Shown here: positions 1-64,000 of the stretch, piece after piece
Position numbering within the stretch: the stretch's first letter is position 1
Layout: every line of letters starts with the position of its first letter
Source: Candidatus Acetothermia bacterium
GTDB lineage: Bacteria; Bipolaricaulota; Bipolaricaulia; Bipolaricaulales; Bipolaricaulaceae
Assembly: GCA_003562845.1 (NCBI GenBank)
Contig: PWTL01000087.1
Location: 1,216-65,215 of the forward strand
DNA: 64,000 nucleotides
Direction of reading: 5' to 3'
The notes under the pieces: generated by a model
Seen by the model: only the letters and a program-made list of their open reading frames with translations
Databases searched by the model: none
Told to the model about the DNA's origin: nothing
Position numbers and translations under genes: made by a program

Positions 1-12
1 GTATGATCTGCC

Positions 13-252
13 TTGGAGGTATTTGTGAAGCGCAAGATCGGTACTGCACTTGAAGAACAGCTACTGCGCGAGGCGAAACTGCTGGCTGCCCGGGAGGACA
101 GAACGTTAGCCGCAGTGTTTGAGGATGCCCTGCGTCAATACCTCGCCCGGCGCCAGGCAACAGGTAAGGTGCAGGCAACACGGGGGGCACTCCCGGCCAG
201 CGCCTCCACCGTCCGCCAGGTCCTGGAGGAGGACGACTTCATTGCCGGCTAG
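13..252 (+). CDS. Small antitoxin-like protein (VapB-type position) upstream of a PIN toxin
   Basis: 79-aa ORF (TTG at 13) ending at TAG 250-252, 10 nt before the GTG of a PIN-domain ORF. Size, charge and position fit a type II antitoxin. There is no motif-level proof, and the start is uncertain because the window begins at nt 1. Confidence 0.5.
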   Translation: MEVFVKRKIGTALEEQLLREAKLLAAREDRTLAAVFEDALRQYLARRQATGKVQATRGALPASASTVRQVLEEDDFIAG

Positions 253-262
253 GCTCACCTCT

Positions 263-739
263 GTGCCTGCCGGAACCGAGATCTTCATCGACGCCAACGT
301 CTTCGTGTACCACTTCACAGGGGTCTCGTCGCAGTGTTCGGAGTTCCTGGAGCGCTGCGAGCGCAGCGAGCTGATTGGGATAACGGGGGTGCACATCATA
401 TTGGAGGTGCTGCACAGGCTCATGCTCGTCGAGGCAGTAGCTGCAGGCAAGGTCATACCAGGGAACCTGGTGAAGAAACTGAGAGCCAAGCCTGACGTAG
501 TGTGCTCGTTGTCGTCCTATCAGCAACAGACTGAGGCGGTTCTCGACATGGGCGTTGAGGTTCTTCCGTTGGAGCACAGCCTGGTGAAGAAAAGCTGGCG
601 CTTCAGAAAACAACACGGCCTTCTGGTCAACGACTCGGTTACCGGGGCGATGGCGGAAGGACTGGGGTCGCTGGCCACAGCAGATCAGAATTTCGTCCGA
701 GTTCCTGATCTCACGATCTACAGCCCACGCGACATATAG
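263..739 (+). CDS. vapC: PIN-domain ribonuclease toxin (VapC family)
   Basis: In-frame GTG at 263 gives an N-terminus VPAGTEIFIDANVFVY, the PIN 'IDAN' acidic motif. Later acidic positions are in LVNDSVT and SLATADQNF. About 158 aa, immediately after the antitoxin-like ORF. Confidence 0.7.
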   Translation: MPAGTEIFIDANVFVYHFTGVSSQCSEFLERCERSELIGITGVHIILEVLHRLMLVEAVAAGKVIPGNLVKKLRAKPDVVCSLSSYQQQTEAVLDMGVEVLPLEHSLVKKSWRFRKQHGLLVNDSVTGAMAEGLGSLATADQNFVRVPDLTIYSPRDI

Positions 740-767
740 AGAAAGGCAACTCACTGACCTGGCTTGC

Positions 768-1619
768 TCAGTACATGGTGTCCATGTCGATGAGCCCGCG
801 CTCCTTGGCCCTCTGCTCGGCCAGGCGGAACACAAAGAAAGAGATCGCCCCCAGCCCAAAGGCTGCTCCCGCGAGCACCCCCAAGAGCTGTCCATCTGAG
901 AGCGTGCCCAGTACTTCGCTTGCGCCCTCCCCGAGCAGTGCCCGCCGCATGGCCTCCAGCCAGTAGGTGAACGGGACGCCCCGGGCGAGGAGTTGCAGGG
1001 GGCCGGGGAGCACGTCCACCGGGAACACCACCCCCGAGAGGAGATACAGCGCGCCGGCCACCGCCTCCCCCACGAAGAAGCTGTGCCGGGCCATGACGAG
1101 CGACACGCCGCCGAGGAAGATCCCCATGAACGCCATCACAGCCGCACCCAAGAGCAGCGCCACACATAGGAGAGGCCAGTTCACCGCTCCCGCAGGCACC
1201 TCTACTCCCAGCGCCAACACCCCTAGCATAAGGGTCAGCCCCACAGCCACCGTGCTGATCACCGCTTTGGCCACGCCCCGCCCCAGAAGGTACGTGAACA
1301 CATTCGTCGGCGCCGTGTACACGTACTTCAGCGTCTTGTAGTGCTCCCGGTCGTCGATCACCGCCCAGCTGACCCCGGTGAGGACGGCGCCCACGTAGAT
1401 GTAGAAAGCGTTCCCCACGTAGATGTGCGGGAACAAAGGGTTATCCAGGCCCCCGGTGGCCACCACCGCGTACATGACCATGAGGATCAACGCCCCGGCA
1501 AGAGGTTTGGCCAGGGAGTAGATGGCAAAGGCGAACGGATCGGTCCAGTTGGACTCGATCTGCCAGCCAAGCCAGGCCGCCGTGCGAAAGCTGCGCGAGG
1601 CTTCGGCTAACCGTGTCAT
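768..1619 (-). CDS. ABC-2 type exporter permease
   Basis: 283-aa polytopic hydrophobic protein. It overlaps the upstream permease ORF by 4 nt (1616-1619) and is the last gene of an ATPase-permease-permease operon. Confidence 0.75.
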   Translation of the reverse strand: MTRLAEASRSFRTAAWLGWQIESNWTDPFAFAIYSLAKPLAGALILMVMYAVVATGGLDNPLFPHIYVGNAFYIYVGAVLTGVSWAVIDDREHYKTLKYVYTAPTNVFTYLLGRGVAKAVISTVAVGLTLMLGVLALGVEVPAGAVNWPLLCVALLLGAAVMAFMGIFLGGVSLVMARHSFFVGEAVAGALYLLSGVVFPVDVLPGPLQLLARGVPFTYWLEAMRRALLGEGASEVLGTLSDGQLLGVLAGAAFGLGAISFFVFRLAEQRAKERGLIDMDTMY

Positions 1620-2440
1620 TGTCCCCTCACCGTAAGCCGTCCCTGCCGGCGGGCGACGCCCTCCATGTAGGCCAGGGCCCAGCGCGCCCCGCCCACGAAC
1701 AGAATGCTCAGCCCCCCGAGAATGGCTAGCTCATAATGCACTGGAAGGAACGCAAAGTCAGTCATCGCCGGAAAAAGGAGCTGGCGCATGGCATCGAGCC
1801 CCAGCGTCATCGGGATCAGCGACGCCCCGGCTGCAGCCCACGCGCCGAGCGACCGCACCGGAAAGTACAGCCCGGAAAGGAGATACACCGGCTCCTGCAA
1901 GAGGTTGGACATGTGCCACGCCTCCCTACCGAACAGAAGGTAGAGCGAACTAAGCAGCATTCCCATCCCATACAGGGCGACCAGCGTGAGCAAGAACACC
2001 CCTACCAGCGCGGGGGCGTCGGTGAGGGCGATCTCCACGCGAAAGAGGAGCGTCCCCAATATGAGCACCGCGGCAGCCCGCACCGTCGTCGCCACCATCC
2101 CTCCCAGGGCCATCCCCAGCAAAATCGCCATCCGCGAGGTGGGGGCGACCATGTAGATCTCCAGGTTCCCCGTCTCCTTCTCCCAGTACAGCTGGCTGGC
2201 CATGTTCCACAGCACGTTCATCCAGTAGGCGGTCATCGCCCCGCCCAGGACGACGAACCCGGTGAACTCCGGCGGCGCTTGCACCGCCCGGTAGATGAAG
2301 ACAAACGCGCTCACCTGAAGGAGCGGGAGCAGCACGTCGAACACTAGCCAGCTCTTCTCCCGCTGTAGCCCCACCATGCGCGGGTAGGCACGGCCGATTA
2401 CCGTACGCAGGAACAACGCCCCCTCACGCCTCAGCCTCAT
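1616..2440 (-). CDS. ABC-2 type exporter permease
   Basis: 274-aa polytopic membrane protein. Its ATG (2440-2438) overlaps the TGA (2437-2439) of the ABC ATPase. Confidence 0.75.
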   Translation of the reverse strand: MRLRREGALFLRTVIGRAYPRMVGLQREKSWLVFDVLLPLLQVSAFVFIYRAVQAPPEFTGFVVLGGAMTAYWMNVLWNMASQLYWEKETGNLEIYMVAPTSRMAILLGMALGGMVATTVRAAAVLILGTLLFRVEIALTDAPALVGVFLLTLVALYGMGMLLSSLYLLFGREAWHMSNLLQEPVYLLSGLYFPVRSLGAWAAAGASLIPMTLGLDAMRQLLFPAMTDFAFLPVHYELAILGGLSILFVGGARWALAYMEGVARRQGRLTVRGQ

Positions 2441-3465
2441 CGCCCCTCCCCGCTCAGGCCACGGCCCACCAGGGCTATGAACACGTCCTCCAACGTGGGT
2501 TCACGCTTCTGTAGTCCAACTATCTCCCCTCCGCTCTCTCCGACCATCCCCAACGCCCGCTGGATCGCGTTGTCGCGCTCCAAGATCAGGTCGACCTCGA
2601 GGTGCCCGTCGACCTCGGACAAGGTGAGCGCCCCGAGTTCCCGCAGCCTCTCAGCCAACCCCTGAGGGTCCTCTACGCCGACAAGCTGCAGCCTTACAGC
2701 CGAAGAGCCCTGCAGCTTCCTTTTCAGAGCAGCAGGGCGGTCACAGGCGAGGATCGTGCCCTGGTCGATGATCGCCACTCGCCCACAGAGCTCGTCCGCC
2801 TCTTGCATATAGTGCGTGGTGAGGAGGATCGTCCGCTCTCGCTGCTCCTCCATCCACCGACGCACAAAATCACGCAGAAGGCGCGACGTCTGCACGTCCA
2901 GGCCCAACGTGGGCTCGTCGAGGAACAGAATCTCCGGGTCGGTGAGGAACCCGCGTGCGAAGTTCATCTTCTGCCGCATCCCGGTGGACAGGTGGTAGAT
3001 CTTCGTCTTCGCCCGGTCAGCCAAGCCCACTATGTCCAGCAAATATGCGATACGGCGCTTGCCCTCGCGGCTGGAGAGGCCATAGAACTGTGTGAACATC
3101 CATAGGTTCTCTTCTACTGTGAGAAGCCCGTACCCGCTCGTCTCCCCGCCGGAGACCACGCCGATGTGTCTCCTCACCTCGGCCGGGTTCTCGCAGACGT
3201 CTACCCCGGCCACCCTGGCCCGCCCCGAGGTCGGCGAGAGCAAGGTGTTCAGCACCTTTATCAGGGTGGTCTTCCCCGCCCCGTTTGGGCCCAGGACGCC
3301 GAACAGCTCTCCAGCGGGCACCTCCAGGTCGACCCCGGATAGCGCCACCACCTCCTTGCGCGCGGGCTCCCCACGGGGGGTCTTCCCTTCCCTTCTTTTG
3401 AGGCGGAACACGCGCCCAAGGTTCTCCGTTTTGACTGCAAGCGACATACTCATAACGACCCCCAC
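2437..3465 (-). CDS. ABC transporter ATP-binding protein (ABC-2/DrrA-like exporter ATPase)
   Basis: Walker A GPNGAGKTT, ABC signature LSTGMRQK, Walker B ILFLDEPTLGLD. GTG start at 3465, translationally coupled to two permeases. Confidence 0.9.
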   Translation of the reverse strand: MGVVMSMSLAVKTENLGRVFRLKRREGKTPRGEPARKEVVALSGVDLEVPAGELFGVLGPNGAGKTTLIKVLNTLLSPTSGRARVAGVDVCENPAEVRRHIGVVSGGETSGYGLLTVEENLWMFTQFYGLSSREGKRRIAYLLDIVGLADRAKTKIYHLSTGMRQKMNFARGFLTDPEILFLDEPTLGLDVQTSRLLRDFVRRWMEEQRERTILLTTHYMQEADELCGRVAIIDQGTILACDRPAALKRKLQGSSAVRLQLVGVEDPQGLAERLRELGALTLSEVDGHLEVDLILERDNAIQRALGMVGESGGEIVGLQKREPTLEDVFIALVGRGLSGEGR

Positions 3466-3518
3466 GGAACACGTCGACTAAGGAAAAGAGCAGGCCCGAA
3501 GACTCTGAGGACGGTACT

Positions 3519-3896
3519 TTACCCCGTGCCCTGCGCCCAGCGCAAGACCTCCCGAGCCAAGTACAGCGCTTCGTCGGCCTCTCCTTCTCCAGGGCGATCC
3601 TTGTCCGAGGGGACGGCATCAGGGTAGCGCGTGGTGAGGTAGAACGCGTCCAGCGCCGACAGGCGCCGCGCAAGACCACGCGGCAGCTTCTCCTTGGCCG
3701 CCAAACGCGCCAGGTCGACAATACTGTGCGTGCGCGGCACTTGCTTCCCCTGCCCCTTCAGGTACCCCTTGAGGACCTTCTCTGCTACCTGTTGGGCGTG
3801 AAAACAGGCCTGGGCGTGGAGGCCGTTCTCGCGGGCCAGCTCGGCCATGCGCAGGTCTTCCTTGGCAAAGCGCAACCACCGGTCAGCCGCGCTCAT
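3519..3896 (-). CDS. HEPN-domain protein (toxin partner of the MNT nucleotidyltransferase)
   Basis: Internal ATG at 3896 gives the 125-aa protein MSAADRWLRFAKEDL...AFYLTTRYPDAVP...EADEALYLAREVL, with a HEPN-like N-terminal helix and a YxxxRYPD block. It overlaps the stop of the upstream MNT gene by 14 nt. The longer ORF-track start (4076) would run through the MNT gene. Confidence 0.7.
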   Translation of the reverse strand: MSAADRWLRFAKEDLRMAELARENGLHAQACFHAQQVAEKVLKGYLKGQGKQVPRTHSIVDLARLAAKEKLPRGLARRLSALDAFYLTTRYPDAVPSDKDRPGEGEADEALYLAREVLRWAQGTG

Positions 3897-4239
3897 AGAG
3901 CACCTTCCCCTTGGCCAGTATCTCGTCGCGGAAGAAAGGCCGCGTCTCCGTAAGCTCAGTGAACTCCTCCGGGGTGTACACAAGCACGTCCAGAGCCACT
4001 TGCGGATCAAAGTCCTGAAGCAGCCTGCGCGTCCGCTGGATGAACGGGAGGTCCGTCGGCTGGATGACAACAACATCCAGGTCCGCCCACTCGTCCTTTC
4101 TCCCCTGGGCGAACGAGCCGAACAGGATCACTCTCTCCGGGGGTTCCTCCTGGGCCAGCAGAAACTCCAGCAGCCTCTCGAGCTCGCAGGAAAGGAGCTC
4201 TTCGCGTGCCTCCTCCGGGGAACACCCTTTGCCCACCAT
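3883..4239 (-). CDS. Minimal nucleotidyltransferase (MNT antitoxin-type, Pol-beta superfamily)
   Basis: 118 aa with VILFGSFAQGRKDEWADLDVVV (GS...DxD nucleotidyltransferase motif), immediately upstream of and overlapping the HEPN gene. Confidence 0.75.
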   Translation of the reverse strand: MVGKGCSPEEAREELLSCELERLLEFLLAQEEPPERVILFGSFAQGRKDEWADLDVVVIQPTDLPFIQRTRRLLQDFDPQVALDVLVYTPEEFTELTETRPFFRDEILAKGKVLYERG

Positions 4240-4380
4240 GTGCCATTCTACTCCTCGCGGGGCGAACTCTTCAGCATTGGCTCCTCCAGTCGAGTCGGAG
4301 GCCTCCTAAGACGAGGGAGCGGGGGATTGTCTCCCCCGCTCCCGTGCGCACTTGTTCAGCCGAATCTTCAGTTCAGCCTG

Positions 4381-4644
4381 TTAGGCCCCGTGTCGCAGCT
4401 GGCGGCCCCCTCCTGCGCCGTGGGGACCGGCACCGCCGGCCTCCATCCGCTCGGCTCTAAGCTGCTGTCGAAGCGCCTGCATCGTCTGCAGCTGTTGGTG
4501 CTCGCCTTCCATGAGACAGCTTTCGTCACCGTCGCAGGCACAGACCCGTTCCCGGTTCCCCAGCCGCTCCGTGGCGGCCAACGCTCCGAACGCCACCAGT
4601 CCAACAAGCAGCAGTACAAGACCGACTCTCTTCGCCTTTCTCAT
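4381..4644 (-). CDS. Small hypothetical secreted or membrane-anchored protein
   Basis: 87 aa. A strong AGGAGG lies 5-6 nt upstream of the ATG (reverse complement of 4645-4660). N-terminus MRKAKRVGLVLLLVGLVAFGALA is signal-peptide-like, followed by a CACDGDESC patch. No recognisable family. Confidence 0.45.
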   Translation of the reverse strand: MRKAKRVGLVLLLVGLVAFGALAATERLGNRERVCACDGDESCLMEGEHQQLQTMQALRQQLRAERMEAGGAGPHGAGGGRQLRHGA

Positions 4645-4744
4645 CTCTACCTCCTTTCTTTGGTGTTCTTCCGCGTGTCTGCACTCTCTTAGTGCCCGGG
4701 CAGGCTAGCAGATGCGTATGAAATCGAGATGAAGGGCTGCCTAC

Positions 4745-5341
4745 TCAGGCCCGGGAGCGCGCGAGGAGACAAAAGAGGCGGTCGGCGGGGGTGGCCGGCC
4801 GCAGAGTGAAGTTCGCCAGGCAGCGGATCTCGCCGAATCCCTCCTCGGCGAGTAAGGAGGTCGCCTCGCTCAGGGAGTAGGAACGGGTTCCGGGCGAACG
4901 GCGATGGTACTCGGTGTGAGTCACCCTCCCGTCTTGCAGAACGTCGTAGCGGCTCTCGGTATGTTCCAGCTGCAGCTTCGGGTCGTAGCCTCCCCTGGTC
5001 CAGCGACGCACGACTGTGCCATCGGGGCGCGCCGCTTCCGCGTCCAGAGACCATTCCTCGGAGTGGAGTTCCTTGTCCAGGTCCATGATGGACATAGCTA
5101 TCGTCCCCCCCGGAACAAGATGACGGTGAAAGCGCTGCACCGCCTCGCGGGCGGCCCGCGCGTCAGTGATGAGCTGGCGGTACTCGAGGAGCAGCCGCCC
5201 CGTGCCGCACCCGGCGTCCAACACAGGCTGGCCGGTACGGCGTATCACCCATCGAAAGAAGGCTCGATCAGGCCACTCGGATGTGTCACCGCGTAGGAGA
5301 TCCCAAGATTCGGCCATCAAACCGCGGTATTCGTAGTCCAT
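4745..5341 (-). CDS. Class I SAM-dependent methyltransferase, apparently internally deleted
   Basis: Motif I VLDAGCGTGRLLLEY is followed directly by RQLITDARAAREAVQRFHRHLVPGGTIAM, a region that normally follows beta4. The segment expected to carry motif II and beta2-beta4 is missing. The ORF remains open (198 aa). Confidence 0.6.
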   Translation of the reverse strand: MDYEYRGLMAESWDLLRGDTSEWPDRAFFRWVIRRTGQPVLDAGCGTGRLLLEYRQLITDARAAREAVQRFHRHLVPGGTIAMSIMDLDKELHSEEWSLDAEAARPDGTVVRRWTRGGYDPKLQLEHTESRYDVLQDGRVTHTEYHRRSPGTRSYSLSEATSLLAEEGFGEIRCLANFTLRPATPADRLFCLLARSRA

Positions 5342-5353
5342 CGTTCAGTGGGG

Positions 5354-6352
5354 TCAGAGCTGTGACCCCCTCTTGTGCATCCACCGCCAGGCGCTGTCCA
5401 CGATCGGCTCCAGTTCTGTGAACTCCGGCTCCCAGCCCAGTTCGGCTCTGGCGCGGGTCGGGTCGGCGACCAACGCCGGAGGGTCCCCAGGCCGCCGTGC
5501 GCCCTCCGCCAGAGGGATGTCCACCCCCGTCACCCGCCGGCAGGCCTCTATCACCTGCCGTACCGTGTACCCGCGGCCGATTCCCAAGTTGTACACTGGC
5601 GCCGCGTAGCCGTCCTCCACCGCCTGCACAGCGGCAACGTGCGCCCGCGCCAAGTCGTCGACGTGGATGTAGTCCCGGACGCCCGTGCCGTCCTCCGTGG
5701 GGTAATCCGTCCCGTAGATTTCGATGTGCGGCCGGAGCCCCGCAGCGGCCTCCAGGACGAGCGGAATGAGATGGCTCTCCGGCTCGTGCCATTCCCCGAT
5801 CTCCCCTTCCACGTCCGAGCCGGCGGCGTTGAAGTAGCGCAAAGAAACGTGCCGCAGGGCATACGGCGCGCCGCAGTCGGAAAGCACTTGTTCGAACATC
5901 AGTTTGGAGCGACCGTACGGGTTCACCGGAGCGGTGGGGTGTTCTTCCCCGATGGGTATACGCTCCGGTTCTCCGTACACCGCGGCGCTGGAGGAGAAGA
6001 TGATCGTCCGCACATCACTCTCCAACATGGCCCGCAGTAGGTTCAGACTGCCCACGAGGTTGTTCCGATAGTACTTCTCCGGGTTCTCCACCGACTCCCC
6101 CACGGCAGTGTGCGCTGCAAAGTGGATTACCGCGCCGATCCGGTAGCGGGCGAACGCCCGCTGCACCGAAGAGAGGTCGGTAAGATCGGCCTGCACGAAC
6201 TCCTCGCACAGCACCATCTCCTTGTGGCCGGCGGACAGGTTGTCCAACGCCACCACCGAGCGCCCCTGTCGGAGAAGCTGCTTGATGGTGTGGCTGCCAA
6301 TGTAGCCGGCACCACCGGTGACCAGGATGTGCTCGTCACGCTTGCTGTCCAT
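5354..6352 (-). CDS. galE: UDP-glucose 4-epimerase
   Basis: Rossmann motif VTGGAGYIGSH and catalytic PYGRSK (YxxxK); about 332 aa. ATG at 6352 is preceded by GGAAGGAAGG. The longer start at 6418 would overlap the upstream gene. Confidence 0.85.
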   Translation of the reverse strand: MDSKRDEHILVTGGAGYIGSHTIKQLLRQGRSVVALDNLSAGHKEMVLCEEFVQADLTDLSSVQRAFARYRIGAVIHFAAHTAVGESVENPEKYYRNNLVGSLNLLRAMLESDVRTIIFSSSAAVYGEPERIPIGEEHPTAPVNPYGRSKLMFEQVLSDCGAPYALRHVSLRYFNAAGSDVEGEIGEWHEPESHLIPLVLEAAAGLRPHIEIYGTDYPTEDGTGVRDYIHVDDLARAHVAAVQAVEDGYAAPVYNLGIGRGYTVRQVIEACRRVTGVDIPLAEGARRPGDPPALVADPTRARAELGWEPEFTELEPIVDSAWRWMHKRGSQL

Positions 6353-6386
6353 CGTTCTCGCGCCTTCCTTCCCCGACCTCTCGCCT

Positions 6387-7448
6387 TCAGTCGAGGCAGA
6401 CCTGGGAGTCGTCTCCAAGGAGGAGAGAAAGCTTTCCCTGCGGTACTTTCGCCGAAGCCTTCGCTCGCCGGCCGAGGATGGAATGGGAGAGGTCGCCGAG
6501 CCCCTCCACTTGCGCCTCCTCCATAAGGATGCTCTTCCACACAGCGCAGCTCAATACGCAGGAGTTCGCTCCCAGAGAAACGTACGGCCCCAGACGGCTG
6601 TGTTCGGCGCGTGCCCCTTCTCCTACCACTACCGGGCCCTGTACTGTGCACCTCTCCAGGCGGGCCCCCTCGCCGATCAGGACCTCCCCGGTGAGCTCGC
6701 AGTCCATCGCCTTCCCGCGGCTCTCTCCCTGCAGGTCATCCAGCACGCACTGGTTTGCCTCCAGCAGGTGCTCGGGGTTCCCCGCGTCTTTCCACCATCC
6801 TCTCAGCCGATGGGGCAGGACCGGCCGGCCGCCATCGATCAACACTTGAATGGCGTCAGTTATCTCCAACTCTCCACGGGGCGAAGTCCGGACCTCCCTG
6901 CACGCGTCCACGATCTCCGGCCCGAACACGTAGGCACCGACCACAGCAAGGCTAGATGGCGGCCGGGCGGGTTTCTCCAGAAGACGGACGACCTTTCCGC
7001 TTGCGTCCAGTTCGGCCACGCCGTAGTCGGAAGGGTTGGGAACATCCTTGAGAGCGATTACCGCTCCCTTCCCCTCCCGTAAGTACTCCCGCACCATATC
7101 CCCGAGGGGGTCCTGGAGCAGATTGTCCCCGAGAAACAGGAAAAACGGTTCCTCAGCCAGGAACTCTTCAGCGCAGAGGACAGCGTGAGCCAACCCCCGC
7201 GGCTCCGGCTGGAAGATATAGTGTAGGTGCAACCCGAAGCGGGACCCGTCCGCCAGATGCTCCCGCAACGGTCGGTCGGTCTCCACGCCAACTACTACGC
7301 CCATTTCCCTAATCCCGGCAGCAGCCAATGCTTCGATACCGTAGTCGATGATGGCCTTGCCCCCCACCGGAAGGAGGTGCTTGGGCTGCGAGTGTGTAAA
7401 CGGGCGCAGCCTGGTGCCCGATCCGCCCGCCAGTACTAGTCCCTTCAT
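6387..7448 (-). CDS. Glucose-1-phosphate thymidylyltransferase-like sugar nucleotidyltransferase (long form with C-terminal beta-helix-like region)
   Basis: ATG at 7448 gives MKGLVLAGGSGTRLRPFTHSQPKHLLPV, the G1P nucleotidyltransferase signature. 353 aa with a repeat-like C-terminal third. Confidence 0.8.
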   Translation of the reverse strand: MKGLVLAGGSGTRLRPFTHSQPKHLLPVGGKAIIDYGIEALAAAGIREMGVVVGVETDRPLREHLADGSRFGLHLHYIFQPEPRGLAHAVLCAEEFLAEEPFFLFLGDNLLQDPLGDMVREYLREGKGAVIALKDVPNPSDYGVAELDASGKVVRLLEKPARPPSSLAVVGAYVFGPEIVDACREVRTSPRGELEITDAIQVLIDGGRPVLPHRLRGWWKDAGNPEHLLEANQCVLDDLQGESRGKAMDCELTGEVLIGEGARLERCTVQGPVVVGEGARAEHSRLGPYVSLGANSCVLSCAVWKSILMEEAQVEGLGDLSHSILGRRAKASAKVPQGKLSLLLGDDSQVCLD

Positions 7449-7564
7449 CGCCGGCAGTGTACGTGGAGAGGGATGGCTTTTCCAAACTAGAAGCTCACGC
7501 TTGCGGGGTGTGGCAGGTGGATCTACCATGGCAGCTAGAGTGCATCTGCTCCCAGGAGGTGGGA

Positions 7565-8764
7565 TTGACAACCAAACTGATCACAGCAGAGTCGGTGACG
7601 GAAGGGCATCCGGACAAACTGGCGGATCGCATCTCGGACGCTGTTCTGGACGGTGTGCTGGCGCAAGACCCGGAGGGACGCGTGGCCTGCGAGACGTTCG
7701 TCATGCAGGGGCTGGTCATCGTCGGCGGTGAGGTGTCCACCTCGGCGCACTTCCAGCCCGAGATGATCGCCCGCCAGGCGATAGAGGACGTCGGGTATAC
7801 GGATCCCGCTTTCGGTCTCTCTCACGAAAGGTGCGCTGTGGCTACGCTTCTCAGGCAGCAGTCCCCGGACATCGCCCAGGCGGTGCACCGCGCCGGAGAG
7901 GCGCGTGCCGGCTCTCAGGACCTGTACGATCTGCTGGGTGCTGGAGACCAGGGCATCATGTTCGGCTATGCCACGTCGGAGACCCCGGAGTACATGCCTC
8001 TGCCCATAGTGATGGCCCACAAGCTGGCCAAGCAACTGTCCCAGGTGCGCAAAGAGGGATCCCTTCCCTACCTTCGCCCCGACGGCAAGTCCCAGGTCAC
8101 AGTGGAGTACGAGGACAAGAAGGCCGTTCGGGCGCACACCGTGCTGTTGGCCGCACAGCACAGCGCAGACGTGGACACGGACACTTTGCGCCGCGACCTC
8201 AGGCGTCTGGTGGTCGAGCCTGTGCTGGACGGATGGTTGGATGAGAACACAGAGGTGCTCATCAACACATCGGGACGGTTTGTGGTAGGCGGACCCGCCT
8301 CCGACACCGGAATGACTGGCCGCAAGATAATCGTGGACACCTACGGAGGGTACGGCTCGCACGGAGGGGGCGCCTTTTCCGGGAAGGACCCGACCAAGGT
8401 CGATCGGTCAGCCTCGTACATGGCACGCCACGTGGCAGTCAACGTAGTGGCCGCCGGACTGGCCGAGGAGTGCGCCGTACAGGTCGCCTATGCCATCGGC
8501 CGCTCCCATCCCCTCGCAGTGAACGTGGACTTGTTTGGAACCGGTACGGTGACCAACGAGTTAGTGCGCAAGGCCATACTGCAGGCTTTTGACTTCCGCC
8601 CCGCGGCCATCCTCGATCACCTGCAGCTTCGTGGACCACTATACACGCCGTTTTCCTGCTATGGGCACTTCGGCCGTGTGGACCTTTCCCCAACATGGGA
8701 GAGTCGAGATTACGCGTCTACCTTGGAGAGGACACTGGCCTCGGTGTCGAAGATAGCTACCTGA
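7565..8764 (+). CDS. metK: S-adenosylmethionine synthetase
   Basis: Motifs ESVTEGHPDKLADRISDAVLD, GAGDQGIMFGYA and GGGAFSGKDPTKVDRSA. TTG at 7565 lies 5 nt after AGGAGG (7554-7559). The start is uncertain: the ORF-track start is 7457 and GTG 7559 is also in frame. Confidence 0.9.
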   Translation: MTTKLITAESVTEGHPDKLADRISDAVLDGVLAQDPEGRVACETFVMQGLVIVGGEVSTSAHFQPEMIARQAIEDVGYTDPAFGLSHERCAVATLLRQQSPDIAQAVHRAGEARAGSQDLYDLLGAGDQGIMFGYATSETPEYMPLPIVMAHKLAKQLSQVRKEGSLPYLRPDGKSQVTVEYEDKKAVRAHTVLLAAQHSADVDTDTLRRDLRRLVVEPVLDGWLDENTEVLINTSGRFVVGGPASDTGMTGRKIIVDTYGGYGSHGGGAFSGKDPTKVDRSASYMARHVAVNVVAAGLAEECAVQVAYAIGRSHPLAVNVDLFGTGTVTNELVRKAILQAFDFRPAAILDHLQLRGPLYTPFSCYGHFGRVDLSPTWESRDYASTLERTLASVSKIAT

Positions 8765-8811
8765 ACAAGTCACACCTGAACAGGGCACAACTACTACCGT
8801 CCTCGGCCCGG

Positions 8812-10722
8812 TCAGAGCTCGGCAGTGCGGGAGCGGGCGGCCTGTTCGATCCGGGCCGCGATCTCCTCTACCTCTTGTGGCCCAAGGTCCTCACCGGTGC
8901 GCAGCCGAAGGGCGACCTTGCCCTCCTCGGCCTCCCGAGGTCCGACCACCAGCATGTACGGGACTTTCTGCAGCTGAGCCTGGCGGATAAGCCAGCGCAG
9001 GGTCTTGCCCGCCCGGCCCCAGGCCTCGGCGCGCACGCCCTCGGCGGTCAGCTGTGCCGCTACTGCCTCGCTGTAGGGGATCTGCTCTTCGGTCACCGGC
9101 AACACCACTGCCTGCACCGGCGCCAGCCAGGGGGGGAACGCACCGCCGTAGTGCTCAATGAGGATCCCCACGAACCGCTCCAGCGCCCCGTACAACGCAC
9201 GGTGGATCATGTACGGTCGGTGCAAGTGTCCATCTTCGCCAGTATAGGACATATCGAACCTCTCGGGGAGGTTGAAGTCGAACTGAATCGTAGTCAGCTG
9301 CCAGGCTCGGCCCAACGAGTCCGCCACATCAATGTCGATCTTCGGGCCGTAGAAGGCCCCGTCTCCCTCTTTGACCTCGTAGCGCATCTCCTCCGCCTGT
9401 ACCGCCCGGCGCAGGGCCTCAGTGGCCAGATCCCACCTCTCGGGCTCCCCGACGAACTTCGCCGGGCGCGTGGAGAGGTAGACAGCGAACTCAGAGAACC
9501 CAGCGGTGCGCAGCATGTGCAGTGCAAACCGCAGAGTGGAGCGTATCTCTTCCTCCACCTGATCGGGCCGGCAGATGATGTGCGCATCGTCCTGGGTGAA
9601 TCCGCGTACCCGCAGCAGCCCGTGCAACACGCCGGAGCGTTCATATCGGTAGACTGTCCCCAGCTCCGCATACCGGACCGGCAGCTCTCGCCAGGAGTGT
9701 GTTCGCGAGTTGTAGATATCGATGTGGAACGGGCAGTTCATGGGTTTGAGGTAGAACTCCTGACCCTCGACGTTCAACGGAGAGTACATGCCCTCGCGAT
9801 AGAACTCCAAGTGTCCCGAACGCTCCCACAGCCGTGCACGACCAATATGCGGACTGCGCACAAGCTGGTACCCATGCCGGTAGTGCTCTCGGACCCAGAA
9901 GTCCTCGAGTTCCTGCCGCACCCGGGCCCCTTTCGGATGCCACAGCACCAAACCCGCACCGATGTCCTCGTTGTTGATGGAAAAGAGCTCCAGCTGCGGC
10001 CCCAGAACACGGTGATCCCGCCGTCGCGCCTCTTCCAGGCGCCGAAGATGTTCCTTCAGCCCCTCCCGACTGGGAAACACAGTGCCGTAGATCCGCGTGA
10101 GCATGGTGCGCTCGGCGTCTCCCCGCCAGTAGGCGCCGGCCAGATCCATGAGCTTGAAGTGCCGCACCCCCCCCGTGCTCAGGATGTGCGGCCCGCGGCA
10201 CAGGTCGATGAACTCCCCTTGCTTGTAGAAAGAGATTTCCCTTTGCTGTAAATCGTCGAGGAGCTCTTGCTTGTACACCTCCCCTCCGCGGCGGAGGAGC
10301 TCAACCGCCTCCGCCTTGGGCAGCTCTACGCGCTCAATGGGGAGATCTTCCTTGACGATCTTCCCCATTTCCTGTTCGATCCTCTCCAGATCCTCGGATC
10401 GGGGGGGCTCGGGGAACTCGAAGTCGTAGTAGAACCCATCACGGATCGCCGGGCCAATGGCCAGCTTGACATCCGGGAACAAGCGCCTGACGGCGTGAGC
10501 GAGGACGTGGGCGGCGCTGTGTCGCAGCACCTCGAGGGCGAGGGGATCTTCTGCAGTGACCAGGCGGATTCTTCCCGTGGCGGGGAGGCGATCCCGCACG
10601 TCGCACAGCTGGCCGTCTGCGACCATGGCCACTGCGTCTACACCTTGGGCCTGGGCCAGCTCCAGTCCGGTCATGTCTTGAGCTTCAACAACCTCGCCGT
10701 CAGGAAGCTCCACAGCGGCCAT
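8812..10722 (-). CDS. thrS: Threonyl-tRNA synthetase
   Basis: ATG at 10722 is preceded by GGGAGGTGG. TGS-like N-terminus, editing-domain HxxxH (RHSAAHVLAHA), class II catalytic core and an anticodon-binding C-terminus; 636 aa. Confidence 0.9.
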   Translation of the reverse strand: MAAVELPDGEVVEAQDMTGLELAQAQGVDAVAMVADGQLCDVRDRLPATGRIRLVTAEDPLALEVLRHSAAHVLAHAVRRLFPDVKLAIGPAIRDGFYYDFEFPEPPRSEDLERIEQEMGKIVKEDLPIERVELPKAEAVELLRRGGEVYKQELLDDLQQREISFYKQGEFIDLCRGPHILSTGGVRHFKLMDLAGAYWRGDAERTMLTRIYGTVFPSREGLKEHLRRLEEARRRDHRVLGPQLELFSINNEDIGAGLVLWHPKGARVRQELEDFWVREHYRHGYQLVRSPHIGRARLWERSGHLEFYREGMYSPLNVEGQEFYLKPMNCPFHIDIYNSRTHSWRELPVRYAELGTVYRYERSGVLHGLLRVRGFTQDDAHIICRPDQVEEEIRSTLRFALHMLRTAGFSEFAVYLSTRPAKFVGEPERWDLATEALRRAVQAEEMRYEVKEGDGAFYGPKIDIDVADSLGRAWQLTTIQFDFNLPERFDMSYTGEDGHLHRPYMIHRALYGALERFVGILIEHYGGAFPPWLAPVQAVVLPVTEEQIPYSEAVAAQLTAEGVRAEAWGRAGKTLRWLIRQAQLQKVPYMLVVGPREAEEGKVALRLRTGEDLGPQEVEEIAARIEQAARSRTAEL

Positions 10723-10793
10723 TGTCCACCTCCCGCAGAAGTTGAGTGGAACGTTATCCGCAGCCGGCCGGCTCGGCAAGCGCGGCCAGAGGA

Positions 10794-12110
10794 CTACAAA
10801 ATGTACCGGGACACGTCCAGGTCCATAGCCAAGGGCTCCAGTTTCGCTTGTACGTAGTCGGCCTTCACCTCGAACGCGGTTCCCGCGCGCTCGGGGGCGT
10901 CGAAAGATATCTCCTCGCACACTTTTTCCACCACGGTCACCAACCGGCGGGCACCGATATCCTCCAGCGAGCGGTTGAGTTCGGCGGCAACCCGGGCCAG
11001 CTCCGCCACCGCTTGTTCGGTGAACGAGAGCCCTACGCCCTCCGTGGCCAACAGCTCACGGAACTGCACAGTGAGAGCATCACGTGGCTCCACGAGTATC
11101 CTGCGGAAGTCGTCCTCACTGAGAGCCGCAAGCTCCACTCGCACAGGAAGCCTGCCCTGCAACTCGGGCATCAGGTCGCTGGGCTTGGCCTTAGAAAATG
11201 CCCCGGCGGCGATGAACAGCATCCCATCAGTGAACACCGTGCCATGGCGCGTGCGCACAGCTGTCCCTTCCAGCAGGGGCAAGAGATCCCGTTGTACCCC
11301 TTGCCGGGATACACCCGGTCCCTGCCGCTCCTCTCGTCCGGAGAGCGCCAGCTTGTCTATCTCATCCACAAAGATGAGGCCCTCTTCCTGACCGAGGCGT
11401 AAGCCTTCGGCCCGGATCTCCTCCATGTTCAGCAGGCTCTCGATCGCCTCCTCCCGCAGGAGCTCCCGCGCCCGGGCCACGGTCATCCGCTTGGGCTTGC
11501 GTGGTTGGGGAAACCCCGAGAAGAGCTGAGACAAGTCGAGCCCCATCTGGTCCATCCCCGCCTCAGAGAACACGTTGATCTGCGGGGACATCTGCTCACG
11601 CACAGAGATCTCCACATACTGGTCATCGAGCTCCCCGTCGCGCAGGCGCTGCACCAGACGTTCGGTTCCTCCTTCGCCCTGCGTCGCTCCGTCCTTGAGC
11701 GCGCGGAGCAGCTGGTCCTCAACAACCCGGTCCGCCTTCTCCTCCACTCGACGGCCCTCGCGTTGCTTAACAAGATCAATGGATACCTCCACAAGATCAC
11801 GGACCATGCTGTCGACATCACGTCCGACATAACCGACCTCGGTGTACTTAGTGGCCTCCACCTTCACAAACGGCGAGGAGGTGATCTGCGCAAGCCGACG
11901 GGCGATCTCCGTCTTCCCCACTCCGGTAGGACCGATCATCAGGATATTCGCCTGGCGCACCTCGCGCCGCCGCTCTTCGGGAAGCGCCGCCCGCCGCATA
12001 CGATTACGCAAAGCGATAGCTACCGCCCGCTTGGCCTCATGCTGACCAACTATGTACTGATCCAGGCGCTCCACGACCTGCCGCGGCGTCAGTCCTTGCA
12101 CACGATTCAC
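10794..12110 (-). CDS. hslU: ATP-dependent protease ATPase subunit HslU
   Basis: N-terminus LTPRQVVERLDQYIVGQHEAKRAVAIALRNR and Walker A GPTGVGKTEIARRLA. 438 aa, start overlapping the hslV stop. Confidence 0.9.
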   Translation of the reverse strand: MNRVQGLTPRQVVERLDQYIVGQHEAKRAVAIALRNRMRRAALPEERRREVRQANILMIGPTGVGKTEIARRLAQITSSPFVKVEATKYTEVGYVGRDVDSMVRDLVEVSIDLVKQREGRRVEEKADRVVEDQLLRALKDGATQGEGGTERLVQRLRDGELDDQYVEISVREQMSPQINVFSEAGMDQMGLDLSQLFSGFPQPRKPKRMTVARARELLREEAIESLLNMEEIRAEGLRLGQEEGLIFVDEIDKLALSGREERQGPGVSRQGVQRDLLPLLEGTAVRTRHGTVFTDGMLFIAAGAFSKAKPSDLMPELQGRLPVRVELAALSEDDFRRILVEPRDALTVQFRELLATEGVGLSFTEQAVAELARVAAELNRSLEDIGARRLVTVVEKVCEEISFDAPERAGTAFEVKADYVQAKLEPLAMDLDVSRYIL

Positions 12111-12646
12111 CAGGAGATCGCCTCCACAATAAGCTGATCGTTCGTATACACATCGATCTCCGCGGCCACCGCCAAAGCCTCGCGGACCACCTGCTCGAGA
12201 GGCAGGGACGCTTGGCGCCGCAGTACGCGCGCCGCGGCCAATGCATAACCTCCGCCGCTGCCAATACCCACCAAGCCATCGTCGGGTTCGAGGACGTCTC
12301 CCTGGCCGGTGATGAGAAGCAAGGCCTCCCTCGAACCGGCTACCAAGACCGATTCCAATCGACGAAGCACCCGATCAGTCCGCCACTCCTTGGACAGCTC
12401 CACAGCCGCGCGCCGCAGGTTGCCGTGCGACTTCAGCTTCTCCTCCAGGCGCTCCAGCAGAGCCAGTCCATCTGCAGTCCCCCCGGCAAAACCTGCCACC
12501 ACTGTCCCTTCCTCGATGAGGTGCACTTTGCGTGCCCCGGTCTTCACCACACGCGACTCCATGGTCGCCTGTCCATCGCAACCTATGACCACCCGCCGCT
12601 CATCCTCACAGCGCACAGCCAGGACGGTGGTAGCTATCATGTTCAT
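12107..12646 (-). CDS. hslV: ATP-dependent protease subunit HslV
   Basis: ATGs at 12646 and 12640 precede ATTVLAVR, the catalytic N-terminal Thr region, then GCDGQAT. Coupled to hslU (overlap 12107-12110). Confidence 0.85.
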   Translation of the reverse strand: MNMIATTVLAVRCEDERRVVIGCDGQATMESRVVKTGARKVHLIEEGTVVAGFAGGTADGLALLERLEEKLKSHGNLRRAAVELSKEWRTDRVLRRLESVLVAGSREALLLITGQGDVLEPDDGLVGIGSGGGYALAAARVLRRQASLPLEQVVREALAVAAEIDVYTNDQLIVEAISW

Positions 12647-12656
12647 CGGCGTCAGT

Positions 12657-13205
12657 CTAGTCACCCTCTTCCGGCCCCACAAGAGAGCACAGCTTACACA
12701 GAGTGCCCTCCCCGAGGAAGGCCACTCGGCAAGAGGCACACCGTCGCCCCCCCATCTCCAGTACTACTCGCTCCTGGGCCTGCGCCCGGGCAGCGGCAGC
12801 CACCAGGCGCTCACGAAGTTGTAGGGGGATGTTGCAGGGGATCACCCTATCCGCGGCAGCGTAGTCATCCGCAGTGACCTTTGCTTCGGATTGCTCGACG
12901 TGCCGCGGGGACTCAGGCTCCATGTGTAACTGCAGTCGGTGCACACCACAGTCCGGAGCCACACGCTGCAGAGCATCCACAAGCTTGAGCTCCAGGAGCC
13001 TTATCTGCGAAGCGGCGACATAGCTGCCTACTGCAAGGTGCAGCGCCCCTCGCGACACATACAACGGCCGTGCCCAGCGTACAAGCTGCGGTCCAACAGC
13101 TTGTCGCCAAGCAAACAACGCTTGCTGCTTGCGCAGAGCCTCAGCAAGGCCCCAGCTGTGCGCGAGGTCAGTCAACCAATGCAACTCGTCTTCTTTATAA
13201 AACAC
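12657..13205 (-). CDS. DUF721/DciA-like protein with C-terminal Zn-ribbon
   Basis: LFAWRQAVGPQLVRWARPLYVSRGALHLAVGSYVAASQIRLLELKLVDAL matches the DUF721 pattern. The C-terminus has CASC...CKLC. I prefer the in-frame GTG at 13205 because the ORF-track N-terminus (to 13316) runs through three of the six DnaA boxes (13238-13312). Confidence 0.6.
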   Translation of the reverse strand: MFYKEDELHWLTDLAHSWGLAEALRKQQALFAWRQAVGPQLVRWARPLYVSRGALHLAVGSYVAASQIRLLELKLVDALQRVAPDCGVHRLQLHMEPESPRHVEQSEAKVTADDYAAADRVIPCNIPLQLRERLVAAAARAQAQERVVLEMGGRRCASCRVAFLGEGTLCKLCSLVGPEEGD

Positions 13206-13237
13206 CGTTGTCCTTGTTGTAGAGAACACACGTCCCC

Positions 13238-13450
13238 TGTGGAAAACTACTGTGCTGGCGGTGTGTAGCGAATAGGGGGGTGTGAACTCCCCTGTGGAAA
13301 ACCTGTGGATACGCACGTCTTGCTGTGGATATCTGTTGGGGAAAGGGTTTCGGTCGTGTTATGCACATCGTCTGTACCCATCTGCACGAGCTCTGTCCCC
13401 AGGGGCATGGCAAGTTATCCACAGGTATTTCCCCAGGGGGCTGTGGAAAA
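13238..13450. other. Candidate oriC: cluster of six DnaA-box 9-mers
   Basis: The boxes are TGTGGAAAA (13238-13246, 13293-13301, 13442-13450), TGTGGATAC (13304-13312), TGTGGATAT (13324-13332) and the perfect consensus TTATCCACA (13415-13423). All lie in the 246-nt non-coding gap after the dnaA stop. An AT-richer stretch (tctttataaaaca) sits at its left edge. Confidence 0.65.
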
Positions 13451-13451
13451 C

Positions 13452-14789
13452 TTATGGAGTGTACCGGGCCAGTAGTTCATCCCTGATCGCCTCGATCTCC
13501 CCGCGCAACAGGGGCATCTGCCGCATCAACTCCTGCACTTTCTGGTAGGAATGCATCGTTGTGGTGTGGTCCCGCCCGCCGAACGCCCGCCCTAGTGCAG
13601 GGAAGGAGCTTTGCGTCAGCTCGCGGGCAAGGTAGATGGCGATCTGACGGGCTTGGGTGACCTCGCGCTTGCGCGACGGCCCCTCCATGTCGTCGAGGGA
13701 CACATTGTATCGGCGGGCGACCTCATCTTTGACGAGGTCCACAGTCAGGCGGGGAATAGTCTCCTCTTTAGGCAGAATCTCCGCAAGAACGTCATCTGTG
13801 AGCGGGCCCTCTCCTAGCTCCACGTATGCGACTACGCGTATCAGAGCACCCTCAAGGTCACGCACGTTGGTGGTGATACGGGTAGCAATGAGTTCCAACA
13901 TCTGATCTTCGACTTCCACACCCCGCCAGCGGGCCTTCTCTCGTAAGATAGCAATGCGCGTTTCCAAGTCCGGCGCCTGCACATCGGCCACCAGCCCCCA
14001 GCGGAAGCGTGAGACTAGTCGTTCCTGTAGCTCGCGGAGTTCTTCAGGAGGCCGGTCCGAGGAAAGGACAATCTGTCTTCCGTTCCCGTATAGCTCGTTG
14101 AACGTGTGGAAGAGCTCCTCTTGAGTGCCTTCCTTGTTCTTGAGGAAGTGGACATCGTCGATGAGCAGGAGGTCGACGTTGCGGTACTTCGCGCGGAATG
14201 CTTCTTGCGAGTTGGAGCCGATAGAGTTGATTAGCTCAATGGCGAACCGCTCCGACGTAGTGTAGCCCAGGGTCAGCCCGCTGGGCTTTGAAAGCACGTG
14301 GTTTCCGATGGCGTGGAGGAGATGTGTCTTCCCCAGCCCTACTCCTCCGTAGATGAACAGCGGGTTGTAAGCGCGGGCTGGGGAGTCGGCGACAGCTTGG
14401 GCGGCGGCGTGTGCCAGATACACGTTCTTCCCGCGCACGAAAGAATCGAACGTGTAATCTGGATTCAGCGGCTGTGAACCGATGTAGCGCCGAGGGAGGC
14501 GCGGGTCCTCGGGGACTTCCGGGGGCTGGCTGTGAGCCCACTCTCCCACGCGTACGCGTAGGTCCAACTTGTGGCCTGTGACTTCCTCCAACAGCCTCTC
14601 TAGGAGACCCCTGTATTTCCGTTCAATGCCGCCTTTGGCGAACAGCGAGGGTACTTCCAAGATGAACTCGTCCCCGTCTATCACCAAGGGCCTAGCTTCG
14701 GAGAACCAGGCCGCGAAGCTGGTGGGTGGTACCTCTTCAGAGAGGTGGACTCTTACGTTCTCCCAGATCTCGTCGATCGTGCGCTCCAT
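13452..14789 (-). CDS. dnaA: Chromosomal replication initiator protein DnaA
   Basis: Walker A GGVGLGKTHLLHAIG, sensor and box motifs, and a C-terminal DNA-binding domain containing GGRDHTTTMHSYQKV. 445 aa. Confidence 0.92.
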   Translation of the reverse strand: MERTIDEIWENVRVHLSEEVPPTSFAAWFSEARPLVIDGDEFILEVPSLFAKGGIERKYRGLLERLLEEVTGHKLDLRVRVGEWAHSQPPEVPEDPRLPRRYIGSQPLNPDYTFDSFVRGKNVYLAHAAAQAVADSPARAYNPLFIYGGVGLGKTHLLHAIGNHVLSKPSGLTLGYTTSERFAIELINSIGSNSQEAFRAKYRNVDLLLIDDVHFLKNKEGTQEELFHTFNELYGNGRQIVLSSDRPPEELRELQERLVSRFRWGLVADVQAPDLETRIAILREKARWRGVEVEDQMLELIATRITTNVRDLEGALIRVVAYVELGEGPLTDDVLAEILPKEETIPRLTVDLVKDEVARRYNVSLDDMEGPSRKREVTQARQIAIYLARELTQSSFPALGRAFGGRDHTTTMHSYQKVQELMRQMPLLRGEIEAIRDELLARYTP

Positions 14790-14839
14790 AAGATTGGCCT
14801 TGGGACAAACTCTCCTCCGCTAAGTGGACCCTTGGACAC

Positions 14840-14915
14840 TGGTGGCGAGGCCCAGAGTCGAACTGGGGACACCGCGGTTTTCAGCCGCGTGCTCTACCAC
14901 CTGAGCTACCTCGCC
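14840..14915 (-). tRNA. tRNA-Phe (GAA)
   Basis: Sense strand GGCGAGGTAGCTCAGGTGG...CGGCTGAAAACCG...GGTTCGACTC...CCTCGCCACCA. 7-bp acceptor stem, anticodon loop CTGAAAA, T-loop GTTCGA, CCA encoded. Confidence 0.88.
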
Positions 14916-14952
14916 GACCAGGCGGCCACAAGCCGCTTGCGGCGCGCCCTTC

Positions 14953-15031
14953 TGGCGGGGACGACGGGATTCGAACCCGCGATCTCCGGAGTGACAATCC
15001 GGTGTCCTTGTCCAGCCTAGACCACGTCCCC
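14953..15031 (-). tRNA. tRNA-Asp (GTC)
   Basis: Sense strand GGGGACGTGGTCTAGGCTGG...CCGGATTGTCACTCCGG...GGGTTCGAATCCCGTCGTCCCCGCCA. Anticodon loop TTGTCAC, large D-loop, CCA encoded. Confidence 0.85.
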
Positions 15032-15045
15032 GTGTGATGCCTCAG

Positions 15046-15117
15046 TGGGCGAGAGAGGGATCGAACCTCTGACCTTCCGGATGTAAGCCGGATGCTCTCC
15101 CGCTGAGCTACTCGCCC
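15046..15117 (-). tRNA. tRNA-Val (TAC)
   Basis: Sense strand GGGCGAGTAGCTCAGCGGGAGAGCATCCGGCTTACATCCGGAAGGTCAGAGGTTCGATCCCTCTCTCGCCCA. Anticodon loop CTTACAT. The 3' CCA is not encoded (CTG follows). Confidence 0.85.
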
Positions 15118-15151
15118 GGTAGTGTAGCCGCAGCACACTACACGTTGCAAG

Positions 15152-15226
15152 TGTCCCCAGGGGGATTTGAACCCCCGCCTCCGGATTGAAAGCCCGGTGT
15201 CCTTGGCCTGCCTAGACGATGGGGAC
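15152..15226 (-). tRNA. tRNA-Glu (TTC)
   Basis: Sense strand GTCCCCATCGTCTAGGCAGG...CCGGGCTTTCAATCCGG...GGGTTCAAATCCCCCTGGGGACA. Anticodon loop CTTTCAA. CCA is not encoded. Confidence 0.85.
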
Positions 15227-15273
15227 TGCACAAGCAAGTCTACGCGTTCGGCGCAGGCGTGCAAGGCTGTAGT

Positions 15274-15349
15274 TGGTGGGCCGTGCAGGGCTCGAACCTG
15301 CGACACCCGGCTTAAAAGGCCGGTGCTCTGCCACCTGAGCTAACGGCCC
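15274..15349 (-). tRNA. tRNA-Lys (TTT)
   Basis: Sense strand GGGCCGTTAGCTCAGGTGGCAGAGCACCGGCCTTTTAAGCCGGGTGTCGCAGGTTCGAGCCCTGCACGGCCCACCA. Anticodon loop CTTTTAA, CCA encoded. Confidence 0.88.
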
Positions 15350-15418
15350 GGGCACTTGTCAGCGCACCAGTGAGCTTGCAGATGCCACCATCTCGCCGGT
15401 AGAGTCCGCAAGCCCTAG

Positions 15419-15494
15419 TGGTGGGTCGTGGAGGACTCGAACCCCCAACCCGCGGATTAAGAGTCCGCTGCTCTGCCAGTTGAGCTAACGACCC
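15419..15494 (-). tRNA. tRNA-Lys (CTT)
   Basis: Sense strand GGGTCGTTAGCTCAACTGGCAGAGCAGCGGACTCTTAATCCGCGGGTTGGGGGTTCGAGTCCTCCACGACCCACCA. Anticodon loop CTCTTAA, CCA encoded. Confidence 0.88.
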
Positions 15495-15573
15495 GCCGTA
15501 CGCACGATATTACGGACAGCATCGCGCTCCTGTCAAGGAAGGCTGACACAAGCTTCCCTGTGTAGAATTAGCG

Positions 15574-16908
15574 ATGGTCAACGGAGGTAACCAGCCACCT
15601 ATGGGCAGCTTGTGGGGTGCGCACTCTCCCCTTGCAGAGAGACTTCGCCCGCGCTCTCTCGACGAAGTGTTGGGACAGGATAAGCTGGTAGGCCCACAGG
15701 GCACGCTGCGGGCGCTCATGGAAAGGGAAAGGGTCGGGGCGCTCATCTTCTGGGGGCCTCCGGGGACGGGGAAGACCACCATAGGGCGGCTAGTGGCTCA
15801 CAGGATACGGGCCCGCTTTGTGCAGGCCTCTGCTGCGCTCACCACTGTGGCCGAGGTGCGCAAAGTGCTCCAGGGCTCGCGGCAAGAGTGGCTTCGTAGC
15901 GGGAGCCGTGACCTCCTGTTCTTGGATGAGATACACCGCTTCAACCGAGCACAGCAGGATATTCTTCTTCCGTTCTTGGAGGAGGGCTCGGTGTGTTTTG
16001 TCGGGGCAACCACTGAGAACCCTTCCTTCGCCCTGCGATCCGCACTTCTCTCTCGCTGCCAGCTGTTTGTGTTTCAGCCGCTGCAGCCGGAGCACCTGCA
16101 TACCCTTCTGGCCAGGGCGTTGGTCGACGAGCGGGGGTGCGCAGGTGAGGTCAGTCTGTCCGACGAGGCACGGGGATTCTTGGTGCGGCATTCTGATGGA
16201 GATGCACGGCGGCTCCTTTCTGCGCTGGAGACGGTAGTGGCGGTCTTGGGAAGCGGCTCCCTAGGTTTGGCCGAGGTGAGCGAGGCCCTCGGACGCAAGG
16301 CCCCGCAGTACGATCGTGCAGGAGAGGAGCACTACAATGTCATCTCCGCGCTGCACAAGGCCGTGCGCAACTCAGACGTGGACGGTGCGCTCTACTGGTT
16401 GGCCCGGATGTTGGAGGCCGGAGAGGATCCGCGTTACGTGGCCCGGCGCGTCGTACGCATGGCCTCGGAGGACGTGGGCCTGGCCGAACCGCAGGCGTTG
16501 CCCCTCGCTGTTGCCGCCGCTGACGCGGTGGAGCGTGTGGGCATGCCCGAGGCGGAGCTGGCGTTGGCCCAGGTGGTGGCTTTTCTTTCCTTGGCGCCGA
16601 AGTCGAACGCCTTGTACGTGGGCTACGGACGAGCGAAGGCCGACGTGGCCAAGACCACCAACGAGCCTGTTCCCTTACACTTGCGGAACCCCGTGACCCC
16701 GATGATGAAGGAAGTGGGCTACGGGGAGGGCTATCAGTACGCGCACAACTTGTCGGAGAAGGTAGCACAGATGTCCAGCCTTCCGCCCTCCCTGGCCGGG
16801 CGCGAGTACTACAGACCGTCCCTGTCCGGGTGGGAGGAAGGAATCGGGGCCCGCCTGGACGCCCTCCGCCGCCGCATAAGGGGAGAGGACAACTCGATCG
16901 ATGTGTAG
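15574..16908 (+). CDS. rarA: Replication-associated recombination protein A (AAA+ ATPase RarA/MgsA)
   Basis: LAERLRPRSLDEVLGQ, Walker A FWGPPGTGKTT, Walker B LLFLDEIHRFN and the C-terminal MgsA domain (YQYAHN). The alternative ATG at 15601 is possible. Confidence 0.88.
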   Translation: MVNGGNQPPMGSLWGAHSPLAERLRPRSLDEVLGQDKLVGPQGTLRALMERERVGALIFWGPPGTGKTTIGRLVAHRIRARFVQASAALTTVAEVRKVLQGSRQEWLRSGSRDLLFLDEIHRFNRAQQDILLPFLEEGSVCFVGATTENPSFALRSALLSRCQLFVFQPLQPEHLHTLLARALVDERGCAGEVSLSDEARGFLVRHSDGDARRLLSALETVVAVLGSGSLGLAEVSEALGRKAPQYDRAGEEHYNVISALHKAVRNSDVDGALYWLARMLEAGEDPRYVARRVVRMASEDVGLAEPQALPLAVAAADAVERVGMPEAELALAQVVAFLSLAPKSNALYVGYGRAKADVAKTTNEPVPLHLRNPVTPMMKEVGYGEGYQYAHNLSEKVAQMSSLPPSLAGREYYRPSLSGWEEGIGARLDALRRRIRGEDNSIDV

Positions 16909-16964
16909 CAGATGTCTCATAACAGGCGATGAAGGGCTGCAGTGCATCCGGTATAATTCGGCTG

Positions 16965-17243
16965 ATGCAAGTACTGGTCAAGCTGTTCGGGGAGTTTCGC
17001 GAGGCGGCAGGCCGGTCTAGCGCGCCTTTGGAGTTGACCGCTGGAAGCACGGTGGCTCGGGCTCTGGAGGAACTAGGGAGGCGAATGCCGCAGTTGCAGG
17101 AACTTGTGTTCGATGGGGGCCGGTTGCGGGACCACATTCACGTCTTCGTCAACGGGCGCAATGTGGCTACTTCCGGCGGACTCGATGAGGAACTCTCCGA
17201 CGGGGACACGTTGACGTTCTTCCCGCCTGTGGGGGGTGGGTGA
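16965..17243 (+). CDS. MoaD/ThiS-family ubiquitin-like sulfur-carrier protein
   Basis: ATG at 16965 gives the 92-aa protein MQVLVKLFGEFREAAG...DGDTLTFFPPVGGG, with the beta-grasp pattern and a C-terminal Gly-Gly. Confidence 0.65.
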   Translation: MQVLVKLFGEFREAAGRSSAPLELTAGSTVARALEELGRRMPQLQELVFDGGRLRDHIHVFVNGRNVATSGGLDEELSDGDTLTFFPPVGGG

Positions 17244-18123
17244 GGTGCGCGAAGGTGGTTGTGAACCAATTTTGCTGTACATTTCCTCAGCGCCCGGGGG
17301 GACGTCGTCCGTGGGGTCGCGAGATCGGTACCAAAACAGCTCCCTGGCCAAGGCCCTGTGTCTGCTGGACCTTTTCGACGCCGAGCAAGAGGAGCTCTCT
17401 CTGACCGAGATGGCGGAGGCCCTTGACACCCGCGCTGGCACTATTTACCCCATAGTAACTACTCTGCATCGTTATGGATACTTGCAGCGTGATTCGCATA
17501 CAAAGCGCTACCGTCTTGGGCTGCGGCTCCTCGCCCAGGCGGGCCGCATTCTGGCCAGCCTGGACATCCGAGAGCAAGCGAAGCCGGTGTTGAAGAAGTT
17601 GGCGAGAGAGCTCTCCGCAAACACTCATCTGGGCGTGCTGTATGACTGCGAGGTGTTGTACCTCGATCGGGAGGAGGCCACGCCGGGTGTTGTCCTCTCC
17701 TCTCCCGTAGGCAGCCGCGTGCCTGCGCACTGCACCGCGTTGGGGAAGGTGTTCCTCGCCCACGACGGAGACGCAGCCGCCCGAGTGTGCGCGGCGGGAG
17801 AGCTTCCCGCTGTAACCGTCTACACTATTACCGACCCCCAAGAGCTGCAAAACCAGCTGGGCGAGGTGCGCAAGCGGGGCTACGCTGTGGACATGGAGGA
17901 GTTTCATGAGGGAAACGTGTGTGTGGGCGCTCCTATCCGCAACCACGAGGGGCTCGTGGGGGGCGGGATCTCTATATCGGTGGGAAAAGCGCGCTTGGAG
18001 CGCGATCCGCTCAGCGCATTTGTAGATGGGGTGGTAGAAGGAGCGGCTGAGGTGTCGGAGGCGATGGGGTATAGTTGGCGGTCCAAGGAGGGGAAAGCTC
18101 ATGGCGGAGGTAAAGCTACGTGA
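17236..18123 (+). CDS. IclR-family transcriptional regulator
   Basis: wHTH LSLTEMAEALDTRAGTIYPIVTTLHRYGYLQRD plus an IclR effector domain (PAHCTALGKVFLA, RGYAVDMEEFHEGNVCVGAPI). The start is uncertain: GTG at 17236 or GTG at 17311. Confidence 0.8.
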   Translation: MGEVREGGCEPILLYISSAPGGTSSVGSRDRYQNSSLAKALCLLDLFDAEQEELSLTEMAEALDTRAGTIYPIVTTLHRYGYLQRDSHTKRYRLGLRLLAQAGRILASLDIREQAKPVLKKLARELSANTHLGVLYDCEVLYLDREEATPGVVLSSPVGSRVPAHCTALGKVFLAHDGDAAARVCAAGELPAVTVYTITDPQELQNQLGEVRKRGYAVDMEEFHEGNVCVGAPIRNHEGLVGGGISISVGKARLERDPLSAFVDGVVEGAAEVSEAMGYSWRSKEGKAHGGGKAT

Positions 18124-19204
18124 GGTGAGCAAGCTGTTCGGGAGCTTCACGGCGGTGAACGACGTGACCCTGGAGGCCGAGGACGGGGAGTTTGTGGTTC
18201 TGGTGGGTCCATCGGGCTGTGGGAAGACGACCACTCTGCGCATGGTGGCCGGGCTGGAGGACATCACCACGGGCGACATCTATATTGGTGAGCGCCTGGT
18301 CAACGATGTCCCGCCTAAGGACCGGGATATCGCCATGGTGTTCCAGAACTACGCTCTCTACCCGCACATGGATGTATACAACAACATGGCCTTCGGCCTG
18401 AAGCTACGGAAGATTGCCAAAAAGGAGATCGAGCGTCGTGTGCGCGAGGCGGCGGAACTCCTGGGGATTCAAGATAAGCTTCGCTCCAAACCTCGCGAGC
18501 TCTCCGGAGGCCAGCGGCAGCGCGTCGCCCTAGGCAGAGCGATCGTGCGTGATCCAAAGGTGTTCTTGTTCGATGAGCCCCTCTCCAACCTGGACGCCAA
18601 GCTACGAGTGCGAATGCGTGCGGAGCTTTCCGAGCTGCACGACAGGCTGAAGACGACCACGGTGTACGTGACCCACGACCAAACCGAGGCCATGACCTTG
18701 GGACACCGTGTGGCAGTGATGAAGGACGGCCTGGTCCAGCAATATGAAGCGCCGCAGACTATCTACGACCATCCGGCGAACATGTTCGTCGCTGGGTTCA
18801 TCGGTTCCCCGGCGATGAACTTCCTGGATGCCCGGGTGGAGGAAGAGAATGGCCAGCTGTACGTCAAGGGCAAGGGCTTCAAGCTGGCCATCGCCGCGGA
18901 CAAAGCTACGGACGAGGTCAAGGCCTATGCGGGCAAGGAAGTCGTCATGGGAATCCGTCCTGAGGACGTCCGGACCCCGGAGATGATGCACCAGCCCCGG
19001 GAGGAGATGCAGTTCCCGGCACGGGTCCGAGTGCGGGAGCCGTTGGGTGACGAGCAGATTGTGTATGCGGACTGCGCGGGCGACGATGTGGTGGCCAAGC
19101 TGGACCCGCACCTGCCGATCGAGCATGGCCAGGACATCACGTTGGAGGCCGTAACCGAACGTATGCACCTGTTCGATAAGGAGACGGAAAAGGCCATCGT
19201 TTGA
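18101..19204 (+). CDS. Sugar ABC transporter ATP-binding protein (MalK/UgpC/MsmX-like), orphan
   Basis: GPSGCGKTT, LSGGQRQRVALGRA, FLFDEPLSNLDA and a C-terminal MalK-type regulatory domain. No permease or binding-protein genes are adjacent. Confidence 0.88.
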   Translation: MAEVKLREVSKLFGSFTAVNDVTLEAEDGEFVVLVGPSGCGKTTTLRMVAGLEDITTGDIYIGERLVNDVPPKDRDIAMVFQNYALYPHMDVYNNMAFGLKLRKIAKKEIERRVREAAELLGIQDKLRSKPRELSGGQRQRVALGRAIVRDPKVFLFDEPLSNLDAKLRVRMRAELSELHDRLKTTTVYVTHDQTEAMTLGHRVAVMKDGLVQQYEAPQTIYDHPANMFVAGFIGSPAMNFLDARVEEENGQLYVKGKGFKLAIAADKATDEVKAYAGKEVVMGIRPEDVRTPEMMHQPREEMQFPARVRVREPLGDEQIVYADCAGDDVVAKLDPHLPIEHGQDITLEAVTERMHLFDKETEKAIV

Positions 19205-19326
19205 CGCTGCAAGGAGTGACTTCCGTGTTGCCCCGACACTCCGGCAGAGCCGCAGCCAGTTTGTTGTCTGTGCGGGAATGGCGACGCGGGCAGGCGTGTG
19301 ATCACTGAAAGCGAGCGCAAGCCTAC

Positions 19327-20094
19327 ATGATTCTAGGTTTTGCGGCTGTAGGAATTGGCTTTGCCGCCAGCATGCTGGGTGTGGGCGGGGGGATCTTCAT
19401 GGTGCCCATTTTGTCCATCTTCTTCGTCTCGGCCACTCAAGTGGCGGTGGGAACAAGTCTTGCGGCCATTGTCCTGAACAGTATCTCAAGCACCATTGGG
19501 TATGGCCGTCAACGGGTGGTCGATTTCCGGCTTGGGTTAATGCTTATACCGGCTGCGATCGCCGGTTCGTGGGTGGGAGCGTTTCTGACGGAGTTCATCT
19601 CCAGCGAGGCATTGGCAGTGGCGTTCGCTGTACTGCTTGTGTTCGTGGCTGCGCTGATGCTGCTGGGGAAATCTCCCAAGGAGCTGGCGAAACGCTTCCA
19701 GCAGGAGACTCCCGAAGGACGAAGAGTGTATCGTCCTGTGCCCGTGGTGATTGTCGGGTTGGTTGCCGGAGTAGCCTCCGGTTTTTTCGGCATCGGAGGG
19801 GGTATTGTGATGGTACCCGCCATCACCCTGCTGCTGGGGGCGAGCATCATCACCGCTGTGGCCACGAGCTTGTTCGTCATGGGACCGGCTGCCCTCATCG
19901 GAATGGCGCAGCACGCCTTTCAGGGAAACCTCCGCACAGATCTCGCGCTCCCGCTGGCCATAGGAATAGTCGTGGGGGCGCAACTCGGAAGTCACGTTGC
20001 AACGCGCATTCCGCAGGGCATGCTCCGACGCCTGTTCGGGGCGGTTATGCTCTACGGGGCGTTCAACATGGTCTGGAACGCGGTCAGTGGGTGA
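19327..20094 (+). CDS. TauE/SafE (DUF81) family anion exporter membrane protein
   Basis: 255-aa polytopic protein with duplicated halves, each carrying GVGGGIFMVPIL or GIGGGIVMVPAI. Confidence 0.75.
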   Translation: MILGFAAVGIGFAASMLGVGGGIFMVPILSIFFVSATQVAVGTSLAAIVLNSISSTIGYGRQRVVDFRLGLMLIPAAIAGSWVGAFLTEFISSEALAVAFAVLLVFVAALMLLGKSPKELAKRFQQETPEGRRVYRPVPVVIVGLVAGVASGFFGIGGGIVMVPAITLLLGASIITAVATSLFVMGPAALIGMAQHAFQGNLRTDLALPLAIGIVVGAQLGSHVATRIPQGMLRRLFGAVMLYGAFNMVWNAVSG

Positions 20095-20174
20095 GCGATA
20101 GCCCTTTTGTGCCCTATCCACCTTAGTTCACAGTTGCCCACAGGAGGACAGAAGGTAGTCTGTGCAAGGAGCGG

Positions 20175-20203
20175 TTGGCGCCTACTTGGGGGCCGGCTAT
20201 AAT
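20175..20203 (+). promoter_or_regulatory. Sigma-70-like promoter candidate (TTGGCG-N17-TATAAT)
   Basis: TTGGCG at 20175-20180, a 17-nt spacer, and TATAAT at 20198-20203, upstream of the kdgK remnant. Pattern match only. Confidence 0.3.
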
Positions 20204-20276
20204 ACAGCTGTCAGCTGAGAGGTTATCTTATTTATGAGACCCTTTAGTGTGGCTGGTCATGTCTCTTGTACGGTAA

Positions 20277-20955
20277 CACACGAACCGCATCGCTTGTGTC
20301 GAAGACTGCAGGATAGGCATCTACTTCGTGGAGTTTGGTGCCAACCCCCGCCCTAACTCTGTCCTCTATGACCGTGCGGGTTCGACAATGGCTTGCATCC
20401 AACCTGGCCAGGTGCACTGGCCGAAGGTGTTCCAAGGCGCGGCAAGCCGAGCGCACCGTGTTAGTAGACCTGAACTACCGAGCTCGGCTGTGGAGCCGGG
20501 AGGAAGCGTAAGAGGTGATGACGGAGCTCATGGAGGTTACAGATGTGCTGATCACCACTGAGGAGGATACGGAGCGGGTATTTGGGATCACAGCCCCCGG
20601 CTATGAGGACGTAGCTCGGCGGCTGGCAGAGGAGTACGACCTCCAGGCGGTAGCCATCACGCTGCGCGAGACGCCGAGCGTGTGGCGCAATCGGTGGAGT
20701 GCCATGGTGTACGCCCGTGGCGAAGTTGTGCATGGTCCCGCGTTTGACATCGAGATTGTGGACCGGGTGGGCGCGGGCGATGCATTTGCGGGGGGCTTCC
20801 TCTACGGGTGGCTCACGGACGGGCCCGAGGCGGGTGTACGCTACGGCGTGGCGATCTCCGCGCTCAAGCAGACCAATCCCGGCGACTTGTGTTGGGCGAC
20901 AAAGGAAGAGTGCGACCGCCTTCTTGCGGGCGGAGACATGCGCATCCAGCGCTGA
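20277..20955 (+). pseudogene. kdgK: 2-keto-3-deoxygluconate kinase (PfkB family) pseudogene
   Basis: Three pieces of a PfkB kinase remain. RIGIYFVEFGANPRPNSVLYDRAGS...VFQGA is in the frame whose codons start at positions divisible by 3 (from 20310). VLVDLNYRARLWSREEA is in the +1 frame (20458-20508) and is stopped by TAA at 20509-20511. The C-terminal half follows (20515-20955, with VDRVGAGDAFAGGFLYG). The N-terminal ~90 aa and ~35-40 aa between pieces 1 and 2 are absent. Confidence 0.65.
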
Positions 20956-21011
20956 ACGACTATCTCCAGAACGCCTTGCCAAGCCTACCGTTACGTGTGT
21001 AGTCTAGTAGT

Positions 21012-21233
21012 GTGGAACGGAGCCGGGACTGGATGGACCAAGCTAAGGGGGACCTCGCCCACGCCGAGAGTGACGCCTACATCCCGACCCTTTATCCCGA
21101 CGCTCACCCCTCAGGCTCGCCGCGCACGAGGTACAGGCCTGGCGAGGCTAGGAGGTTGATCGGGCATGCCGGGAAGATCATCATATTCTGTCAAGGTATC
21201 CTATCCGAGACTCAGCCGGACGCAGGTGGTTGA
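21012..21233 (+). pseudogene. HEPN-domain remnant (central part deleted)
   Basis: This 73-aa ORF joins a HEPN N-terminal helix (SRDWMDQAKGDLAHAE) directly to the C-terminal block (YIPTLYPDAHPSGSP...GEARRLIGHAGKII). Compared with the intact HEPN at 3519-3896, about 60 central residues are missing. Confidence 0.4.
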
Positions 21234-21528
21234 GCACCTGCAGCAGAAACTGGACGAGTTGACAGCAGCATTGCCGTTGGAGAGGGTGGTCTTGTTCGGT
21301 TCCTACGCCCGCGGCAACTACACTGTGGGGTCCGATATCGATCTTCTCGTGGTGTGTAAGGAAGAAACCTTGCAGGATCCCTACAAGCTAGTACGCCGAA
21401 TCGTGGCTCTGCGGGGCCTCGAGGTTCATGTATACACCTCTCAGGACTACGAAGCTCTCCGGCCAACGCTGGACCGGATGACCAGTGACGCGATAGTGAT
21501 CTTCCCCAGCAGCGCGAGGCGAACCTAA
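21166..21528 (+). CDS. Minimal nucleotidyltransferase (MNT-type)
   Basis: VVLFGSYARGNYTVGSDIDLLVV motif; 120 aa. It overlaps the HEPN remnant by 68 nt, so the start is uncertain. Confidence 0.7.
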   Translation: MPGRSSYSVKVSYPRLSRTQVVEHLQQKLDELTAALPLERVVLFGSYARGNYTVGSDIDLLVVCKEETLQDPYKLVRRIVALRGLEVHVYTSQDYEALRPTLDRMTSDAIVIFPSSARRT

Positions 21529-21586
21529 CCGGGCGCAGTCCTCTGACTGACGGCGGTCATGGGGAGGTGCTGCTGGGCCGGGTAGA

Positions 21587-22150
21587 TTGTCCGGTACCAT
21601 GCGACACGAGATCCGCTTTGCGGGATTCGGCGGCCAAGGGATTGTTTCTGCGGGTAGGATCACCGGTAACGCTGCTGTCATCCACGACGGCAAGCACGCG
21701 GTGTTGACCCAAAACTACGGACCGGAGGCCCGAGGCGGCGCTTGCGCTGCCGAGGTTGTAGTCTCCGAGGAGCCGGTCGACTATCCCCACATAACTCAGC
21801 CTGAGGCGCTGGTGATTATGTCTCAGGAGGCGTACGAGAAGTTCTCCTCACGGCTGCGAGAGGGCGGGATTCTCCTTCTGGACGAGGACCTCGTTGAGCA
21901 CCGGGAGCAACCCAATGTCAAGTTGGTCAAGGTTCCGGCCACTCGTATTGCCGAGTCCTTGGGCCGGAAGATTGTGGCCAACGTGGTCATGTTGGGCGCG
22001 CTGGCGGCGGTGTGGCCGGGAGTGTCCCGGGACGCTTTGCTCAACGCGGTATTGGGCTCGGTCCCCCCGCACACCAAGGACCTGAACAAGCGTGCATTCG
22101 ATGCTGGATACGAGCACGTTTCCCAGGAGGCCGTGCATGGCGCAGCCTAG
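21587..22150 (+). CDS. korC: 2-oxoacid:ferredoxin oxidoreductase gamma subunit
   Basis: IRFAGFGGQGIVSAGRI...LTQNYGPEARGG, the pattern typical of OFOR gamma subunits. 187 aa; ATG at 21599 is also possible. Its end overlaps the hdrA start by 14 nt. Confidence 0.8.
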   Translation: MSGTMRHEIRFAGFGGQGIVSAGRITGNAAVIHDGKHAVLTQNYGPEARGGACAAEVVVSEEPVDYPHITQPEALVIMSQEAYEKFSSRLREGGILLLDEDLVEHREQPNVKLVKVPATRIAESLGRKIVANVVMLGALAAVWPGVSRDALLNAVLGSVPPHTKDLNKRAFDAGYEHVSQEAVHGAA

Positions 22151-24110
22151 AATCGGCGTCTTTGTCTGCCACTGCGGGCGCAACATCGCCGGGACAGTGG
22201 ACGTGGAGGGGGTGACCGAGGAAGCATCCCGTATCCCGGGAGTGGTGCTCTCCACACATTATGATTACATGTGCTCCGACCCTGGGCAGGAGATGGTGGC
22301 TCGGGCTATCCGCGAGCACCGCCTGAACGGGGTTGTCGTGGCGGCCTGTTCACCGGGGATGCACGAGGAGACGTTCCGTCACGCGGCCCAAGCGGCAGGG
22401 CTCAACCCGTATCTGGTGGAGATGGCCAACATCCGGGAGCAGTGCTCCTGGGTGCACCGGGGGGCGGCGGCCACGGAAAAGGCGAGCCGCATCCTGGCCA
22501 CGGTGGTGGAGAAGGTTAGAGGGAATCTCCCCTTGGAGCCGTCCACGATGGGGCACTCCACGAAGTGCTTGGTCATCGGAGGGGGGGTAGCAGGAATTCA
22601 GGCCGCGCTGGACGTGGCCAACGCGGGGTACGAAGTGCTGCTTGTGGAGCGCTCCCCTTCCATAGGGGGGCGCATGGCCCAGCTTTCGGAGACGTTCCCC
22701 ACACTGGACTGCTCTCAGTGCATTCTCACCCCGAAGATGGTCGAGGTGGACCGGCACCCGAACATCAGGGTTCTTGCCAACTCGAAAATTGAAGAAGTGT
22801 CAGGGTTCGTTGGCAACTGGGACGTAAGAATCCGCAAGGGGGCCACCTATGTGGATCCGGACAAGTGCAACCTGTGTGGGGACTGCGTGGAGGCTTGTCC
22901 CGTACGGGTTCCTCATGAGTTCGAGGAAGGGTTGACGGAGAGAGCGGGCATCTACATCCCCTTCCCTCAGGCCATCCCGTCTTCTTATACGTTGGATGTG
23001 CAGTCGTGTTTAGGGTTGAAGCCCCTGCGGTGCAGTGAATGCGCTAAAGCGTGCGAGGCCGGTGCGATCAACTACGACATGCAGGACGAGCTTCTCGAGG
23101 AAGAGGTGGGAGCCATAGTTGTGGCCACCGGTTACGAGACACTGCCCAAGGCAGCTATGGCCGAGTACGGCTACGGTGAGATAGCAGACGTGATCTCCGG
23201 CCTGGAGTACGAACGGATGGCCAGCGCTTCCGGGCCCACGCAGGGAGAGATCCGCTGCCCTTCGGACGGTCGGGTCCCCAAGGAAGTTGTGTTCATCCAG
23301 TGCTCCGGCTCGCGGGACCCGGAGCTGTATAAGCCTTACTGCTCGAAGATCTGCTGCATGTACACGGCCAAACATGCGCTTCTCTACCGCCACTCAGTTC
23401 CTGACGGCCAGGCATACGTCTTCTACATCGACATCCGCGCTGGGGGGAAGGGCTACGAGGAGTTCGTGCAGAGGGTGATGGAGGAGGAGCGGATCCTCTA
23501 CCTCCGGGGCAAGGTGGCCAAGGTGTTCCAGGACGGAGACAAGGTAATGGTGTGGGGTGCGGACACCCTCACCGGGCGCCGGGTGGAGGTGGCAGCCGAT
23601 CTGGTAGTCTTGGCGCAAGCGGTCGTCCCCTCGCAGGGCGTGGTCGATCTGGCGAGAAAGCTGCGCGTGTCCGTCGACGAGCACGGGTTCCTCAAGGAGG
23701 CGCACCCCAAGCTACGGCCACTGGAGGCGCTGGCGGCAGGAGTGTTCCTGGCCGGAGCGGCCCAGGGCCCCAAGGACATCCCTGAGGCAGTGGGCCAAGG
23801 GTCGGGCGCTGCGGCCAAGGCTCTCATGCTGCTCAGTTCTCCTGAACTCGTTCACTCCCCGGAGATAGCGGAGGTGGCCGAACACCTGTGCTCGGCCTGC
23901 GGGATCTGCGCTCCGCAGTGCCCGTACGAAGCGATAACCGTTGAAGACACCGCTGTAGTGAACGAAATGCTGTGCGAGGGATGCGGGACGTGCGTTGCCG
24001 CCTGTCCCAGCGGAGCGATGAACCTGCGAAACCTGGCCGACAGCCAGGTTCTGGCCATGCTGCACGCGGCCCTGAAGGAGCACGAGGAAGCGGAGGTGCT
24101 CGGTGGCTGA
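22137..24110 (+). CDS. hdrA: Heterodisulfide reductase subunit A-like FAD/FeS flavoprotein
   Basis: ATG at 22137 lies 6 nt after AGGAGG. N-terminal Cys domain (VFVCHCGRNIAG...CSPG), FAD fold CLVIGGGVAGIQAALD, an inserted ferredoxin motif (CNLCGDCVEACP) and a C-terminal ferredoxin motif (CSACGICAPQCP, CEGCGTCVAACP). 657 aa. Confidence 0.88.
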   Translation: MAQPRIGVFVCHCGRNIAGTVDVEGVTEEASRIPGVVLSTHYDYMCSDPGQEMVARAIREHRLNGVVVAACSPGMHEETFRHAAQAAGLNPYLVEMANIREQCSWVHRGAAATEKASRILATVVEKVRGNLPLEPSTMGHSTKCLVIGGGVAGIQAALDVANAGYEVLLVERSPSIGGRMAQLSETFPTLDCSQCILTPKMVEVDRHPNIRVLANSKIEEVSGFVGNWDVRIRKGATYVDPDKCNLCGDCVEACPVRVPHEFEEGLTERAGIYIPFPQAIPSSYTLDVQSCLGLKPLRCSECAKACEAGAINYDMQDELLEEEVGAIVVATGYETLPKAAMAEYGYGEIADVISGLEYERMASASGPTQGEIRCPSDGRVPKEVVFIQCSGSRDPELYKPYCSKICCMYTAKHALLYRHSVPDGQAYVFYIDIRAGGKGYEEFVQRVMEEERILYLRGKVAKVFQDGDKVMVWGADTLTGRRVEVAADLVVLAQAVVPSQGVVDLARKLRVSVDEHGFLKEAHPKLRPLEALAAGVFLAGAAQGPKDIPEAVGQGSGAAAKALMLLSSPELVHSPEIAEVAEHLCSACGICAPQCPYEAITVEDTAVVNEMLCEGCGTCVAACPSGAMNLRNLADSQVLAMLHAALKEHEEAEVLGG

Positions 24111-24591
24111 GCTGAAGCACGAGCCGAAGATAGCAGCTTTTCTGTGCAGATGGTGTGCCTATGCCGGGGCGGACCTGGCGGGGACGAACCGCCTGGCCTA
24201 CCCCCCGAACATGATCCCCATTCGCGTGCCCTGCTCGGGCCGGGTGGAGCCGGCGTGGGTGATTGAAGCGCTTCGGTCGGGCGCTGATGGTGTGCTCATT
24301 GGAGGATGCCATCCGGGAGACTGCCACTACGTGTCCGGAAACTACAAGGCTCGTCGCAGGGTGGAGCTGTTGCGCGATGTGCTCGCTGGGCTCGGGGTGA
24401 ATCCGGCAAGGGTGAAGCTGGTGTGGGTATCGGCCTCCGAAGGGGTTCGCTTTGCCCAGGTGGTGCGTGACTACGTCGAGGAAATCCGTGGGTTGGGACC
24501 TAACCGGGGGGAATTCGGGGTCCCGGAAGAGGTAGACGACCGAGCAGGGCGCATTGCCCAGGCTGTGGAACAGGCGGTGAACCATGGCTAA
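24103..24591 (+). CDS. mvhD: Methyl-viologen-reducing hydrogenase delta subunit (MvhD)
   Basis: KIAAFLCRWCAYAGADLAG...IRVPCSGRV...GCHPGDCHY. GTG start overlaps the hdrA stop by 8 nt. Confidence 0.85.
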   Translation: MAELKHEPKIAAFLCRWCAYAGADLAGTNRLAYPPNMIPIRVPCSGRVEPAWVIEALRSGADGVLIGGCHPGDCHYVSGNYKARRRVELLRDVLAGLGVNPARVKLVWVSASEGVRFAQVVRDYVEEIRGLGPNRGEFGVPEEVDDRAGRIAQAVEQAVNHG

Positions 24592-25537
24592 GCCGAAGAT
24601 CGCCATGTACTGGACCGGAGGCTGCGGTGGGTGTGACGTTTCTCCGCTGGAGGTAGGGGAGGCAATCGTGGACGTCCTGTCTCAGGTGGAGATAGCTTTC
24701 TGGCCCGCGCTCATGGACGCCAAACGCGCTGACGTGGAGGCGCTGCCCGCCGGAGGCATCGACGTGGCGCTGATCAACGGTGCCCTGCGCACTGAAGATA
24801 ACGTGGAGATGGTCCGCCTTCTCCGGGAGAAGTCCAAGCTGGTGGTGGCTTACGGGGCCTGTGCGCACTTGGGGGGGATCATCGGGCTGGGCAATCTGCA
24901 CTCCGCGCAGTCGCTCGTGTCCACAGCGCTGGGTCCAGGCTGGCACGCGGGATCCCCTTCTTTCAGCGCGAACGGGGATGCACCACCACCCCTGACTGCT
25001 GGAGTAGTGCCCCTAGCGGACGTCATTGCTGTGGACTACGTGGTGCCCGGGTGCCCTCCGCCCGCCCAGCTGATCGGCCTCTTCTTCCAGACGCTTCTGG
25101 GAGGGGAGATGCCGAGCCCTGGCCATGTGTTTGCTGAGGAGAAGGCGCTCTGTGATCAGTGCCCGCGGGAGAAGGAAGATCGGCGCTTGGAGAAGTTCGT
25201 GCGCCCGCACGAGATGGAACCCGATCCCGACAGGTGCCTTCTGGACCAAGGGATAGTGTGCATGGGGCCGGTGACCAGGGGCGGGTGCGAGGCCGCTTGT
25301 CCCGCTTTGGGCATGCCCTGCACCGGCTGTGTTGGTCCGACCCGTAAGGCGGGGGACCTGGCTGGGGGCATGATCTCCGCATTGGCTTCTCTGGTCCGGG
25401 CCGGAGATGAAGGAGAGGACGCGTTCGCGCGAGAGGACGAGGTACTCGCCGGGCTAGTCGATCCGGTGGGGACCTTGTACAAGTACGCTCTGGCCACGAC
25501 TTGGAAGCGGCGCGAGACGGGAGGAGAAGACGCATGA
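24584..25537 (+). CDS. mvhG: [NiFe] hydrogenase small subunit (Mvh/group 3-like)
   Basis: N-terminus KIAMYWTGGCGGCDVS, then GACAHLGG and distal Cys clusters (CDQC, GCEAACP, CTGC). No Tat signal, so cytoplasmic. Overlaps mvhD by 8 nt. Confidence 0.85.
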   Translation: MAKPKIAMYWTGGCGGCDVSPLEVGEAIVDVLSQVEIAFWPALMDAKRADVEALPAGGIDVALINGALRTEDNVEMVRLLREKSKLVVAYGACAHLGGIIGLGNLHSAQSLVSTALGPGWHAGSPSFSANGDAPPPLTAGVVPLADVIAVDYVVPGCPPPAQLIGLFFQTLLGGEMPSPGHVFAEEKALCDQCPREKEDRRLEKFVRPHEMEPDPDRCLLDQGIVCMGPVTRGGCEAACPALGMPCTGCVGPTRKAGDLAGGMISALASLVRAGDEGEDAFAREDEVLAGLVDPVGTLYKYALATTWKRRETGGEDA

Positions 25538-26991
25538 GCGCAAAGAGGATTGCCATCGACCCCATCACGCGCCTGGAGGGACACGGAAAGATCCTCCTGT
25601 ACTTGGACGAGCAAGGCGGCCTCCAGGATGCGGTCCTCCAAGTCCCCGAGCTGCGGGGCTTCGAAAGGTTCTGCGTGGGGCGTCGGGGAGAGGAGATGCC
25701 GCAGATCACCGAGCGTATCTGTGGGGTGTGCCCGGAGGCGCATCACCTAGCCTCGGCCAAGGCGCTGGACGACGCATTCGGTGCACAGGTGCCCCAAGCA
25801 GCGCGGGCGCAGCGGGAGCTGTTCTACAACACGTACATTTTCTCCGACCATCTGCTGCATCTGGTGTTCCTCGGGGGACCGGACCTTCTGCTGGACGAGG
25901 ACACGCCGAAAGAACAGCGCAACGTGTTGGGCGTACTGCAGGCCTATCCCGAGCTGGGAAAGCGAGTGGTGAAGGTCCGCGCGGGCGCGCAGAAGCTGCT
26001 GGAGCTGGTGGGAGGACGCCCCATCCATCCGGTATTCGCCCTGCCCGGCGGGGTGTCCCAGCCGTTGAGCGAGGAGAAGGTCGAGGAGATACAGGCGTAC
26101 ACCAAGGCCATGCAGGAGCTGGCCGTGGACATGATCTCTTTCTTCCATGAGGAGGTCCTTCCCGATCCCGGCCTGCAGGCACTCCTTCTCTCCCCTGAGG
26201 CCCGCCTCCCCGTGCACTTCATGGGGCTTGTAGACGAGGAGCTGGCGCCCAACTTCTACGACGGCAAGCTGCGGGTTGTCTCCTGCGATGGGGAGGAGCT
26301 GTTCCTGGGGGACCCCCGCCAGGGATTGTCCCTGTTCGAGGAGCACAGCGAGCCGTGGACCTACGTCAAGTTCCCGTACCTCAAGCAGTTCGGATGGGCC
26401 GGGCTCAGGGCAGGGTCGGAGTCTGGGCTGTATCAGGTTGGCCCCTTGGCCCGCCTCAACGTGGCCGAGAAAATGGCTACCCCGGCCGCTCAGGAGGAGT
26501 TCGAGCGCTTCTTCGACTACTTCGACGAGCGGCCGGTGCACGCCACGTTCGCCTATCACTGGGCACGCTTGGTGGAGATGGTCCAGGCCGCCGAGGCGGC
26601 CCACGCGCTCGCTTTCGACAAGAGCCTCACCGGGCGCGATGTGCGGGGGAAACTATCCGCTCCCGGGGAGGGGATCGGGGTAATCGAAGCCGCCCGGGGC
26701 ACGTTGTTTCACGAGTACAAGCTGGACGAACAGGGCCTGATGAAGCATGTGAACTTGGTAGTGGCCACCACGCACAACGCCGGACCGATCAGCATGTCGG
26801 TGAAGGCGATGGCCGAGGCTGCTGTGCGACAGGGGGACCTGGACGAGCGTTTGCTGAACAGAGTGGAAATGGCTTTCCGCGCTTACGATCCCTGCCTGGC
26901 TTGTGCCACTCATTTCCTGCCCGGGGAGCTCCCGCTTCAAGTGGAGGTGTACGGACCCGATGGGACTGTCCTGCGGCGCGTCCGGCGCTGA
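25534..26991 (+). CDS. mvhA: [NiFe] hydrogenase large subunit (Mvh/group 3-like)
   Basis: ITRLEGHG, N-terminal Ni ligands RICGVCPEAHH, C-terminal ligands DPCLACATH followed by a 25-aa cleavable tail. ATGA overlap with the small-subunit gene. Confidence 0.9.
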   Translation: MSAKRIAIDPITRLEGHGKILLYLDEQGGLQDAVLQVPELRGFERFCVGRRGEEMPQITERICGVCPEAHHLASAKALDDAFGAQVPQAARAQRELFYNTYIFSDHLLHLVFLGGPDLLLDEDTPKEQRNVLGVLQAYPELGKRVVKVRAGAQKLLELVGGRPIHPVFALPGGVSQPLSEEKVEEIQAYTKAMQELAVDMISFFHEEVLPDPGLQALLLSPEARLPVHFMGLVDEELAPNFYDGKLRVVSCDGEELFLGDPRQGLSLFEEHSEPWTYVKFPYLKQFGWAGLRAGSESGLYQVGPLARLNVAEKMATPAAQEEFERFFDYFDERPVHATFAYHWARLVEMVQAAEAAHALAFDKSLTGRDVRGKLSAPGEGIGVIEAARGTLFHEYKLDEQGLMKHVNLVVATTHNAGPISMSVKAMAEAAVRQGDLDERLLNRVEMAFRAYDPCLACATHFLPGELPLQVEVYGPDGTVLRRVRR

Positions 26992-26992
26992 C

Positions 26993-27580
26993 GTGGCGGT
27001 GGTAGGCATGGGCAATCCGTACTGCACGGACGACGGTGTCGGGGTCTCCGTAGTGCGGTCTTTGCCTCCCCGGGAGAACGTCGAGGTGTGGGAGACGGTG
27101 CAAGGGGGGGCGTATCTTGCGCAAACCTTGCTCGGGTATTCCCGCGTCCTCCTTGTGGACGCCGCTCCGTCCCTCCCTCCGGGAGAAGTTCGCCTGCAGC
27201 CCCTGTCCGCGTGGGAGGCCCTCGGTGGGGAGAGGAGAGGTGCCCACGGGCTGAGCCTGACGCAGGCTTTGGAGATGTTGCGGGCCCTGTCCGGCGGGGA
27301 CACCTCGGATGCAGGGTGCGACGTTGCCCTGGGTGATCAGCGTCGCACACAAGGTGCGACGCTACACCAGCCTGAGCGTAGCGTCGGAGCTTGTCTCCGA
27401 CGTGGTGAAGCGTCGCAGACGAGCTGCGACGCTACGGATGTGGGGTTGAAGGTCCCCGAGGTGTGGGCATTGGCCATTGGGGTTCCCCCGGATCCGCCAT
27501 TCGGCGAAGGGCTATCGCCCCGGGTTGCGGCGGCCGTGCCGGCTGCCGTGGAGGAGGTGAGGGGATGGCTGACCAGGTGA
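26993..27580 (+). CDS. Hydrogenase maturation endopeptidase (HycI/FrhD/HoxW family) carrying a ~41-codon insertion
   Basis: GTG at 26993, 1 nt after the mvhA stop. VAVVGMGNPYCTDDGVGV and VLLVDA are protease motifs. The C-terminal part (PEVWALAIGV...GLSPRV) is separated from LEMLRALSGG by a segment encoded by palindromic repeats. Confidence 0.75.
   Translation: MAVVGMGNPYCTDDGVGVSVVRSLPPRENVEVWETVQGGAYLAQTLLGYSRVLLVDAAPSLPPGEVRLQPLSAWEALGGERRGAHGLSLTQALEMLRALSGGDTSDAGCDVALGDQRRTQGATLHQPERSVGACLRRGEASQTSCDATDVGLKVPEVWALAIGVPPDPPFGEGLSPRVAAAVPAAVEEVRGWLTR
27316..27437. repeat. Intragenic cluster of four REP-like palindromic units
   Basis: Four hairpins: GTGCGACG/CGTCGCAC (27316-23 / 27341-48), CGACGCTAC/GTAGCGTCG (27357-65 / 27378-86), CGTCGGAG-cttgt-CTCCGACG (27382-27402) and GCGTCGCAG-acgag-CTGCGACGC (27410-27432), followed by TACGG. 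The same stems recur at 56917-57046. Confidence 0.65.
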
Positions 27581-27966
27581 GATTGTCAAAGGTTGCGCTG
27601 TCGGCGGACTTCGCCCGGCGGGTGGAAGAGCTGTCGGGGCAGTCCCCTTACCGCTGCTATCAATGTGGTAAGTGTGGGGCGGGGTGCCCCTTCGCCGAGT
27701 ACATGGATCTTCTGCCCAGCCAGGTGCTGCGCCTTGTGCAGATTGGAGATGAGAGGGTATTGGACGCCGGCGCTCCGTGGAGCTGCGCCTCGTGTCTCGC
27801 CTGCGAGGTGCGTTGTCCGCGCGGCGTGGACATCGCCAAGGTGATGGAGGCGGTGCGGCTCCTGTCGCTGCGCAAGGGGAGAACGCCGTTCGCAGTGGAC
27901 GAGGCGGCGTCCCGCAGGTTGCCGCAGATTGCCCTTGTGGGGATCACCAGGAAGATGACACCATGA
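27565..27966 (+). CDS. hdrC: Heterodisulfide reductase subunit C-like 4Fe-4S protein
   Basis: ATG at 27565. Two cluster motifs, CYQCGKCGAGCP and CASCLACEVRCP. 133 aa, overlapping the protease end by 16 nt. Confidence 0.8.
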   Translation: MADQVRLSKVALSADFARRVEELSGQSPYRCYQCGKCGAGCPFAEYMDLLPSQVLRLVQIGDERVLDAGAPWSCASCLACEVRCPRGVDIAKVMEAVRLLSLRKGRTPFAVDEAASRRLPQIALVGITRKMTP

Positions 27967-28841
27967 ACACCATTTTGTACTACCCGGGGTGCGGAGTAGC
28001 CGATCAGGCCCGCAGTATGGAGAAAGGTGCACGCGAGGCCCTTACGGCCTTGGATTGGGAGATGCAGGAGATGTCACGTTGGAATTGTTGCGGGACTGTC
28101 TACTCATTGGCTACAGACGACCTGATGCGTCACGTGGGCCCGGCACGAGTGCTTGCCCGAGCCCAAGACGCGGGCCAGGAGAGGCTGCTCACTCTTTGTT
28201 CTATGTGCTACAGCACCCTGAAGCGCTCCGAGCAGTTTCTAACAGCTGACCGGGAGCGCTTGGACAGGGTGAACGCTTTTCTCGACGACGAACCTGACTA
28301 CCGGGGAGGATTGCGCGTCGTGCACCTGCTGGAGCTTCTGCGGGATGAGATTGGCTACGAGGCCGTGCAAGAGCGGGTGGTGCGCCCTCTACAGGGGCTG
28401 AAGGTGGCTCCGTATTATGGCTGTACGTTGACCAGGCCCCGCGCAGCAGGAGTGGACGACCCCGAGCGGCCGACGGTGTTGGAGGATCTGCTGACGGCGC
28501 TGGGGGCGGAAGCGGTGGCCACCGCGGAGCGCGTGGAGTGCTGTGGAGCATACCTGACGGCTAGCTCCCCCGATGTTGCCCGCCGTCGAGCTGTGGACAT
28601 CGCGCGGGCGGCAATCGCCGGTGGTGCGGAGTTGATGATAACTAGCTGCCCCCTGTGCCAGTACAACTTGGACACGCGCCTGGCGGAGGCGCGAGGCTCC
28701 AGCGATCTGCGTGTTCCCAGTGTGTACTTCACGCAGCTTCTTGCGCTTGCGCTGGGGGGCGATCCCGCTGTAGAGGAACACGAGATAGATCCCTTGCCGG
28801 TGCTGGCGGCTCGGGGCCTGTCGGTGGAGGTGAAAGCATGA
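27963..28841 (+). CDS. hdrB: Heterodisulfide reductase subunit B-like protein (two CCG domains)
   Basis: ATGA overlap with hdrC. Two CCG-domain signatures: YYPGCG...WNCCGT...CSMCY and YYGCT...VECCGA...CPLCQ. 292 aa. Confidence 0.85.
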   Translation: MNTILYYPGCGVADQARSMEKGAREALTALDWEMQEMSRWNCCGTVYSLATDDLMRHVGPARVLARAQDAGQERLLTLCSMCYSTLKRSEQFLTADRERLDRVNAFLDDEPDYRGGLRVVHLLELLRDEIGYEAVQERVVRPLQGLKVAPYYGCTLTRPRAAGVDDPERPTVLEDLLTALGAEAVATAERVECCGAYLTASSPDVARRRAVDIARAAIAGGAELMITSCPLCQYNLDTRLAEARGSSDLRVPSVYFTQLLALALGGDPAVEEHEIDPLPVLAARGLSVEVKA

Positions 28842-29521
28842 GCGCCGAGCTAGAGATGATCCGTGTATACATAATGGGACGGGCCTATGAGGTTCCCGCC
28901 GGCCTGACGATCATGAAGGCCATGGAGTACGCGGGGTACCGGCTTGTGCGGGGGGTGGGCTGTCGGGGAGGCTTCTGTGGCGCCTGCGCGACAGTGTTCC
29001 GCCGGCCTGGCGATTACAAGCTGTACGCAGACCTTGCCTGCCAGACCACGGCCGAGGACGAGATGTACATCGCCCAGATTCCGTCGGTGCCTGCCGAGAG
29101 GGCACCGTGGAAGCTATCAGAGTTGGAGCCGGAGGAGAATTTCATTCTAGCTCTGTACCCCGAGGTGGCGCGTTGTGTGGCCTGCAACACCTGCAGCCGG
29201 GCCTGCCCCCAGGAACTCGAGGTGATGGACTACATCCAAGCCGCGCTGCGAGGCGATATCGCGCAGGTGGCTGAGCTTTCCTTTGACTGTGTGCAGTGTG
29301 GGTTGTGTGCGATGCGCTGCCCGGCGGAGATCGTGCACTACCACGTGGGACAGTTGGCGCGGAGAGTGTACGGGGCCTATCGGGCGCCTCAGGCTGGGCA
29401 CCTGGCGGCCAGGGTGGAAGAGATCGAAAGCGGCACCTTCGACCAGGAGCTGGACACGCTCCAGCAGATGTCGAGAGACGAGCTGGTGGAGGCTTACCGC
29501 AAGCGCGACGTGGAGAAATAG
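28838..29521 (+). CDS. Succinate dehydrogenase/fumarate reductase iron-sulfur subunit-like protein
   Basis: ATGA overlap with hdrB. N-terminal 2Fe-2S-type motif GCRGGFCGACATV...LAC, then CVACNTCSRACP and CVQCGLCAMRCP. 227 aa. Confidence 0.7.
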   Translation: MSAELEMIRVYIMGRAYEVPAGLTIMKAMEYAGYRLVRGVGCRGGFCGACATVFRRPGDYKLYADLACQTTAEDEMYIAQIPSVPAERAPWKLSELEPEENFILALYPEVARCVACNTCSRACPQELEVMDYIQAALRGDIAQVAELSFDCVQCGLCAMRCPAEIVHYHVGQLARRVYGAYRAPQAGHLAARVEEIESGTFDQELDTLQQMSRDELVEAYRKRDVEK

Positions 29522-29530
29522 GAGGCGAAG

Positions 29531-31189
29531 GTGGCAGACGCATATCCCAGCAGCATGCGGGAGTCCATCGGGCGGGTGGAGGCCACCCGGCCGCAGCGGA
29601 TGGGAGTGGAGCCCCAGCGCCTCTCTTTGGAGGAGCGGAGGGAAGTCCTGGATCAGTTCCACCCCGACTACAAGGAAGAGGGCAAGAGGGCGTTGGCGGT
29701 AGGTCCTTCCAAAGGGGAGTTGGTGCCCCACGAGATGGCGGACCTCCTGGAAGCGTATCCTCTGATCGACCCGGATAGGGTGGACCTGGGGCAGGCCGAC
29801 TACGAGGTCGACGTGCTCGTAATCGGCGGCGGCGGCGGGGGGACTGTTGCTGCGCTGTGGGCAAATGAAGCGGGGATCCCCGCGGGGCGGATCTTGATTG
29901 CTACCAAGTTGAGGCATGGCGATTCCAACTCCATGATGGCCCAGGGGGGGATCCAGGCGGCAGACAAGGAGAACGATAGTCCTCCCATTCACTACCTGGA
30001 CGTGCAGGGAGGGGGGCACTTCGGAAACGATCCGGAACTCGTGCGGGCGCTGGTCAGCGACGCTCCGGAGGTCCTCCGCTGGCATGAGAAGCTGGGAGTG
30101 ATGTACGATAAGGACCCCGAGGGCCGTATGCTGACCATTCACGGCGGGGGCACGTCCCGCAAGCGGATGCACTCGGCCAAGGACTACACGGGGATGGAGA
30201 TCATGCGCGTCCTGCGGGACGAGGCTCTGGGGCGGGGGATACCCACCGTCGAGTTCTCCCCGGTTGTAGAGCTGATCAGTGACGACAAAGGACAAGTCGT
30301 CGGGGCCGTGCTGTGGAACATGGAGACGGAGGAGTACAGCGTGGTGCGGGCCAAGGCGACTGTTCTGGCCACCGGCGGTTGGGGGAGACTGCACATTCAG
30401 GGGTTCCCCACCTCCAACCACTACGGAGCCACCGCAGACGGCCTGGTGTTGGCCTATCGAGCGGGCGCGGGGTTGCGGGACCTGGACTCGGTGCAGTACC
30501 ACCCCACTGGCGCGGCGTTCCCCGAGCAGATCGTGGGGCTGCTCATCACGGAGAAAGTGCGGGGCATGGGCGCGCAGCCGGTGAATGTGGAAGGGGAGCT
30601 CTTCGTGCACCCGCTTGAGCCGCGTGATGTGGAGTCGGGGGCGTTCATCCGCGAGTGCTCCTCGCCCGAGCAAGGGGGCCGGGGACGCGGTGTCGTCACG
30701 CCCACGGGGATGATCGGGATCTGGCTGGACACGCCGATGGTCGATCTGATCCACGGACAGGGAACGTTCAACCGGGAGCTGTCCGCGATCTGGCGAATGT
30801 ACGCTCGGTTCGACATCGACCCGTCTGCGGACCCGGTGCTAACCTATCCCACGCTGCACTACCAGAACGGCGGGGTAGTCATAGACGCAGATGGGGCAAC
30901 GCAGGTGCCGGGTCTGTTCGCCGGCGGGGAAGTCTCTGGAGGGATTCACGGGAAGAACCGGCTGATGGGGAACTCCCTTCTAGACTTCAACGTGTTCGGC
31001 CGGCGCGCCGGGATAGCCGCAGCCAAGTGGGCCCAGCGATCCAAGCCGGGGAAGCCCACCCTCGAACACGCCTTGCGGTATACCCAGGATCTGCAGGCGG
31101 CGGGAGTGGAAGAGGTGCGCAAGGCTCCCTCGCTGCTCCCCGAATATAGGGGGAAGAAGACCCTTGCCCGGGTGGTGGACTTGATATGA
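29531..31189 (+). CDS. Fumarate reductase/succinate dehydrogenase-family flavoprotein (soluble, non-covalent-FAD type)
   Basis: GTG lies 6 nt after AGGAGG. FAD fold VDVLVIGGGGGGTVAAL, then VQYHPTG, LITEKVRGMGA, HYQNGGV and GKNRLMGNSLLDFNVFGRRAG. DSNSMMAQGG occupies the site of the SdhA/FrdA RSHTVxAQGG motif, so the FAD-linking His is Asn. About 90 aa of N-terminal extension precede the FAD fold. Confidence 0.75.
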   Translation: MADAYPSSMRESIGRVEATRPQRMGVEPQRLSLEERREVLDQFHPDYKEEGKRALAVGPSKGELVPHEMADLLEAYPLIDPDRVDLGQADYEVDVLVIGGGGGGTVAALWANEAGIPAGRILIATKLRHGDSNSMMAQGGIQAADKENDSPPIHYLDVQGGGHFGNDPELVRALVSDAPEVLRWHEKLGVMYDKDPEGRMLTIHGGGTSRKRMHSAKDYTGMEIMRVLRDEALGRGIPTVEFSPVVELISDDKGQVVGAVLWNMETEEYSVVRAKATVLATGGWGRLHIQGFPTSNHYGATADGLVLAYRAGAGLRDLDSVQYHPTGAAFPEQIVGLLITEKVRGMGAQPVNVEGELFVHPLEPRDVESGAFIRECSSPEQGGRGRGVVTPTGMIGIWLDTPMVDLIHGQGTFNRELSAIWRMYARFDIDPSADPVLTYPTLHYQNGGVVIDADGATQVPGLFAGGEVSGGIHGKNRLMGNSLLDFNVFGRRAGIAAAKWAQRSKPGKPTLEHALRYTQDLQAAGVEEVRKAPSLLPEYRGKKTLARVVDLI

Positions 31190-31482
31190 CCGCGCACAGG
31201 ACACGCGAGATCAAGCGGTGGAAGGTGCCCAAAGGGCGGGTTTGTGTGCAGGATGATCTGTGCAAGGGCTGTGGCTTCTGCATCGATTTCTGCCCCAAAG
31301 ACGTGCTTTCCGCCGCCAGCCACTACAACGTCAAGGGGTACCACCCCCCGGAGCTCGTGGACCCCGAGGAGTGCATCATGTGCCGCTTCTGCGAGCTGAT
31401 CTGTCCGGACTTCGCTATCTGGACCGAGCAGCCCGACCAAGAAGGACAGGAACAAGAGGAGGAGGATCAGGATGCCGGGTAA
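31186..31482 (+). CDS. korD: 2-oxoacid:ferredoxin oxidoreductase delta (ferredoxin-like) subunit
   Basis: CKGCGFCIDFCP and CIMCRFCELICP; acidic C-terminal tail. ATGA overlap with the flavoprotein gene. Confidence 0.75.
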   Translation: MTAHRTREIKRWKVPKGRVCVQDDLCKGCGFCIDFCPKDVLSAASHYNVKGYHPPELVDPEECIMCRFCELICPDFAIWTEQPDQEGQEQEEEDQDAG

Positions 31483-32614
31483 GGCAGTGCTGTCCGGCGT
31501 GCATTTCATGAACGGGGACGAGGCCATCGCCGAAGGGGCTCTGGCTGCCGGCTGCCGTTTCTTCGCCGCCTACCCGATCACCCCGCAGTCGGAGATCGCC
31601 GAGCGACTGGCCGCGCGCCTGCCGCGTATCGGCGGTGTGTTCATACAGATGGAGGATGAGCTGGCGGCTATGGCCGCCGTGGTCGGGGCGGCGTGGGGGG
31701 GAGACAAGGCGATGACGGCCACCTCCGGCCCCGGCTTCTCCCTGATGATGGAGAATCTGGGACTGGCTGTTATGACTGAGACACCGTGCGTAGTGGCCAA
31801 CGTACAGCGGGCGGGCCCGTCTACCGGACTCCCCACGGCCGTGGGCCAGGGGGACATGATGCAGGCTCGCTGGGGGTCTCATGGGCACTATGAACTCATC
31901 GCCCTCTGCCCGTACTCCCCGCAGGAGGCGTTCGACCTCACGGTGCGCGCCTTCGCCCTGGCCGAGAGGTTTCGCAGCCCCGTGCTCATCATGACCGACG
32001 AAGTGGTGGGGCACATGTACGAGAAGGTGGAGATACCCGCTGAGGTGGTGGAAGCTCGTCGGCGTACTCCGCAGGTTCCCCCGGAGGGATTCCTTCCGTA
32101 CAAACCCGATGAGGATTTGGTGCCCCCTATGGCCTGCGCCGGCGAAGGGTACCGCATTCACGTCACCGGGCTGACCCACGACGAACGCGGCTACCCGGAC
32201 ATGTCCGCCGACGCACAAGACAGGCTCGTGCGTCGGCTGTGTGAGAAGATAAAGCGCTACCCTGATGAGTACACACTTTGGGAAGAGCACTCCCTGGAAG
32301 ACGCGGACGTGGCAGTGATCTCCTACGGCATCTCCGCGCGGGTGGCGTTGGGAGCCGTGGAGCTGGCCCGCAAGAAGGGGATCAAGGCCGGACTGCTCAG
32401 GCTCATCACCACGTGGCCGTTCCCGAATGAGGTCGTGCGCTCGCTCGCTGAGCGAGTGCAGGGGATGGTGACCGTGGAGATAAACCTCGGCCAGATGTCG
32501 CGTGAGGTGGAACGCGCTGTGCAGGGCAAAGTCCCCCTGGGAGGAGTGTATCATGCCGGGGGGCGCATACACCGGCCCGAAGAAGTGTTGGCTGGGATAG
32601 AGGAAGTGATTTGA
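31472..32614 (+). CDS. korA: 2-oxoglutarate/2-oxoacid:ferredoxin oxidoreductase alpha subunit
   Basis: NGDEAIAEGALAAGCRFFAAYPITPQSEI, FIQMEDELAA (Kor-type rather than the Por ESEHSA motif), TATSGPGFSLM and RAGPSTGLPT. Confidence 0.85.
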   Translation: MPGKAVLSGVHFMNGDEAIAEGALAAGCRFFAAYPITPQSEIAERLAARLPRIGGVFIQMEDELAAMAAVVGAAWGGDKAMTATSGPGFSLMMENLGLAVMTETPCVVANVQRAGPSTGLPTAVGQGDMMQARWGSHGHYELIALCPYSPQEAFDLTVRAFALAERFRSPVLIMTDEVVGHMYEKVEIPAEVVEARRRTPQVPPEGFLPYKPDEDLVPPMACAGEGYRIHVTGLTHDERGYPDMSADAQDRLVRRLCEKIKRYPDEYTLWEEHSLEDADVAVISYGISARVALGAVELARKKGIKAGLLRLITTWPFPNEVVRSLAERVQGMVTVEINLGQMSREVERAVQGKVPLGGVYHAGGRIHRPEEVLAGIEEVI

Positions 32615-33486
32615 TGCCGGTAAAGGAGAAGAAGCAGGCTCCACCTCCTGAAATCGCTCAGGGTCGGCACCCCATGGAGAAGTACCTGCGGACCGACCGC
32701 ATCCCCCACATCTGGTGTGCGGGATGTGGCCTGGGGACGACCGTGTCCAGTTTTCTCTACGCGATGGACAATCTGGGGTTGGATCCCGATTCCGTTGCAG
32801 TTATCTCTGGGATCGGCTGCACGGGCCGAGTGGCGGGCTACGTCCGCATGGATTCGTACCATACGACACACGGCCGGCCGATCCCGTTCGCCACGGGGCT
32901 GAAGCTGGCCAAACCCGATATGAAGGCAGTGGTGTTCTCCGGCGACGGGGACCTGTTTGCCATCGGTGGGAACCACTTCATCCACGCTGCGCGGCGCAAC
33001 CTGGACATCAACGTAATTTGCGTGAACAACCTGAACTACGGGATGACGGGAGGACAGGCGGGGCCGACCACTCCGCTTGGTGGTCGCTGCACCACCTCCC
33101 CGTACGGAAACTTCGAGCACCCGTTCAACCTCGTATACCTCGCCGCCTCGGCCGGCGCCCCGTACGTAGCCCGCTGGACGAGCCTGGATGTACGGAGACT
33201 ACAGCGAGCCATCGAGGAGATGCTGGTCCGTAAAGGGTTCGCCTTCCTGGAGATCATCGCCCCCTGCCCCACGAACTACGGGCGGCGCAACAAGCTCGGC
33301 GAGGGCCTCGACGAACTGCGCTACTACGCGGAGCACGCCGTGATCGAACACGGCGCCGATCCTGCGGACACGGAAATCCTCCCCGGGAAAGACTTCCTCG
33401 TGGGCAAGTTCGTCGACGAGGAGGAACCGACCTACTGGGAGATGTACCAGGACAAGGTGGCGGAATTGGAAGGGGGCAGACGGTGA
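32611..33486 (+). CDS. korB: 2-oxoglutarate/2-oxoacid:ferredoxin oxidoreductase beta (TPP-binding) subunit
   Basis: WCAGCGLG, GIGCTGR and the TPP motif GDGDLFAIGGNHFIHAARRNLDINVICVNNLNYGMTGGQ. ATGA overlap with korA. Confidence 0.85.
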   Translation: MMPVKEKKQAPPPEIAQGRHPMEKYLRTDRIPHIWCAGCGLGTTVSSFLYAMDNLGLDPDSVAVISGIGCTGRVAGYVRMDSYHTTHGRPIPFATGLKLAKPDMKAVVFSGDGDLFAIGGNHFIHAARRNLDINVICVNNLNYGMTGGQAGPTTPLGGRCTTSPYGNFEHPFNLVYLAASAGAPYVARWTSLDVRRLQRAIEEMLVRKGFAFLEIIAPCPTNYGRRNKLGEGLDELRYYAEHAVIEHGADPADTEILPGKDFLVGKFVDEEEPTYWEMYQDKVAELEGGRR

Positions 33487-34343
33487 GCGGCACGCTGACC
33501 AACGCGGTGAGTGAGGCCTTGGGCAGGGCGGCCACAGCACTGCCGACGGACGTGGTGCGGGCATTGGAGGCTGCCCGCGATAGGGAAAGCGGGCCGGCCC
33601 GCGTACAGCTCGAGGCCATTTTGCGGAACGTGAACGTGGCCCGGGAGGGCGCGGTGCCCATCTGTCAGGACACAGGGACCGTGACTTACTTTGTGAAGTT
33701 TGGAGTGCGCTTTCCCCGGCTCGCGGAGCTCCGGGAGGTGTTGGAGGCCGCCACTCGCAGCGCAACGGAGACAGTCCCCCTACGGCCGAACACGGTACAT
33801 CCGTTCACTGGGGCCAACCCGGGGGACAACACAGGGGAGTACATCCCTGCGGTGACGTGGGAGCCAGTGGACGGGGACGAGGCCGAAGTGCACATCCTGC
33901 CCAAAGGAGGCGGTTCGGAGAACTGCTCAGCACTGAAGATGCTCACCCCGTCTGCGGGGATGAAGGGCGTCCTGGAGGCAGTGGCGGACCACGTCGTGTC
34001 CCGGGAGGGAAAGCCCTGCCCCCCCACCGTGATCGGCGTAGGGATCGGGGGGGGAGCGGACATGGCGCTGAAGCTGGGCAAGCGGGCCCTGCTGCGGCCC
34101 GTGGGAACCCGACACCCGGAACCGGAGGTGGCCCGGCTCGAGGAACAGCTGGAGAGGCTGATCAACGCCTCTGGAGTGGGCCCCATGGGCCTCGGTGGGG
34201 AAACGACAGTGCTGGCCGTGCACGTGGAGTACGCGCACCGCCATCCGGCATCTCTCCCCGTGGGGATAGTTGTCCAGTGCTGGGCCGATAGACGAGCGGC
34301 CTTGCGTATCGGGCCTGACGGCAGCGTAACGACGATTGGATGA
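33483..34343 (+). CDS. Class I (Fe-S) fumarate hydratase alpha subunit (fumarase/tartrate dehydratase family)
   Basis: VPICQDTGT, ILPKGGGSEN and CPPTVIGVGIGGG. 286 aa, with a 4-nt overlap with korB. Confidence 0.85.
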   Translation: MSGTLTNAVSEALGRAATALPTDVVRALEAARDRESGPARVQLEAILRNVNVAREGAVPICQDTGTVTYFVKFGVRFPRLAELREVLEAATRSATETVPLRPNTVHPFTGANPGDNTGEYIPAVTWEPVDGDEAEVHILPKGGGSENCSALKMLTPSAGMKGVLEAVADHVVSREGKPCPPTVIGVGIGGGADMALKLGKRALLRPVGTRHPEPEVARLEEQLERLINASGVGPMGLGGETTVLAVHVEYAHRHPASLPVGIVVQCWADRRAALRIGPDGSVTTIG

Positions 34344-34395
34344 GTTCCTTGGGTTCCTTAGGGTTTGTGGGGACTGGGGGACTGGGAGGTGAACG

Positions 34396-34983
34396 ATGGA
34401 CAAAGTGCTGACCACCCCCATCGCTGAGCGCGACGTGCGGGAACTGCGTGTTGGTGATGTATTCTACGTCTCCGGAAGAATGTTCACCGCGCGGGACGCG
34501 GCGCACGAGATGATGCTCGAACGCGGGGCGCCGCTTCCGGTAGAGGGAATTCCGGTCTTCCACTGTGGGCCGGTGGTGCGCAAAACCGGCGCGGGGTGGG
34601 ATCTCCTCGCCGGCGGGCCTACTACCTCGGTGCGCATGGAGGGGCTGGAGGGGGACTTCCTGCGCAAGTTTCATCCCCGGGTCATCGTGGGGAAGGGGGG
34701 CATGGGAGAGAAGACGTTGGCCGCCCTATCAGAGGTGGGCGCTGTGTACACCCACTTCACCGGCGGGGCGGGAGCGTTGGCCGCCCAAGCAGTGAGCAAG
34801 GTGGAGGAAGTGTACTGGCTGGAGGAACTGGGTATTCCCGAGGCGATTTGGGTTCTTCAGGTAGAGAAGTTCGGACCGCTGGTGGTCACGATGGACTCCC
34901 ACGGACGTAGCCTGCACAGCGAGCTTGCCGCCAAGGTTGCCGAGAACATGAAGCGGGCCAAGGCGCAGTTCTTGAGCGAGTGA
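34396..34983 (+). CDS. Class I fumarate hydratase beta subunit
   Basis: VSGRMFTARDAAH, GPTTSVRME, GKGGMG and THFTGGAGA. 195 aa. Confidence 0.85.
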   Translation: MDKVLTTPIAERDVRELRVGDVFYVSGRMFTARDAAHEMMLERGAPLPVEGIPVFHCGPVVRKTGAGWDLLAGGPTTSVRMEGLEGDFLRKFHPRVIVGKGGMGEKTLAALSEVGAVYTHFTGGAGALAAQAVSKVEEVYWLEELGIPEAIWVLQVEKFGPLVVTMDSHGRSLHSELAAKVAENMKRAKAQFLSE

Positions 34984-34999
34984 ACGAAAGAGGAGGAGC

Positions 35000-36358
35000 A
35001 TGGAACCGCGTAAGCCTAGCGTAGAGGAGCTGTTGAACAAGGCCAAGGAACCGGCACGTAAAGCCCCCGCATGGCACGCTCATTACCGGGGAAAAGTGTC
35101 CGTGGCCCTGAAGTGCGCTATCACCGACTACCAGGATTTCGGGATCTGGTACACGCCTGGAGTGGCCCAGCCATGCCGGGAAATAGCCGAGGACCCGGAG
35201 AAAGTGTTCCAGTACACCAACAAGGGGAACTTTGTCGCCGTCGTCTCCGACGGGACGCGCGTGTTGGGATTGGGGGATATTGGCCCACAGGCCGCCCTTC
35301 CGGTGATGGAGGGGAAGGCCCTGTTGTTCAAGTACTTGGGCGGAGTGGATGCGTTCCCGGTGACCGTGGACACCAAGGACCCCGACGAACTCATCCGCAC
35401 CGTCAAGCTCATCGGACCGGCGTTCGGGGGTGTGAACCTGGAGGACATCGCCAGCCCCAAGTGTTTCCGCGTGCTGGACGAGCTGCGCCGGGAGATGGAT
35501 ATCCCCGTGTGGCACGATGACCAGCAAGGCACAGCCTCCATCACCTTGGCCGGAGTGCTGAACGCGCTGAAAGTGGTGGGAAAGGATCCCACGCGGGCCA
35601 CCTACGCTGTGATCGGTTCTGGTGCTGCGAACATCGCCTTCGTGCGGGTCCTCCTTACGTACGGAGTTCCCGCCGGCAACGTGATCATGGTCGACTCTAA
35701 GGGAATCCTGGAGCCGGGCCGGGAGGACCTGGAGCGGGGCAAGGAGGACAATCCCTACAAGTGGGATTACGCGCAGCGTACCAACGCCGAGCGTCGCAGG
35801 GGGGGCATGGCCGAGGCCTTGCAGGGCGTGGATGTTTGTGTGGCAGCCTCCAAGTCGGGTCCCGATGTGATCAATCCCGAGTGGATTCGAGGCATGGCCA
35901 AGGACGCGGTGGTGTTCGCCTGTGCCAACCCCGTTCCCGAAATTTGGCCCTGGGAGGCGGAGGAGGCGGGGGCGAGGGTCATCGGCACTGGACGCTCCGA
36001 CTTCGCCAATCAGATCAACAACTCCCTTGGTTTCCCGGGAATCTTCCGCGGGACGCTCGACGTGTTCGCCCGCACTATTACCGATGAGATGGCCATCGCC
36101 GCCGCTGAAGCCATCGCCCGCACCGCCGAAGAGAAGGGCCTGTCGGAAACGTACATCGTCCCCACGATGATGGAGTGGGAGGTGTACATCAACGTAGCAG
36201 TGGATGTGGCCCTGAAGGCCATCGAGCAGGGAGTAGCCCGCCGGGAACTCTCCAAGAGCCAACTCGAGGAGCGGGCGGCACAGGTGATCAAGCACGCGCG
36301 GCAGGAGACGGAGATTCTGATGAAGCAAGGACATATCTCTCAGCCGCCGAACGTGTGA
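35000..36358 (+). CDS. NAD(P)-dependent malic enzyme (short form)
   Basis: YTPGVAQPC, VSDGTRVLGLGDIGPQAALPVMEGKALLFK, NLEDIASPKCF and the dinucleotide fold VIGSGAANIA. 452 aa. Confidence 0.88.
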   Translation: MEPRKPSVEELLNKAKEPARKAPAWHAHYRGKVSVALKCAITDYQDFGIWYTPGVAQPCREIAEDPEKVFQYTNKGNFVAVVSDGTRVLGLGDIGPQAALPVMEGKALLFKYLGGVDAFPVTVDTKDPDELIRTVKLIGPAFGGVNLEDIASPKCFRVLDELRREMDIPVWHDDQQGTASITLAGVLNALKVVGKDPTRATYAVIGSGAANIAFVRVLLTYGVPAGNVIMVDSKGILEPGREDLERGKEDNPYKWDYAQRTNAERRRGGMAEALQGVDVCVAASKSGPDVINPEWIRGMAKDAVVFACANPVPEIWPWEAEEAGARVIGTGRSDFANQINNSLGFPGIFRGTLDVFARTITDEMAIAAAEAIARTAEEKGLSETYIVPTMMEWEVYINVAVDVALKAIEQGVARRELSKSQLEERAAQVIKHARQETEILMKQGHISQPPNV

Positions 36359-36434
36359 GGCTTGTCGGCACCGGGTGCAAGAGCCGTCCCCGGCGGTGTC
36401 TCAGGGCTCCTTGTACCCGGACGTGCCTGCGCTG

Positions 36435-36638
36435 TTACTCAGAGGGGGGCCGGCGGCGCCCCCTTCCTTGCACAGCGTCTTCCACGTGCTGCTCGATGTG
36501 GAGCACGGTGTGGCGAAGGGCGAGGCGCACCGCCGCATAGACGACTCCGCCCACTATGAGCATGGCCAAGAGCCAACCCACTCCCATGAGGAAACCGTGG
36601 CCGATCGCTGAGTCCCACATCGCCACCCATCCCTCCAT
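36435..36638 (-). CDS. Possible small membrane protein (hypothetical)
   Basis: ATG at 36638 gives the 67-aa protein MEGWVAMWDSAIGHGFLMGVGWLLAMLIVGGVVYAAV, with one TM segment. The RBS is weak and the 3' end coincides with a GC hairpin, so it may be spurious. Confidence 0.3.
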   Translation of the reverse strand: MEGWVAMWDSAIGHGFLMGVGWLLAMLIVGGVVYAAVRLALRHTVLHIEQHVEDAVQGRGRRRPPSE

Positions 36639-36751
36639 GTGTCGAGTGTAGGTCTCCTCCTGTGGGCGGCTCGTGCACGGGCGATGGAGCCGCAGTGGAG
36701 TTGGTGGGTGCCGGTCGGGACAGGTAGACTGGCGACGAGGAGCTGAGTGCC

Positions 36752-37996
36752 GTGGAGCTTGTGCTATTGGCAGTCGGGGTATTGCTGGGAGTGGCCGTGG
36801 GGTACCTGCTTGCGCGAGCACACCTCTCGCGAAGAGAGGGGGAGCTGCGGGTACAGCTTGCCGAAGCTTCCCAGGCCAGACGCGCCGACGCGGAGAAGCT
36901 CCAGTGGAGCGAACGGCGCGAGGCCCAGCTTCGTGAGGCTTTCCAGGCCTTGGCCAGCGAGGCGCTGCAGTCCAACGCCGACGACTTCCTCAAGCGAGCT
37001 CGAGAGCAGCTGTCGGCGATGCTCTCCCAAGTACGGGGCGACTGGTCCACGCACAAGGAAGAGCTCAAGGGATTGGTGCAGCCTTTGGAGAAGACGCTGC
37101 ACACGCTGGACCAGCAGGTTCGACAGTTGGAACAGCGTAGAGAAGGGGCGTACAAGGGATTAGAGGAGCACCTTCGGCAGTTGGGGGAGGCACAGCGGCA
37201 GTTGCAGTCGACCACCATCACCCTGTCCCAGGCCCTCAAGGCGTCCTCCGTCCGGGGAAGGTGGGGGGAGTTCCAGCTCCGGCGGGTGGTGGAGCTGGCG
37301 GGGATGATCCGGCACGTGGATTTCGCTGAACAAACCAGCACCGACGAGGGACGCCCGGACATGATCATCCACCTTCCCGGGGGAGGGGTTGTCCCCGTCG
37401 ACGCCAAGGCTCCTATGGAAAGCTATTTGAAGGCGGCGGAGGCCACCCAGGAAGAGGAGCGGCGGCGCCTTTTAGATTCATCAGTGCGTTCCTTGCGACA
37501 GAGAATGCAGGAGTTGGGGCGGAAGGCCTACTGGCAGCAGTTTGAGCGCACTCCGGAGCTGGTGATCATGTTCATCCCCAGTGAGGCGTACTTGGCCAGC
37601 GCCTTCGAGGCCGACCCGGGACTCTTGGAGTTCAGCATGGAACAGCGGGTGTTGGTGTCTTCGCCGGTCAACCTGTTGGCCCTGCTGAGAGCTGTGGCCT
37701 TCGGCTGGCAAGAGCACGATATATCCGAACAGGCGCGGGACATCACAGCCCAGGCCATGGAGCTATACAGGCGCTTCGTGACTGTGCTGCGACATGTGAA
37801 GAGCACTGGGGACTCAATCCAGCGGGTGGTTGCCGACTACAACAAGGTGGTGGGCTCCATTGAGGGGAGGGTGTTCCCGGCAGCGAGGAAGCTGGAGGAG
37901 TTCTCGGACGCAGAACTCCCGGATCTCGAACACGTGGAGCAGGAGTTGAGGAGACTGCACGCAGAAGGCGACGAGGAGAAGGGAGGGGAGGAGTGA
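36752..37996 (+). CDS. rmuC: DNA recombination protein RmuC
   Basis: N-terminal TM helix, a long coiled-coil, and a C-terminal RmuC nuclease-like domain (DMIIHLPGGGVVPVDAK, VIMFIPSEAY). GTG start. Confidence 0.85.
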   Translation: MELVLLAVGVLLGVAVGYLLARAHLSRREGELRVQLAEASQARRADAEKLQWSERREAQLREAFQALASEALQSNADDFLKRAREQLSAMLSQVRGDWSTHKEELKGLVQPLEKTLHTLDQQVRQLEQRREGAYKGLEEHLRQLGEAQRQLQSTTITLSQALKASSVRGRWGEFQLRRVVELAGMIRHVDFAEQTSTDEGRPDMIIHLPGGGVVPVDAKAPMESYLKAAEATQEEERRRLLDSSVRSLRQRMQELGRKAYWQQFERTPELVIMFIPSEAYLASAFEADPGLLEFSMEQRVLVSSPVNLLALLRAVAFGWQEHDISEQARDITAQAMELYRRFVTVLRHVKSTGDSIQRVVADYNKVVGSIEGRVFPAARKLEEFSDAELPDLEHVEQELRRLHAEGDEEKGGEE

Positions 37997-40089
37997 ACTG
38001 TTACGCGGTGATCCTAGCGGGGGGGAGGGGCGAGCGGTTGTGGCCGGTGGCTAGTGCGAAGTGTCCCAAGCCCTTGCTCCCTTTGGGCGGGGAAGGACGC
38101 AGCCTTCTGCGGGCAGCGTACGAGAGGGTGGCGCCGGTAGTAGGGGCTGCGGGAAAGGTGTACTTGGTCACCGATGCCGGGCAGGCCGGCCGCATGCGTG
38201 CAGCCTTGGACCTCCCCGAAGAACAGGTACTTGTGGAGCCAGAGGGACGTAATACGGCCCCAGCCATCGGGCTGGCTGCAGCCTATCTGAGCGACCGCGA
38301 TCCTCGCGCGGCGATGATCGTCCTCCCCGCCGACCATTTGGTGCGCAAGGAGGAGGAGTTTCGCCGCGTACTGCGGGCGGCGCTCGGCGCTGCCGCGCAA
38401 GGGCACCTGGTGACGCTGGGGATCCGTCCTACCTTCCCTGCCACAGGATACGGTTATCTCAGGCGCGGGACCAAACTCATGCAGTCGGAGGAGCGGGACG
38501 TATTTCGAGTGGCTGCCTTTGCGGAGAAGCCCGACCAGGACACCGCGCGACGGTACGTGGCCTCGGGAGAGTACAGCTGGAACTCTGGGGTGTTCGTGTG
38601 GAGGGTGGACCGCATCCTAGAGGAGATAGACCGTCACGTTCCCGACCTAGCGAAGGTGCTGGACGACCTCTCCCCGGAGCTTGTCTCTTCCCGCGGGGAT
38701 CCGGAGCTAGCGCGGCGCTGGGCGGAGATCGTCCCCGTATCCGTGGACTACGGAGTCATGGAGAAGGCCGGCGATGTGGCCATGATCCCCGCTGACGTGG
38801 GTTGGTCCGACGTCGGAGACTGGCACGCAGTGTGGGAGGCTTTGCAGCGTGGGGTCGGGGAAGTGGCCTCCTGGGGGAAGCATGTGGGGCAGGACACGGC
38901 ACGGTGTTTGGTGTGGACGACTCCGGGAAAAGTGGTGGCCACGCTGGGAGTGCAGGACGCCGCAGTGGTCGATACTCCGCACGCGCTGCTGGTCGCGGAT
39001 CTTGGGAGGACGCAGGAGATTCGGGCGCTCGCCAGAGAGGCCCGCCCCGCGGCCCCCGATTGGGAGGAGCTGCGGGGACATGATTCAGCGGGGATGCTAT
39101 CTGTATTGGAAGCCTTCCCCGTACAGTGTCGAGACGCCCTCGCTCGTGGCCAGGCGGCGGACGCGCCGGAGTCCTTGGCCGGTTTCAGGCGCGTGTTGTG
39201 CGCAGGGATGGGGGGCTCGGGGATTACGGGTGATCTTCTGGCCCGTCTGCTCACGGTGGAGGTGTCCCCGCACCGCGGCTATGACCTTCCACATACAGTG
39301 GACGAGGGCACGCTCTTGGTCGGTATCTCCTACTCGGGGAACACTGAGGAAACCTTGACTGCCTTTCGCCAGGGGCTGGAGAGGACTTCCAGGGCGATGG
39401 CCATCACCGCAGGGGGAGAGCTGGCGCGCCTCTGTGGGGAGCGGGGAATACCGTGGTTGGAAATCCCTTCGGGGCTGCAACCGCGGGCCGCCTTGGGGTA
39501 CCTGCTTCTCTCTTCTGTGCCCTGGTTCTCCGGCTGGGGAGTGCTGCGGTACGATGTCGGTCCGGCGCTGAAGCTCCTGGAAGATATGGCTGGCGAGCTC
39601 GCTCCGGGGAGATCGGGGAATGTGGCTCAACAGTTAGCCGAGAACCTGCACAACTGTGTGCCCCTGGTATACGCGGGAGATCCGCTGACCTCGGTGGCCG
39701 CGTTTCGTTGGAAGACTCAGATCAACGAGAATGCCAAGCAGCCGGCATTCTGGGCGGACCTGCCGGAGCTTTGCCACAACGAAATCGTGGGCTATGAGCT
39801 CACGCAGGCGCTGTTGCCGTCGGCGTGCGTGGTGTTCCTGCGCTCTTCCTTCGATCACCCGCGGGTACGAGCGCGCGTGGACATTCTCAAAGAGGTCCTG
39901 GACCGGAGAGGACTGCAGCACCTGGAGGTGTGGGCGCGGGGGGAGAGTCCGGCGGAGCAGTTACTGTCGCTACTGTACCTGGGCGACTGGACCAGCGCGT
40001 ACCTCGCGCTGAGAAACAGGGTAGACCCGTCGTCGGTGCAACCGATCGAGGAGCTAAAGGAGCGCCTGGGCAGTGGGCAGAGCTCGTGA
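37993..40089 (+). CDS. Fusion protein: mannose-1-phosphate guanylyltransferase-like NTP-transferase plus SIS-type bifunctional phosphoglucose/phosphomannose isomerase
   Basis: N-terminal half has AVILAGGRGERLWP...PKPLL, LPADH and GYGY. C-terminal half has AGMGGSGITGDL, GISYSGNTEET and FRWKTQINENAK (PGI/PMI family). 698 aa; the GTG start (37993) overlaps the rmuC stop codon (TGA 37994-37996). Confidence 0.8.
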   Translation: MNCYAVILAGGRGERLWPVASAKCPKPLLPLGGEGRSLLRAAYERVAPVVGAAGKVYLVTDAGQAGRMRAALDLPEEQVLVEPEGRNTAPAIGLAAAYLSDRDPRAAMIVLPADHLVRKEEEFRRVLRAALGAAAQGHLVTLGIRPTFPATGYGYLRRGTKLMQSEERDVFRVAAFAEKPDQDTARRYVASGEYSWNSGVFVWRVDRILEEIDRHVPDLAKVLDDLSPELVSSRGDPELARRWAEIVPVSVDYGVMEKAGDVAMIPADVGWSDVGDWHAVWEALQRGVGEVASWGKHVGQDTARCLVWTTPGKVVATLGVQDAAVVDTPHALLVADLGRTQEIRALAREARPAAPDWEELRGHDSAGMLSVLEAFPVQCRDALARGQAADAPESLAGFRRVLCAGMGGSGITGDLLARLLTVEVSPHRGYDLPHTVDEGTLLVGISYSGNTEETLTAFRQGLERTSRAMAITAGGELARLCGERGIPWLEIPSGLQPRAALGYLLLSSVPWFSGWGVLRYDVGPALKLLEDMAGELAPGRSGNVAQQLAENLHNCVPLVYAGDPLTSVAAFRWKTQINENAKQPAFWADLPELCHNEIVGYELTQALLPSACVVFLRSSFDHPRVRARVDILKEVLDRRGLQHLEVWARGESPAEQLLSLLYLGDWTSAYLALRNRVDPSSVQPIEELKERLGSGQSS

Positions 40090-41291
40090 CAGGACACGCG
40101 GACCGCGGGGGCGATGACGTGCCGGCACGTGCCGATGTTGTAGTGGTGGGCGGCGGGCCGGCCGGGACGTTGGCTGCTGCGGCGGCGGCAGCCAACGCGC
40201 ACACGGTACTCATAGAACGTGCCCCGAACCGTCCTGTTCGCTGCGCGGGACTGATCGGCCCGCAGGGGATGAAGGCCTTGGAACTCCCGCAGGGGCACGT
40301 TGTAGCCGAGATACGGGGAGTGGAGGTGTATGGCCCGCGTGGGTCACGTTTGGAGCTGGTTTCCTCTAAACCCAAGGGGTTCGTAGTTGATCGGGGGAGT
40401 CTCGACCAGTTGCTACTGCAGCGGGCCCGTGCGGCCGGGGTGGACGTGCGGGCGGGGGTGGCCGCCACCGGCTGGGAGCCGGGAAGGCTGTTCACCACCC
40501 GAGGAGTGGTGGAGGCCCCTGTGATAGTCGGCGCGGACGGCCCGCGCAGCGGGGTGGCGCGGTGGGGGGGGTTGCCCCCACCGCCGCGGCTCCTTGTCGG
40601 TCTGCAGCACGTTGTTATTGCGGACGGCCCGCAAGACCGGGTGGAGCTGTTCGTGGGTGGCGAACTCCCCTCGGGCTGTTTCGGCTGGACGGTCCCTGCT
40701 GGTTCGGGGAGAAGCCGAGTAGGCGTGGCCACGCCGCGGGGACGTGAGGGGCCCGGGCTGCTGCAACGCTTAGTGGACCGCCGCTTCCCGGACGCGCCGA
40801 CGGTGGACCGCACCGCCGGGCTGATACCTGTGGGAGTGCCGGATAAGACCGTCGGTCCTGGGGTGCTGCTCGTCGGGGATGCTGCGGGACAGGTGAAGCC
40901 ACTGAGCGGAGGAGGCTTGTACTACGGGGCGATCTGCGCTCGCCTGGCGGGACAGTGCGCTGCGCGAGGCCCGGACCACCTGGGGGAATACGAGAGGCGC
41001 TGGCGGGAGGAGCTCGGGGAGGAGATTTCCTTCGGGCTTGCGGTTCGTCGCCTGGTGGAGGATCTGTCCGAGGAGGAGCTGGTCGGGGTCCTGTCGGTCC
41101 TGTGCGGGACGAGGGTAGCCTCCTTTTTGGCGCAGGAGGGGGACATTGATCGGCCCGGCGCGCTGCTGGAGGAGATGCTCCGGCGGCCCTCTCTGTGGGC
41201 AGAAGGGTTACCTCTGTTCAGCGTTCTCGGAGGGTGGAAACGTGTACACGAACTCGTGTCGGGGTTGCGCTCTCCTTGGGACAAGGCCTAG
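40086..41291 (+). CDS. Geranylgeranyl reductase-family FAD-dependent oxidoreductase
   Basis: The in-frame GTG at 40086 overlaps the upstream stop. VVVVGGGPAGTLAA, IVGADGPRS and LLVGDAAGQVKPLSGGGLYYG. The ORF-track N-terminus (39825) lies inside the previous gene. Confidence 0.75.
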   Translation: MTGHADRGGDDVPARADVVVVGGGPAGTLAAAAAAANAHTVLIERAPNRPVRCAGLIGPQGMKALELPQGHVVAEIRGVEVYGPRGSRLELVSSKPKGFVVDRGSLDQLLLQRARAAGVDVRAGVAATGWEPGRLFTTRGVVEAPVIVGADGPRSGVARWGGLPPPPRLLVGLQHVVIADGPQDRVELFVGGELPSGCFGWTVPAGSGRSRVGVATPRGREGPGLLQRLVDRRFPDAPTVDRTAGLIPVGVPDKTVGPGVLLVGDAAGQVKPLSGGGLYYGAICARLAGQCAARGPDHLGEYERRWREELGEEISFGLAVRRLVEDLSEEELVGVLSVLCGTRVASFLAQEGDIDRPGALLEEMLRRPSLWAEGLPLFSVLGGWKRVHELVSGLRSPWDKA

Positions 41292-41302
41292 ACTAACTGG
41301 CC

Positions 41303-43504
41303 ATGGGAAAGAAAAGACGCCGGCCTAGCAAGCGACCCCCCGCACGACAGTCGGGGCGTGCCCGGGCGGGGCTGGTGCTGGGGCAAGTGCGTCTGTGGGC
41401 GCTGGCGTTTTTCCTGTTGTCCATGCCGATCTTCTTCCTCCCCGGGAACACCGAGTACGGGTACACCAAGACCGTGTACACCTTGGTGTTCGTGTCGGTA
41501 CTTGTGCTCCTGTGGGCGGGGGAGAACCTCCTGCGCCGAGAGTGGATAGTGGAACTGACGTTGCTGTTCCCGGTACTGCCGGCGTTCTTGGCGGTATCTT
41601 TCCTCTCGGTGAGCGGTAGCGCTGCAGCCGGCTTGGTGCTCCAGTCGGCGGCGATCTTCCTCTACTTTGGACTCATCTACCTTCTGGTGGTGAATACGGC
41701 CCGCGAGGACAGCGCTGTGGTTGTTCTGCTGGGTGCTTTGCTCCTGGGAGGGGTGGGCACGGCACTATACGGACTACTTCAGTACACGGGGGCAGTTCCC
41801 GGCGGCCCTGGGCGGGGCCTGGGGGCGATGATCTCCAGCATGGGAAACCGGCAGTTCCTGGCCGGGTTCCTGTCGTACCTCGTGCTTCCCGTCGGGGTGC
41901 TGTTGATACGTCTACGCCGGACGTGGTCCCGGGCGGGGGCGCTGGTCTTGGGGGGGTTCGTCCTGGCGGTGATGCTCGTCACGCGCCAGGTCGGGGTGCG
42001 CCTGGGGCTGGGTGTCGCCAGCGGGTTTGTGGCCTTTGCCCTGGGGCTGTGGCCGGGGAAGGGCGCCCGGTGGATGTGGTGGTCTGCTGCCGCCGGGGCC
42101 GCCTTGGCCGCGCTGGGCAGCGTCGGGGGGTGGGGGTGGTTCCTGTCCGGGGCCGCTCTCCTGGGCAGCTGTGGTGTGGTGTGGGCTTGGGCGACAACGC
42201 TCAGGCGCCACAAGTGGGCATGGATACCCACAGCGGTGCTGGTACTGCTCGCGCTCATCCTGTTGATCCCTGTTACGTCTCCTGTTCCGGGCGTACGGCA
42301 GCTGTGGGCGCGGCAGTCGGGTGCGGTGAGGGCGTACGATTGGTGGGTAGGGTACGAAATGTGGAGGGACCGTCCCGTTTTTGGGATCGGGCTCAGCGCG
42401 TACAAGGCGGAATTCGTGCCCTACAAGACGACGTTCCTCGATACCCCGCGCGGTGAGCAGTATGACTTCCCCATTGCCCCCGCCGCTCAGGCGCACAACG
42501 AGTACGTGCAAGTGGCCGCCGAGTTGGGGACGGCCGGGTTCTTGGTGCTCTTGGGGGGGCTGGGGGGCATCGTCTGGCTGGGGTTGCGGAGGGTGGCAAC
42601 CCTAGAGGATCCACAGCGACGGCTGGAACTCATCCTGTTGGGTGGAGGGCTGATCGTGACTCTGGTGCACGCCACGGTGACCTTCCCCTGGAGGCTGCCC
42701 GCCTCCAGCCTGGCGTTCGTGACCATCTTGGGGGTGGCCTTCTCTCCCCGCTATGGGCCCGTGGGGGAGTGGACGGTTACCCTGCGGGGCAAAGTTCTGG
42801 CGGCGACGGCCGTCGCGCTGGCGGTGCTGGGGGTGACGGTCTCCGCGTTCGCAGTGCGCGATCTCATGGCCGATCGCTACCTCTTCCGCGGGCGCCAGGA
42901 ACTGGCAACGGGCAACGTGCAAGCGGCACGGGAGTTCTTGGAACGATCAGTGGACCTGGACTTCTTCCCCCGGGTGAACATGTACTGGCTGGGCCTGGCC
43001 CAACTTCGGGCGGGGGATCTGGAGGCGGCGCGGGACACACTGCGCGACTGCTTTGGCCGCTACGTGATTGAGCCCCTGTATGCGAACCTGGCCCAGGTGC
43101 ACATGCAGTTGGGGGAGACGAATGAGGCCCGGGGTCTCATCCAGGAGCTCTTGGCCACGCGCCCGCGGAAGGACATGGAGATTCACGCCCGCTATCTCCT
43201 GGCGATGTTGGAGGTAGGCGAGGGACGCTATGACGTTGCCCAAGAGTTCCTCCGGGAAGTGGTGGCCCTGGATAGGGAGCACTGGCGGGGGTGGATGCTC
43301 CTTGGGGATGTGGCGCGGGCCAGGGGAGATCGTGCACAGGCTCGGGACAACTACGGCCGTGCTCTGGAGATCATCGAGCGAGACCTGGGGCGCCTGGAAG
43401 CGCGCCTGGGGGAGGCGGTCCCCATGGACGAGTACGCCCGCATGCAAAGCGAATACCAAGAGCTGAGGCGCGCACGGGATTTGGCCCAACAGTACCTTCA
43501 GTAG
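41303..43504 (+). CDS. O-antigen ligase/polymerase-like (Wzy_C) membrane protein with C-terminal TPR repeats
   Basis: At least 10 predicted TM segments and the loop motif AQAHNEYVQVAAELGTAGFLV. The C-terminal ~230 aa contain TPR-like repeats (AREFLERSVDLD..., ARDNYGRALEI). Confidence 0.7.
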   Translation: MGKKRRRPSKRPPARQSGRARAGLVLGQVRLWALAFFLLSMPIFFLPGNTEYGYTKTVYTLVFVSVLVLLWAGENLLRREWIVELTLLFPVLPAFLAVSFLSVSGSAAAGLVLQSAAIFLYFGLIYLLVVNTAREDSAVVVLLGALLLGGVGTALYGLLQYTGAVPGGPGRGLGAMISSMGNRQFLAGFLSYLVLPVGVLLIRLRRTWSRAGALVLGGFVLAVMLVTRQVGVRLGLGVASGFVAFALGLWPGKGARWMWWSAAAGAALAALGSVGGWGWFLSGAALLGSCGVVWAWATTLRRHKWAWIPTAVLVLLALILLIPVTSPVPGVRQLWARQSGAVRAYDWWVGYEMWRDRPVFGIGLSAYKAEFVPYKTTFLDTPRGEQYDFPIAPAAQAHNEYVQVAAELGTAGFLVLLGGLGGIVWLGLRRVATLEDPQRRLELILLGGGLIVTLVHATVTFPWRLPASSLAFVTILGVAFSPRYGPVGEWTVTLRGKVLAATAVALAVLGVTVSAFAVRDLMADRYLFRGRQELATGNVQAAREFLERSVDLDFFPRVNMYWLGLAQLRAGDLEAARDTLRDCFGRYVIEPLYANLAQVHMQLGETNEARGLIQELLATRPRKDMEIHARYLLAMLEVGEGRYDVAQEFLREVVALDREHWRGWMLLGDVARARGDRAQARDNYGRALEIIERDLGRLEARLGEAVPMDEYARMQSEYQELRRARDLAQQYLQ

Positions 43505-43596
43505 CAACGCGAACAGGCAGCTCCTGCCGCACGGCGAGAAGGTTGTCTGGCTCTTTCTCGTTTGCGAAGCGGAGCCCTCCCGCTTAACTTCTGTCC

Positions 43597-46380
43597 ATGG
43601 CCTCACTGCGATACATGGTGGACCGGTTGTTCGGTCAGACGAACGAACAGAGGCTCCGACGCTTGTTCCCCCTTTTGGAGCGGGTCAACGAGTTGGCCGA
43701 AGGAACGGGAGCTCTGTCGGACGCACAGCTCCGCGCCAAGACAGACGAGTTCCGCGTCCGTTTGGAGCAGGGAGAGAAGGAAGACGATCTTCTTCCCGAG
43801 ACGTTCGCTGTGGTACGGGAAGTGGCGCATCGCACGATCGGGCTCCGGCCTTATGACGTGCAAGTTCTGGGGGGAATTGTTCTTCACCAGCGGCGCATAG
43901 CGGAGATGAAGACCGGCGAAGGAAAGACTCTAGTGGCCACTATGCCCGCGTATCTCAACGCGCTCCTGGGCAAGGTACACATTGTGACGGTCAACGACTA
44001 CCTGGCCCGCCGCGATCGGCAGTGGATGGGCCCAGTGTACGAAGCATTGGGACTGTCCGTGGGGTTGATCCAAGAGGACATGAACCCCGATCAGCGAAGG
44101 GAAGCCTACGCTTGCGACATAGTCTATGGAACCAATGCTCAGTTTGGCTTCGACTATCTCCGCGATCACATGGTTATCGGGGCGCACCAGAAGGTGCAAC
44201 GTACACACGACTATGCCATCGTCGACGAGATCGACAATATCCTGGTAGACGAAGCCCGCACTCCGCTCATCATCTCCGGTCCCACCGAGCAGACCGTGCG
44301 CATGTTCCGCGACTTCGCTCGGGTGGCCAAGCTGTTCAAGCCCGGGGAGGACTTCGAGGTAGACGAGGAGCACAAACGCCTCACCTTGACCGACGAGGGG
44401 ATCACCAAGGCAGAGCGGGTGCTGAAGATAGACAATTACTCCGATCCGCGGGCCGTCACTGCCCGACAGCACTTGGAGACCGCCCTGCGTGCGCGCACGT
44501 TCTTCAAGCGAGACCGGGAGTACATCGTCAAGGACGGCAGGGTGATGATCGTCGACGAGTTCACGGGGAGGCTGATGCCCGACCGCCGCTACTCGGGAGG
44601 GCTACACCAGGCCATCGAGGCCAAGGAGAACCTGTCCGTGCAACGCGAGTCGCAGACGCTCGCGCAGATTACGCTGCAGCACTACTTCCGGCTGTACGGG
44701 GGCCTTGCGGGCATGACCGGCACGGCGAAGACCGAGGAAGAGGAGTTCGAGGAAATATACGGCCTGGACGTTGTGCAAATCCCCACGAACAGGCCTCTGA
44801 TCCGGGAGGCCCTGCCGGACGTCATCTACCGGACGCGCAAGGCGAAGTTCGAGGCGGTGGCGGACGAAGTAGAGGCCCTGCACAGCGAACAGCGGCCGGT
44901 GTTGATAGGAACTACGTCCATCGAGGACTCTGAGCAGCTGTCCAAGATGCTCAAGCGGCGAGGGCTCAAGCACGAGGTGCTGAACGCGAAGTACCACGAG
45001 CGGGAAGCGTACATCATCGCCCAGGCCGGGCGGGCGGGAGCCGTCACCATCGCCACGAACATGGCCGGGAGAGGCACGGACATCGTCCTCGGCGGGGGTC
45101 CAGAGCATCGGGCAGCGGAGGAGGCAGACCCTGCCGAGGAGTCGGAGCGCTACGGACAGCTCCTGGAGGCCTATCGACAGGAAGCCAAACACGAGCGAGA
45201 GAAGATCGTCACCCCGGCGGATCCTGACTCCGAGTACGGCAGGAGGGCGCTATCCCTCATCAGCAAGTGGTGCGAGGAAACCGGGCGCCCCTTCCGGGCC
45301 GAGGAGTGGCGCGATCAGCTCCACCAGGGCGGCCTGCACGTGATTGGCTGCCAACGGCACGAGGCGCGGCGCATCGACGACCAGCTTGCCGGACGTACCG
45401 GGCGGCAAGGTGACCCGGGGAGCTCGCGCTTTTTCCTGTCCACCGAGGACGACTTGCTGCGCATCTTCGGTGGAGAACGTATCGGGTCCATCATGGACCG
45501 TTTGGGGGTGGAGGAAGGGGAGCCCATCACCCATGATCTCCTCAGCCGGGCGGTCCGCAACGCACAGAAGCGCGTTGAGGAGAGGAACTTCGAGATCAGA
45601 AAGCGCCTGCTTGACTACGATGAGGTGATGGCGCGTCAACGGGAGACCATATACCAGTCGCGGGAGGATCTTCTGTTCCCCGCCCCCGGGGAGCCGCCCG
45701 ACGATGCTCCTGTGTGGGAGAGGTTGCAGCAGATGGCCGACGAGTACGCGGAAGTGCTCGTAGAGCGCCTTTTTCCCCCGGGGAGTTCCCCCGACGAGGA
45801 GAACTGCCGGGAGCTGTCCGCTGAACTCACCCGGCTGGCCGACCAGGCGCCCGCGGCCGGGGAGCTGGCCGCGGCAAGATCGACTGAGGATCTGGCGGGG
45901 CGCCTCCAGGAGCTATTTCGGGAGCAGCTCGAACGACAACGGGAGAGACTGGCTCCGCACTTCCTCAACGCCGCTCGGAGAGTTCTCCTGCAGACTCTGG
46001 ACGAGAACTGGCGATTGCACCTTCTGGAGCTGGACGATGTGCGCGAGGGAATCGGCTGGCGCGCCTATGGGGGAACGAACCCGCTAGTGGAGTTCCGTCG
46101 GGAAGCGCACCGTCTGTTTCAGGAGATGCTCGTACGCAGCGAAGAACAAGCGATGCAAGTGCTTCTCTCTCCTCGTCTGGACATCCGGCCGCAGAGCCAG
46201 CCTCAGCCGAGCTCCGTGTCCACCACGGCCGCCGCATTCCAGCCCCGCGCCCAGGGCGCGTCGGGCACGCATGGGGGAGGGGCGAAGCAGGCCACTTCCA
46301 CGAAACCGGGGAGGAACGATCCCTGCCCGTGCGGCTCGGGCAAGAAGTACAAGCGCTGCTGCGGCCGCCGGGGATCCTAG
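43597..46380 (+). CDS. secA: Preprotein translocase ATPase SecA
   Basis: MKTGEGKTLVATMPAYLNAL, DEIDNILVDEARTPLIISG, TNMAGRGTDI and the C-terminal Zn motif CPCGSGKKYKRCCG. 927 aa. Confidence 0.93.
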   Translation: MASLRYMVDRLFGQTNEQRLRRLFPLLERVNELAEGTGALSDAQLRAKTDEFRVRLEQGEKEDDLLPETFAVVREVAHRTIGLRPYDVQVLGGIVLHQRRIAEMKTGEGKTLVATMPAYLNALLGKVHIVTVNDYLARRDRQWMGPVYEALGLSVGLIQEDMNPDQRREAYACDIVYGTNAQFGFDYLRDHMVIGAHQKVQRTHDYAIVDEIDNILVDEARTPLIISGPTEQTVRMFRDFARVAKLFKPGEDFEVDEEHKRLTLTDEGITKAERVLKIDNYSDPRAVTARQHLETALRARTFFKRDREYIVKDGRVMIVDEFTGRLMPDRRYSGGLHQAIEAKENLSVQRESQTLAQITLQHYFRLYGGLAGMTGTAKTEEEEFEEIYGLDVVQIPTNRPLIREALPDVIYRTRKAKFEAVADEVEALHSEQRPVLIGTTSIEDSEQLSKMLKRRGLKHEVLNAKYHEREAYIIAQAGRAGAVTIATNMAGRGTDIVLGGGPEHRAAEEADPAEESERYGQLLEAYRQEAKHEREKIVTPADPDSEYGRRALSLISKWCEETGRPFRAEEWRDQLHQGGLHVIGCQRHEARRIDDQLAGRTGRQGDPGSSRFFLSTEDDLLRIFGGERIGSIMDRLGVEEGEPITHDLLSRAVRNAQKRVEERNFEIRKRLLDYDEVMARQRETIYQSREDLLFPAPGEPPDDAPVWERLQQMADEYAEVLVERLFPPGSSPDEENCRELSAELTRLADQAPAAGELAAARSTEDLAGRLQELFREQLERQRERLAPHFLNAARRVLLQTLDENWRLHLLELDDVREGIGWRAYGGTNPLVEFRREAHRLFQEMLVRSEEQAMQVLLSPRLDIRPQSQPQPSSVSTTAAAFQPRAQGASGTHGGGAKQATSTKPGRNDPCPCGSGKKYKRCCGRRGS

Positions 46381-46397
46381 AACTGCCTCTCACTGCC

Positions 46398-46426
46398 TTG
46401 ACCTACAGGAGCAGTGTCTCTATCAT
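46398..46426 (+). promoter_or_regulatory. Sigma-A-type promoter candidate of the hrcA operon (TTGACC-N17-TATCAT)
   Basis: TTGACC at 46398-46403, a 17-nt spacer and TATCAT at 46421-46426, 3 nt upstream of the CIRCE-like inverted repeat. Confidence 0.5.
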
Positions 46427-46429
46427 TCA

Positions 46430-46456
46430 TTAGCAAACAGCTGGGGTGATTGCTAA
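46430..46456. promoter_or_regulatory. CIRCE-like HrcA operator (9-N9-9 inverted repeat)
   Basis: The sequence is TTAGCAAAC-agctggggt-GATTGCTAA; the CIRCE consensus is TTAGCACTC-N9-GAGTGCTAA. It abuts the hrcA ATG (46457). Confidence 0.7.
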
Positions 46457-47497
46457 ATGCGAGGGCGACGGGAGCTCCTCCTGAAGGAAGTGGTAGACCA
46501 GTATATCCGTACGTTGAGCCCTATCTCCTCTCGTGGGCTGATCGAGGAGTACGGGCACTCGTTCAGCTCGGCCACCGTGCGCAACGAGTTGGCCGCGCTG
46601 GAACGAGGCGGATACCTGTTCAAGCCGTACCCCTCGGCGGGGAGAGTCCCGACCAAGGCTGGATACCGCTTCTTCGCCGAGTGGCTCTTGGAACTCGCCG
46701 AGCTGCAGGAGAGGCCGCAGCGGCTTCCGGTGGAGCCTCCCGAAATTGCCCCCCAGCAGCTTCCGGATCTCCTGCGGAGGACGGCCCTGTTACTGGCATC
46801 GATGACCGGCCAGCTGGGGTTCGTGTTGGCTCCTCCGGTGGAGACGTTGCGCTTGGGCGGGCTTGTGATGCGGCGCCTGGCGCCGGGCACGGTGCTGGTG
46901 GTTGTGCTGTCCGAATTGGGCGTTGTGGAGTCCCGTGTGTTGGAGCTGGAACGCGACCTAGGTATCGAAGAGCTGGACGAAGTGGAACGTGTTCTGGCTG
47001 GCCGAGTGCAGGGACTCCGACTGGAAGAACTCTCCCGGCTGGGTGTCCTGGACGTGGAGGGGTGGCACGACCCTACCGTGTCCGCGGCGGTGGAGTTGCT
47101 CAAGGGGCTGTCGGCCAAGGAGCTGCGTCGGCGCCTGTACGCGGAGGGGCTCGCCCAGCTTCTGGAAGGAATGCGTTATCAGAGACCAGAGGACGTGTTG
47201 GAGAGGATCTGTGGGCTCCTGAGAGTACTGGAAGATGAACGCGGCTTTGCTGCCGCATTGGAGATGATGCGCCGGGGCCGGCGCGGTCTGTTGGCCCACG
47301 TGGGCGATGAAACTGTAGACGAGCTGGCGGAGTTCAGTGTGATCACCACATCGTTTTTCGGCGACAGCGGTGTGTTGGGGGTCATCGGCCCCCTGTGGCT
47401 CGACTATGCGCGGGCCTTTTCCGCGCTACGGTACGTCGCCGGCAGGCTGGACGCCATCCTGGTGTTCTCTAACCGGGTTCAGGAGGTGGAGCAATGA
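46457..47497 (+). CDS. hrcA: Heat-inducible transcription repressor HrcA
   Basis: The N-terminal wHTH (LLKEVVDQYIRTLSPISSRGLIEEYGHSFSSATVRNELAALERGGYL) is typical of HrcA. First gene of hrcA-grpE-dnaK-dnaJ. Confidence 0.9.
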   Translation: MRGRRELLLKEVVDQYIRTLSPISSRGLIEEYGHSFSSATVRNELAALERGGYLFKPYPSAGRVPTKAGYRFFAEWLLELAELQERPQRLPVEPPEIAPQQLPDLLRRTALLLASMTGQLGFVLAPPVETLRLGGLVMRRLAPGTVLVVVLSELGVVESRVLELERDLGIEELDEVERVLAGRVQGLRLEELSRLGVLDVEGWHDPTVSAAVELLKGLSAKELRRRLYAEGLAQLLEGMRYQRPEDVLERICGLLRVLEDERGFAAALEMMRRGRRGLLAHVGDETVDELAEFSVITTSFFGDSGVLGVIGPLWLDYARAFSALRYVAGRLDAILVFSNRVQEVEQ

Positions 47498-48090
47498 ACG
47501 AGCGCGATCAGGAAATGGAAGAGCATACCCAGGAGGAGCAACAACAGCAGCCGGAAGAGGAGCGTCAGGAGAATGATCTGCAGGCGAAGCTGACGGAGAA
47601 AGAGAAGGAGACTCAGGAACTGCGGGACAAGTTGCTCCGGCTGCGCGCTGATTTTGAGAACTACCGCAAGCAGATGGACAGAAACATGAACGCACTGGCA
47701 AGGCGGGTCTCCGATCAGGAGATAGTGGATTTTCTGCCGGTGTACGACTCTATGGACGCGGCCTTTCGCGCCTATCGCCGGGCGGAGGACGCTCAGGCGT
47801 TTGTTGAGGGTATGGAGCGCATATTCGCGCAGTTCTCCGAGACACTGGAACGAAAGGGGTGTCGGGCGTTTGGCTCGCGGGGGGAGAAGTTCGATCCGGC
47901 GCGGCACGAGGTACTGATCGCCGTTGAGGCCCCCGAAGAGCGCGACACCATTCTGGAAGAGTTCGAGCGGGGCTGGTACCGCGGCGATCAAGTGTTACGT
48001 CCGGCCAAGGTGAAGGCCAGCCTCGGAAAAGAAACGAATACGGGAGGTGAAGACGATGGCGGAAACGAAGGAAAGAGTAATAGGGATTGA
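47494..48090 (+). CDS. grpE: Nucleotide exchange factor GrpE
   Basis: Acidic N-terminus, coiled-coil [13 protein letters not shown], and a C-terminal beta-domain (FDPARHEVL...[10 protein letters not shown]). ATGA overlap with hrcA. Confidence 0.88.
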
Positions 48091-49906
48091 CTTAGGGACC
48101 ACAAACTCCTGCGCCGCAATGGTGCGCGGAGGGCGCCCGGACATCCTCCCCAATGCTGAGGGGGAGCGGATCACCCCGTCCGTGGTCGTGTTCGGCGACG
48201 GAGATGAGGTGCTGGTGGGACAGCTTGCCAAGCGGCAAGCGCTGTTGAGCTCGGACCGCGTGGTACTGTCTGTCAAACGAAAGATGGGCACCGACTGGCG
48301 GTTCGCGCTGTCTCAGGACGGCAAGAGCCAGGAGTACACTCCGGAGCAGATCTCGGCGTACATCCTCCAGAAGATCAAGCAGGATGCCGAGAGCTTCCTC
48401 GGTGGCGAAGTGCGCAAGGCGGTGATCACCGTCCCCGCCTACTTCAACAACTTGCAGCGCCAGGCCACCAAGGATGCGGGGAAGATCGCCGGGCTGGAGG
48501 TGCTCCGGATCATCAACGAGCCCACAGCTGCAGCACTGGCCTACGGGCTCGACCGCCAGCAAGAGGAGCAGACGATCCTGGTGTTCGACTTGGGCGGAGG
48601 CACGTTCGACGTTTCCATTCTGGAGCTGGGGGAAGGAGTTTTCGAGGTGATCGCCTCCGATGGGGACACCCAGCTCGGCGGAGATGACTTCGATCGCCGG
48701 ATCATGGACTGGCTGGTGGAGGAGTTCCGCGGGGAGACGGGCATCGACCTCAGCAAGGACCCGGCGGCCCTGCAGCGGCTCCGTGATGCGGCCGAGTCAG
48801 CGAAGAAGGAACTCTCCAGCCGCATGGAGGCCAAGATCTCCCTCCCCTACCTTACAGCCGATGCCTCGGGGCCCAAGCACTTGGAGAAGACTCTCACCCG
48901 CGCCAGGCTGGAGGGGATGATCGAAGATCTTCTACAGCGGACGATGAACACCGTGGACAACACCCTGCAGGCGGCCAAGAAGAGCCCGGAGGACATCCAG
49001 CAGGTCGTGCTTGTGGGAGGAAGCACACGCATTCCCAAGGTACAACAGCTGGTGGCGCAGCGGTTCGCCAAGGGCCAGATCAACAGGGACATCAACCCCG
49101 ACGAGGTAGTGGCCCTGGGAGCTGCGGTGCAGGCAGCGATTCTGGCCGGGGAAATGGACGAGGTGGTGCTCCTGGACGTGACTCCGCTGTCCCTGTCCAT
49201 CGAGACCTTGGGCGGAGTGGCCACGCCCATCATCGAGCGCAACACTACTATCCCCGTGGAGCGTAGCAAGACGTTTACCACCGCCGAAGACTACCAGTCT
49301 CAGGTAGAGATCCACGTGCTGCAGGGAGAGCGAAAGATGGCCCAGGACAACAAATCTCTGGGCAGGTTTGTCCTGTCGGACATGCCGCCGGCGCCGCGGG
49401 GGACGCCGCAGATCGACGTTACGTTCTCTATAAACACTGATGGGATCCTCGAGGTCACGGCCAAGGACAAGGGCACCGGCAAGAGCTCGTCCATCACTAT
49501 CAAGGAGTCCTCCCGGCTCTCCCAGGAGGAGATCGAGCGGATGCGCAAGGAGGCCGAAGAGCACGCCGAGGAGGACCGGCGCCGTGCCGAAGAGGTCGAG
49601 GCGCGAAATGAGGCCGACCAGCTCATCTACACTGTGGAGAAGACCTTGGAGAACCTGGGCGACAAAGTGCCCTCGGCGAAGCGGGGCGAGATCGAGACAG
49701 CCGTCCGTGACCTGCGGCAGAAGCTTGACTCTCGGGCCGATGTGGCATCCCTGCGCTCGTCCATCGAAGCTCTGAAGCGAGTTGCCGGGGAGGTGGCGCA
49801 GGCCGCTTACAGTCAGGAGGCCGGGTCCGGAGGAGAAGAGGGCGGTCAGCAGGAAGGCGGCCAAGGGGAGCAAGGCTCCGACTACATCGACTACGAGAAG
49901 GAGTGA
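48056..49906 (+). CDS. dnaK: Molecular chaperone DnaK (Hsp70)
   Basis: ATG at 48056 lies 8 nt after [29 protein letters not shown] and [12 protein letters not shown]. Confidence 0.93.
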
Positions 49907-49913
49907 GTGACCG

Positions 49914-51023
49914 GTGCCCAAGGACTACTACGAGATCCTAGGGGTCAACCGCGATGCGCCTGCGGAGGAGATCAAGCGGGCGTACCGCCGCTTGGCCCGG
50001 CAGTATCACCCCGATGCGTTCAAGGGGGATAAGGCCGAGGCCGAGCGGCGGTTCCGGGAGATTGCCGAGGCGTACGAGGTTCTCTCCGACCCCGACAAGC
50101 GGGCCCAATACGACCGCTTTGGTCATGCCGGCCCGTCCCAGGGATTCGACTTCGGTCCCACCGACTTCCGGCGGGCTCGGGAGACGTTCGCCGAGTTCTT
50201 CGGACCGTCATCGTTCGACGAGATCTTCGATCTCTTCTTCTCCGACGGCGGCGGGACGCGGGCCAAGCACAAGGCCGGACGCTCGCGGAGGGGGGAGGAT
50301 CTGGAGTACAAGATCCGCATCAGCTTGGAGGACGCCGCCTTCGGCACGCGGATCAAGGCCTCTGTCCCCCGCTATGTGACCTGCTCCTCGTGTGGCGGGA
50401 GCGGGGCCAAAGAGAAGAGCGGTTCGCGAACCTGCCCCACCTGTCGTGGTGCGGGGAGAGTGCAGTTCAGGCAGAGCACCATGCTCGGGTCGTTTGTCAA
50501 CGTGCGGGAGTGCCCGGAGTGCCAGGGAGTGGGGGAGACAATGGAGAACCCTTGTCCCAAGTGCCGCGGCGACGGCAGGACGCGTGAGCGCAGCGAGATC
50601 GCCGTGGAGATACCCCCCGGCATCGACGAAGGAGCTCGCCTTCGCCTACGCGGGGAGGGAAACGCCGGGCGAGCCGGCGGCCCCCCCGGAGATCTGATCA
50701 TCAGGGTGGAGATTCAGCCGCACCACATGTTCCGCAGGGAGGGCTCCGACCTGCGAGTGGAGATCCCCGCCCACTATGGCCAGCTGGTGTTGGGGGACAA
50801 GGTGCGCGTTCCCACGCTGGACGGAGATGAGGAACTCACTATTCCCGCCGGCACATCTCCTGGAGCCAGCTTGCGCCTCCCGGGGCGAGGGATGCCCCGC
50901 GGACGACGGCGCGGCGACCTGGTAGTGGATCTGAAAGTAGCGGTCCCCAAGAAGCTCAAGCGCAAGCAGCGCGAACTACTGAAGGAGTTCACCGACTCCC
51001 TCCCCCCGCCGGATGAGGTGTAG
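49914..51023 (+). CDS. dnaJ: Co-chaperone DnaJ
   Basis: J-domain DYYEILGV...YHPD, a G/F-rich region, and four CxxCxGxG zinc motifs (CSSCGGSG, CPTCRGAG, CPECQGVG, CPKCRGDG). Confidence 0.92.
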   Translation: MPKDYYEILGVNRDAPAEEIKRAYRRLARQYHPDAFKGDKAEAERRFREIAEAYEVLSDPDKRAQYDRFGHAGPSQGFDFGPTDFRRARETFAEFFGPSSFDEIFDLFFSDGGGTRAKHKAGRSRRGEDLEYKIRISLEDAAFGTRIKASVPRYVTCSSCGGSGAKEKSGSRTCPTCRGAGRVQFRQSTMLGSFVNVRECPECQGVGETMENPCPKCRGDGRTRERSEIAVEIPPGIDEGARLRLRGEGNAGRAGGPPGDLIIRVEIQPHHMFRREGSDLRVEIPAHYGQLVLGDKVRVPTLDGDEELTIPAGTSPGASLRLPGRGMPRGRRRGDLVVDLKVAVPKKLKRKQRELLKEFTDSLPPPDEV

Positions 51024-51046
51024 CGAAGAAGGGAGGGGCAGCTTGT

Positions 51047-51643
51047 TCAGCTGTCCCCTTTTGCCAACTCGAGCACCGCGGGGCGGATGGCCTCTAGGGC
51101 TCGCCGACGGTGAGAAATGCGGTCCTTCTCCTCGGGAGACAGCTCAGCAAGAGTGGATTGCATCCCCAGCGGCACAAAGACGGGATCGTAGCCAAAGCCC
51201 CCCTGTCCGCGTGGGGAGCGGGAGATGGTCCCCGGCAACACGCCCTCCGCTTGCCACGTGCGCCCGTCGGGCAGCGCCAACACAACCATTGTGCGGAACT
51301 GCGCCCGTCGGTCCGCGGTGTCCTGTAGCTCCTGGAGGAGGAGGCGGGTGTTCGCTTGGTGATTCTTGTCCTCACCGGCATAGCGGGCCGAGCGAACACC
51401 AGGCGCGCCAGCCAGTGCGGCTACCTCCAAGCCGGAGTCCTCGGCCAAGGTGGGCAGGCCCGTTGCCTCGGCGGCCTGCTTTGCTTTGAGGTGAGCGTTC
51501 TCTTCGAGGGAAGCGCCCGTCTCCATAACTTCGGGAAACGGGCAGCGTTGGGGATCGGTCCACGCCACACCAGGTATCTCCCCCAGGATGCGCATACACT
51601 CGGCCAGCTTGTGTGTGTTCCGCGTTCCCAGGAGGATCGTCAC
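51047..51643 (-). CDS. rdgB: Non-canonical purine NTP pyrophosphatase (RdgB/HAM1)
   Basis: The GTG at 51643 forms a GTGA overlap with the upstream stop. [20 protein letters not shown] and GFGYDPVF motifs. About 198 aa. Confidence 0.85.
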
Positions 51644-52683
51644 TCCGTTTTGACGCCCTTCAGCTCCAGCGAGTCGGCGAAGTGACATGCCGAAAAGTGC
51701 AGTCCTCCCAGGTCGCGAAACTCCGGAGACTTTTCCGAGCACAGGGGCTTCGCGTAGGAGCAGCGCGGATGGAAATAGCAGCCTCCGGGCGGGTTCACCG
51801 GGCTGGGAACGTCCCCTTGTAGGAGGATCCGTTCGGCTTCGTAGTCCGGGTCAGGTACGGGGACTGCGGACAGCAAGGCCTCCGTGTACGGGTGGAGGGG
51901 TTTGGCGAACATGTCCTCGGTGGCCGCCAGCTCGACGATCTTCCCCAGGTACATCACCGCTACTCGATCCGAGATGTGCTTCACCACGGACAGGTCGTGG
52001 GCGATGAACAGATAGGTGAGCTGGAATTCCTCCTGCAGATCCTCGAGCAAGTTCAGAACCTGCGCTTGGATGGAGACGTCCAAGGCGGACACCGGCTCGT
52101 CACAGATGATGAGCCGTGGGTCCAAGGCCAAGGCACGCGCGATGCCGATGCGCTGCCGTTGCCCCCCGGAGAACTCGTGGGGGTAGCGGCGCATGTGATC
52201 TCCCTTCAGGCCCACCGCCTGGAGGAGCTCCCGCACCCGGTCTTCCTTCTCCCGCCCCCGGGACACGTGGTGCACGATCAAGGGCTCGCCCACGATATCA
52301 CCCACCGTCATCCGCGGGTTGAGGGAGGAGTAGGGGTCCTGGAAGATGATCTGCATCTCGCGCCGCAGGCTCTTCATCTCCCGCTTGCTCAACGAGGCCA
52401 CGTCCACTACACGGTCCATCCGCTTGGCGTGGAACAAGACGCGTCCTCCGGTGGGCTCGATCAGCCTGAGGATGGTGCGGCCGCAGGTGGTCTTCCCGCA
52501 GCCGGATTCGCCCACCAGTCCCAGCGTTTCGCCGTCGCAAACGAACAGGCTGACGTCGTCAACGGCCTTCACCCAGCCCGCTACTCTGCGGAACACTCCC
52601 TTGCGCACGGGGAAGAACTTCTTCAGCCCCGTGACCTCCAGCAGCACATTCTCGCCTACCTTCAAGGTCGTCTCAGTTGGCAT
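51640..52683 (-). CDS. Oligopeptide/dipeptide ABC transporter ATP-binding protein (OppF/DppF-like)
   Basis: [35 protein letters not shown] and the C-terminal oligopeptide-type extension [14 protein letters not shown]...GGCYFHPRC. Confidence 0.85.
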
Positions 52684-53674
52684 GGTTCTCCATTGCTGAA
52701 TGTAGCCAACAGGCCGCGGCGTGCTCGGGGACCACCTCGATGAGCGGCGGCATTTCCTGTTGGCAAACCTCCATCACGTGTGGACAGCGGGGGTGGAACG
52801 GGCAGCCCTGCGGCATATCCAGCGGATCCGGCACCACCCCTGTGATCGGATCGAGCCTCTTCTTCGTGCTGGCCAACGAGGGGATGGACTTCAACAACCC
52901 CTGTGTGTAGGGGTGTTTCGGGTCGTGGAACAGCGGCCTGACAGGCGCATGTTCCACCGCTTTCCCTAGGTACATCACTACCACGTCTTCACACAGCTCG
53001 GCCACCACTCCCAGGTTGTGGGTGATGAACATAATGGCCGTGTTGAATTGCTGTTGCAGCGAGCGCATCAGGTCGAGCACCTGCGCCTGAATGGTCACGT
53101 CCAGCGCTGTCGTTGGCTCGTCGGCGATGAGCAACGCCGGGTTGCAGGACAAGGCCATGGCAATCATCGCCCGCTGGCGCATACCGCCGGAAAGCTGGTG
53201 AGGATACTCGTTCACTCGCTGCTCGGGCAACGGGATCCCCACCTGGCGCAGCATGTCGATGGCCTTTTGCCGCGCGGCGTGCTTGGATACGCGCTGATGG
53301 AGCGTGATGGCCTCGACTATCTGATAACCGATGGTAAACACAGGGTTCAACGAGGTCATCGGCTCCTGGAAGATCATGGCCATTTCCTTTCCGCGGATCG
53401 AGCGGTAACGCTTGCCCTTTGGGTCAAGCTTGGTCAGCTCGAGATCGAGCCCGTTCCGCTGGAAGTGGATGGACCCGCTGGCGATCTTCCCGGGCGGCAT
53501 GGGCACCAACCCCATGATGGTGAGTGCGGTGACGCTCTTGCCGCATCCCGACTCTCCCACCACGCCCAGCGTGCGCTGAGGGTCGATGGAGAAGTTGACG
53601 CCGTCTACGGCCTTGACGACGCCGTCTTCAGTGTAGAAATAAGTCCGCAGATCGCTAATATCGATAAGTGGCAT
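52673..53674 (-). CDS. Oligopeptide/dipeptide ABC transporter ATP-binding protein (OppD/DppD-like)
   Basis: [36 protein letters not shown] and [14 protein letters not shown]...GCPFHPRC. Confidence 0.85.
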
Positions 53675-53684
53675 AATCCCTACT

Positions 53685-53906
53685 TTAGATCAGGGCCAGG
53701 ATCATCCCCAGACCGAGGAAAACCACGCCCAACACCGCTGTGGCTGTCTTCTTGGGATCCCGGGCTACGTCTCGGCCGAACACAGTGCTGGACATCCCCG
53801 CCCCAAACGCTCCGCCAAGAGTGGCGTGTTCGGACATCTGCAGCAGGATGATCCCCATCAGCGCCAGCGAGTTCAGAAAGAAGATCACCTGTAGAAACAT
53901 TCTCAT
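53685..53906 (-). CDS. secG: Preprotein translocase subunit SecG
   Basis: 73 aa with two TM helices flanking a Gly-rich loop (IILLQMSEHATLGGAFGAGMSSTVFG). Confidence 0.75.
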   Translation of the reverse strand: MRMFLQVIFFLNSLALMGIILLQMSEHATLGGAFGAGMSSTVFGRDVARDPKKTATAVLGVVFLGLGMILALI

Positions 53907-53990
53907 CCCCTCACGCTCCTAAGGCAGCATTATACCCAGGGTCCGTGCCGCATGCCAACGACCTTTGTGTCAGCGGGGCGGGGCTGTACA

Positions 53991-55586
53991 ATGCGGGCGA
54001 CGGTGGGGAAGTTTGTATTCGTAACGGGCGGCGTCGTATCTGGCCTTGGCAAGGGGGTTGTCACAGCCTCCTTGGGGGGGATCCTTCGCTCCAGCGGCCT
54101 CAAAGTCACTCTGCAGAAGGCTGATCCGTACATAAACGTAGATGCGGGCACGATGAACCCTTACGAGCACGGCGAGGTGTTCGTCACCGGCGACGGCCAG
54201 GAGACGGACCTGGACATCGGGCACTACGAACGCTTCACTCAGCAGGACTTGACCTCCTCTAACTATCTCACGACAGGGCAGGTGTACTGGAACGTCATTC
54301 AGGCCGAGCGTCGAGGTGATTATCTGGGGCAAACCGTGCAGGTGGTGCCCCATGTGACCGACGAGATCAAACGGTTGATCCGTAGAGCACAGGAGATTAC
54401 CGGCGCTGAGGTGAGCATAGTGGAGGTGGGGGGCACGGTGGGCGACATCGAGGGTTTGCCCTACCTGGAGGCTCTACGGCAGATGCGCGATGAGCTGCCC
54501 CGGGAGGACACTGCCTTTGTCCACCTTACGTATGTGCCCGTGCTCTCCACCACAGGCGAGCTGAAGACCAAACCCACGCAGCACTCGGTACGCGAGTTGC
54601 GGGCGTTGGGGATTCAGCCCGACATCATCGTCGCCCGCACGCCGACGCCTCTGTCACCGGGCCTGCGGGAGAAGATTGCGTTGTTCTGTGACGTAGCGGT
54701 CACGCACGTGGTGCAGGAAACTGACGTGGAGAGCATCTACGAGGTCCCCCTGGTGTTGAGAAGCGAGGGGATGGACGAGAAGCTCCTGCACCGTCTCCGA
54801 CTCCGGGCACGTCCCGGTGATTTAACTCCCTGGGAGGAGTTCGTGCAGCGCCTGAAACGGCCCAACGGACGTGTCACCATCGGCATAGTCGGAAAGTACG
54901 TCGAGGCGCATGACGCATACATGAGCATTGTGGAGTCTCTGAGGCATGCCGGAGCGGCGGTGGGAACGGCGGTCGAGCTTGCGTGGATCCCCTCCGTAGC
55001 GGTGGAAGAGGACGAGGGCGTGTTGCAGAGCCTGGACGGCATCCTCGTGCCGGGAGGATTCGGGGAGCGAGGCATCGAGGGCAAGGTGCGCGCCGCAGAT
55101 TACGCTCGCCGGGCACGCGTCCCGTTCTTTGGAATATGCTTGGGAATGCAATGTGCGGTGATCGCCTTTTCCCGGTCCGTGCTGGGCTGGAGTGGCGCTG
55201 TGTCCACGGAGTTCTCTCCTCAAGGGGCGTATCCTGTGATCGATCTTCTGCCCGAGCAAGGGGGGGTGGAGATCAAGGGGGGGACCATGCGCCTTGGGGA
55301 GTACCCGGCCCGGTTGGAGGAGGGGTCCCGCATGCGGGCCGCTTATGGCCGTGAGTTGATCGTGGAGCGCCATCGACATCGCTACGAGTTCAACCCGCAG
55401 TATATGGAGGAATTCCGCCGGGCGGGGATGAAACTCAGCGGTATCTCCCCCGATGGGCGCTTGGTGGAGGCGGTGGAACTTGTCGATCACCCGTGGTATG
55501 TGGGAGTGCAGTTTCATCCTGAGTTTACCTCCCGCCCGCTGCTTCCCCATCCCCTGTTTCGGGAGTTCGTGCGAGCATGTGTGTGA
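53991..55586 (+). CDS. pyrG: CTP synthase
   Basis: ATG at 53991. KFVFVTGGVVSGLGKG, the GATase Cys in FFGICLGMQ, and HRHRYEFN. Confidence 0.92.
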   Translation: MRATVGKFVFVTGGVVSGLGKGVVTASLGGILRSSGLKVTLQKADPYINVDAGTMNPYEHGEVFVTGDGQETDLDIGHYERFTQQDLTSSNYLTTGQVYWNVIQAERRGDYLGQTVQVVPHVTDEIKRLIRRAQEITGAEVSIVEVGGTVGDIEGLPYLEALRQMRDELPREDTAFVHLTYVPVLSTTGELKTKPTQHSVRELRALGIQPDIIVARTPTPLSPGLREKIALFCDVAVTHVVQETDVESIYEVPLVLRSEGMDEKLLHRLRLRARPGDLTPWEEFVQRLKRPNGRVTIGIVGKYVEAHDAYMSIVESLRHAGAAVGTAVELAWIPSVAVEEDEGVLQSLDGILVPGGFGERGIEGKVRAADYARRARVPFFGICLGMQCAVIAFSRSVLGWSGAVSTEFSPQGAYPVIDLLPEQGGVEIKGGTMRLGEYPARLEEGSRMRAAYGRELIVERHRHRYEFNPQYMEEFRRAGMKLSGISPDGRLVEAVELVDHPWYVGVQFHPEFTSRPLLPHPLFREFVRACV

Positions 55587-56188
55587 TCATCGCGCTGTTC
55601 GTTTCGCTCCTTGCCTTCGGGCAAGATGCCCACCTGGACGCGCCTTGGCTTACAGTGTATGACGCCGCCGGGCGGCCCCGGTGGGAGGTGAAGCTGGAGG
55701 CGCTGACTCGCGATGCGGACGGCTGGCAGGGGCGGGACGCGCACATCACCATGTACCACGAGGGACAACCCCAGGCGCGTCTGCTGGCCGCTGAGCTGGT
55801 CACCGATCCTTTGGGGCGGGAGTGGGACATGCCGCAGGGAGTGGAGGGCGAGTGGGGTGTGCTGAACATGCGCGCCGCCCGCGCTCGCTGGGAGAGGAGC
55901 TTCACTTTGTGGGAGGTGGAGGCTTGGGCCGAGGATATCGGGCTGCGCGCGGCCGAAGCCCGCTGGACTCCAGGAAGCTCTGTGGAGTTCTCCGATGTCC
56001 AGGTGTCAGTGCAGGGCTGGGAGCTGGAGTTTCCCGCCGGGAGCTATCACCTGGAGGAAGACGTGCTTCAGGCCACCGATGTGGACTTGCGGGGACACGG
56101 GCTGAAGGCGGCAGCGGGGGAGCTGCGGGTTTCGGCGCGTGGGGGAGAGGTGACCCTTACGGATGCCGAGCTCAGCCCGGCTGGTTGA
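55577..56188 (+). CDS. Secreted protein, possible LptC/LptA (OstA)-like partner of LptB
   Basis: Signal-like N-terminus MCVIIALFVSLLAFGQDA and a beta-rich sequence. It overlaps pyrG upstream and lptB downstream. The assignment rests on position only. Confidence 0.4.
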   Translation: MCVIIALFVSLLAFGQDAHLDAPWLTVYDAAGRPRWEVKLEALTRDADGWQGRDAHITMYHEGQPQARLLAAELVTDPLGREWDMPQGVEGEWGVLNMRAARARWERSFTLWEVEAWAEDIGLRAAEARWTPGSSVEFSDVQVSVQGWELEFPAGSYHLEEDVLQATDVDLRGHGLKAAAGELRVSARGGEVTLTDAELSPAG

Positions 56189-56888
56189 GGGACGTGGTCT
56201 CGTCCGGTCTTTCGGACGGTACCGCGCGGTGGACGAGCTGGACGTAGCGTTCCACGCGGGCGAGGCCACGGGGCTGTTGGGACCAAACGGGGCGGGGAAG
56301 ACTACGACCTTCCATTTGCTCACTGGCTTCCTGCGGCCTGATGCCGGTGAAGTGCTGCTGGACGGAGAGTCGATAACCCACCTCCCCTTCTACGAGCGGT
56401 CGCGACGGGGTATTCACTACCTCCCCCAGGAACCGTCGGTGTTCCTGCGCACCACAGTCCGCGGCAATCTGCTCCTGGCGCTGGACGGCCTCGGGGGGCG
56501 GTGGGATGCGAAGGTGGGAGCGATCCTGGAGGAGCTTGGGTTGCAGGGGTTCGAGGGACGCCGCGTGGCCCGCTTGTCCGCCGGGGAACGGCGCAAGGTG
56601 GAGATTGCACGGGCACTTGTCACCCAGCCTTCATTCCTGCTGCTCGATGAGCCCTTCTCTGGGGTCGATCCCATCACCGTGGCCGAGCTCTCCTCCACGC
56701 TCCGGCGGCTGGCCGAGGAGGGAATCGGCATTGCCATCTGCGATCACAACGTCAGAGACACCTTGCACATCACCGATCGAGCCTATCTCATCCACCACGG
56801 AAGGCTTCTCATGTCGGGAACCCCTGAAGAAATAGTGGACGACCCTTCGGCTCGCGTGGCCTATCTGGGGGAGAGTTTTCGCCTGTAG
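56163..56888 (+). CDS. lptB: LPS export ABC transporter ATP-binding protein LptB-like
   Basis: GPNGAGKTTTFHLLTG, GIHYLPQEPSVF, LSAGERRKVEIARAL, LLLDEPFSGVDP and H in ICDHNV. 241 aa. Confidence 0.8.
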   Translation: MPSSARLVEGRGLVRSFGRYRAVDELDVAFHAGEATGLLGPNGAGKTTTFHLLTGFLRPDAGEVLLDGESITHLPFYERSRRGIHYLPQEPSVFLRTTVRGNLLLALDGLGGRWDAKVGAILEELGLQGFEGRRVARLSAGERRKVEIARALVTQPSFLLLDEPFSGVDPITVAELSSTLRRLAEEGIGIAICDHNVRDTLHITDRAYLIHHGRLLMSGTPEEIVDDPSARVAYLGESFRL

Positions 56889-56916
56889 CGCCCCACCGTC
56901 CGGGACAAGCCCCAAC

Positions 56917-57046
56917 CACCGTCGGAGATAAACTCCGACGCTACGGGCAATAAACCGTCGGAGATAAACTGCAACCACCGTCTACCACCGGATCCGTAGC
57001 GTCGCACGTTGCGTGCGACGTTAAACGCAGCTTGTCTGCGACGTTG
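56917..57046. repeat. REP-like palindromic repeat cluster between convergent lptB and lgt, extending into the lgt 3' end
   Basis: CGTCGGAG-ataaa-CTCCGACG plus CTACGG (56920-56946); direct repeat CCGTCGGAGATAAACT (56919-34 and 56955-70); CAACCACCGTC twice; a 9-bp stem CGTCGCACG-ttg-CGTGCGACG (57000-57020); and CGCAGcttgtCTGCGACG (57026-57043) inside lgt. Same family as 27316-27437. Confidence 0.6.
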
Positions 57047-57830
57047 GGTCCCGAGGGGAGGCCCGCCACAGCCGGCGGCGCCACATCCACAATCCGAACA
57101 CAGCTACTAGCAGCACGCTCGCGACTTGCGCCCCTCTGATCGGTCCCAACATCAGCGCATCCCCGCGCACGAACTCGCAGGGAAAGCGCACCAGCGAGTA
57201 GCCTATGAAATAGAGCGCAGTCAAGAATCCCGCCCGGGCAGGTCTCTTACGCAGTCGCCACAGCAGCGCGAACAGGAGCAAAAGCCCCACCATCTCGTAC
57301 AGCATTGCTGGGTGTAGTGGTTGGCCGGGATAGGCCCAGCCGGCGGGGCTGTCGTCCGGGAACACCAGTCCCCAAGGCAGGGTTGTGGGCGTGCCGAATG
57401 CGTCGCCATTCAGGAAGTTGCCCAGCCTGACCAAGGCCTGCCCCAGAAGTACCGCCGGAACCACCGCGTCCGCCGTCGGCCACAGGGGCAGGCGCTTCCA
57501 CCGGGAGAATATCCACAGCCCGAGGGTCCCCCCGATGAGCCCTCCGTGTATGGCCAACCCTCCTCGCCACAGCATGGGGATCTCCCACAGGTTGTCCTGG
57601 TACCAACTCCACTGGAAGGCCACGTAGTACAGGCGAGCCATTATCAGTCCCAAGGGGATGGCCACCAGCAGCAGATCCACCGCGGCTTCTGCCCCCAACC
57701 CCCGGTCCACTAATCCTCTGCGGCGGGCTTCGGCGCGGACGAGGAAGAACCCGAGTACGAGGGCGATGACGTACATCAGTCCGTAGTAGCGGATCTCCAC
57801 TGGTCCCAAGCGCAAGAACACTGGGTGCAC
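57021..57830 (-). CDS. lgt: Prolipoprotein diacylglyceryl transferase
   Basis: GTG at 57830 is preceded by AGGAGGTGG. YYGLMYVIALVLGF, WRGGLAIHGGLIGG and RLGNFLNGDAFG. The last 9 codons are encoded by the repeat element. Confidence 0.88.
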   Translation of the reverse strand: MHPVFLRLGPVEIRYYGLMYVIALVLGFFLVRAEARRRGLVDRGLGAEAAVDLLLVAIPLGLIMARLYYVAFQWSWYQDNLWEIPMLWRGGLAIHGGLIGGTLGLWIFSRWKRLPLWPTADAVVPAVLLGQALVRLGNFLNGDAFGTPTTLPWGLVFPDDSPAGWAYPGQPLHPAMLYEMVGLLLLFALLWRLRKRPARAGFLTALYFIGYSLVRFPCEFVRGDALMLGPIRGAQVASVLLVAVFGLWMWRRRLWRASPRDPTSQTSCV

Positions 57831-57864
57831 GGTCCACCTCCTGCGCTGATTATAATGGCAACAC

Positions 57865-59307
57865 ATGGAGTGGAGATTGCGCGTGGCCGGCGCTGGGGGA
57901 TTCGCGGCCCTGTTGTGGGCCGCGTTTTACCCAGGATTGAGCTTGCTGGTGTGGCCGGCAATGGCCGGGCTGTTCTTGGTTCTCTCCGGGCGGGGAGCAA
58001 GACGCGGTGCCGTGGCCGGAGCAGTGGCAGGATTCGTCTTCTTTGCCCTCACCTTCACTTCCGTATTCGAGCTGTGGACATTTGTCGGTCCTCTTGCCGC
58101 TCCACTGTGGGTGCTCGCGGCCGTGTACGGAGCGCTCTACATGGCTGTGCTCGGCGCAGCGGTGGGGCGGTGGTCGTCGCCGTTGGTGGGGGCGGGCACC
58201 TGGGTGCTCCTGGAGATGGTGCGGGCCGCGGGACCGTTCGGTGTGGCCTTCGGCAGCCTCCCCGTGGCGTTAGCCGTTCCTCCGCTGGTCGGGGCGGCGG
58301 CAATAGGAGGGGCATGGCTGCTTTCCCTGGCAGCCGCGTGGACGGGCGCTTGTCTGGCCGCCGGAGCGCGGAGGAGCAGGCACTGGATCGCGCTGGCCAT
58401 TCTGGGCCCGGCGGTGCTCCTCGTGGGCGCTGGCGTGGGTTCTGACACCGAACAGACAGGCACGCTACAGGCGGCTGTTGTGCAGACCGGGGTTCCCCAG
58501 GAGCAGCGGCTGGATCCCAGGCAAGTTCCGGCGCTCATGGAGCGCTATGCCGACCTCTTATCCAGGCTGGAGGGGCCGGTGGACTTCGTGGTGTTCCCGG
58601 AGACCGTGCTGCCGGTCCCCCTGCGGGCTGAGCCGGACTATTTGGTTCCGTTTCAGGAGGCTGCGCGCCGGTTGGGCGCCGAGTTGCTTGTAGGCACAGG
58701 TGACTGGCGCGAGGGCAAGATCTACAACTCCGTGCTCCTCCTGGACCGGGACGGAGAGGTAGCCGGCATATACGACAAGACCCATCTCGTGCCCTTTGGG
58801 GAGTATCTTCCGGCGCGAGACCTGTGGGAGTCCCTGGGGCTGGGTCCTCTACTGGAGGAACTCCTCCCGCACGACCTGGCCCACGGGCAACGCAGCGATT
58901 CCCTGGGCATCTACGGCGTGCAGATCTGCTTTGAGTCGCAGTTCTCCGCTGGGGCGCGGCGGCTGGTGGCCCAAGGGGCGGAAATCCTCGTGGTTCCCAC
59001 AAACGACGCTTGGTTCGGCGAGCACCGCATGCTGTGGGAACATTTCGCCTTCGGTGCGCTGCGCGCGGCGGAGCAGGGGAGAGCGTTCGTCCACGCCACG
59101 AGCACCGGCGTAAGCGGGGCGTTCTCTCCTACAGGGCAGCTGCTGGGCAAGCTCCCCTTGGGAGAGCCGGGCGTGCTGCATGTCGCCCTCCCGCTGCACC
59201 GGGGGACGACGCCGTACGCCGCTGTCGGGGACTGGCCAGTGCTGGGATTGGCGGTGCTGCTGCTTGTAGGGGGAGTGCTGTGGGAAGAGAGGGCGAGGCG
59301 CCATTAG
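57865..59307 (+). CDS. lnt: Apolipoprotein N-acyltransferase
   Basis: N-terminal polytopic domain plus a C-terminal CN-hydrolase domain carrying the E-K-C triad contexts (VVFPETV, YDKTHLVPFGEY, ICFESQF). Confidence 0.85.
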   Translation: MEWRLRVAGAGGFAALLWAAFYPGLSLLVWPAMAGLFLVLSGRGARRGAVAGAVAGFVFFALTFTSVFELWTFVGPLAAPLWVLAAVYGALYMAVLGAAVGRWSSPLVGAGTWVLLEMVRAAGPFGVAFGSLPVALAVPPLVGAAAIGGAWLLSLAAAWTGACLAAGARRSRHWIALAILGPAVLLVGAGVGSDTEQTGTLQAAVVQTGVPQEQRLDPRQVPALMERYADLLSRLEGPVDFVVFPETVLPVPLRAEPDYLVPFQEAARRLGAELLVGTGDWREGKIYNSVLLLDRDGEVAGIYDKTHLVPFGEYLPARDLWESLGLGPLLEELLPHDLAHGQRSDSLGIYGVQICFESQFSAGARRLVAQGAEILVVPTNDAWFGEHRMLWEHFAFGALRAAEQGRAFVHATSTGVSGAFSPTGQLLGKLPLGEPGVLHVALPLHRGTTPYAAVGDWPVLGLAVLLLVGGVLWEERARRH

Positions 59308-59321
59308 TAGGTGAGGACGAC

Positions 59322-59360
59322 CCCGTGTCGGCGCCGGAAACGTCCCGACGCCGACACGGG
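59322..59360. terminator. Bidirectional stem-loop between convergent lnt and the PKD lipoprotein gene
   Basis: Perfect 12-bp inverted repeat CCCGTGTCGGCG (59322-59333) / CGCCGACACGGG (59349-59360) with a 15-nt loop. There is no clear U-tract. Confidence 0.45.
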
Positions 59361-59416
59361 CCGTCATTGTCCACGGAGGTCGGTGGCTCGCCTATCGCAA
59401 AGTGTTCAGCCGCAGC

Positions 59417-60373
59417 CTACGGTGCTGCCACCACCTCGATGTCCAGGGACTCGCTGTCCGTGGCGTCGAGGTCGTCCCACACTCGCGCGGTGGCCGTGTA
59501 CGAGCCCGTCTGCGCGTAGCCGTCGTAGGTATAGGAGACTGACAAGGTGTCCGCGCTGAGCCCGTCTTGGGACACAGAGATCCCGTCGCCGAAGCTGATC
59601 TGCCACTTCACGATTTTGCGCTCTGCTGCTCCGGACTCAGCCTCGAACTCGAACAAAACATCTGCGTTCTGTACGACCACGATGGGGTCTTCAACTGTGT
59701 TGTCCTTGCTGTCCGCTGTGAACGAGGTGATCTCCGGCGGAGGGCTGGTGATGGTCACAGTCACGCTGTCTGTGGCCGTGGCCCCGTCCTCGTCTTCCAC
59801 AGTGAGCACCGCCGTGTACTCACCGGGATCGTCGTACGTGTGGGTCCGCGTGGTGTCCAGGGTCGTCAGATTGACCGGGTTCTCTTCGACCGTCCCGTCG
59901 TCGTAGTCCAAAGTCCACTTGACGATCTTCTTCCCCGAGGGAGCAGTCCCTTCCACGTAGAAGGTCACCGCCTCTCCGGCCTCCGCCTCGGAGGGGTCCA
60001 CCCCCAGGGTCGCGGTGGGAACAGCGGGTGCGGCTACGGTGATTGTGACAGTGTCCTGGTCTACGCGCCCCCGGTCGTCCTGCACGGTGAGCTGGGCCGT
60101 GTACGTTCCCGCATCGTCATAAGTATTCACCACGGTCGTGTCCACGTCGCTGCCGGTGGCCGGAGCGGAACCATCGCCGAAGTTCAAGGTGTAGCTTGTG
60201 ATCGGACCGGTGGACCCCGACAGATCGAAGGTCACCGAAAGTGGTGCTTCGCCCGAGGTGGGGCTGGCGGTGAGGGCCGCGGTGATGCGCGGGGCGAACA
60301 GCCAAGCACACCCTCCCAGCCCGAGTGCCATTACCACCACTAGGGCCACGCTCAACAAGTACTTCGCTCTCAT
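59417..60373 (-). CDS. Lipoprotein with three PKD-like domains
   Basis: ATG at 60373 gives MRAKYLLSVALVVVMALGLGGC, a signal peptide with lipobox. Three PKD-type repeats follow (SPTSGEAPLSVTFD...GTYTAQLTVQDDRG, and similar). Confidence 0.75.
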   Translation of the reverse strand: MRAKYLLSVALVVVMALGLGGCAWLFAPRITAALTASPTSGEAPLSVTFDLSGSTGPITSYTLNFGDGSAPATGSDVDTTVVNTYDDAGTYTAQLTVQDDRGRVDQDTVTITVAAPAVPTATLGVDPSEAEAGEAVTFYVEGTAPSGKKIVKWTLDYDDGTVEENPVNLTTLDTTRTHTYDDPGEYTAVLTVEDEDGATATDSVTVTITSPPPEITSFTADSKDNTVEDPIVVVQNADVLFEFEAESGAAERKIVKWQISFGDGISVSQDGLSADTLSVSYTYDGYAQTGSYTATARVWDDLDATDSESLDIEVVAAP

Positions 60374-60547
60374 GCCGACCTCCTTCTTTCCATTATACGC
60401 GTCGGTTATGGTAACCATAGGGGCTGATCCCGGGAGGCAGCCAGCCCTTGGGTCCTGGCACGCGGGAGGGTGCGTCCGACCGAAGCGGGACAGGTGTCTG
60501 TAATGAAACCGGCCCTACGCTGTGTGTGTATATTCTCCGTGAGGGCG

Positions 60548-61093
60548 ATGAACGTGGCCGATGGAGAGCTCGAGCTGGTGCAACTCAGCTTGGACGGCGA
60601 CCTGGAGGCGTGGGGAGAGATCGTGCGCCGGTACAAGGACGCGGTGTTCGGTGTTGCCCTGGCCATCCTCAGAAACCGGGCCGACGCCGAGGACGCCGTG
60701 CAAGAGGCGTTCATCCGCGCTTATCAGCAACTCCATCGGTACGATCTGTCGCGGCGCTTCTCCACGTGGCTGTTCACCGTAACGGCGAATGTGGCCCGCA
60801 ACTTGCTGCGCAAGCGACGGACCGACCCGCCGCAGCGTTTTCCGTGGCCGGAGGATCCGGTCGATGTGACGCGGATGGAGGAAGTACGGGAGTTGGTGCG
60901 CAGGACCGTGTGGGCCCTTCCCGACTCCTATCGTGAGCCGCTGGTGCTCCGGTACTGGCACGAGCTGGATCTGACCGACATCGCTGCGGTGCTGAGGATG
61001 CCCGTTGGAACGGTAAAGACGCGACTGCATCGGGGGCGGGCGCTAGTAAGAGCCCGGCTCGCCGAGCAGGGGGTGATGAGCAATGCGATATGA
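60548..61093 (+). CDS. ECF (group 4) RNA polymerase sigma factor
   Basis: ATG at 60548. Region 2 is DAEDAVQEAFIRAYQQLHRYDLSRRFSTWLFTVTAN. Region 4 is LRYWHELDLTDIAAVLRMPVGTVKTRLHRGR. Confidence 0.85.
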   Translation: MNVADGELELVQLSLDGDLEAWGEIVRRYKDAVFGVALAILRNRADAEDAVQEAFIRAYQQLHRYDLSRRFSTWLFTVTANVARNLLRKRRTDPPQRFPWPEDPVDVTRMEEVRELVRRTVWALPDSYREPLVLRYWHELDLTDIAAVLRMPVGTVKTRLHRGRALVRARLAEQGVMSNAI

Positions 61094-61619
61094 GGGCCTG
61101 GACGATTTGATCCGTGAAGCGTTGCAGGAGGAAAGGGCCGAGTCCCGCGAGTTACTGGACGGGCTGGAGCGTGCTGTGACAGTCAAGCTGGCTGCGCACA
61201 CTCCCGGCCGGTATTGGTGGCGGCGCCTGCGGGAAGCCCTGTGGGGCTCCCGGGTTGCCATGCGTTTTGCCGTGGGGAGCGCTGCGGCCCTGGCGCTCGT
61301 CGTGGGTTTCCTCGCCGGGCGGATGTGGGTTCCTGGGGGAGCGCCCTGGGAGGAGGGCGGGGGAACCGTGTTTGCTGTCGCCGCCCCGCGGGCTGAGAGC
61401 GTGGCCGTTGTGGGAGATTTCTCCGCTTGGGAGCTCGTCCGCCTGGAGGACCGCGACGGGAGTGGTGTGTGGACCGCAGTACTGGAACTGCCCCCGGGCC
61501 GGTACGAGTATGCCTTCTTGGTGGATGGCCGGTGGGTGGGCCAGGATCCGGTGGCCGACGAGTACGTGCGCAGCTTTGGCGAGTACGCCTCTGTACGCTA
61601 TGTGGAGCGTGGTTCATGA
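61083..61619 (+). CDS. Putative anti-sigma factor: single TM with extracytoplasmic CBM48/E-set (AMPK-glycogen-binding-like) domain
   Basis: Overlaps the sigma gene by 11 nt. Central TM AVGSAAALALVVGFLAG. The C-terminal VAVVGDFSAWELVRLEDRDGSGVWTAVLELPPGRYEYAFLVDGRW matches the CBM48 pattern. There is no ZAS motif. Confidence 0.55.
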   Translation: MRYEGLDDLIREALQEERAESRELLDGLERAVTVKLAAHTPGRYWWRRLREALWGSRVAMRFAVGSAAALALVVGFLAGRMWVPGGAPWEEGGGTVFAVAAPRAESVAVVGDFSAWELVRLEDRDGSGVWTAVLELPPGRYEYAFLVDGRWVGQDPVADEYVRSFGEYASVRYVERGS

Positions 61620-62302
61620 GGCTGCTTGGCGCGTGTGTCGCGCTGTTGGCGCTGGTGGTTACCGGGCTGACGCAGACACCTCCCTTGGCGCAGGCACCTC
61701 CCCAGATCGAGTTAGACCAGGTCTTGAACCTCCTGCACGCGATGCCGGCGGACCCAGGGTTGAAGAAGTCTGCTGCTTCCGCTCTCAGGGAGGTTGTGCA
61801 AGCTGGATGGGATTTGCCGCTGAATGTGCACAGCTACCTGGACAGAGCAGGGCAGCTTGCGCCGGGGGAGGCCAACGATGCGCTGCGGATACTCACCAGA
61901 GGGTTGGAGGCCGGACTGTCAGTGGATCGGCTTCTGAGCAGGGCCCTCCTGGGATGGCGTCGGGAGAGACCCTGGGGGGAGATTCTCGGTGAGTTGAGCT
62001 TCAGGCTCGGCATGTTGTTGGCTGCACAGGAAGTGGTTATGGAAGTGAGGGTTGCAGTGGAAATCTGCCCGGCAACCATCCGCGAGGTCGTTGCGGAGGT
62101 CGGTTGGGCGGTGGCCGATCACATCGCAGAGGGTGGGAGCCCGGCGGACGGCGCCGGGATGACATCGCGGGTGCGGAGCAGTCTGTCCAACCTGCGCAGT
62201 GTGGCCCCGTGCGAGCGCACGGTGGACGCGGTGCTGGAGGCCTTGACCCCGGACATGGTCGCCGGGATCGTGGCGCGGGCCTTGGCACAAGAAGGGAGAT
62301 AA
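61616..62302 (+). CDS. Hypothetical secreted protein
   Basis: ATGA overlap with the anti-sigma gene. Signal-like N-terminus MRLLGACVALLALVVTGLTQTPPLAQA. Helical, with no recognised family. Confidence 0.5.
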   Translation: MRLLGACVALLALVVTGLTQTPPLAQAPPQIELDQVLNLLHAMPADPGLKKSAASALREVVQAGWDLPLNVHSYLDRAGQLAPGEANDALRILTRGLEAGLSVDRLLSRALLGWRRERPWGEILGELSFRLGMLLAAQEVVMEVRVAVEICPATIREVVAEVGWAVADHIAEGGSPADGAGMTSRVRSSLSNLRSVAPCERTVDAVLEALTPDMVAGIVARALAQEGR

Positions 62303-62305
62303 CCG

Positions 62306-64000
62306 ATGCGTAAGACAATGCTGTGGCTGTTGTTGGTAGCGGTGCTTGGGGCGGTCGCCCTGGGTCAGGTGGAGCCTCGGGGGATCATCATCGAACCCCC
62401 AGAGCCGGATGGACTAACGGTGAGCGTGTGGACGGACAAACCTGTGTACCAGGTGGGAGACACCGCCCGGATTCATTTTGAGATCAACAGGGCCGCTTAC
62501 ATCTATATCTGGGACATCCGCCCCGATGGCGAGGTGGTGCGGATCTTCCCCAACCAGTACGACACGCAGAACTACTTCCAGGCCGGAACGCACACCGTCC
62601 CCACTCCAGGAAAGACCTACCAATTCCGGGTGGATCCGCCCCTGGGCACTGAGTGGCTACAGATCCTGGCTTTGACGAAGCCTTTCCCGTTCCAGCAGCT
62701 GGGGGAGGATCCTGATGAGCTGCAGGCACAAGTGTTGGGGCTGATTCCCGAGGCGGCCGAGGAGGCGTTCGACTTCACCAGCTTCGAGATAGTGGGTGCC
62801 GCCCCGCCTGCGCCGGGCACGTTGCGGGTAGTAACCACCCCCAGCTTGGCGAGGTTGTACGTGGACGGCGTGTTCCGGGGCTGGACTACGCGAGAGCTGC
62901 AGCTGGCCCCCGGTACGTACCGGATTCTCCTGCGCAAGGACGGCTACCAGGATCACACTGCGCAGGTGACGATCACCGCGGGCCGGACGCGCACGATGAT
63001 GGTCGATCTTCAGCCCGTGCGGGTGAACAGGCCGCCGGTGGCCCGATTTGCCTATACTCCCTCTGAGCCGAGGCCCGGCGATTGGGTGCGGTTCGACGCT
63101 GCGGAGTCGTACGATCCCGATGGGTCCATCGTTCGCTATGAGTGGGACTTCGACGATGACGGCAGGGTCGATGCGACCGGGCAAGTAGCGTTCCGCCGCT
63201 TTACCAGTGCCGGCCGATATGTTGTGCGCCTCAGGGTGACCGACGATCAGGGTGCCACGGCCGACACCACGCGGACGATTACGGTAGGCGATCCCAACCA
63301 GGCCCCGGTGGCCAGGTTTGAGTTCAGCCCTGAACAGCCGAGCCCGAACCAATGGGTGCGGTTCGACGCCGCGGAATCGTACGATCCCGATGGATCCATC
63401 GTTCGCTATGAGTGGGACATCGGCGCTGACGGCACTGTGGACGGCACAGGTCAGGTGTTCTTCTACAGGTTCACCACCAGCGGACCGCGCTCGGTGCGGC
63501 TGATCGTCACCGACGACCAGGGAGCCACTGGAGAGACCACGAGCACGATTCGCGTGGGCGTGGTGAACCGGCCGCCCGTAGCGCAGTTCACCTTCAGCCC
63601 GGCGAACCCGTTCGCAGGGATGAGCGTGACCTTCGACGCTTCTGACTCCTACGACCCCGACGGGTCTATCGTTTCCTATCGTTGGGACCTCACCGGCGAC
63701 GGGACCATCAACCGCACCGGCCGCGTGGTCAGTTGGACATACACCAGGGAAGGCACCTATCAGGCTACCCTGTACGTCACCGATAACCAGGGGGCCACGG
63801 CGCAGACTACCCAAGTAGTGCGGGTAATGCGCTTCGTGAGCCCGCTTCCTCCGGGGATGCCGAACATGGGGACCACCCCGGGGATCTACGTGTGGGGCAC
63901 CGACACGTGGAACATCACCGTGAACGGTTCCCCGCTGTGGGGAAGCCCCCGCCCGTACCGCATTGAGCTGCGCACCGACGGTCGCTTCGTGGGAGTGACC
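62306..64000 (+). CDS. Secreted multidomain protein (DUF4384-like, PEGA, at least three PKD repeats); 3' end outside the window
   Basis: Not in the ORF track because no stop occurs before the window end. My own translation from ATG 62306 (GAAGGGAG RBS upstream) is open to 64000. It reads a signal peptide MRKTMLWLLLVAVLGAVALG; VYQVGDTARIHFEINRAAYIYIWDIRPDGEVVRIFPN (DUF4384-like); LRVVTTPSLARLYVDGVF...YRILLRKDGYQD (PEGA); then 90-aa PKD repeats. Confidence 0.75.
   Translation, partial: MRKTMLWLLLVAVLGAVALGQVEPRGIIIEPPEPDGLTVSVWTDKPVYQVGDTARIHFEINRAAYIYIWDIRPDGEVVRIFPNQYDTQNYFQAGTHTVPTPGKTYQFRVDPPLGTEWLQILALTKPFPFQQLGEDPDELQAQVLGLIPEAAEEAFDFTSFEIVGAAPPAPGTLRVVTTPSLARLYVDGVFRGWTTRELQLAPGTYRILLRKDGYQDHTAQVTITAGRTRTMMVDLQPVRVNRPPVARFAYTPSEPRPGDWVRFDAAESYDPDGSIVRYEWDFDDDGRVDATGQVAFRRFTSAGRYVVRLRVTDDQGATADTTRTITVGDPNQAPVARFEFSPEQPSPNQWVRFDAAESYDPDGSIVRYEWDIGADGTVDGTGQVFFYRFTTSGPRSVRLIVTDDQGATGETTSTIRVGVVNRPPVAQFTFSPANPFAGMSVTFDASDSYDPDGSIVSYRWDLTGDGTINRTGRVVSWTYTREGTYQATLYVTDNQGATAQTTQVVRVMRFVSPLPPGMPNMGTTPGIYVWGTDTWNITVNGSPLWGSPRPYRIELRTDGRFVGVT
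63083..63418 (+). repeat. Near-identical 66-nt segments in adjacent PKD repeats (period 270 nt)
   Basis: 63083-63148 and 63353-63418 differ at 3 of 66 positions, all synonymous third positions (gct/gcc, gag/gaa, ggg/gga). The remainder of the two repeats is much more diverged. Confidence 0.75.

Follow-up and report, generated by a model that had tools for sequence, protein, structure and literature searches.

A bacterial hydrogenase–Hdr operon with a fumarate-reductase-like pair: a putative soluble electron-bifurcating system using fumarate as acceptor

In hydrogenotrophic methanogens, MvhADG-HdrABC (PDB 5ODC), the H2:CoM-S-S-CoB/ferredoxin electron-bifurcating complex, uses an exergonic high-potential reduction to drive the reduction of ferredoxin. 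The TfrAB enzyme of Methanothermobacter (Heim et al. 1998) is a soluble fumarate reductase whose FeS subunit, TfrB, fuses the FeS domains with an HdrB-type CCG domain. Two kinds of published gene cluster bring such components together. In tubeworm symbionts and Thioflavicoccus, rTCA clusters of the type flxABCD-hdrABC-korABCD-tfrAB, co-expressed in Endoriftia, have been hypothesised to bifurcate electrons directly to OGOR and fumarate reductase (Rubin-Blum 2019, PMC6315080; Mitchell 2024, PMC11636981). A cluster in Ca. Celaenobacter (Cloacimonadota) holds TFR, OGOR, fumarase, succinyl-CoA synthetase, a group 3c Mvh and Hdr (Williams 2021, PMC8542988). Here we describe a bacterial operon that we read as a soluble, modular HdrA-based bifurcating system in which fumarate/succinate, not a heterodisulfide, would be the high-potential couple. 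We infer the complex, its electron path, its direction and its substrate from the genes and give this reading a probability of roughly 0.6.

The window, the whole 64,000-nt stretch of DNA that was analysed, comes from an uncultured Bipolaricaulota bacterium and contains a tight plus-strand operon of 16 genes between positions 21587 and 36358. All 16 open reading frames of the preliminary description are present at their coordinates, and each of the identities it gave is backed by Pfam or NCBIfam matches:

21587..22150, + strand, OFOR gamma (Pfam POR, 125 bits)
22137..24110, + strand, HdrA, with FAD and multiple 4Fe-4S, presumed bifurcating flavoprotein (NCBIfam HdrA2, 804 bits)
24103..24591, + strand, MvhD, FlpD-domain electron-transfer subunit (Pfam FlpD, 180 bits, full length)
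24584..25537, + strand, [NiFe]-hydrogenase small subunit, MvhG/VhuG-like (Pfam Oxidored_q6; NCBIfam VhuG, 208 bits)
25534..26991, + strand, [NiFe]-hydrogenase large subunit, MvhA/VhuA-like, group 3 (NCBIfam VhuA, 342 bits)
26960..27580, + strand, hydrogenase maturation endopeptidase (TIGR00072, 78 bits, passing the cutoff of 47)
27565..27966, + strand, HdrC, two 4Fe-4S (TIGR03290, 62 bits; two CX2CX2CX3CP motifs)
27963..28841, + strand, HdrB, two CCG domains (Pfam CCG, twice)
28838..29521, + strand, FeS subunit of the fumarate-reductase-like pair (weak Fer2/Fer2_4 and Fer4 dicluster matches)
29531..31189, + strand, soluble fumarate-reductase-like flavoprotein, noncovalent-FAD type (FAD_binding_2, 222 bits)
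31186..31482, + strand, OFOR delta, ferredoxin-like, two 4Fe-4S (top NCBIfam match OGOR_delta, 62 bits)
31472..32614, + strand, OFOR alpha (NF006412, 560 bits, passing the cutoff of 411)
32614..33486, + strand, OFOR beta, TPP-binding (TPP_enzyme_C)
33483..34343, + strand, class I fumarate hydratase alpha (Pfam Fumerase, 307 bits; NF004885, 313 bits, passing the cutoff of 276)
34396..34983, + strand, class I fumarate hydratase beta (Fumerase_C, 137 bits; TIGR00723, 185 bits, passing the cutoff of 145)
35000..36358, + strand, malic enzyme, NAD(P)-dependent, without PTA domain (Pfam malic and Malic_M)

The nearly gap-free packing reported earlier was recovered, but the exact tally of 11 overlaps, 3 small gaps and one gap of 52 nt was not: the gene calls publicly available for this DNA, which also supply the start of the maturation endopeptidase, give 12 overlaps of 1–32 nt and 3 gaps of 9, 16 and 52 nt, a mismatch that comes only from start-codon choice for the protease and OFOR beta. 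OFOR gamma has an alternative ATG start at 21599, and GGAGG-like ribosome-binding sites lie upstream of most starts. Internal terminators or promoters that might split the cluster, as the preliminary description had considered, did not exceed chance between 19000 and 38500 (terminator-like sites, 8 observed versus 9.8 expected; promoter-like sites, 1 versus 2.9), and the gene arrangement itself is far beyond chance. No clear hydrophobic 19-residue stretch was found in the 16 proteins (maximum mean hydropathy 1.82, in OFOR gamma), nor any membrane-anchor gene within the 16-gene cluster; compared with type E SdhABE/MFR, the system would have neither membrane association nor a quinone.

All six subunit types of MvhADG-HdrABC, with their cofactor motifs, are encoded here. 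The hydrogenase large subunit carries the Ni-Fe motifs RICGVCPEAH and DPCLACATH and a 25-aa C-terminal tail for cleavage, and its two best PDB matches are 7t2r_D (367 bits) and methanogen MvhA (5odc_F, 348 bits). The endopeptidase contains an insertion of ∼45–60 aa and has homologs at two other loci (L012 and L023). In HdrA, Pfam Fer4 and Pyr_redox_2 domains, 29 cysteines and a GGGVAG motif are found, and the HdrA2 match spans residues 5–652 without reaching the cutoff of 1100. HdrB has its CCG and CXXC motifs twice each, giving complete non-cubane cluster motifs; its best PDB matches are methanogen HdrB proteins (98–124 bits), and its top NCBIfam match is SdhE, at 141 bits against a cutoff of 500, with the HdrB model at 138 bits. 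All Hdr and Mvh NCBIfam scores fall well short of the methanogen equivalog cutoffs. The locus also differs from its methanogen counterpart in its bacterial host, in being unlinked to methanogenesis and in having the FeS–flavoprotein pair directly after HdrB.

That pair had been labelled 'FrdA-like' and 'FrdB-like', and both labels stand in part. The flavoprotein belongs to a distinct, highly conserved family of ∼550 aa with the FrdA/SdhA fold (Foldseek top match E. coli FrdA, TM 0.62) and with all fumarate-binding and proton-delivery residues kept: H324, T340, E341, R344, R365, H443 and R477, corresponding to E. coli FrdA H232, T244, E245, R248, R287, H355 and R390, are invariant in 18 homologs. 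On the other side, the usual C-terminal domain (Succ_DH_flav_C) is missing, a conserved 90-aa extension is present at the N terminus (both features distinguish it from TfrA), and the covalent-FAD histidine, His44 in E. coli FrdA, is replaced by an invariant Asn (Asn133). Since E. coli FrdA and yeast Sdh1 without covalent FAD lose succinate oxidation but keep fumarate reduction, this asparagine favours the reductive direction. The top NCBIfam model, TfrA, gave 283 bits against a cutoff of 718 (model positions 6–417 of 546); SdhA/FrdA gave 263 (cutoff 567), NF005867, the highest-scoring of the L-aspartate oxidase models, 249 (cutoff 639), and TIGR00551 nadB 243 (cutoff 453). The FeS subunit earns its label by one CX4CX2C ([2Fe-2S]) and two CX2CX2CX3CP ([4Fe-4S]) motifs, weak Fer2 matches and a 34-bit NCBIfam match to the N-terminal part of TfrB, but a sequence search of the PDB gave no SdhB/FrdB match, which counts against our reading. 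A second [4Fe-4S] in place of [3Fe-4S], together with a CCG-domain (HdrB-like) subunit, is common to this set, to type E SdhABE/MFR and probably to the soluble NADH-fumarate reductase of Hydrogenobacter (FrdABCDE), the last two being relatives of complex II.

The OFOR is best read as a putative 2-oxoglutarate (KOR) type enzyme. In the PDB, its alpha subunit matched 1yd7 (406 bits) and the 2-oxoglutarate synthase 8ys5 (276 bits), far nearer than pyruvate:ferredoxin oxidoreductase (60 bits), and the top NCBIfam match of the beta subunit is 2-oxoglutarate ferredoxin oxidoreductase beta (254 bits). The top match of the gamma subunit, PRK08537, reached 211 bits against a cutoff of 235. Every OFOR score against the 2-oxoglutarate-specific NCBIfam models is under its cutoff, and this weighs against our reading, as does the lack of a succinyl-CoA synthetase gene in the 64,000-nt window. 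The malic enzyme matched the NADP-malic enzyme subfamily of NCBIfam (336 bits). Enzymes of this kind usually work in the decarboxylating direction, a further point against, and the gene would fit an oxidative route from 2-oxoglutarate to pyruvate just as well as a role in supplying fumarate.

Among species-representative genomes, at least 597 stretches contain a member of the flavoprotein family, and neighbourhoods were counted for its top 80 species-level loci, all from MAGs and spread over many archaeal and bacterial phyla. The FeS partner adjoins the flavoprotein in 78 of the 80 loci; nearby are HdrC (61), HdrB (60), HdrA (51), MvhD (38), MvhA (24), OFOR genes (35–36), fumarase (19) and malic enzyme (11), and 534 of 560 neighbour matches share the flavoprotein's orientation. 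At 13/80 loci the pair stands alone with no Hdr within reach, indicating that Hdr is not an obligatory partner, a point against our reading. The same gene order is found in other Bipolaricaulota (L012, L018); an Anaerolineae MAG (L040) has it too, except that the fumarase and malic enzyme genes are lacking, and protein identities to the operon studied here are 49–81%. In Thermoplasmata, Heimdallarchaeota, Chloroflexota and Bipolaricaulota, OFOR genes directly flank or interleave with the Hdr–Frd genes. Co-location across phyla and in both domains strongly supports the earlier claim of a functional link that joins Mvh/Hdr and the fumarate-reductase-like pair to the OFOR, the fumarase and the malic enzyme, and recurrent neighbours encoding succinyl-CoA synthetase (SucC at 12 loci, SucD at 10) and glutamate dehydrogenase (4 loci) strengthen this link.

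Two loci (L056 and L030) carry Flx-like genes in place of MvhGA, suggesting that the electron donor is exchangeable, with an NAD(P)H module on the same core in other lineages. By gene content, the operon resembles the flx-hdr-kor-tfr clusters, in which Hdr genes are likewise interleaved with those for an OGOR of four subunits and a soluble fumarate reductase of two; there, however, the donor is NADH via FlxABCD rather than H2 via MvhAG, and the genes are part of a complete rTCA cluster that includes ATP-citrate lyase. By component list, the Ca. Celaenobacter cluster is nearly the same, H2 donor included, and was also read as functionally linked, but it belongs to a different phylum, has succinyl-CoA synthetase where malic enzyme is found here, and was explained by a heterodisulfide of the CoM-S-S-CoB type and an autotrophic rTCA cycle.

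In the proposed mechanism, H2 would be oxidised at MvhA, and MvhG and MvhD would relay the electrons to the FAD in HdrA. From there, one electron would run downhill through HdrC, the two non-cubane clusters of HdrB and the chain of [4Fe-4S] and [2Fe-2S] clusters in the FeS subunit to the noncovalent FAD of the flavoprotein, where fumarate would be reduced to succinate. The other would be driven uphill through the ferredoxin domains of HdrA to ferredoxin, or straight to the ferredoxin-like OFOR delta, and could power the reductive carboxylation of succinyl-CoA to 2-oxoglutarate by the KOR-type OFOR. The predicted stoichiometry is 1:1, each fumarate giving one succinate and one reduced ferredoxin, and fumarase and malic enzyme would be the system's connection to malate and pyruvate. 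The HdrC–HdrB–FeS–flavoprotein unit would resemble a split TfrAB, sharing its CCG domain with Hdr; both systems have a soluble flavoprotein and an FeS subunit with [2Fe-2S] and [4Fe-4S] motifs working with a CCG domain, which is here encoded apart from the FeS subunit and accompanied by HdrC. The H2 potential is −414 mV and that of the heterodisulfide about −140 mV. At +33 mV (PMC5861303), fumarate would be a better acceptor for electrons from H2 than CoM-S-S-CoB. Fumarate as high-potential acceptor, as first proposed for this DNA, stands as the best reading of co-location, catalytic residues and Asn133, whereas thiol-free direct transfer, flux direction and OFOR coupling are parts that we infer.

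The same complex could run in reverse during fermentation of glutamate or other amino acids: the OFOR would oxidise 2-oxoglutarate to give reduced ferredoxin, succinyl-CoA would yield succinate and ATP, low-potential electrons from ferredoxin and high-potential ones from succinate would be confurcated to H2 at MvhA (to NAD(P)H in the Flx variants), and fumarase and malic enzyme would take fumarate to pyruvate. The operon indeed has malic enzyme and not a carboxylase with malate dehydrogenase, glutamate dehydrogenase and SucCD recur as neighbours, many of the host lineages are predicted to ferment peptides, and an oxidative KOR-SucCD-TfrA-Fum-MaeA route has been proposed for Culexarchaeia (PMC9723716). 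A 1:1 ratio of ferredoxin to succinate suits confurcation too. However, the mean donor potential calculated from standard values, ∼−230 mV (+33 and ∼−500 mV), is well above that of H+/H2, so that reversal would need H2 at ∼0.1 Pa or a high temperature, and characterised homologs require covalent FAD for succinate oxidation, which the invariant Asn argues against; we consider reversal unlikely.

Alternatively, two enzymes might be joined by a diffusible thiol as in Methanothermobacter, Mvh–HdrABC reducing ferredoxin together with a disulfide, whether of a small thiol cofactor or of a DsrC-like protein, and the FeS–flavoprotein pair with an HdrB-type site reoxidising the thiol with fumarate. The complete disulfide-reductase-type active site of HdrB, most similar in the PDB to genuine methanogen HdrB, makes such an intermediate possible and counts against direct transfer; TfrAB acts in this way (Heim et al. 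1998), and the scheme was drawn by Williams 2021 (PMC8542988) and partly by Rubin-Blum 2019 (PMC6315080). Yet the operon has a single HdrB and the FeS subunit lacks a CCG domain of its own, so that a separate thiol:fumarate reductase could not exist without sharing HdrB. In GlpC, GlcF, LutA and SdhE, modules resembling HdrBC simply conduct electrons, and to our knowledge bacteria are not known to synthesise CoM or CoB; a thiol shuttle thus appears quite improbable. Still less probable is that the pair acts on another substrate, as an aspartate-oxidase-like enzyme or an enoate or dicarboxylate reductase, or that separate enzymes are merely co-regulated. The flavoprotein does fall below the cutoff of every curated equivalog, its architecture is odd, its catalytic residues are also those of L-aspartate oxidase, and Hdr is absent at 13 loci, but its top sequence and structure matches are SdhA/FrdA and not NadB, it keeps an FeS partner almost everywhere, unlike NadB, and fumarate- or succinate-specific neighbours (fumarase, SucCD, KOR-type OFOR) recur across phyla.

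The statement that no characterised system has this composition holds in the biochemical sense, no biochemically characterised enzyme of the Hdr–fumarate reductase–OFOR kind being known, but the cluster type had already been published as a genomic hypothesis, in 2019 for Flx-Hdr-Tfr-Kor clusters of tubeworm symbionts (PMC6315080) and in 2021 for the Mvh-Hdr-TFR-OGOR-fumarase cluster of Cloacimonadota (PMC8542988), so that the idea of Hdr–fumarate bifurcation is not new. These independent proposals follow the same logic and speak for our reading. The operon described here would bring together hydrogen splitting, electron splitting by Hdr, fumarate reduction by a soluble enzyme and CO2 fixation by an oxoacid enzyme. 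Gene sets of this sort are found in hundreds of uncultured anaerobes, and their recurrence suggests that fumarate may be the electron acceptor that has long been sought for Hdr in organisms other than methanogens.

Pfam and NCBIfam scans of the sixteen consecutive plus-strand ORFs listed for 21587-36358 bore out every gene identity assigned in the preliminary description: OFOR-gamma (OFOR, 2-oxoacid:ferredoxin oxidoreductase), HdrA, MvhD, the small and large NiFe subunits, a maturation protease, HdrC, HdrB, an FrdB-like FeS subunit (28838-29521), an FrdA-like FAD_binding_2 flavoprotein (29531-31189), OFOR-delta, -alpha and -beta, fumarase alpha and beta, and malic enzyme. According to the GenBank gene calls for identical DNA (GCA_003567155.1, contig PXAG01000044.1), adjacent genes overlap by 1-32 nt at 12 of the 15 junctions and are separated by 9, 16 and 52 nt at the other three, and GGAGG-like ribosome-binding sites lie upstream of most of the starts. 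Promoter- and terminator-like matches between 19000 and 38500 were not above shuffled expectation, so that the check on internal terminators and promoters proposed earlier neither splits the operon nor proves it. Of the internal spacers, only the one separating fumarase alpha from fumarase beta (34344-34395, 52 nt) is sizeable; it has neither a hairpin nor a T-run, but two short direct repeats occur in it, GTTCCTTRGG and GGGGACTGG, each present twice. Contig PXAG01000044.1 starts at window position 21668, within OFOR-gamma, and its first gene is truncated there. The window reaches 21.6 kb upstream of that position and hence derives from a longer assembly of the same organism. In it the frame of OFOR-gamma stays open across 21668 and the profile match continues there without a break, which led to rejection of the idea that the genes were brought together by chance or by chimeric assembly at the contig end. 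A crude test found no clearly hydrophobic 19-residue stretch in any of the 16 proteins (maximum mean hydropathy 1.82, in OFOR-gamma), and no gene for a membrane anchor subunit or quinone site is present in the operon.

The genes flanking the operon are unrelated housekeeping genes, and dnaA lies further upstream:

Upstream of the operon: IclR regulator, ABC ATPase, TauE exporter, PfkB fragment, nucleotidyltransferase
Downstream of the operon: RmuC, a ManC/PGI-like gene
Downstream, beyond the ManC/PGI-like gene: O-antigen-ligase/TPR protein, SecA, hrcA-grpE-dnaK-dnaJ operon
13452-14789, minus strand: dnaA
12657-13316, minus strand: DciA-domain gene

At dnaA and the DciA gene (12657-15600) the GC skew switches sign and the cumulative skew is at its minimum, and the chromosomal replication origin is probably located in this interval. 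Since dnaA coincides with the change of sign, the operon would lie ∼7 kb downstream of the likely origin, on the leading strand. The interval 20515-21528 holds the PfkB-kinase ORF and, after it and immediately before the operon, the small nucleotidyltransferase gene (NTP_transf_2). The kinase ORF aligns with no more than the C-terminal third of its profile (positions 178-294 of 302) and probably represents the remnant of a gene. The 64-kb window contains no gene for succinyl-CoA synthetase, a citrate-cleaving enzyme or another TCA step.

The assignment of the terminal reductase depends on the flavoprotein, which was placed relative to TfrA, FrdA, SdhA and NadB by curated-model and PDB scores. 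Its best curated model is TfrA (NF004900; 283 bits against a cutoff of 718, with model positions 6-417 of 546 aligned), and SdhA/FrdA (263 bits) and L-aspartate oxidase (249 bits) are little behind. Only the FAD and capping parts align to curated models; the C-terminal SdhA domain (Succ_DH_flav_C, PF02910) gave no match, and the protein carries an N-terminal extension of 90 residues. Judged by these comparisons, the flavoprotein is not a standard FrdA. An AlphaFold2 model built from an 18-sequence alignment was of moderate quality (pLDDT 68.6, pTM 0.73), with active-site loops of low confidence, and was used for fold assignment alone; its best structural matches are E. coli FrdA and mycobacterial SdhA (TM 0.62-0.63). 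When aligned with E. coli FrdA and Shewanella flavocytochrome c3, the flavoprotein is seen to keep all substrate-binding and proton-delivery residues, with H324, T340, E341, R344, R365, H443 and R477 corresponding to FrdA H232, T244, E245, R248, R287, H355 and R390. The position of FrdA His44, which carries the covalent 8-alpha-histidyl FAD, is occupied by Asn133. Among 18 bacterial and archaeal homologs, the catalytic residues, Asn133 and a large part of the N-terminal extension do not vary. In FrdA His44 and yeast Sdh1 His90 mutants, noncovalently bound FAD allows fumarate reduction and not succinate oxidation; because Asn133 predicts noncovalent FAD, the flavoprotein is indicated to be a reductase.

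The FeS subunit (227 aa) contains one CX4CX2C and two CX2CX2CX3CP motifs, which imply one [2Fe-2S] and two [4Fe-4S] clusters. A sequence search of the PDB returned only generic 2x[4Fe-4S] ferredoxin-domain proteins and no SdhB or FrdB, so that the FrdB label rests on motifs and context. TfrB matches with 34 bits, over the N-terminal 2Fe-2S part only. No CCG domain is found in the FeS subunit, the CCG domains being located in the separate HdrB gene.

For the hydrogenase, the large subunit retains the N- and C-terminal Ni-Fe ligands in RICGVCPEAH (residue 61) and DPCLACATH (residue 452); behind the second motif comes a C-terminal tail of 25 residues, the presumed target of the maturation protease encoded in the operon. 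Its best NCBIfam match is VhuA (342 bits; equivalog cutoff 800), and the small subunit is VhuG-like; in the PDB, the large subunit best matches 7t2r_D, the NiFe subunit of bifurcating HydABCSL, with 367 bits and methanogen MvhA (5odc_F) with 348 bits. MvhD (FlpD, 180 bits) adjoins HdrA, a subunit with predicted FAD and multiple 4Fe-4S sites, which matches the HdrA2 model over its full length with 804 bits. HdrC has two complete CX2CX2CX3CP motifs, and HdrB has two CCG domains with two full CCG/CXXC sets, scoring 98-124 bits against methanogen HdrB. The ligand motifs, the MvhA/VhuA-like large subunit, the MvhD-HdrA adjacency and the HdrC and HdrB motif sets are thus shared with the group 3c MvhADG-HdrABC complex. 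The substrate of that complex, CoM-S-S-CoB, requires CoM/CoB biosynthesis and Mcr, for which no genes occur within the 64-kb window. The maturation protease (26960-27580) is ∼206 aa long, compared with ∼145 aa for the family profile, and has a mid-protein insertion of ∼45-60 residues across which two Bipolaricaulota loci (L012 and L023) align, a third (L018) aligning only at the two ends.

All four OFOR subunits are present (POR_N/PFOR_II, TPP_enzyme_C, POR and a Fer4 dicluster protein, the delta subunit having two CX2CX2CX3CP motifs). OFOR-alpha exceeds the cutoff of the generic 2-oxoacid:acceptor oxidoreductase model NF006412 (560 against 411 bits). The best specific models are 2-oxoglutarate types, all matched below cutoff (alpha 365/579, beta 254/364, delta 62/125), and in the PDB OFOR-alpha scores 276 bits with 2-oxoglutarate synthase versus 60 bits with pyruvate:ferredoxin oxidoreductase. 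Fumarase alpha is above the cutoff of NF004885 (313 against 276 bits) and below that of the tartrate dehydratase TtdA (244 against 365), while fumarase beta is above the cutoff of TIGR00723 (185 against 145); by these profile matches the two-subunit enzyme is a class I fumarate hydratase. The same scans confirmed malic enzyme.

One database entry shares 100% identity with the flavoprotein. Identity is 74-89% for proteins named from Candidatus Bipolaricaulota/Acetothermia, and as high as ∼65% for those of Thermoplasmata, Methanofastidiosia, Theionarchaea, Thermococci, and Thor- and other Asgard archaea. When each species was represented by a single genome, a scan gave matches in at least 597 stretches. 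The best 80 of these, all from metagenome-assembled genomes and spanning many phyla, were searched by tblastn with the window proteins.

Neighbours of the flavoprotein in the best 80 of at least 597 loci
FeS subunit beside the flavoprotein: 78/80
HdrC: 61/80
HdrB: 60/80
HdrA: 51/80
MvhD: 38/80
OFOR: 35-36/80
MvhA: 24/80
Fumarase: 19/80
Malic enzyme: 11/80

Across the 80 loci, 534 of 560 matches are on the strand of the flavoprotein, and where at least 8 kb was available on both sides (n = 27), HdrA was found in 23 loci, HdrBC in 22 and OFOR in 16. Clustering of the remaining ORFs added succinyl-CoA synthetase (beta in 12/80, alpha in 10/80), neighbours that speak for 2-oxoglutarate specificity of the OFOR, as well as glutamate dehydrogenase (4/80) and HdrC-HdrB fusions (5/80). 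The exact 16-gene order recurs in Bipolaricaulota L012 and L018; an Anaerolineae locus (L040) has the same order without fumarase and malic enzyme, Thermoplasmata have OFOR-dabg-HdrA-MvhDGA-HdrCB-FeS-flavoprotein, and Methanofastidiosia and Theionarchaea have a bare HdrC-HdrB-FeS-flavoprotein unit. In a Heimdallarchaeota locus (L056, 3044-5927) and an Eubacteriales locus (L030, 6182-9177), the place of the hydrogenase genes, between MvhD and HdrA or the FeS gene, is taken by a FlxABC-like trio (a Fer4 protein, a Fer4_22 protein and a NAD_binding_1/FAD_binding_6/DHODB-FeS protein). From their domain content, these loci are predicted NAD(P)H-donor variants of the same system. The recurrent neighbours therefore outline a path pyruvate-malate-fumarate-succinate-succinyl-CoA-2-oxoglutarate(-glutamate) with an exchangeable electron-donor module.

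Two further arrangements were observed. In thirteen of the 80 loci, including L020, L032, L039, L041, L046 and L053, no Hdr, Mvh or OFOR gene lies within reach of the FeS-flavoprotein pair, notably in WOR-3 and unclassified bacteria. Three of these loci (L032, L041 and L046) have other neighbours in common, including an MTHFR-like gene. Eight Thermoplasmata loci (L022, L024, L029, L036, L037, L045, L048 and L065) show two consecutive HdrA matches, of ∼45% and ∼33% identity, a hint that HdrA is tandem or duplicated where the cluster is archaeal.

We infer, with a probability of about 0.6, that the operon encodes a modular HdrA bifurcating complex that passes electrons from H2 to fumarate and to ferredoxin feeding the OFOR. 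This is the simplest reading and, given the neighbourhood and the conserved residues, the best supported, so that the bifurcation proposed in the preliminary description is retained at that strength. H2 would be oxidised by MvhAG and the electrons passed via MvhD to the HdrA flavin, from which a high-potential branch would run through HdrC, HdrB, the FeS subunit and noncovalent FAD to fumarate. In the low-potential branch, ferredoxin, or OFOR delta directly, would be reduced for the reductive carboxylation of succinyl-CoA. Each fumarate would yield one succinate and one reduced ferredoxin, an exact fit to the next two steps. With the fumarate/succinate couple at +33 mV (PMC5861303), fumarate is a better acceptor than the heterodisulfide. 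In its make-up, the HdrCB-FeS-flavoprotein unit resembles a thiol:fumarate reductase that has been split, with Hdr supplying the CCG domain.

The malic enzyme and glutamate dehydrogenase neighbours speak for a complex running in reverse, confurcating electrons during amino-acid fermentation. We consider this direction unlikely: noncovalent FAD disfavours it, and a mean donor potential of ∼-230 mV would require H2 near 0.1 Pa. That the hydrogenase-Hdr and reductase parts are two enzymes in a thiol-mediated scheme appears quite improbable. Another substrate, or mere co-regulation of the genes, is the most improbable of the explanations weighed. A wider form of H2-to-fumarate bifurcation, which we regard as unlikely, holds both that fumarate, reached via HdrCB-FeS-flavoprotein, is the general physiological high-potential acceptor of HdrA complexes in a large share of the anaerobes that are not methanogens (Bipolaricaulota, Chloroflexota, Thermoplasmata, Bathyarchaeia, Asgard archaea and others) and that the four-subunit OFOR is docked directly on the complex, with no low-potential electrons released as free ferredoxin. 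If so, H2 or NAD(P)H would drive a CO2-fixing 'fumarate-to-2-oxoglutarate' supercomplex, to which the methanogen Fmd-Hdr-Mvh/Fdh megacomplex would be an analogue.

Compared with TfrAB, in which TfrB fuses the FeS domain to an HdrB-like CCG domain, the operon has separate FeS and HdrB genes, and its flavoprotein does not reach the full-length, equivalog-level similarity of TfrA. Classical complex II (FrdABCD/SdhABCD) has the covalent FAD histidine, Succ_DH_flav_C and membrane anchors, whereas the operon system is without all three; the dicarboxylate-binding and proton-delivery residues are common to both. The extra subunits of the five-subunit Hydrogenobacter fumarate reductase are reportedly Hdr-like. 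By composition and description, the operon matches published Flx-Hdr-Tfr-Kor and Mvh-Hdr-TFR-OGOR clusters, which combine co-oriented Hdr, a donor module, a two-subunit soluble fumarate reductase and a four-subunit 2-oxoglutarate-type OFOR (OGOR/KOR). In tubeworm symbionts and Thioflavicoccus, Rubin-Blum et al. 2019 (PMC6315080) found flxABCD-hdrABC interspersed with korABCD and tfrAB, and proposed a complex bifurcating directly to OGOR and fumarate reductase; co-expression was shown by Mitchell et al. 2024 (PMC11636981), and a 2026 survey repeats the proposal. The cluster that Williams et al. 2021 (PMC8542988) found in Cloacimonadota combines TFR, OGOR, fumarase and succinyl-CoA synthetase with group 3c Mvh and Hdr. 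The concept of Hdr-driven fumarate reduction with OGOR is thus not new, having been in print as a genomic hypothesis since 2019 and 2021. The novelty claimed in the preliminary description narrows to its biochemical part, in that the literature yielded no purified or assayed member of such Hdr-fumarate reductase-OFOR systems. New here is a distinct flavoprotein family, defined with its invariant Asn and very widely distributed, together with counts of how often Hdr, OFOR, fumarase, succinyl-CoA synthetase and the exchangeable donor modules Mvh and Flx travel with it.

HdrABC-MvhADG is annotated in many non-methanogens without coenzymes M and B, for which papers usually draw 'CoM-S-S-CoB' or leave a blank. 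The operon and its relatives, in at least about 600 genome stretches, offer a testable answer, fumarate, to the identity of the Hdr acceptor in a large subset of non-methanogens. If this is true, exergonic fumarate reduction would pay for the low-potential electrons that carboxylate succinyl-CoA, and fumarate reduction coupled to 2-oxoglutarate synthesis would conserve energy without quinones or cytochromes. Acetothermia genome papers report that no fumarate reductase is annotated and see Hdr-Mvh as an H2-recycling device, or link Hdr to MetVF. In papers on Asgard archaea, CoM/CoB thiols have been invoked, with open doubts. The flavoprotein is annotated in the database merely as 'FAD-binding protein', and the fumarate reductase reported as missing from Acetothermia would then be present under that label.

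Follow-up and report, generated by a model that had tools for sequence, protein, structure and literature searches.

A cluster of GTAG-type REP units in the reading frame of a hydrogenase maturation endopeptidase gene in Candidatus Bipolaricaulota, probably carried as a translated passenger

Results

The maturation protease gene of an mvh-hdr operon carries an in-frame segment of about 49 codons

The stretch of DNA analyzed here, referred to as the window, comprises 64 kb of a metagenome-assembled genome (MAG). It contains an operon of the order hdrA-mvhD-mvhG-mvhA-protease-hdrC-hdrB, and the same gene order is found in all relatives examined. The following features of the operon are of importance for the analysis:

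25501..26991, forward strand: MvhA-type [NiFe] hydrogenase large subunit, the presumed substrate of the protease, assigned from its translation and from the Pfam NiFeSe_Hases/HoxH matches of the identical gene in locus L001
26960..27580, forward strand: [NiFe] hydrogenase maturation endopeptidase gene, 206 aa (TIGR00072, Pfam HycI)
27293..27439, forward strand: segment missing from insertion-free orthologues, about 49 codons (residues ~112-160, GGDTSDAGCDV...SQTSCDAT(D))

The genes are tightly packed, with the start of the protease gene overlapping the end of mvhA by 32 nt and its end overlapping the start of hdrC by 16 nt. As translated, MvhA ends in DPCLACATH followed by an extension of 25 residues past the CxxC-x2-H motif, which is predicted to be cleavable. 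The protease matches the TIGR00072 profile with an E-value of 4.2e-22 and 78.7 bits (cutoff 47.45) and PF01750 (HycI) with 25.1 bits (cutoff 23), and both profile matches end at residue ~110, where the insert starts. This is of practical relevance for annotation pipelines, as the protease profile matches halt at the insert and the Pfam score lies just above its cutoff.

In order to describe the protease more closely, we used two protein alignments, one of 16 orthologues (A1) and one of 15 sequences (A3). Residues D24/D25, D67 and H96 are invariant in both and align to the positions of E16, D62 and H93 of HybD, its metal-binding acidic, acidic and histidine residues. An AlphaFold model of the protease (pTM 0.71, core pLDDT 84-98) finds its top Foldseek matches among HybD/HycI structures, namely HybD 1cfz (E-value 8e-8, TM-score 0.74 normalised to the target), 5ija and 2e85; as modelled, the protease has the HybD-type alpha/beta fold. 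Over the 42 codons 3' of the insert, dN/dS between lineages amounts to 0.01-0.22 with dS up to 0.85, indicating that this part is under strong selection and is translated in the same frame in all lineages. On the level of sequence, these comparisons support a functional protease gene that is read through and has an intact catalytic core.

A first-pass annotation of the window had described a palindromic element inside this gene that lengthens the protein by 41 residues. The open reading frame indeed continues across the element with exactly the peptide that was quoted, and the insert is real; its excess length, however, amounts to about 49 codons rather than 41, of which ~120 nt are recognisably derived from the repeat units described below. 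E. coli HybD aligns only to residues 12-108 and 173-202 of the window protein. In the AlphaFold model the insert (residues ~119-159) has pLDDT values below 50 and lies between the helix formed by residues 100-112, which follows the His96 ligand, and the strand formed by residues 167-174. The insert is thus predicted to be an apparently disordered loop at a surface turn, and its earlier placement in a surface loop agrees with both the HybD alignment and the model. Three cysteines are present in the insert of the window protein, and the tryptic peptides expected from it include SVGACLR and GEASQTSCDATDVGLK.

The segment consists of GTAG-tagged hairpin units in alternating orientation

Five perfect hairpins of the form CGTCG-NNN-N5-NNN'-CGACG are present in the 64-kb window, three in the protease ORF (at 27341, 27382 and 27411) and two elsewhere (at 56920 and 57000). 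All five intact units are 25 nt long and consist of GTAG (CTAC on the other strand) abutting a perfect stem of 8-10 bp with a 5-nt loop, which gives the consensus GTAG-CGTCGSNS-cttgt-SNSCGACG-TT. The loop sequence tracks the orientation of the unit, being cttgt-like in forward units. Together with partial copies, the units are arranged as follows:

27316..27326, forward strand: 3' arm remnant GTGCGACGTTG of a 5'-truncated forward unit, pairing with the 5' arm of unit A (inverted repeat I4)
27341..27365, reverse strand: REP unit A, CGTCGCAC-acaag-GTGCGACG-CTAC, with a 10-bp stem, read as RRTQGATL
27378..27402, forward strand: REP unit B, GTAG-CGTCGGAG-cttgt-CTCCGACG, read as SVGACLRR
27411..27435, reverse strand: REP unit C, CGTCGCAG-acgag-CTGCGACG-CTAC, read as SQTSCDAT
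27378..27435, unstranded: complete inverted doublet B+C, GTAG...CTAC, 58 nt, REPIN-like
56920..56944, reverse strand: REP unit D, CGTCGGAG-ataaa-CTCCGACG-CTAC, in a gap between convergent genes
56996..57020, forward strand: REP unit E, GTAG-CGTCGCAC-gttgc-GTGCGACG(TT), with its hairpin at 57000
57030..57046, reverse strand: half REP, cttgt-CTGCGACG-TT, part of the last lgt codons (..PTSQTSCV*)

The order in the protease gene is therefore a forward remnant followed by A(-), B(+) and C(-), and the second locus continues the alternating pattern with D(-) and E(+). The remnant matches the 3' arm and TT tail of intact forward units, both in the window (57013-57022) and in related loci (L002 at 10504, L105 at 449). 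At the second locus, the stop codon of lgt (TAA, 57021-57023) lies just beyond the half REP, in the TT-tail region of unit E. The recurrence of the element in opposite orientation, already pointed out in the first-pass annotation, is borne out by the minus strand, which carries GTAG-CGTCGGAG-tttat-CTCCGACG. The ORF contains three perfect GTAG-tagged hairpins and a truncated fourth. Of the hairpins proposed there, the first two (GTGCGACG, CGACGCTAC) are pairings between neighbouring units, and the 10-bp stem of unit A had been missed.

Both motifs occur in the window well above chance. The pattern of the first-pass annotation, CGTCGSAG-N5-CTSCGACG, has 3 matches as opposed to 0.00 expected (none of 100 shuffles contained any match), and the GTAGCGTCG motif has 5 matches as opposed to 0.51 expected, all 5 of which fall in the two loci. 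As single-stranded DNA, individual units fold with z-scores from -4.4 to -7.3, the lower end being reached by unit A (-13.5 kcal/mol, z = -7.3). The arms of the B+C doublet are 88% complementary (inverted repeat I1), and the doublet folds as one long single-stranded hairpin with -27.7 kcal/mol (z = -7.15). As RNA, the region 27290-27470 folds with -103.9 kcal/mol (z = -6.1). When the six reading frames of one unit are read from the sequence, five are without a stop and the sole stop is the TAG of GTAG; as just one of the six frames has a stop, in-frame survival of the units is easy.

Terminator and promoter scans of 26900-27700 found no site, and an Rfam search (E ≤ 1) returned no family, the single match being a meaningless one to a snoRNA. 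We also considered the 9-nt inverted repeat ACACCTCGG/CCGAGGTGT (27300/27456) as a possible terminal inverted repeat and rejected it, as its right arm is conserved coding sequence for PEVW that is present in insertion-free orthologues too, and a 9-mer match within 250 nt is not improbable. A CRISPR remnant, an intein and a tandem repeat were likewise rejected, given the lack of spacers and of intein motifs and the alternating orientation of the units.

The units belong to a repeat family that flanks RAYT transposase genes

The exact 25-mer GTAGCGTCGSASCTTGTSTSCGACG occurs in at least 120 metagenome contigs. Among the matches listed, 274 units are found in 621 kb, and neighbouring units are far more often in alternating (+-/-+, 70 pairs) than in the same orientation (++/--, 11 pairs). 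The metagenome loci listed contain 160 clusters, of which about 4-5 are credibly intragenic; the window contributes 2 clusters in 64 kb. A looser scan with GTAGCGTCG-N11-CGACG gave, among the 120 matches listed, mostly sequences from unrelated phyla. In ~40 of these 120 the additional 3 bp are perfectly complementary and the loops are of the cttgt/tttat type. Judged by these matches, the hairpin type is widespread.

Genes for Y1/HUH transposases adjoin REPs or are flanked by them in three of the loci among the matches listed (L151, L202 and L199). These RAYT genes match E. coli RayT with an E-value of 1e-15 and Pfam Y1_Tnp with 1e-12 to 1e-17. Including L252 and L250, the unit flanks RAYT genes at five independent loci. 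The RAYT gene of L252 is flanked by the exact sequence of unit B of the window. L250 belongs to the complete genome of Ca. Bipolaricaulota sp. J31, where the NCBI gene name reads 'REP-associated tyrosine transposase', and dense arrays of doublets of the form GTAG-CGTCGGGC-tttac-GCCCGACG-TT / AA-CGTCGCAT-gtaaa-ATGCGACG-CTAC surround the gene. About 45 units lie within 20 kb there, all in gaps between called genes, and the doublets beside the RAYT gene have the same architecture as B+C in the window. The 64-kb window itself contains no RAYT gene; a phmmer search with E. coli RayT against the window and the first 128 loci gave no match, and a crude HUH-motif filter applied to ORFs near REPs returned non-coding frames only. 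The RAYT sequences P0056 and P0126 come from outside the soda-lake MAG series. Taken together, the sequence, the architecture and the association with a transposase identify the repeat as a typical RAYT-type REP/BIME/REPIN. The motif, which the first-pass annotation had expected to exceed chance frequency, is enriched in the window, abundant elsewhere and found on both sides of RAYT genes.

In-frame copies occur in other hosts as well. Two related RNase HII ORFs carry REPs at several sites, read as RRTQGATLHPS, SVGPCARR and SQTSCDAT, and a dihydrolipoamide-dehydrogenase-type ORF has a REP between two domains. An MmeI-type ORF is possibly a further host, with no domain found upstream of its REP. 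The REP in a SpoU methylase ORF (L190) was rejected as an intragenic copy, since all domain matches are located downstream of it and the true start is probably downstream of it too.

Orthologous proteases range from an empty site to 55 extra residues

The closest relative over the aligned residues is P0003 (157 aa, 85%), which lacks the insert. In P0003, P0015, P0019 and P0038 the sequence runs straight from ...LRAL-x to (G/D)xx(V/I)PEVW, and in other relatives this codon position holds 9-55 additional residues. The first-pass proposal of an insertion is in line with this distribution: orthologues without the palindromic DNA, namely L005/P0003 and the distant P0015, P0019 and P0038, are also without the residues.

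Where the loci of orthologues with extra residues have been sequenced, the same REP units encode these residues in four of five (L002, L003, L004 and L006). L007/L008 have a divergent GTAG hairpin, GTAG-GGGCGGAG-ttcag-CTCCGCCC, at the site. The arrangement A(-)-spacer-B(+) is common to the window, L004, L003 and L002 in the same order and at the same codon position, which points to a single old insertion that was later modified locally. Unit C recurs in L006 in the same frame. Two contigs carry an identical protease protein, and in-frame REPs occupy this codon position in each of at least five assemblies that were made independently in different projects.

Unit B is identical to that of the window at 25/25 positions in L002 and at 24/25 in L004, and in L003 it differs by two compensatory stem pairs (GGAG/CTCC to GGGC/GCCC). 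Overall, the units agree with those of the window at 49/50, 43/50 and 45/50 positions, as compared to 72%, 49% and 59% expected from synonymous sites (P ~1e-6 to 6e-8). The peptide encoded by unit A, by contrast, is RRTQGATL in the window but VAHKVRRY in L004, and the spacers are unalignable and vary in length. The frame switching together with the unalignable spacers indicates that the peptide is not what is conserved, while conservation of the units above the synonymous rate means that either selection on the hairpins or homogenisation with the REP pool of the genome must also act. The presence of REPs also differs at other orthologous sites between genes, for example in the spacer between the fumarase alpha and beta genes when L002 is compared to the window; such presence/absence polymorphism suggests that the units may be mobile.

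A second, unrelated repeat family, made of heptamer palindromes, sits in a different loop of the same protease in sister lineages.

Discussion

Origin and maintenance of the cluster

The explanation we consider probable is that the protease gene harbours a BIME-like cluster of RAYT-type GTAG REPs, carried as a tolerated and translated passenger in a turn of the protein. The cluster in the MvhA-specific endopeptidase CDS of this soda-lake Ca. Bipolaricaulota MAG comprises two doublets, a complete inverted one and one that is 5'-truncated. A REP doublet or cluster may have inserted in an ancestor of the clade, possibly, by analogy to other RAYT/REP systems, as single-stranded DNA by means of the RAYT (Y1/HUH) transposase of the phylum, and the target would have been the codons of a turn of 2-4 residues that leads from the alpha-helix after the histidine metal ligand to the next beta-strand. 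The cluster would subsequently have grown, shrunk and decayed locally. The window would have gained the truncated unit and unit C, and L002 and L006 partial duplications; units would have been lost in L003 and L004, and all of them in L005, and further loss is suggested by P0006 and P0007, whose inserts are shorter on the protein level. Every version observed is in frame and would be translated into an additional loop, predicted to be disordered, whose length varies from 0-55 residues.

The protease most likely tolerates the insert as a passenger and does not need it. In our interpretation of the sequences, it is the DNA palindrome that would be inherited and conserved, rather than the peptide. 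A neutral passenger should decay, yet the units are conserved above synonymous sites, an observation that we counted against a pure passenger.

As selection on structure may be an extra ingredient, the main rival is a domesticated cis-element, in which the host retains the REP hairpins for a benefit that it draws from their RNA or DNA structure. Such an element could stabilise the upstream mvhDGA mRNA against 3' exonucleases, provide a processing site, or throttle the protease together with the coupled translation of hdrC, and roles of this kind could set the subunit stoichiometry in the mvh-hdr operon. The conservation of the units above the synonymous expectation and the compensatory stem changes fit this reading, as spacers and frames drift at the same time; so do the strongly structured RNA (z = -6.1), the persistence of the site across lineages separated by dS values of 0.5-1.6, and the stabilisation of mRNA by REPs that is established in E. 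coli (summarised in Di Nocera et al., 2013). The overlaps of 32 and 16 nt, moreover, leave no intergenic space for such an element. However, number and identity of the units differ between lineages, the insert is fully lost in L005/P0003 and nearly so in P0006/P0007 with the operon otherwise unchanged, and it was never present in the more distantly related carriers of this operon. Translating ribosomes would unwind the hairpins, neither a terminator-like site (26900-27700) nor an Rfam family was found, and gene conversion or re-templating by the genomic REP pool could explain the conservation equally well. We therefore regard a domesticated element as unlikely. Quite unlikely, too, is the version in which a long-retained cluster, with dS above 1 between carriers, has its hairpins under selection as a cis-element that tunes mRNA stability or the translational coupling from the protease to hdrC. 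The suggestion of the first-pass annotation that mRNA structure modulates translation into hdrCB is speculation. If a cis-element were nevertheless at work, the protease loop would be the only permissive parking place in a gap-free mvh-hdr operon, and the heptamer-palindrome repeat in another protease loop of sister lineages would follow the same selective logic.

The turn could also be a hot spot that was struck separately by the REPs of each lineage. The different hairpin in L007/L008 resembles the other variant REP of that genome, GTAG-GGTCGCAC, the presence of REPs varies at other sites such as that between the fumarase genes (L002 as compared to the window), and an unrelated repeat family has colonised a different loop of the protease in other lineages. 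Nonetheless, the A(-)-spacer-B(+) arrangement shared by the window, L004, L003 and L002 is most simply explained by common descent, which makes recurrent independent insertions improbable.

An adaptive peptide, that is, a cysteine-containing loop (GCDV...SVGACLRR...SQTSCDAT) serving metal handling, docking of a partner or halo-alkaline adaptation, is very improbable. While the insert is always in frame, the window protein has three cysteines in it, and SVGACLRR and SQTSCDAT recur in several orthologues, these recurring motifs are fixed translations of the REP that are also found in unrelated RNase HII and dehydrogenase ORFs. The length of the insert ranges from 0 to 55 aa and AlphaFold assigns it no structure (pLDDT <50). 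The reading of one and the same unit in different frames in different orthologues essentially excludes a function at the protein level.

A misassembly, a chimeric MAG join or a chance palindrome, which a metagenome-assembled source might suggest, is highly improbable in view of the 0/100 shuffles with any match, the two contigs with an identical protein and the in-frame REPs at the same codon position in at least five independent assemblies, drawn from NCBI MAG, JGI and Logan data.

With the tolerated passenger as the preferred reading, the locus is a multi-lineage case of a RAYT-type REP cluster inside an enzyme ORF, from a candidate phylum known mostly from MAGs. The site can be traced from empty to 55 extra residues, with the palindrome being kept while frame, spacers and peptide drift. 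A turn of a HybD/HycI-type endopeptidase that, according to the model, tolerates large disordered inserts might be useful for engineering or tagging.

Comparison with known systems

The closest precedent is found among the GTAG-tagged REPs, which were defined as a superfamily alongside the CGTC-tagged REPs by Di Nocera, De Gregorio and Rocco (2013; BMC Genomics 14:522, PMC3733652). GTAG REPs are short stem-loops (6-9 bp in the stem) that bear the tag at one end, are associated with RAYTs, and group into dimers and clusters of oppositely oriented units. Most lie outside genes, but some interrupt genes of known function in frame, where dimers contribute 20-30 aa and clusters 43-82 aa, and the authors argue that such intragenic inserts occupy loops or linkers. 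Their emphasis is on replication and repair genes, and the word 'hydrogenase' is absent from the main text (PMC3733652). The cluster described here resembles these codogenic REPs in its tag, short stem, opposed orientation, link to RAYT and in-frame insertion. New in comparison are the phylum Bipolaricaulota and the hydrogenase maturation endopeptidase as a host gene, and comparison of the site throughout a clade reveals length polymorphism, frame switching and conservation of the units above the neutral level.

As in REPINs and REP-RAYT systems (Nunvar et al., 2010, PMC2817692; Bertels and Rainey, 2011, PMC3116915), an inverted pair (B+C) forms a larger hairpin, the same REPs flank a RAYT gene, in our case in related genomes, and inheritance is vertical, with elements staying at orthologous sites over long periods. 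Classical REPINs are extragenic, however, whereas the copy in the window lies within a translated ORF. A similar relation holds for the BIMEs of E. coli, for example in the malE-malF operon: alternating REP clusters lie inside polycistronic units in both cases and their structured RNA could affect the fate of the mRNA, but those of E. coli lie between genes and the cluster of the window within an ORF.

The Rickettsia palindromic elements (RPE), invoked as a precedent in the first-pass annotation, are an apt analogy, though a more distant one than the intragenic GTAG REPs (PMC3733652). As far as they are summarised there (Ogata et al., 2000, as cited in PMC3733652), RPEs are likewise in-frame palindromic inserts that leave the gene functional and are typically surface-exposed. 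RPE-1 is described as a longer palindromic insert specific to Rickettsia, as opposed to the GTAG-tagged and RAYT-associated element of the window, and RPE-4 and RPE-6 are placed in the CGTC-tagged superfamily, for which that account gives no dedicated transposase as known. Going by this description, tag and RAYT link set the element apart, and its relation to RPEs is one of analogy only, not of membership. In-frame insertion of REPs is a rare phenomenon that has already been described, and the window adds to it a well-supported example rather than a new kind of system.

Distribution and probable mobility of the REP family

Among the matches listed (contigs L009-L128), the GTAG-CGTCG...CGACG hairpin with loops cttgt, tttat or tttac is found in genomes of many phyla, the taxa including Fervidibacter, Planctomycetota, Nitrospirota, Ignavibacteria and Anaerolineales, while Sabulibacter ruber carries a TTAC-stem variant. 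In a further contig of 42% G+C (L151), ten such units flank a RAYT gene, so that REP-RAYT systems as a class have a very wide distribution.

Orthologous intergenic sites of close relatives differ in the presence or absence of REPs. The spacer between the fumarase alpha and beta genes spans 210 nt and holds a REP pair in the related locus L002 (10441-10528); it is free of REPs in L001 and in the window, where it measures 53 nt. Further intergenic sites that differ lie in the relatives' loci L003 (12152 and 14191) and L007 (17361). Comparison of these sequences points, indirectly, to a REP family that would have been mobile since the lineages of the close relatives split.

The second REP cluster of the window lies between two convergent genes, one for an LptB-like ABC ATPase and the other lgt:

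56917-57046, second REP cluster
57021-57926, minus strand, lgt (Pfam LGT, 8e-71)

The last eight codons (..PTSQTSCV*) of lgt derive in part from REPs: PTSQTS comes from a half REP (57030-57046), after which the stop codon is placed in the tail of unit E (56996-57020, plus strand). The lgt gene of Candidatus Bipolaricaulota sp. J31, too, is immediately followed by a REP array (L250 3719-4137).

Palindromic sequences in the protease gene

A perfect 9-nt inverted repeat, ACACCTCGG / CCGAGGTGT (window 27300-27308 / 27456-27464), brackets the protease insertion, and in the predicted RNA fold its two arms pair to close the insertion off. The right arm consists of the conserved codons for PEVW, so the repeat is probably due to chance.

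In more distant Bipolaricaulota lineages the protease carries in-frame arrays of the inverted heptamers GTGATCC/GGATCAC (L251 6100-6190 in J31; proteins P0020-P0025, P0030 and P0036-P0039). These arrays, which encode peptides of the type SVIRDPLSV...GSRITDH in varying copy number, sit after the first helix, in another loop than the REP insert, and are a second palindromic repeat family, unrelated to the first, colonising the same small gene. The heptamers also occur in two other genes of the J31 operon (L251 3590-3625 and 7088-7095). That operon has a gene with a 23S_rRNA_IVP domain (PF05635; L251 3194-3640) inserted between mvhD and mvhG, which is absent from the operon of the window.

In-frame REPs in other genes

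The REP family of the protease insert occurs in frame in three further ORFs and possibly in a fourth, that of the MmeI type:

L176:922-2337, plus strand, dihydrolipoamide-dehydrogenase-type ORF, single REP (peptide AQRRTQGPTLQ)
L189:3119-6775, plus strand, MmeI-type restriction-modification ORF, REP doublet (residues 207-229)
L243:808-1860, plus strand, RNase HII ORF, several REP clusters
L194:2-946, minus strand, RNase HII ORF, several REP clusters

The single REP lies between the Pyr_redox_2 and dimerisation domains. For the MmeI-type ORF no domain was found upstream of the doublet, so its start is uncertain. The two RNase HII ORFs are related (64% identical) and carry their clusters at differing positions within the domain; the encoded peptides RRTQGATLHPS, SVGPCARR, SQTSCDAT and VASGFMPDVE are modules of the protease insert. 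REPs in these RNase HII ORFs fit the preference for genes of replication and repair that has been reported for intragenic REPs.

Follow-up and report, generated by a model that had tools for sequence, protein, structure and literature searches.

Proposed Hdr-linked fumarate reductases

An Hdr-linked fumarate reductase has been proposed previously in Endoriftia and Pseudoclostridium thermosuccinogenes (with Flx) and in Cloacimonadota (with Mvh), and the Bipolaricaulota locus described here is a further member of this arrangement. In "Ca. Celaenobacter" (Cloacimonadota), TFR, OGOR, fumarate hydratase, a group 3c [NiFe] hydrogenase (Mvh), and Hdr are found in one cluster, which was read as linked and H2 driven (Williams et al. 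2021, PMC8542988). An idea equivalent to ours was proposed there independently, with CoM-S-S-CoB-type heterodisulfide chemistry assumed (PMC8542988). The likeness to our locus is by description, and L091 is a Cloacimonadota locus that carries an FrdBA pair of the same family as ours. The "Ca. Celaenobacter" cluster also holds succinyl-CoA synthetase, within a full rTCA cycle with ATP-citrate lyase, whereas our operon lacks these.

Flx-HdrABC/KorABCD/"TfrAB" clusters are known from Endoriftia and Thioflavicoccus (Rubin-Blum 2019, PMC6315080; Mitchell 2024, PMC11636981), and a "succinate operon" from P. thermosuccinogenes (Koendjbiharie and van Kranenburg 2019 preprint, cited in PMC7282089). They share with our locus a soluble fumarate reductase whose two genes lie among those for HdrABC and for Kor or fumarase, and their authors independently proposed bifurcation to fumarate and ferredoxin/OGOR (PMC6315080, PMC11636981, PMC7282089). 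In these clusters the donor is FlxABCD (NADH), in contrast to the Mvh hydrogenase (H2) of our locus. Judging by architecture only, we infer that their reductases belong to the same FrdBA family. This Flx-type architecture occurs with FrdBA of our family in Sporomusa rhizae and in a Lachnospiraceae locus (L099). We found no biochemical test of such clusters in the literature searched.

The soluble FrdABCDE of Hydrogenobacter thermophilus reportedly has five subunits, two of them Hdr-like, encoded by scattered genes, and is said to take electrons from NADH via a GltD-like subunit; to our knowledge, bifurcation has never been reported for it. It is the only purified soluble multisubunit FRD of a reductive TCA pathway (PMC13147460).

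Organization of the operon

All coordinates are positions within the window, the whole 64,000-nt stretch of contig PWTL01000087.1 (assembly GCA_003562845.1) that was analyzed. Sixteen genes lie on a single strand and either overlap or are separated by no more than 52 nt, in the order korG-hdrA-mvhDGA-protease-hdrCB-frdBA-korDAB-fumAB-malic enzyme:

21587..22150, + strand, korG, 2-oxoacid:ferredoxin oxidoreductase gamma subunit, first gene of the operon (Pfam POR)
22137..24110, + strand, hdrA, full-length homologue of the bifurcating HdrA flavoprotein (Pfam, structure-sequence match)
24103..26991, + strand, mvhD, mvhG, and mvhA, F420-non-reducing [NiFe] hydrogenase delta, small, and large subunits (Pfam FlpD, Oxidored_q6, NiFeSe_Hases)
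26903..27580, + strand, HycI-type hydrogenase maturation protease (Pfam HycI, weak)
27565..27966, + strand, hdrC-like gene, 133 aa, two CxxCxxCxxxCP motifs, 2x[4Fe-4S]
27963..28841, + strand, hdrB-like gene, 292 aa, two CCG domains, 10 Cys
28838..29521, + strand, FrdB-like iron-sulfur subunit, 227 aa, 2Fe-2S ferredoxin domain and two full 4-Cys motifs
29531..31189, + strand, FrdA-like flavoprotein, 552 aa, FAD and capping domains, fumarate-reductase catalytic residues
31186..33486, + strand, korD, korA, and korB, 2-oxoacid:ferredoxin oxidoreductase delta, alpha, and beta subunits (profile matches)
33483..34983, + strand, fumA and fumB, class I fumarate hydratase alpha and beta subunits (above curated cut-offs)
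35000..36358, + strand, malic enzyme (profile matches)

The hdrC gene starts with ATG, just downstream of GGAGGAGGTGAGGGG. Four-nucleotide overlaps join hdrC to hdrB and hdrB to the iron-sulfur gene, and the 9-nt gap before the GTG start of the flavoprotein gene contains GGAGG. The original prediction, which was centered on these four genes, had given their coordinates, overlaps, and cysteine motifs correctly, including two CxxCxxCxxxCP motifs in HdrC, two CCG domains in HdrB, and a C-x4-C-x2-C...C motif plus two 4-Cys motifs in the 227-aa iron-sulfur protein. It had also seen no membrane anchor, and this holds for the products of all 16 genes, none of which has an anchor-like profile (the maximal 19-residue Kyte-Doolittle mean is ≤1.82) or matches an Sdh/Frd anchor family in profile searches.

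HdrA aligns over its whole length with the structurally characterized bifurcating HdrA (8rvu_a/5odc_A; 700 bits, E = 1e-209). KorA passes NF006412, and 2-oxoglutarate-specific models rank next, under their cut-offs; the substrate of Kor is probably 2-oxoglutarate. A HycI-type protease gene occupies the equivalent position in an Asgard locus (L003).

HdrC and HdrB

HdrC carries the cluster motifs CYQCGKCGAGCP and CASCLACEVRCP, and all eight cysteines are kept in 53/53 relatives from related loci. HdrB matches the CCG domain (PF02754) in two stretches and has exactly 10 cysteines (C10, C42C43, C79xxC82; C154, C193C194, C229xxC232), each kept in 58 to 59 of 59 relatives. By analogy with solved HdrB proteins, two non-cubane [4Fe-4S] sites are predicted. 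The scores are far below the curated equivalog cut-offs for both proteins (138 versus 345 bits for HdrB, 62 versus 160 for HdrC), and HdrB scores 124 bits against its counterpart in solved Hdr complexes (9sfi_C/5odc_B). Its top NCBIfam match, under the cut-off, is the SdhE anchor subunit of MFR, a likeness to type E Sdh/MFR enzymes with a CCG-domain SdhE. Retention of all 10 CCG cysteines fits disulfide chemistry and a putative electron relay alike. In solved Hdr complexes HdrB is the terminal subunit and binds the substrate, which counts against a relay, and we know of no structure in which it hands electrons to a further iron-sulfur protein.

As in the methanogen MvhAGD-HdrABC complexes (5odc, 8rvu, 7bkb, 9sfi), HdrA is full length, the cluster ligands of HdrB and HdrC are all present, and MvhD, MvhG, and MvhA are encoded. 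Unlike in them, an FrdBA pair is appended right after hdrB, and CoM-S-S-CoB is not expected in this bacterium.

Iron-sulfur protein and flavoprotein

The iron-sulfur protein has a 2Fe-2S-type motif (C42-x4-C47-x2-C50...C68) and the 4-Cys motifs CVACNTCSRACP and CVQCGLCAMRCP, with every motif cysteine kept in 76/76 relatives. A full 4-Cys motif stands in place of the 3Fe-4S site. The protein is collinear with E. coli FrdB (hhalign probability 94%), and its AF2 model (pLDDT 91.7) finds its best fold match, weakly, in the iron-sulfur subunit of complex II. Its gene adjoins that of the flavoprotein in 77/80 loci, and P0122 is a natural fusion of the two.

Aligned with E. coli FrdA, SdhA, and NadB, the flavoprotein motifs YHPTG, ITEKVRGMGA, PRD, HYQNGG, and NRLMGNSLLD match FrdA His232, Thr244/Glu245, Arg287, His355, and Arg390, all conserved, in agreement with the residues that had been read by eye. 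Since DSNSMMAQGG aligns with FrdA RSHTVAAEGG, the FAD-linking His44 corresponds to Asn133, invariant across 77 family sequences, which bears out the predicted His-to-Asn replacement. Non-covalent FAD is unfavorable to succinate oxidation, as in E. coli FrdA His44 variants. The N-terminal extension of about 90 aa ahead of the GGGGGG dinucleotide fold was likewise recovered, with Pfam FAD_binding_2 beginning at residue 94. The AF2 model (pLDDT 91) is closest in fold to E. coli FrdA (1kf6_A, TM 0.67). The C-terminal helical SdhA/FrdA domain (PF02910) is absent by Pfam and alignment, a feature that the original prediction had missed.

The locus shares with E. coli FrdAB(CD) the FAD and capping fold, the catalytic residues, and an FrdB-collinear iron-sulfur subunit; it differs from this enzyme and from type E Sdh in lacking membrane subunits, covalent FAD, and the C-terminal domain, and in having HdrC and the full 4-Cys motif. 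In the phylogeny that had been suggested as a check, the flavoprotein forms a clade of its own, apart from TfrA, SdhA/FrdA, and NadB. TfrA is its top NCBIfam match, and we rejected this identity (283 bits against a cut-off of 718, no TfrA C-terminal domain, and a clade apart from the bona fide TfrA P0201). The evidence supports a predicted soluble FrdBA enzyme with a fumarate-reductase-type active site, non-covalent FAD, and no anchor subunit, genetically tied to HdrBC.

Distribution and gene neighborhoods

The hdrC-hdrB-FeS-flavoprotein unit is conserved across Bacteria and Archaea, where at least 589 species genomes carry it. Among 39 well-flanked loci (different species, ≥8 kb upstream and ≥4 kb downstream), genes on the same strand included HdrA in 33, HdrB in 31, HdrC in 30, MvhD in 27, Kor in 19, and MvhAG in only 8, the last of which counts against an H2-driven complex. 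Overall, about 80% of these loci, drawn from many phyla, have Hdr genes on the strand that encodes FrdBA. The unit occurs elsewhere with HdrA and either Mvh (H2) or Flx (NADH), as in S. rhizae (hdrB-hdrC-hdrA-flxDCBA-frdB-frdA), and with Kor in about half of the well-flanked loci; this interchange agrees with an acceptor arm that stays the same while donors vary. Kor, HdrA, MvhDGA, HdrCB, and FrdBA stand together in Thermoplasmata (L001/L027), Asgard (L003), and Anaerolineae (L052) loci, and a truncated Thermotogae contig (L029) holds MvhA, HdrCB, FrdBA, KorDAB, malic enzyme, and fumarase. FrdBA has no nearby Hdr gene in about 4 of the 39 loci, so it can presumably use another electron partner.

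The assembly is 85% complete, which makes statements about single copies provisional: within it, HdrB is the sole CCG-domain protein found, MvhD the sole FlpD-family protein, and the flavoprotein the sole full PF00890 protein. The flavoprotein is missing from four of 31 related Bipolaricaulia genomes, which are not independent samples, and precisely these four also lack CCG-domain proteins; in most others, one of them closed and 99% complete, the sole HdrB is encoded about 1.4 kb away from the flavoprotein.

Proposed electron flow and alternatives

From gene content, motifs, catalytic residues, clade, synteny, and co-occurrence, we judge it somewhat more probable than otherwise that HdrC, HdrB, and the FrdB-like and FrdA-like proteins form the high-potential acceptor arm of a soluble electron-bifurcating MvhAGD-HdrABC-FrdBA complex. 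Through it, H2 would probably serve as reductant for fumarate and ferredoxin at once. The [NiFe] site of MvhA would oxidize H2, and MvhG and then MvhD would carry electrons to the FAD of HdrA. There the pair would be split, one electron going uphill to ferredoxin, or straight to KorD, and the other downhill, with no thiol intermediate, by way of HdrC (two [4Fe-4S] clusters), HdrB (two non-cubane clusters), and the FrdB-like protein (two [4Fe-4S] clusters and the [2Fe-2S] cluster) to the non-covalent FAD of the flavoprotein, where fumarate would become succinate (net, 2 H2 + fumarate + Fd(ox) -> succinate + Fd(red)). Malic enzyme and fumarase would supply the fumarate, and after succinyl-CoA synthetase the 2-oxoglutarate synthase KorDABG would use one reduced ferredoxin per succinate, giving a reductive branch from pyruvate/malate to 2-oxoglutarate. 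SucC is encoded on another contig, with succinyl-CoA synthetase outside the operon, and no citrate synthase or ACL was found in the genome; therefore only the reductive branch is indicated. The potentials are -414 mV for H+/H2, about -450 to -500 mV for ferredoxin, and about -140 mV for CoM-S-S-CoB. Fumarate pulls harder than the latter, at +33 mV for fumarate/succinate (PMC5861303).

The original prediction was of a split TfrAB, a cytoplasmic fumarate reductase fed through Hdr-type clusters. The architecture stands, as the iron-sulfur protein (model positions 19-85), HdrC (135-222), and HdrB (263-477) each match a part of the NCBIfam TfrB model, and so does a soluble, anchorless enzyme tied to HdrBC. 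The phylogeny, with the flavoprotein outside the TfrA clade, and the notion of a free-standing thiol:fumarate reductase do not. Methanothermobacter TfrAB is likewise soluble and anchorless, has iron-sulfur and CCG cofactors that correspond to those of the FrdB-like protein and HdrB combined, and serves the reductive branch to 2-oxoglutarate; however, TfrB is one polypeptide in place of three proteins, with HdrC as an extra dicluster protein here, and TfrA differs from our flavoprotein in lacking the N-terminal extension, in its C-terminal domain, and in its clade (P0201). HdrBC as an additional thiol-oxidizing half was rejected: it is the sole such pair found in the genome and part of the HdrA-MvhDGA set in the operon. 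For these reasons, and as the flavoprotein is not TfrA, the terminal arm of a bifurcating complex is the better reading. A thiol shuttle, which is less likely here and which we consider improbable, would make HdrCB and FrdBA a four-subunit TfrAB equivalent, with HdrB oxidizing a dithiol or two thiols, electrons passing via the iron-sulfur protein to fumarate, and Hdr/Mvh re-reducing the disulfide with bifurcation. Methanothermobacter TfrAB works through thiols, according to Heim et al. 1998 as cited in PMC6315080, and the piecewise TfrB coverage, the conserved CCG cysteines, and Methanofastidiosia, a CoM/CoB-using lineage where the four genes stand alone with no HdrA or Mvh nearby, agree with such a shuttle. 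Since the genome and most relatives yielded only one HdrBC pair each, production and consumption of the disulfide would both fall to a single HdrB. This pair sits between mvh and frd, in one operon with hdrA, and the flavoprotein lies outside the TfrA clade. CoM pathway genes were not found in the genome, and neither were ComA and DsrC, so it has no known Hdr disulfide substrate.

We think it slightly less probable still that FrdBA is a stand-alone soluble fumarate reductase fed by ferredoxin or another donor, merely co-transcribed with an Hdr/Mvh system that has a separate acceptor. L046, L053, and L056 do carry FrdBA alone (the neighbors in L056 are oppositely oriented), and the ferredoxin-like dicluster domain of the iron-sulfur protein could take electrons from soluble ferredoxin. 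The same-strand association with Hdr and the exact match of flavoprotein and CCG protein among Bipolaricaulia argue against it, and using ferredoxin to reduce fumarate would throw away about 0.5 V and put FrdBA in competition with Kor. A different substrate, such as L-aspartate (as a NadB substitute) or another enoate, or a reversed, confurcating complex that oxidizes succinate and evolves H2, seems very unlikely. The non-covalent FAD disfavors the reverse mode, and a mean potential of about -210 mV for succinate plus ferredoxin is too positive for proton reduction, against which stands a published speculation that a cluster of related appearance in Culexarchaeia might couple the oxidation of succinate to H2 at high temperature (PMC9723716). 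The assembly encodes NadA, with NadB and NadX not found in it, and the conserved catalytic residues are common to NadB and Frd, as a NadB substitute would have it; yet same-genus and same-family genomes have a bona fide NadB (466 to 511 bits, over the cut-off) as well as the flavoprotein homologue, the position of NadB Glu121 is Gly, and the flavoprotein has its own iron-sulfur subunit and is encoded close to fumarase.

Organization of the gene array

The G+C content of the window is 63%, and the nearest homologs of its proteins carry Bipolaricaulota or Acetothermia labels. It belongs to an assembly of 1.45 Mb in 127 contigs with a completeness of 85%. The four genes of interest are the following:

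27565-27966, plus strand, hdrC
27963-28841, plus strand, hdrB
28838-29521, plus strand, gene for an FrdB-like FeS protein of 227 aa
29531-31189, plus strand, gene for an FrdA-like flavoprotein of 552 aa

Two of their junctions are 4-nt overlaps, and the third is a 9-nt gap that holds GGAGG. They are part of a plus-strand array of 16 genes (korG, hdrA, mvhD, mvhG, mvhA, a HycI-type protease gene, hdrC, hdrB, frdB-like, frdA-like, korD, korA, korB, fumA, fumB, and a malic enzyme gene), in which neighbors overlap or lie no more than 52 nt apart. Judging by this spacing, the array is probably a single operon; a scan of positions 20900 to 37000 for promoter and terminator consensus sequences gave nothing that exceeds chance. 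The genes for all six subunits of MvhAGD-HdrABC are found in this putative operon, with overlapping genes, and HdrA is full-length, matching structurally solved bifurcating HdrA proteins over its whole extent with 700 bits. No membrane-anchor-like protein is encoded among the 16 products, in line with the original prediction.

The korG gene (21587-22150) is set apart from korDAB (31186-33486) by the 9-kb hdrA-mvh-hdrCB-frdBA block. As korDABG is contiguous and upstream of hdrA in the Thermoplasmata and Asgard loci, the order in the window looks like a rearrangement.

The flavoprotein and its family

The flavoprotein matches PF00890 (FAD_binding_2) with 221.6 bits over residues 94 to 483, covering the whole profile. 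When aligned with FrdA, SdhA, and NadB of Escherichia coli (from NC_000913.3), it keeps six catalytic positions of FrdA, as the residues read by eye had suggested: His232, Thr244, Glu245, Arg287, His355, and Arg390 correspond to H324, T340, E341, R365, H443, and R477, and these substrate-binding and proton-shuttle residues are invariant in 77 family members. The column of FrdA His44, the residue of the 8-alpha-N3-histidyl covalent link to FAD, is occupied by Asn133, also invariant across the family, which bears out the predicted loss of the linking histidine. The anticipated extension of about 90 residues precedes the dinucleotide fold and contains an invariant HPD (residues 44 to 46). What had been missed is that PF02910, the C-terminal helical domain of SdhA, FrdA, and NadB, has no match in the flavoprotein, which ends about 70 residues past the FAD domain. 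AF2 predicts the structure with confidence (pLDDT 91, pTM 0.91). Among known structures, the model comes closest to FrdA of E. coli (1kf6_A, TM 0.67 over about 460 columns), in which the N-terminal extension has no counterpart.

The flavoprotein reaches the cutoff of none of the curated NCBIfam models, scoring 263 bits against the sdhA_frdA model (cutoff, 567). Since these models do not name its clade, genome annotations miss putative fumarate reductases of the FrdBA type (FrdBA being the FeS protein plus the flavoprotein). In an exhaustive search of 1.8 billion representatives the family proved tight, with one sequence at 63% identity and the next at 51%, 48%, 44%, and 40% or less. For 104 sequences, including the three E. 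coli proteins, five NadB sequences of related genomes, and NCBIfam-typed representatives, we inferred a maximum-likelihood tree. The family forms a clade of 27 sequences (SH-aLRT 96), apart from E. coli SdhA and FrdA and from every NadB sequence, and each typed member of the clade has both the N-terminal extension and a short C terminus. We conclude that this clade is well defined, very widespread, and distinct in its N-terminal extension, its lack of the C-terminal domain, and its predicted noncovalent FAD.

Two named identities were rejected for the flavoprotein. Against the TfrA model NF004900 it scores 283 bits (cutoff, 718) and covers only model positions 6 to 417 of 546; its domain content also rules out TfrA, and its clade is separate from the one holding a true TfrA (P0201, 765 bits) and a representative of the mycobacterial Sdh1 type (P0199). 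Against the NadB model TIGR00551 it scores 243 bits (cutoff, 452.75), the column of the NadB-specific Glu121 is a Gly, NadB sequences group elsewhere in the tree, and genomes of the same genus or family code for a true NadB (466 to 511 bits; 466 to 485 within the genus) beside the flavoprotein (about 250 bits). A gene for NadA lies just upstream of the window (G000:C33:100-1080), but the 85%-complete source assembly yielded no NadB and no NadX; as same-genus genomes have NadB, a gap in the assembly probably explains its absence.

The FeS protein, HdrB, and HdrC

The cysteine motifs originally described for these three proteins were all found in place. The FeS protein carries the 2Fe-2S motif C-x4-C-x2-C...C and two complete 4-Cys motifs, one of them where FrdB has its 3Fe-4S site. 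By sequence, its PDB matches are generic ferredoxin domains only, and it scores 24.6 bits against TIGR00384 (cutoff, 88). With hhalign, its family profile aligns collinearly to FrdB of E. coli, at a probability of 94% and an E value of 1e-7. A fold search with the AF2 model (pLDDT 91.7) gave only weak, domain-wise matches, headed by a complex II Fe-S subunit (Foldseek, TM 0.31), and the C-terminal half resembles HdrC. The profile alignment, the weak fold match, and the 4-Cys replacement of the 3Fe-4S site link the protein tentatively to the FrdB/SdhB type. Direct evidence that it works as one unit with the flavoprotein is a natural fusion of the two (P0122, a representative protein of 727 aa), with 38% and 50% identity to the respective window proteins.

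HdrB matches PF02754 (CCG) in two stretches and has exactly ten cysteines at canonical spacing, C10-x31-CC-x35-CxxC and C154-x38-CC-x34-CxxC (the pattern tested was Cx31-39CCx35-36CxxC). It scores 124 bits against a solved HdrB and 138 bits against the curated equivalog, below the cutoff of 345. HdrC has the two CxxCxxCxxxCP motifs, the size (about 130 to 190 aa was sought), and the position beside hdrB by which this subunit is recognized; its best NCBIfam match, TIGR03290, reaches 62 bits, below the cutoff of 160. The motif cysteines are kept in other species in 76/76 FeS proteins, 58 to 59 of 59 HdrB proteins, and 53/53 HdrC proteins.

Co-occurrence and distribution

Within the 85%-complete source genome, we found HdrB as the sole CCG-domain protein, MvhD as the sole FlpD-family protein, and the flavoprotein as the sole full PF00890 protein. 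Among 31 related genomes, the flavoprotein is absent from G009, G012, G021, and G030, which are exactly those without a CCG-domain protein, and most of the others code for a single HdrB about 1.4 kb from the flavoprotein, including a closed, 99%-complete genome (G007). In the Bipolaricaulota class examined, HdrBC is thus present only together with FrdBA, a count that is not a statistical test because the 31 genomes are kin.

Scanning a single genome for each species, we detected relatives of the flavoprotein in at least 589 genomes. The matches listed include archaea (Thermoplasmata, Thermococci, Theionarchaea, Bathyarchaeia, Heimdall-, Thor-, and Borrarchaeota, Culexarchaeum, and Desulfurococcales) and bacteria (Bipolaricaulota, Chloroflexota, WOR-3, Spirochaetota, Thermotogae, Aminicenantes, Cloacimonadota, Bacillota, and others). 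We mapped 15 operon proteins of the window onto the best 80 loci, and the FeS protein and flavoprotein genes share the locus in 77 of these. Counting same-strand genes in the 39 well-flanked loci (upstream flank of 8 kb or more, downstream flank of 4 kb or more), we found HdrB in 31, HdrC in 30, HdrA in 33, and MvhD in 27, together with Kor in 19, MvhAG in 8, and fumarase in 5.

The combination of Kor, HdrA, MvhDGA, HdrCB, and FrdBA recurs in Thermoplasmata (L001 and L027), an Asgard archaeon (L003), and Anaerolineae (L052). A truncated Thermotogae contig (L029) codes for MvhA, HdrCB, FrdBA, KorDAB, malic enzyme, and fumarase, and a Methanofastidiosia locus has the four-gene unit alone. The cultured Sporomusa rhizae DSM 16652 (L096, NZ_CP156925.1:1569608-1591188) has the order hdrB-hdrC-hdrA-flxD-flxC-flxB-flxA-frdB-frdA, with an NADH dehydrogenase module in the place of the hydrogenase, so the acceptor arm appears constant and the donor module interchangeable.

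Proposed electron flow and alternatives

The interpretation that needs the fewest assumptions is that, in a bifurcating Mvh-HdrABC complex, FrdBA takes the place of the heterodisulfide as high-potential acceptor. From here on, we infer each step beyond gene content and conserved residues. MvhA would oxidize H2 and pass the electrons through MvhG and MvhD to the FAD of HdrA, from which one branch would lead to ferredoxin. The other would run by way of HdrC, HdrB, and the clusters of the FrdB-like protein to the noncovalent FAD and on to fumarate. It is conceivable, if somewhat doubtful, that FrdBA is physically docked on HdrBC and that HdrB, through its noncubane clusters, simply relays electrons without acting on a disulfide. 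The potentials of H2 and ferredoxin are -414 mV and about -450 to -500 mV, respectively. With fumarate at +33 mV (PMC5861303), established potentials make the coupled reaction of H2, fumarate, and ferredoxin strongly exergonic.

Fumarate would be supplied by the malic enzyme and fumarase of the operon, and exactly one reduced ferredoxin per succinate would be used by the 2-oxoacid (probably 2-oxoglutarate) synthase. The gene for SucC lies on a different contig. A search of the 85%-complete genome for the citrate synthase and ACL families returned no match, so we favor a reductive branch to 2-oxoglutarate over a full reductive TCA cycle. TfrAB-using methanogens likewise have a reductive branch to 2-oxoglutarate.

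The original prediction saw in the four proteins a mimic of TfrAB, the thiol:fumarate reductase of Methanothermobacter. Its idea of a soluble, Hdr-fed fumarate reductase is supported, but the flavoprotein is not TfrA, and the enzyme is most likely not thiol dependent. A thiol shuttle in true TfrAB style would fit the domain bookkeeping, as the FeS protein, HdrC, and HdrB together cover the TfrB model, but it requires a disulfide carrier, and a single HdrBC would have to both make and reduce it. Neither ComA nor DsrC was found in the 85%-complete source genome; we therefore set aside DsrC and CoM as candidate Hdr substrates there, and the result is suggestive, though only that, against the reduction of a heterodisulfide (CoM-S-S-CoB or equivalent) by HdrB.

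FrdBA may also be a stand-alone enzyme, given that Hdr is absent nearby in about 4 of the 39 well-flanked loci, but a linkage of about 80% across phyla marks Hdr as its usual partner. Noncovalent FAD suits the fumarate-reducing direction, as is established for FrdA, and it is unlikely that the flavoprotein acts on another substrate or that the complex runs in reverse.

Relation to described clusters

The Bipolaricaulis genome paper annotated no Sdh/Frd complex and treated Hdr-Mvh as a recycler of H2 and ferredoxin (PMC6092417). Elsewhere, equivalent clusters have already been interpreted much like our Mvh-HdrABC-FrdBA proposal, and the window locus is a further case. In Endoriftia and Thioflavicoccus, flxABCD-hdrABC is interspersed with korABCD and "tfrAB" (PMC6315080), with co-expression data (PMC11636981); the "succinate operon" of P. 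thermosuccinogenes combines Flx-Hdr with a "novel fumarate reductase" (PMC7282089); "Ca. Celaenobacter" has an Mvh-Hdr/TFR/OGOR/fumarase cluster (PMC8542988); and a 2026 survey makes the same proposal again (PMC13147460). In the literature searched, we found neither biochemical proof of a bifurcating fumarate reductase nor the phrase itself.

Genes for HdrABC-Mvh or HdrABC-Flx are widespread in nonmethanogenic anaerobes, and it is usual to assign them an unnamed disulfide as the high-potential acceptor. With the locus studied here and its relatives, which occur in the genomes of at least 589 species, fumarate becomes a concrete, testable acceptor, and there is a metabolic rationale, as every succinate would arrive with the reduced ferredoxin needed for succinyl-CoA carboxylation. 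If the docking and relay reading is true, fumarate would be the physiological acceptor of Mvh/Flx-HdrABC bifurcation in many nonmethanogens (Bipolaricaulota, Thermoplasmata, Bathyarchaeia, Asgard archaea, Chloroflexota, and gut Lachnospiraceae), the supply of reduced ferredoxin to 2-oxoglutarate synthase would be hard-wired 1:1, and the role of a "heterodisulfide reductase" would be explained in organisms without CoM/CoB synthesis. Cultured carriers, such as S. rhizae DSM 16652 and Laedolimicola intestinihominis, put experiments within reach.

Additional observations

The FrdBA family occurs abundantly in Lachnospiraceae of the gut, for example in L. intestinihominis; a homolog search from a Lachnospiraceae member returned relatives of at least 84% identity only and did not reach P. 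thermosuccinogenes. The HycI-like protease ORF of the window (26903-27580) has a weak Pfam match and is long for its family. The L001 locus, from a nonmethanogenic member of the Thermoplasmata, has a gene of the ComA (phosphosulfolactate synthase) family about 9 kb downstream of the cluster (L001:20426-21439). Last, hdrA is uncalled between korG and mvhD in the Asgard locus (L003:2563-4591, GCA_052584985.1), where the ORF ends at an in-frame TGA. If this codon is taken as Sec, the frame runs to just before mvhD; the corresponding column in the window is Leu, so the TGA may reflect selenocysteine, recoding, or a fault in the assembly.
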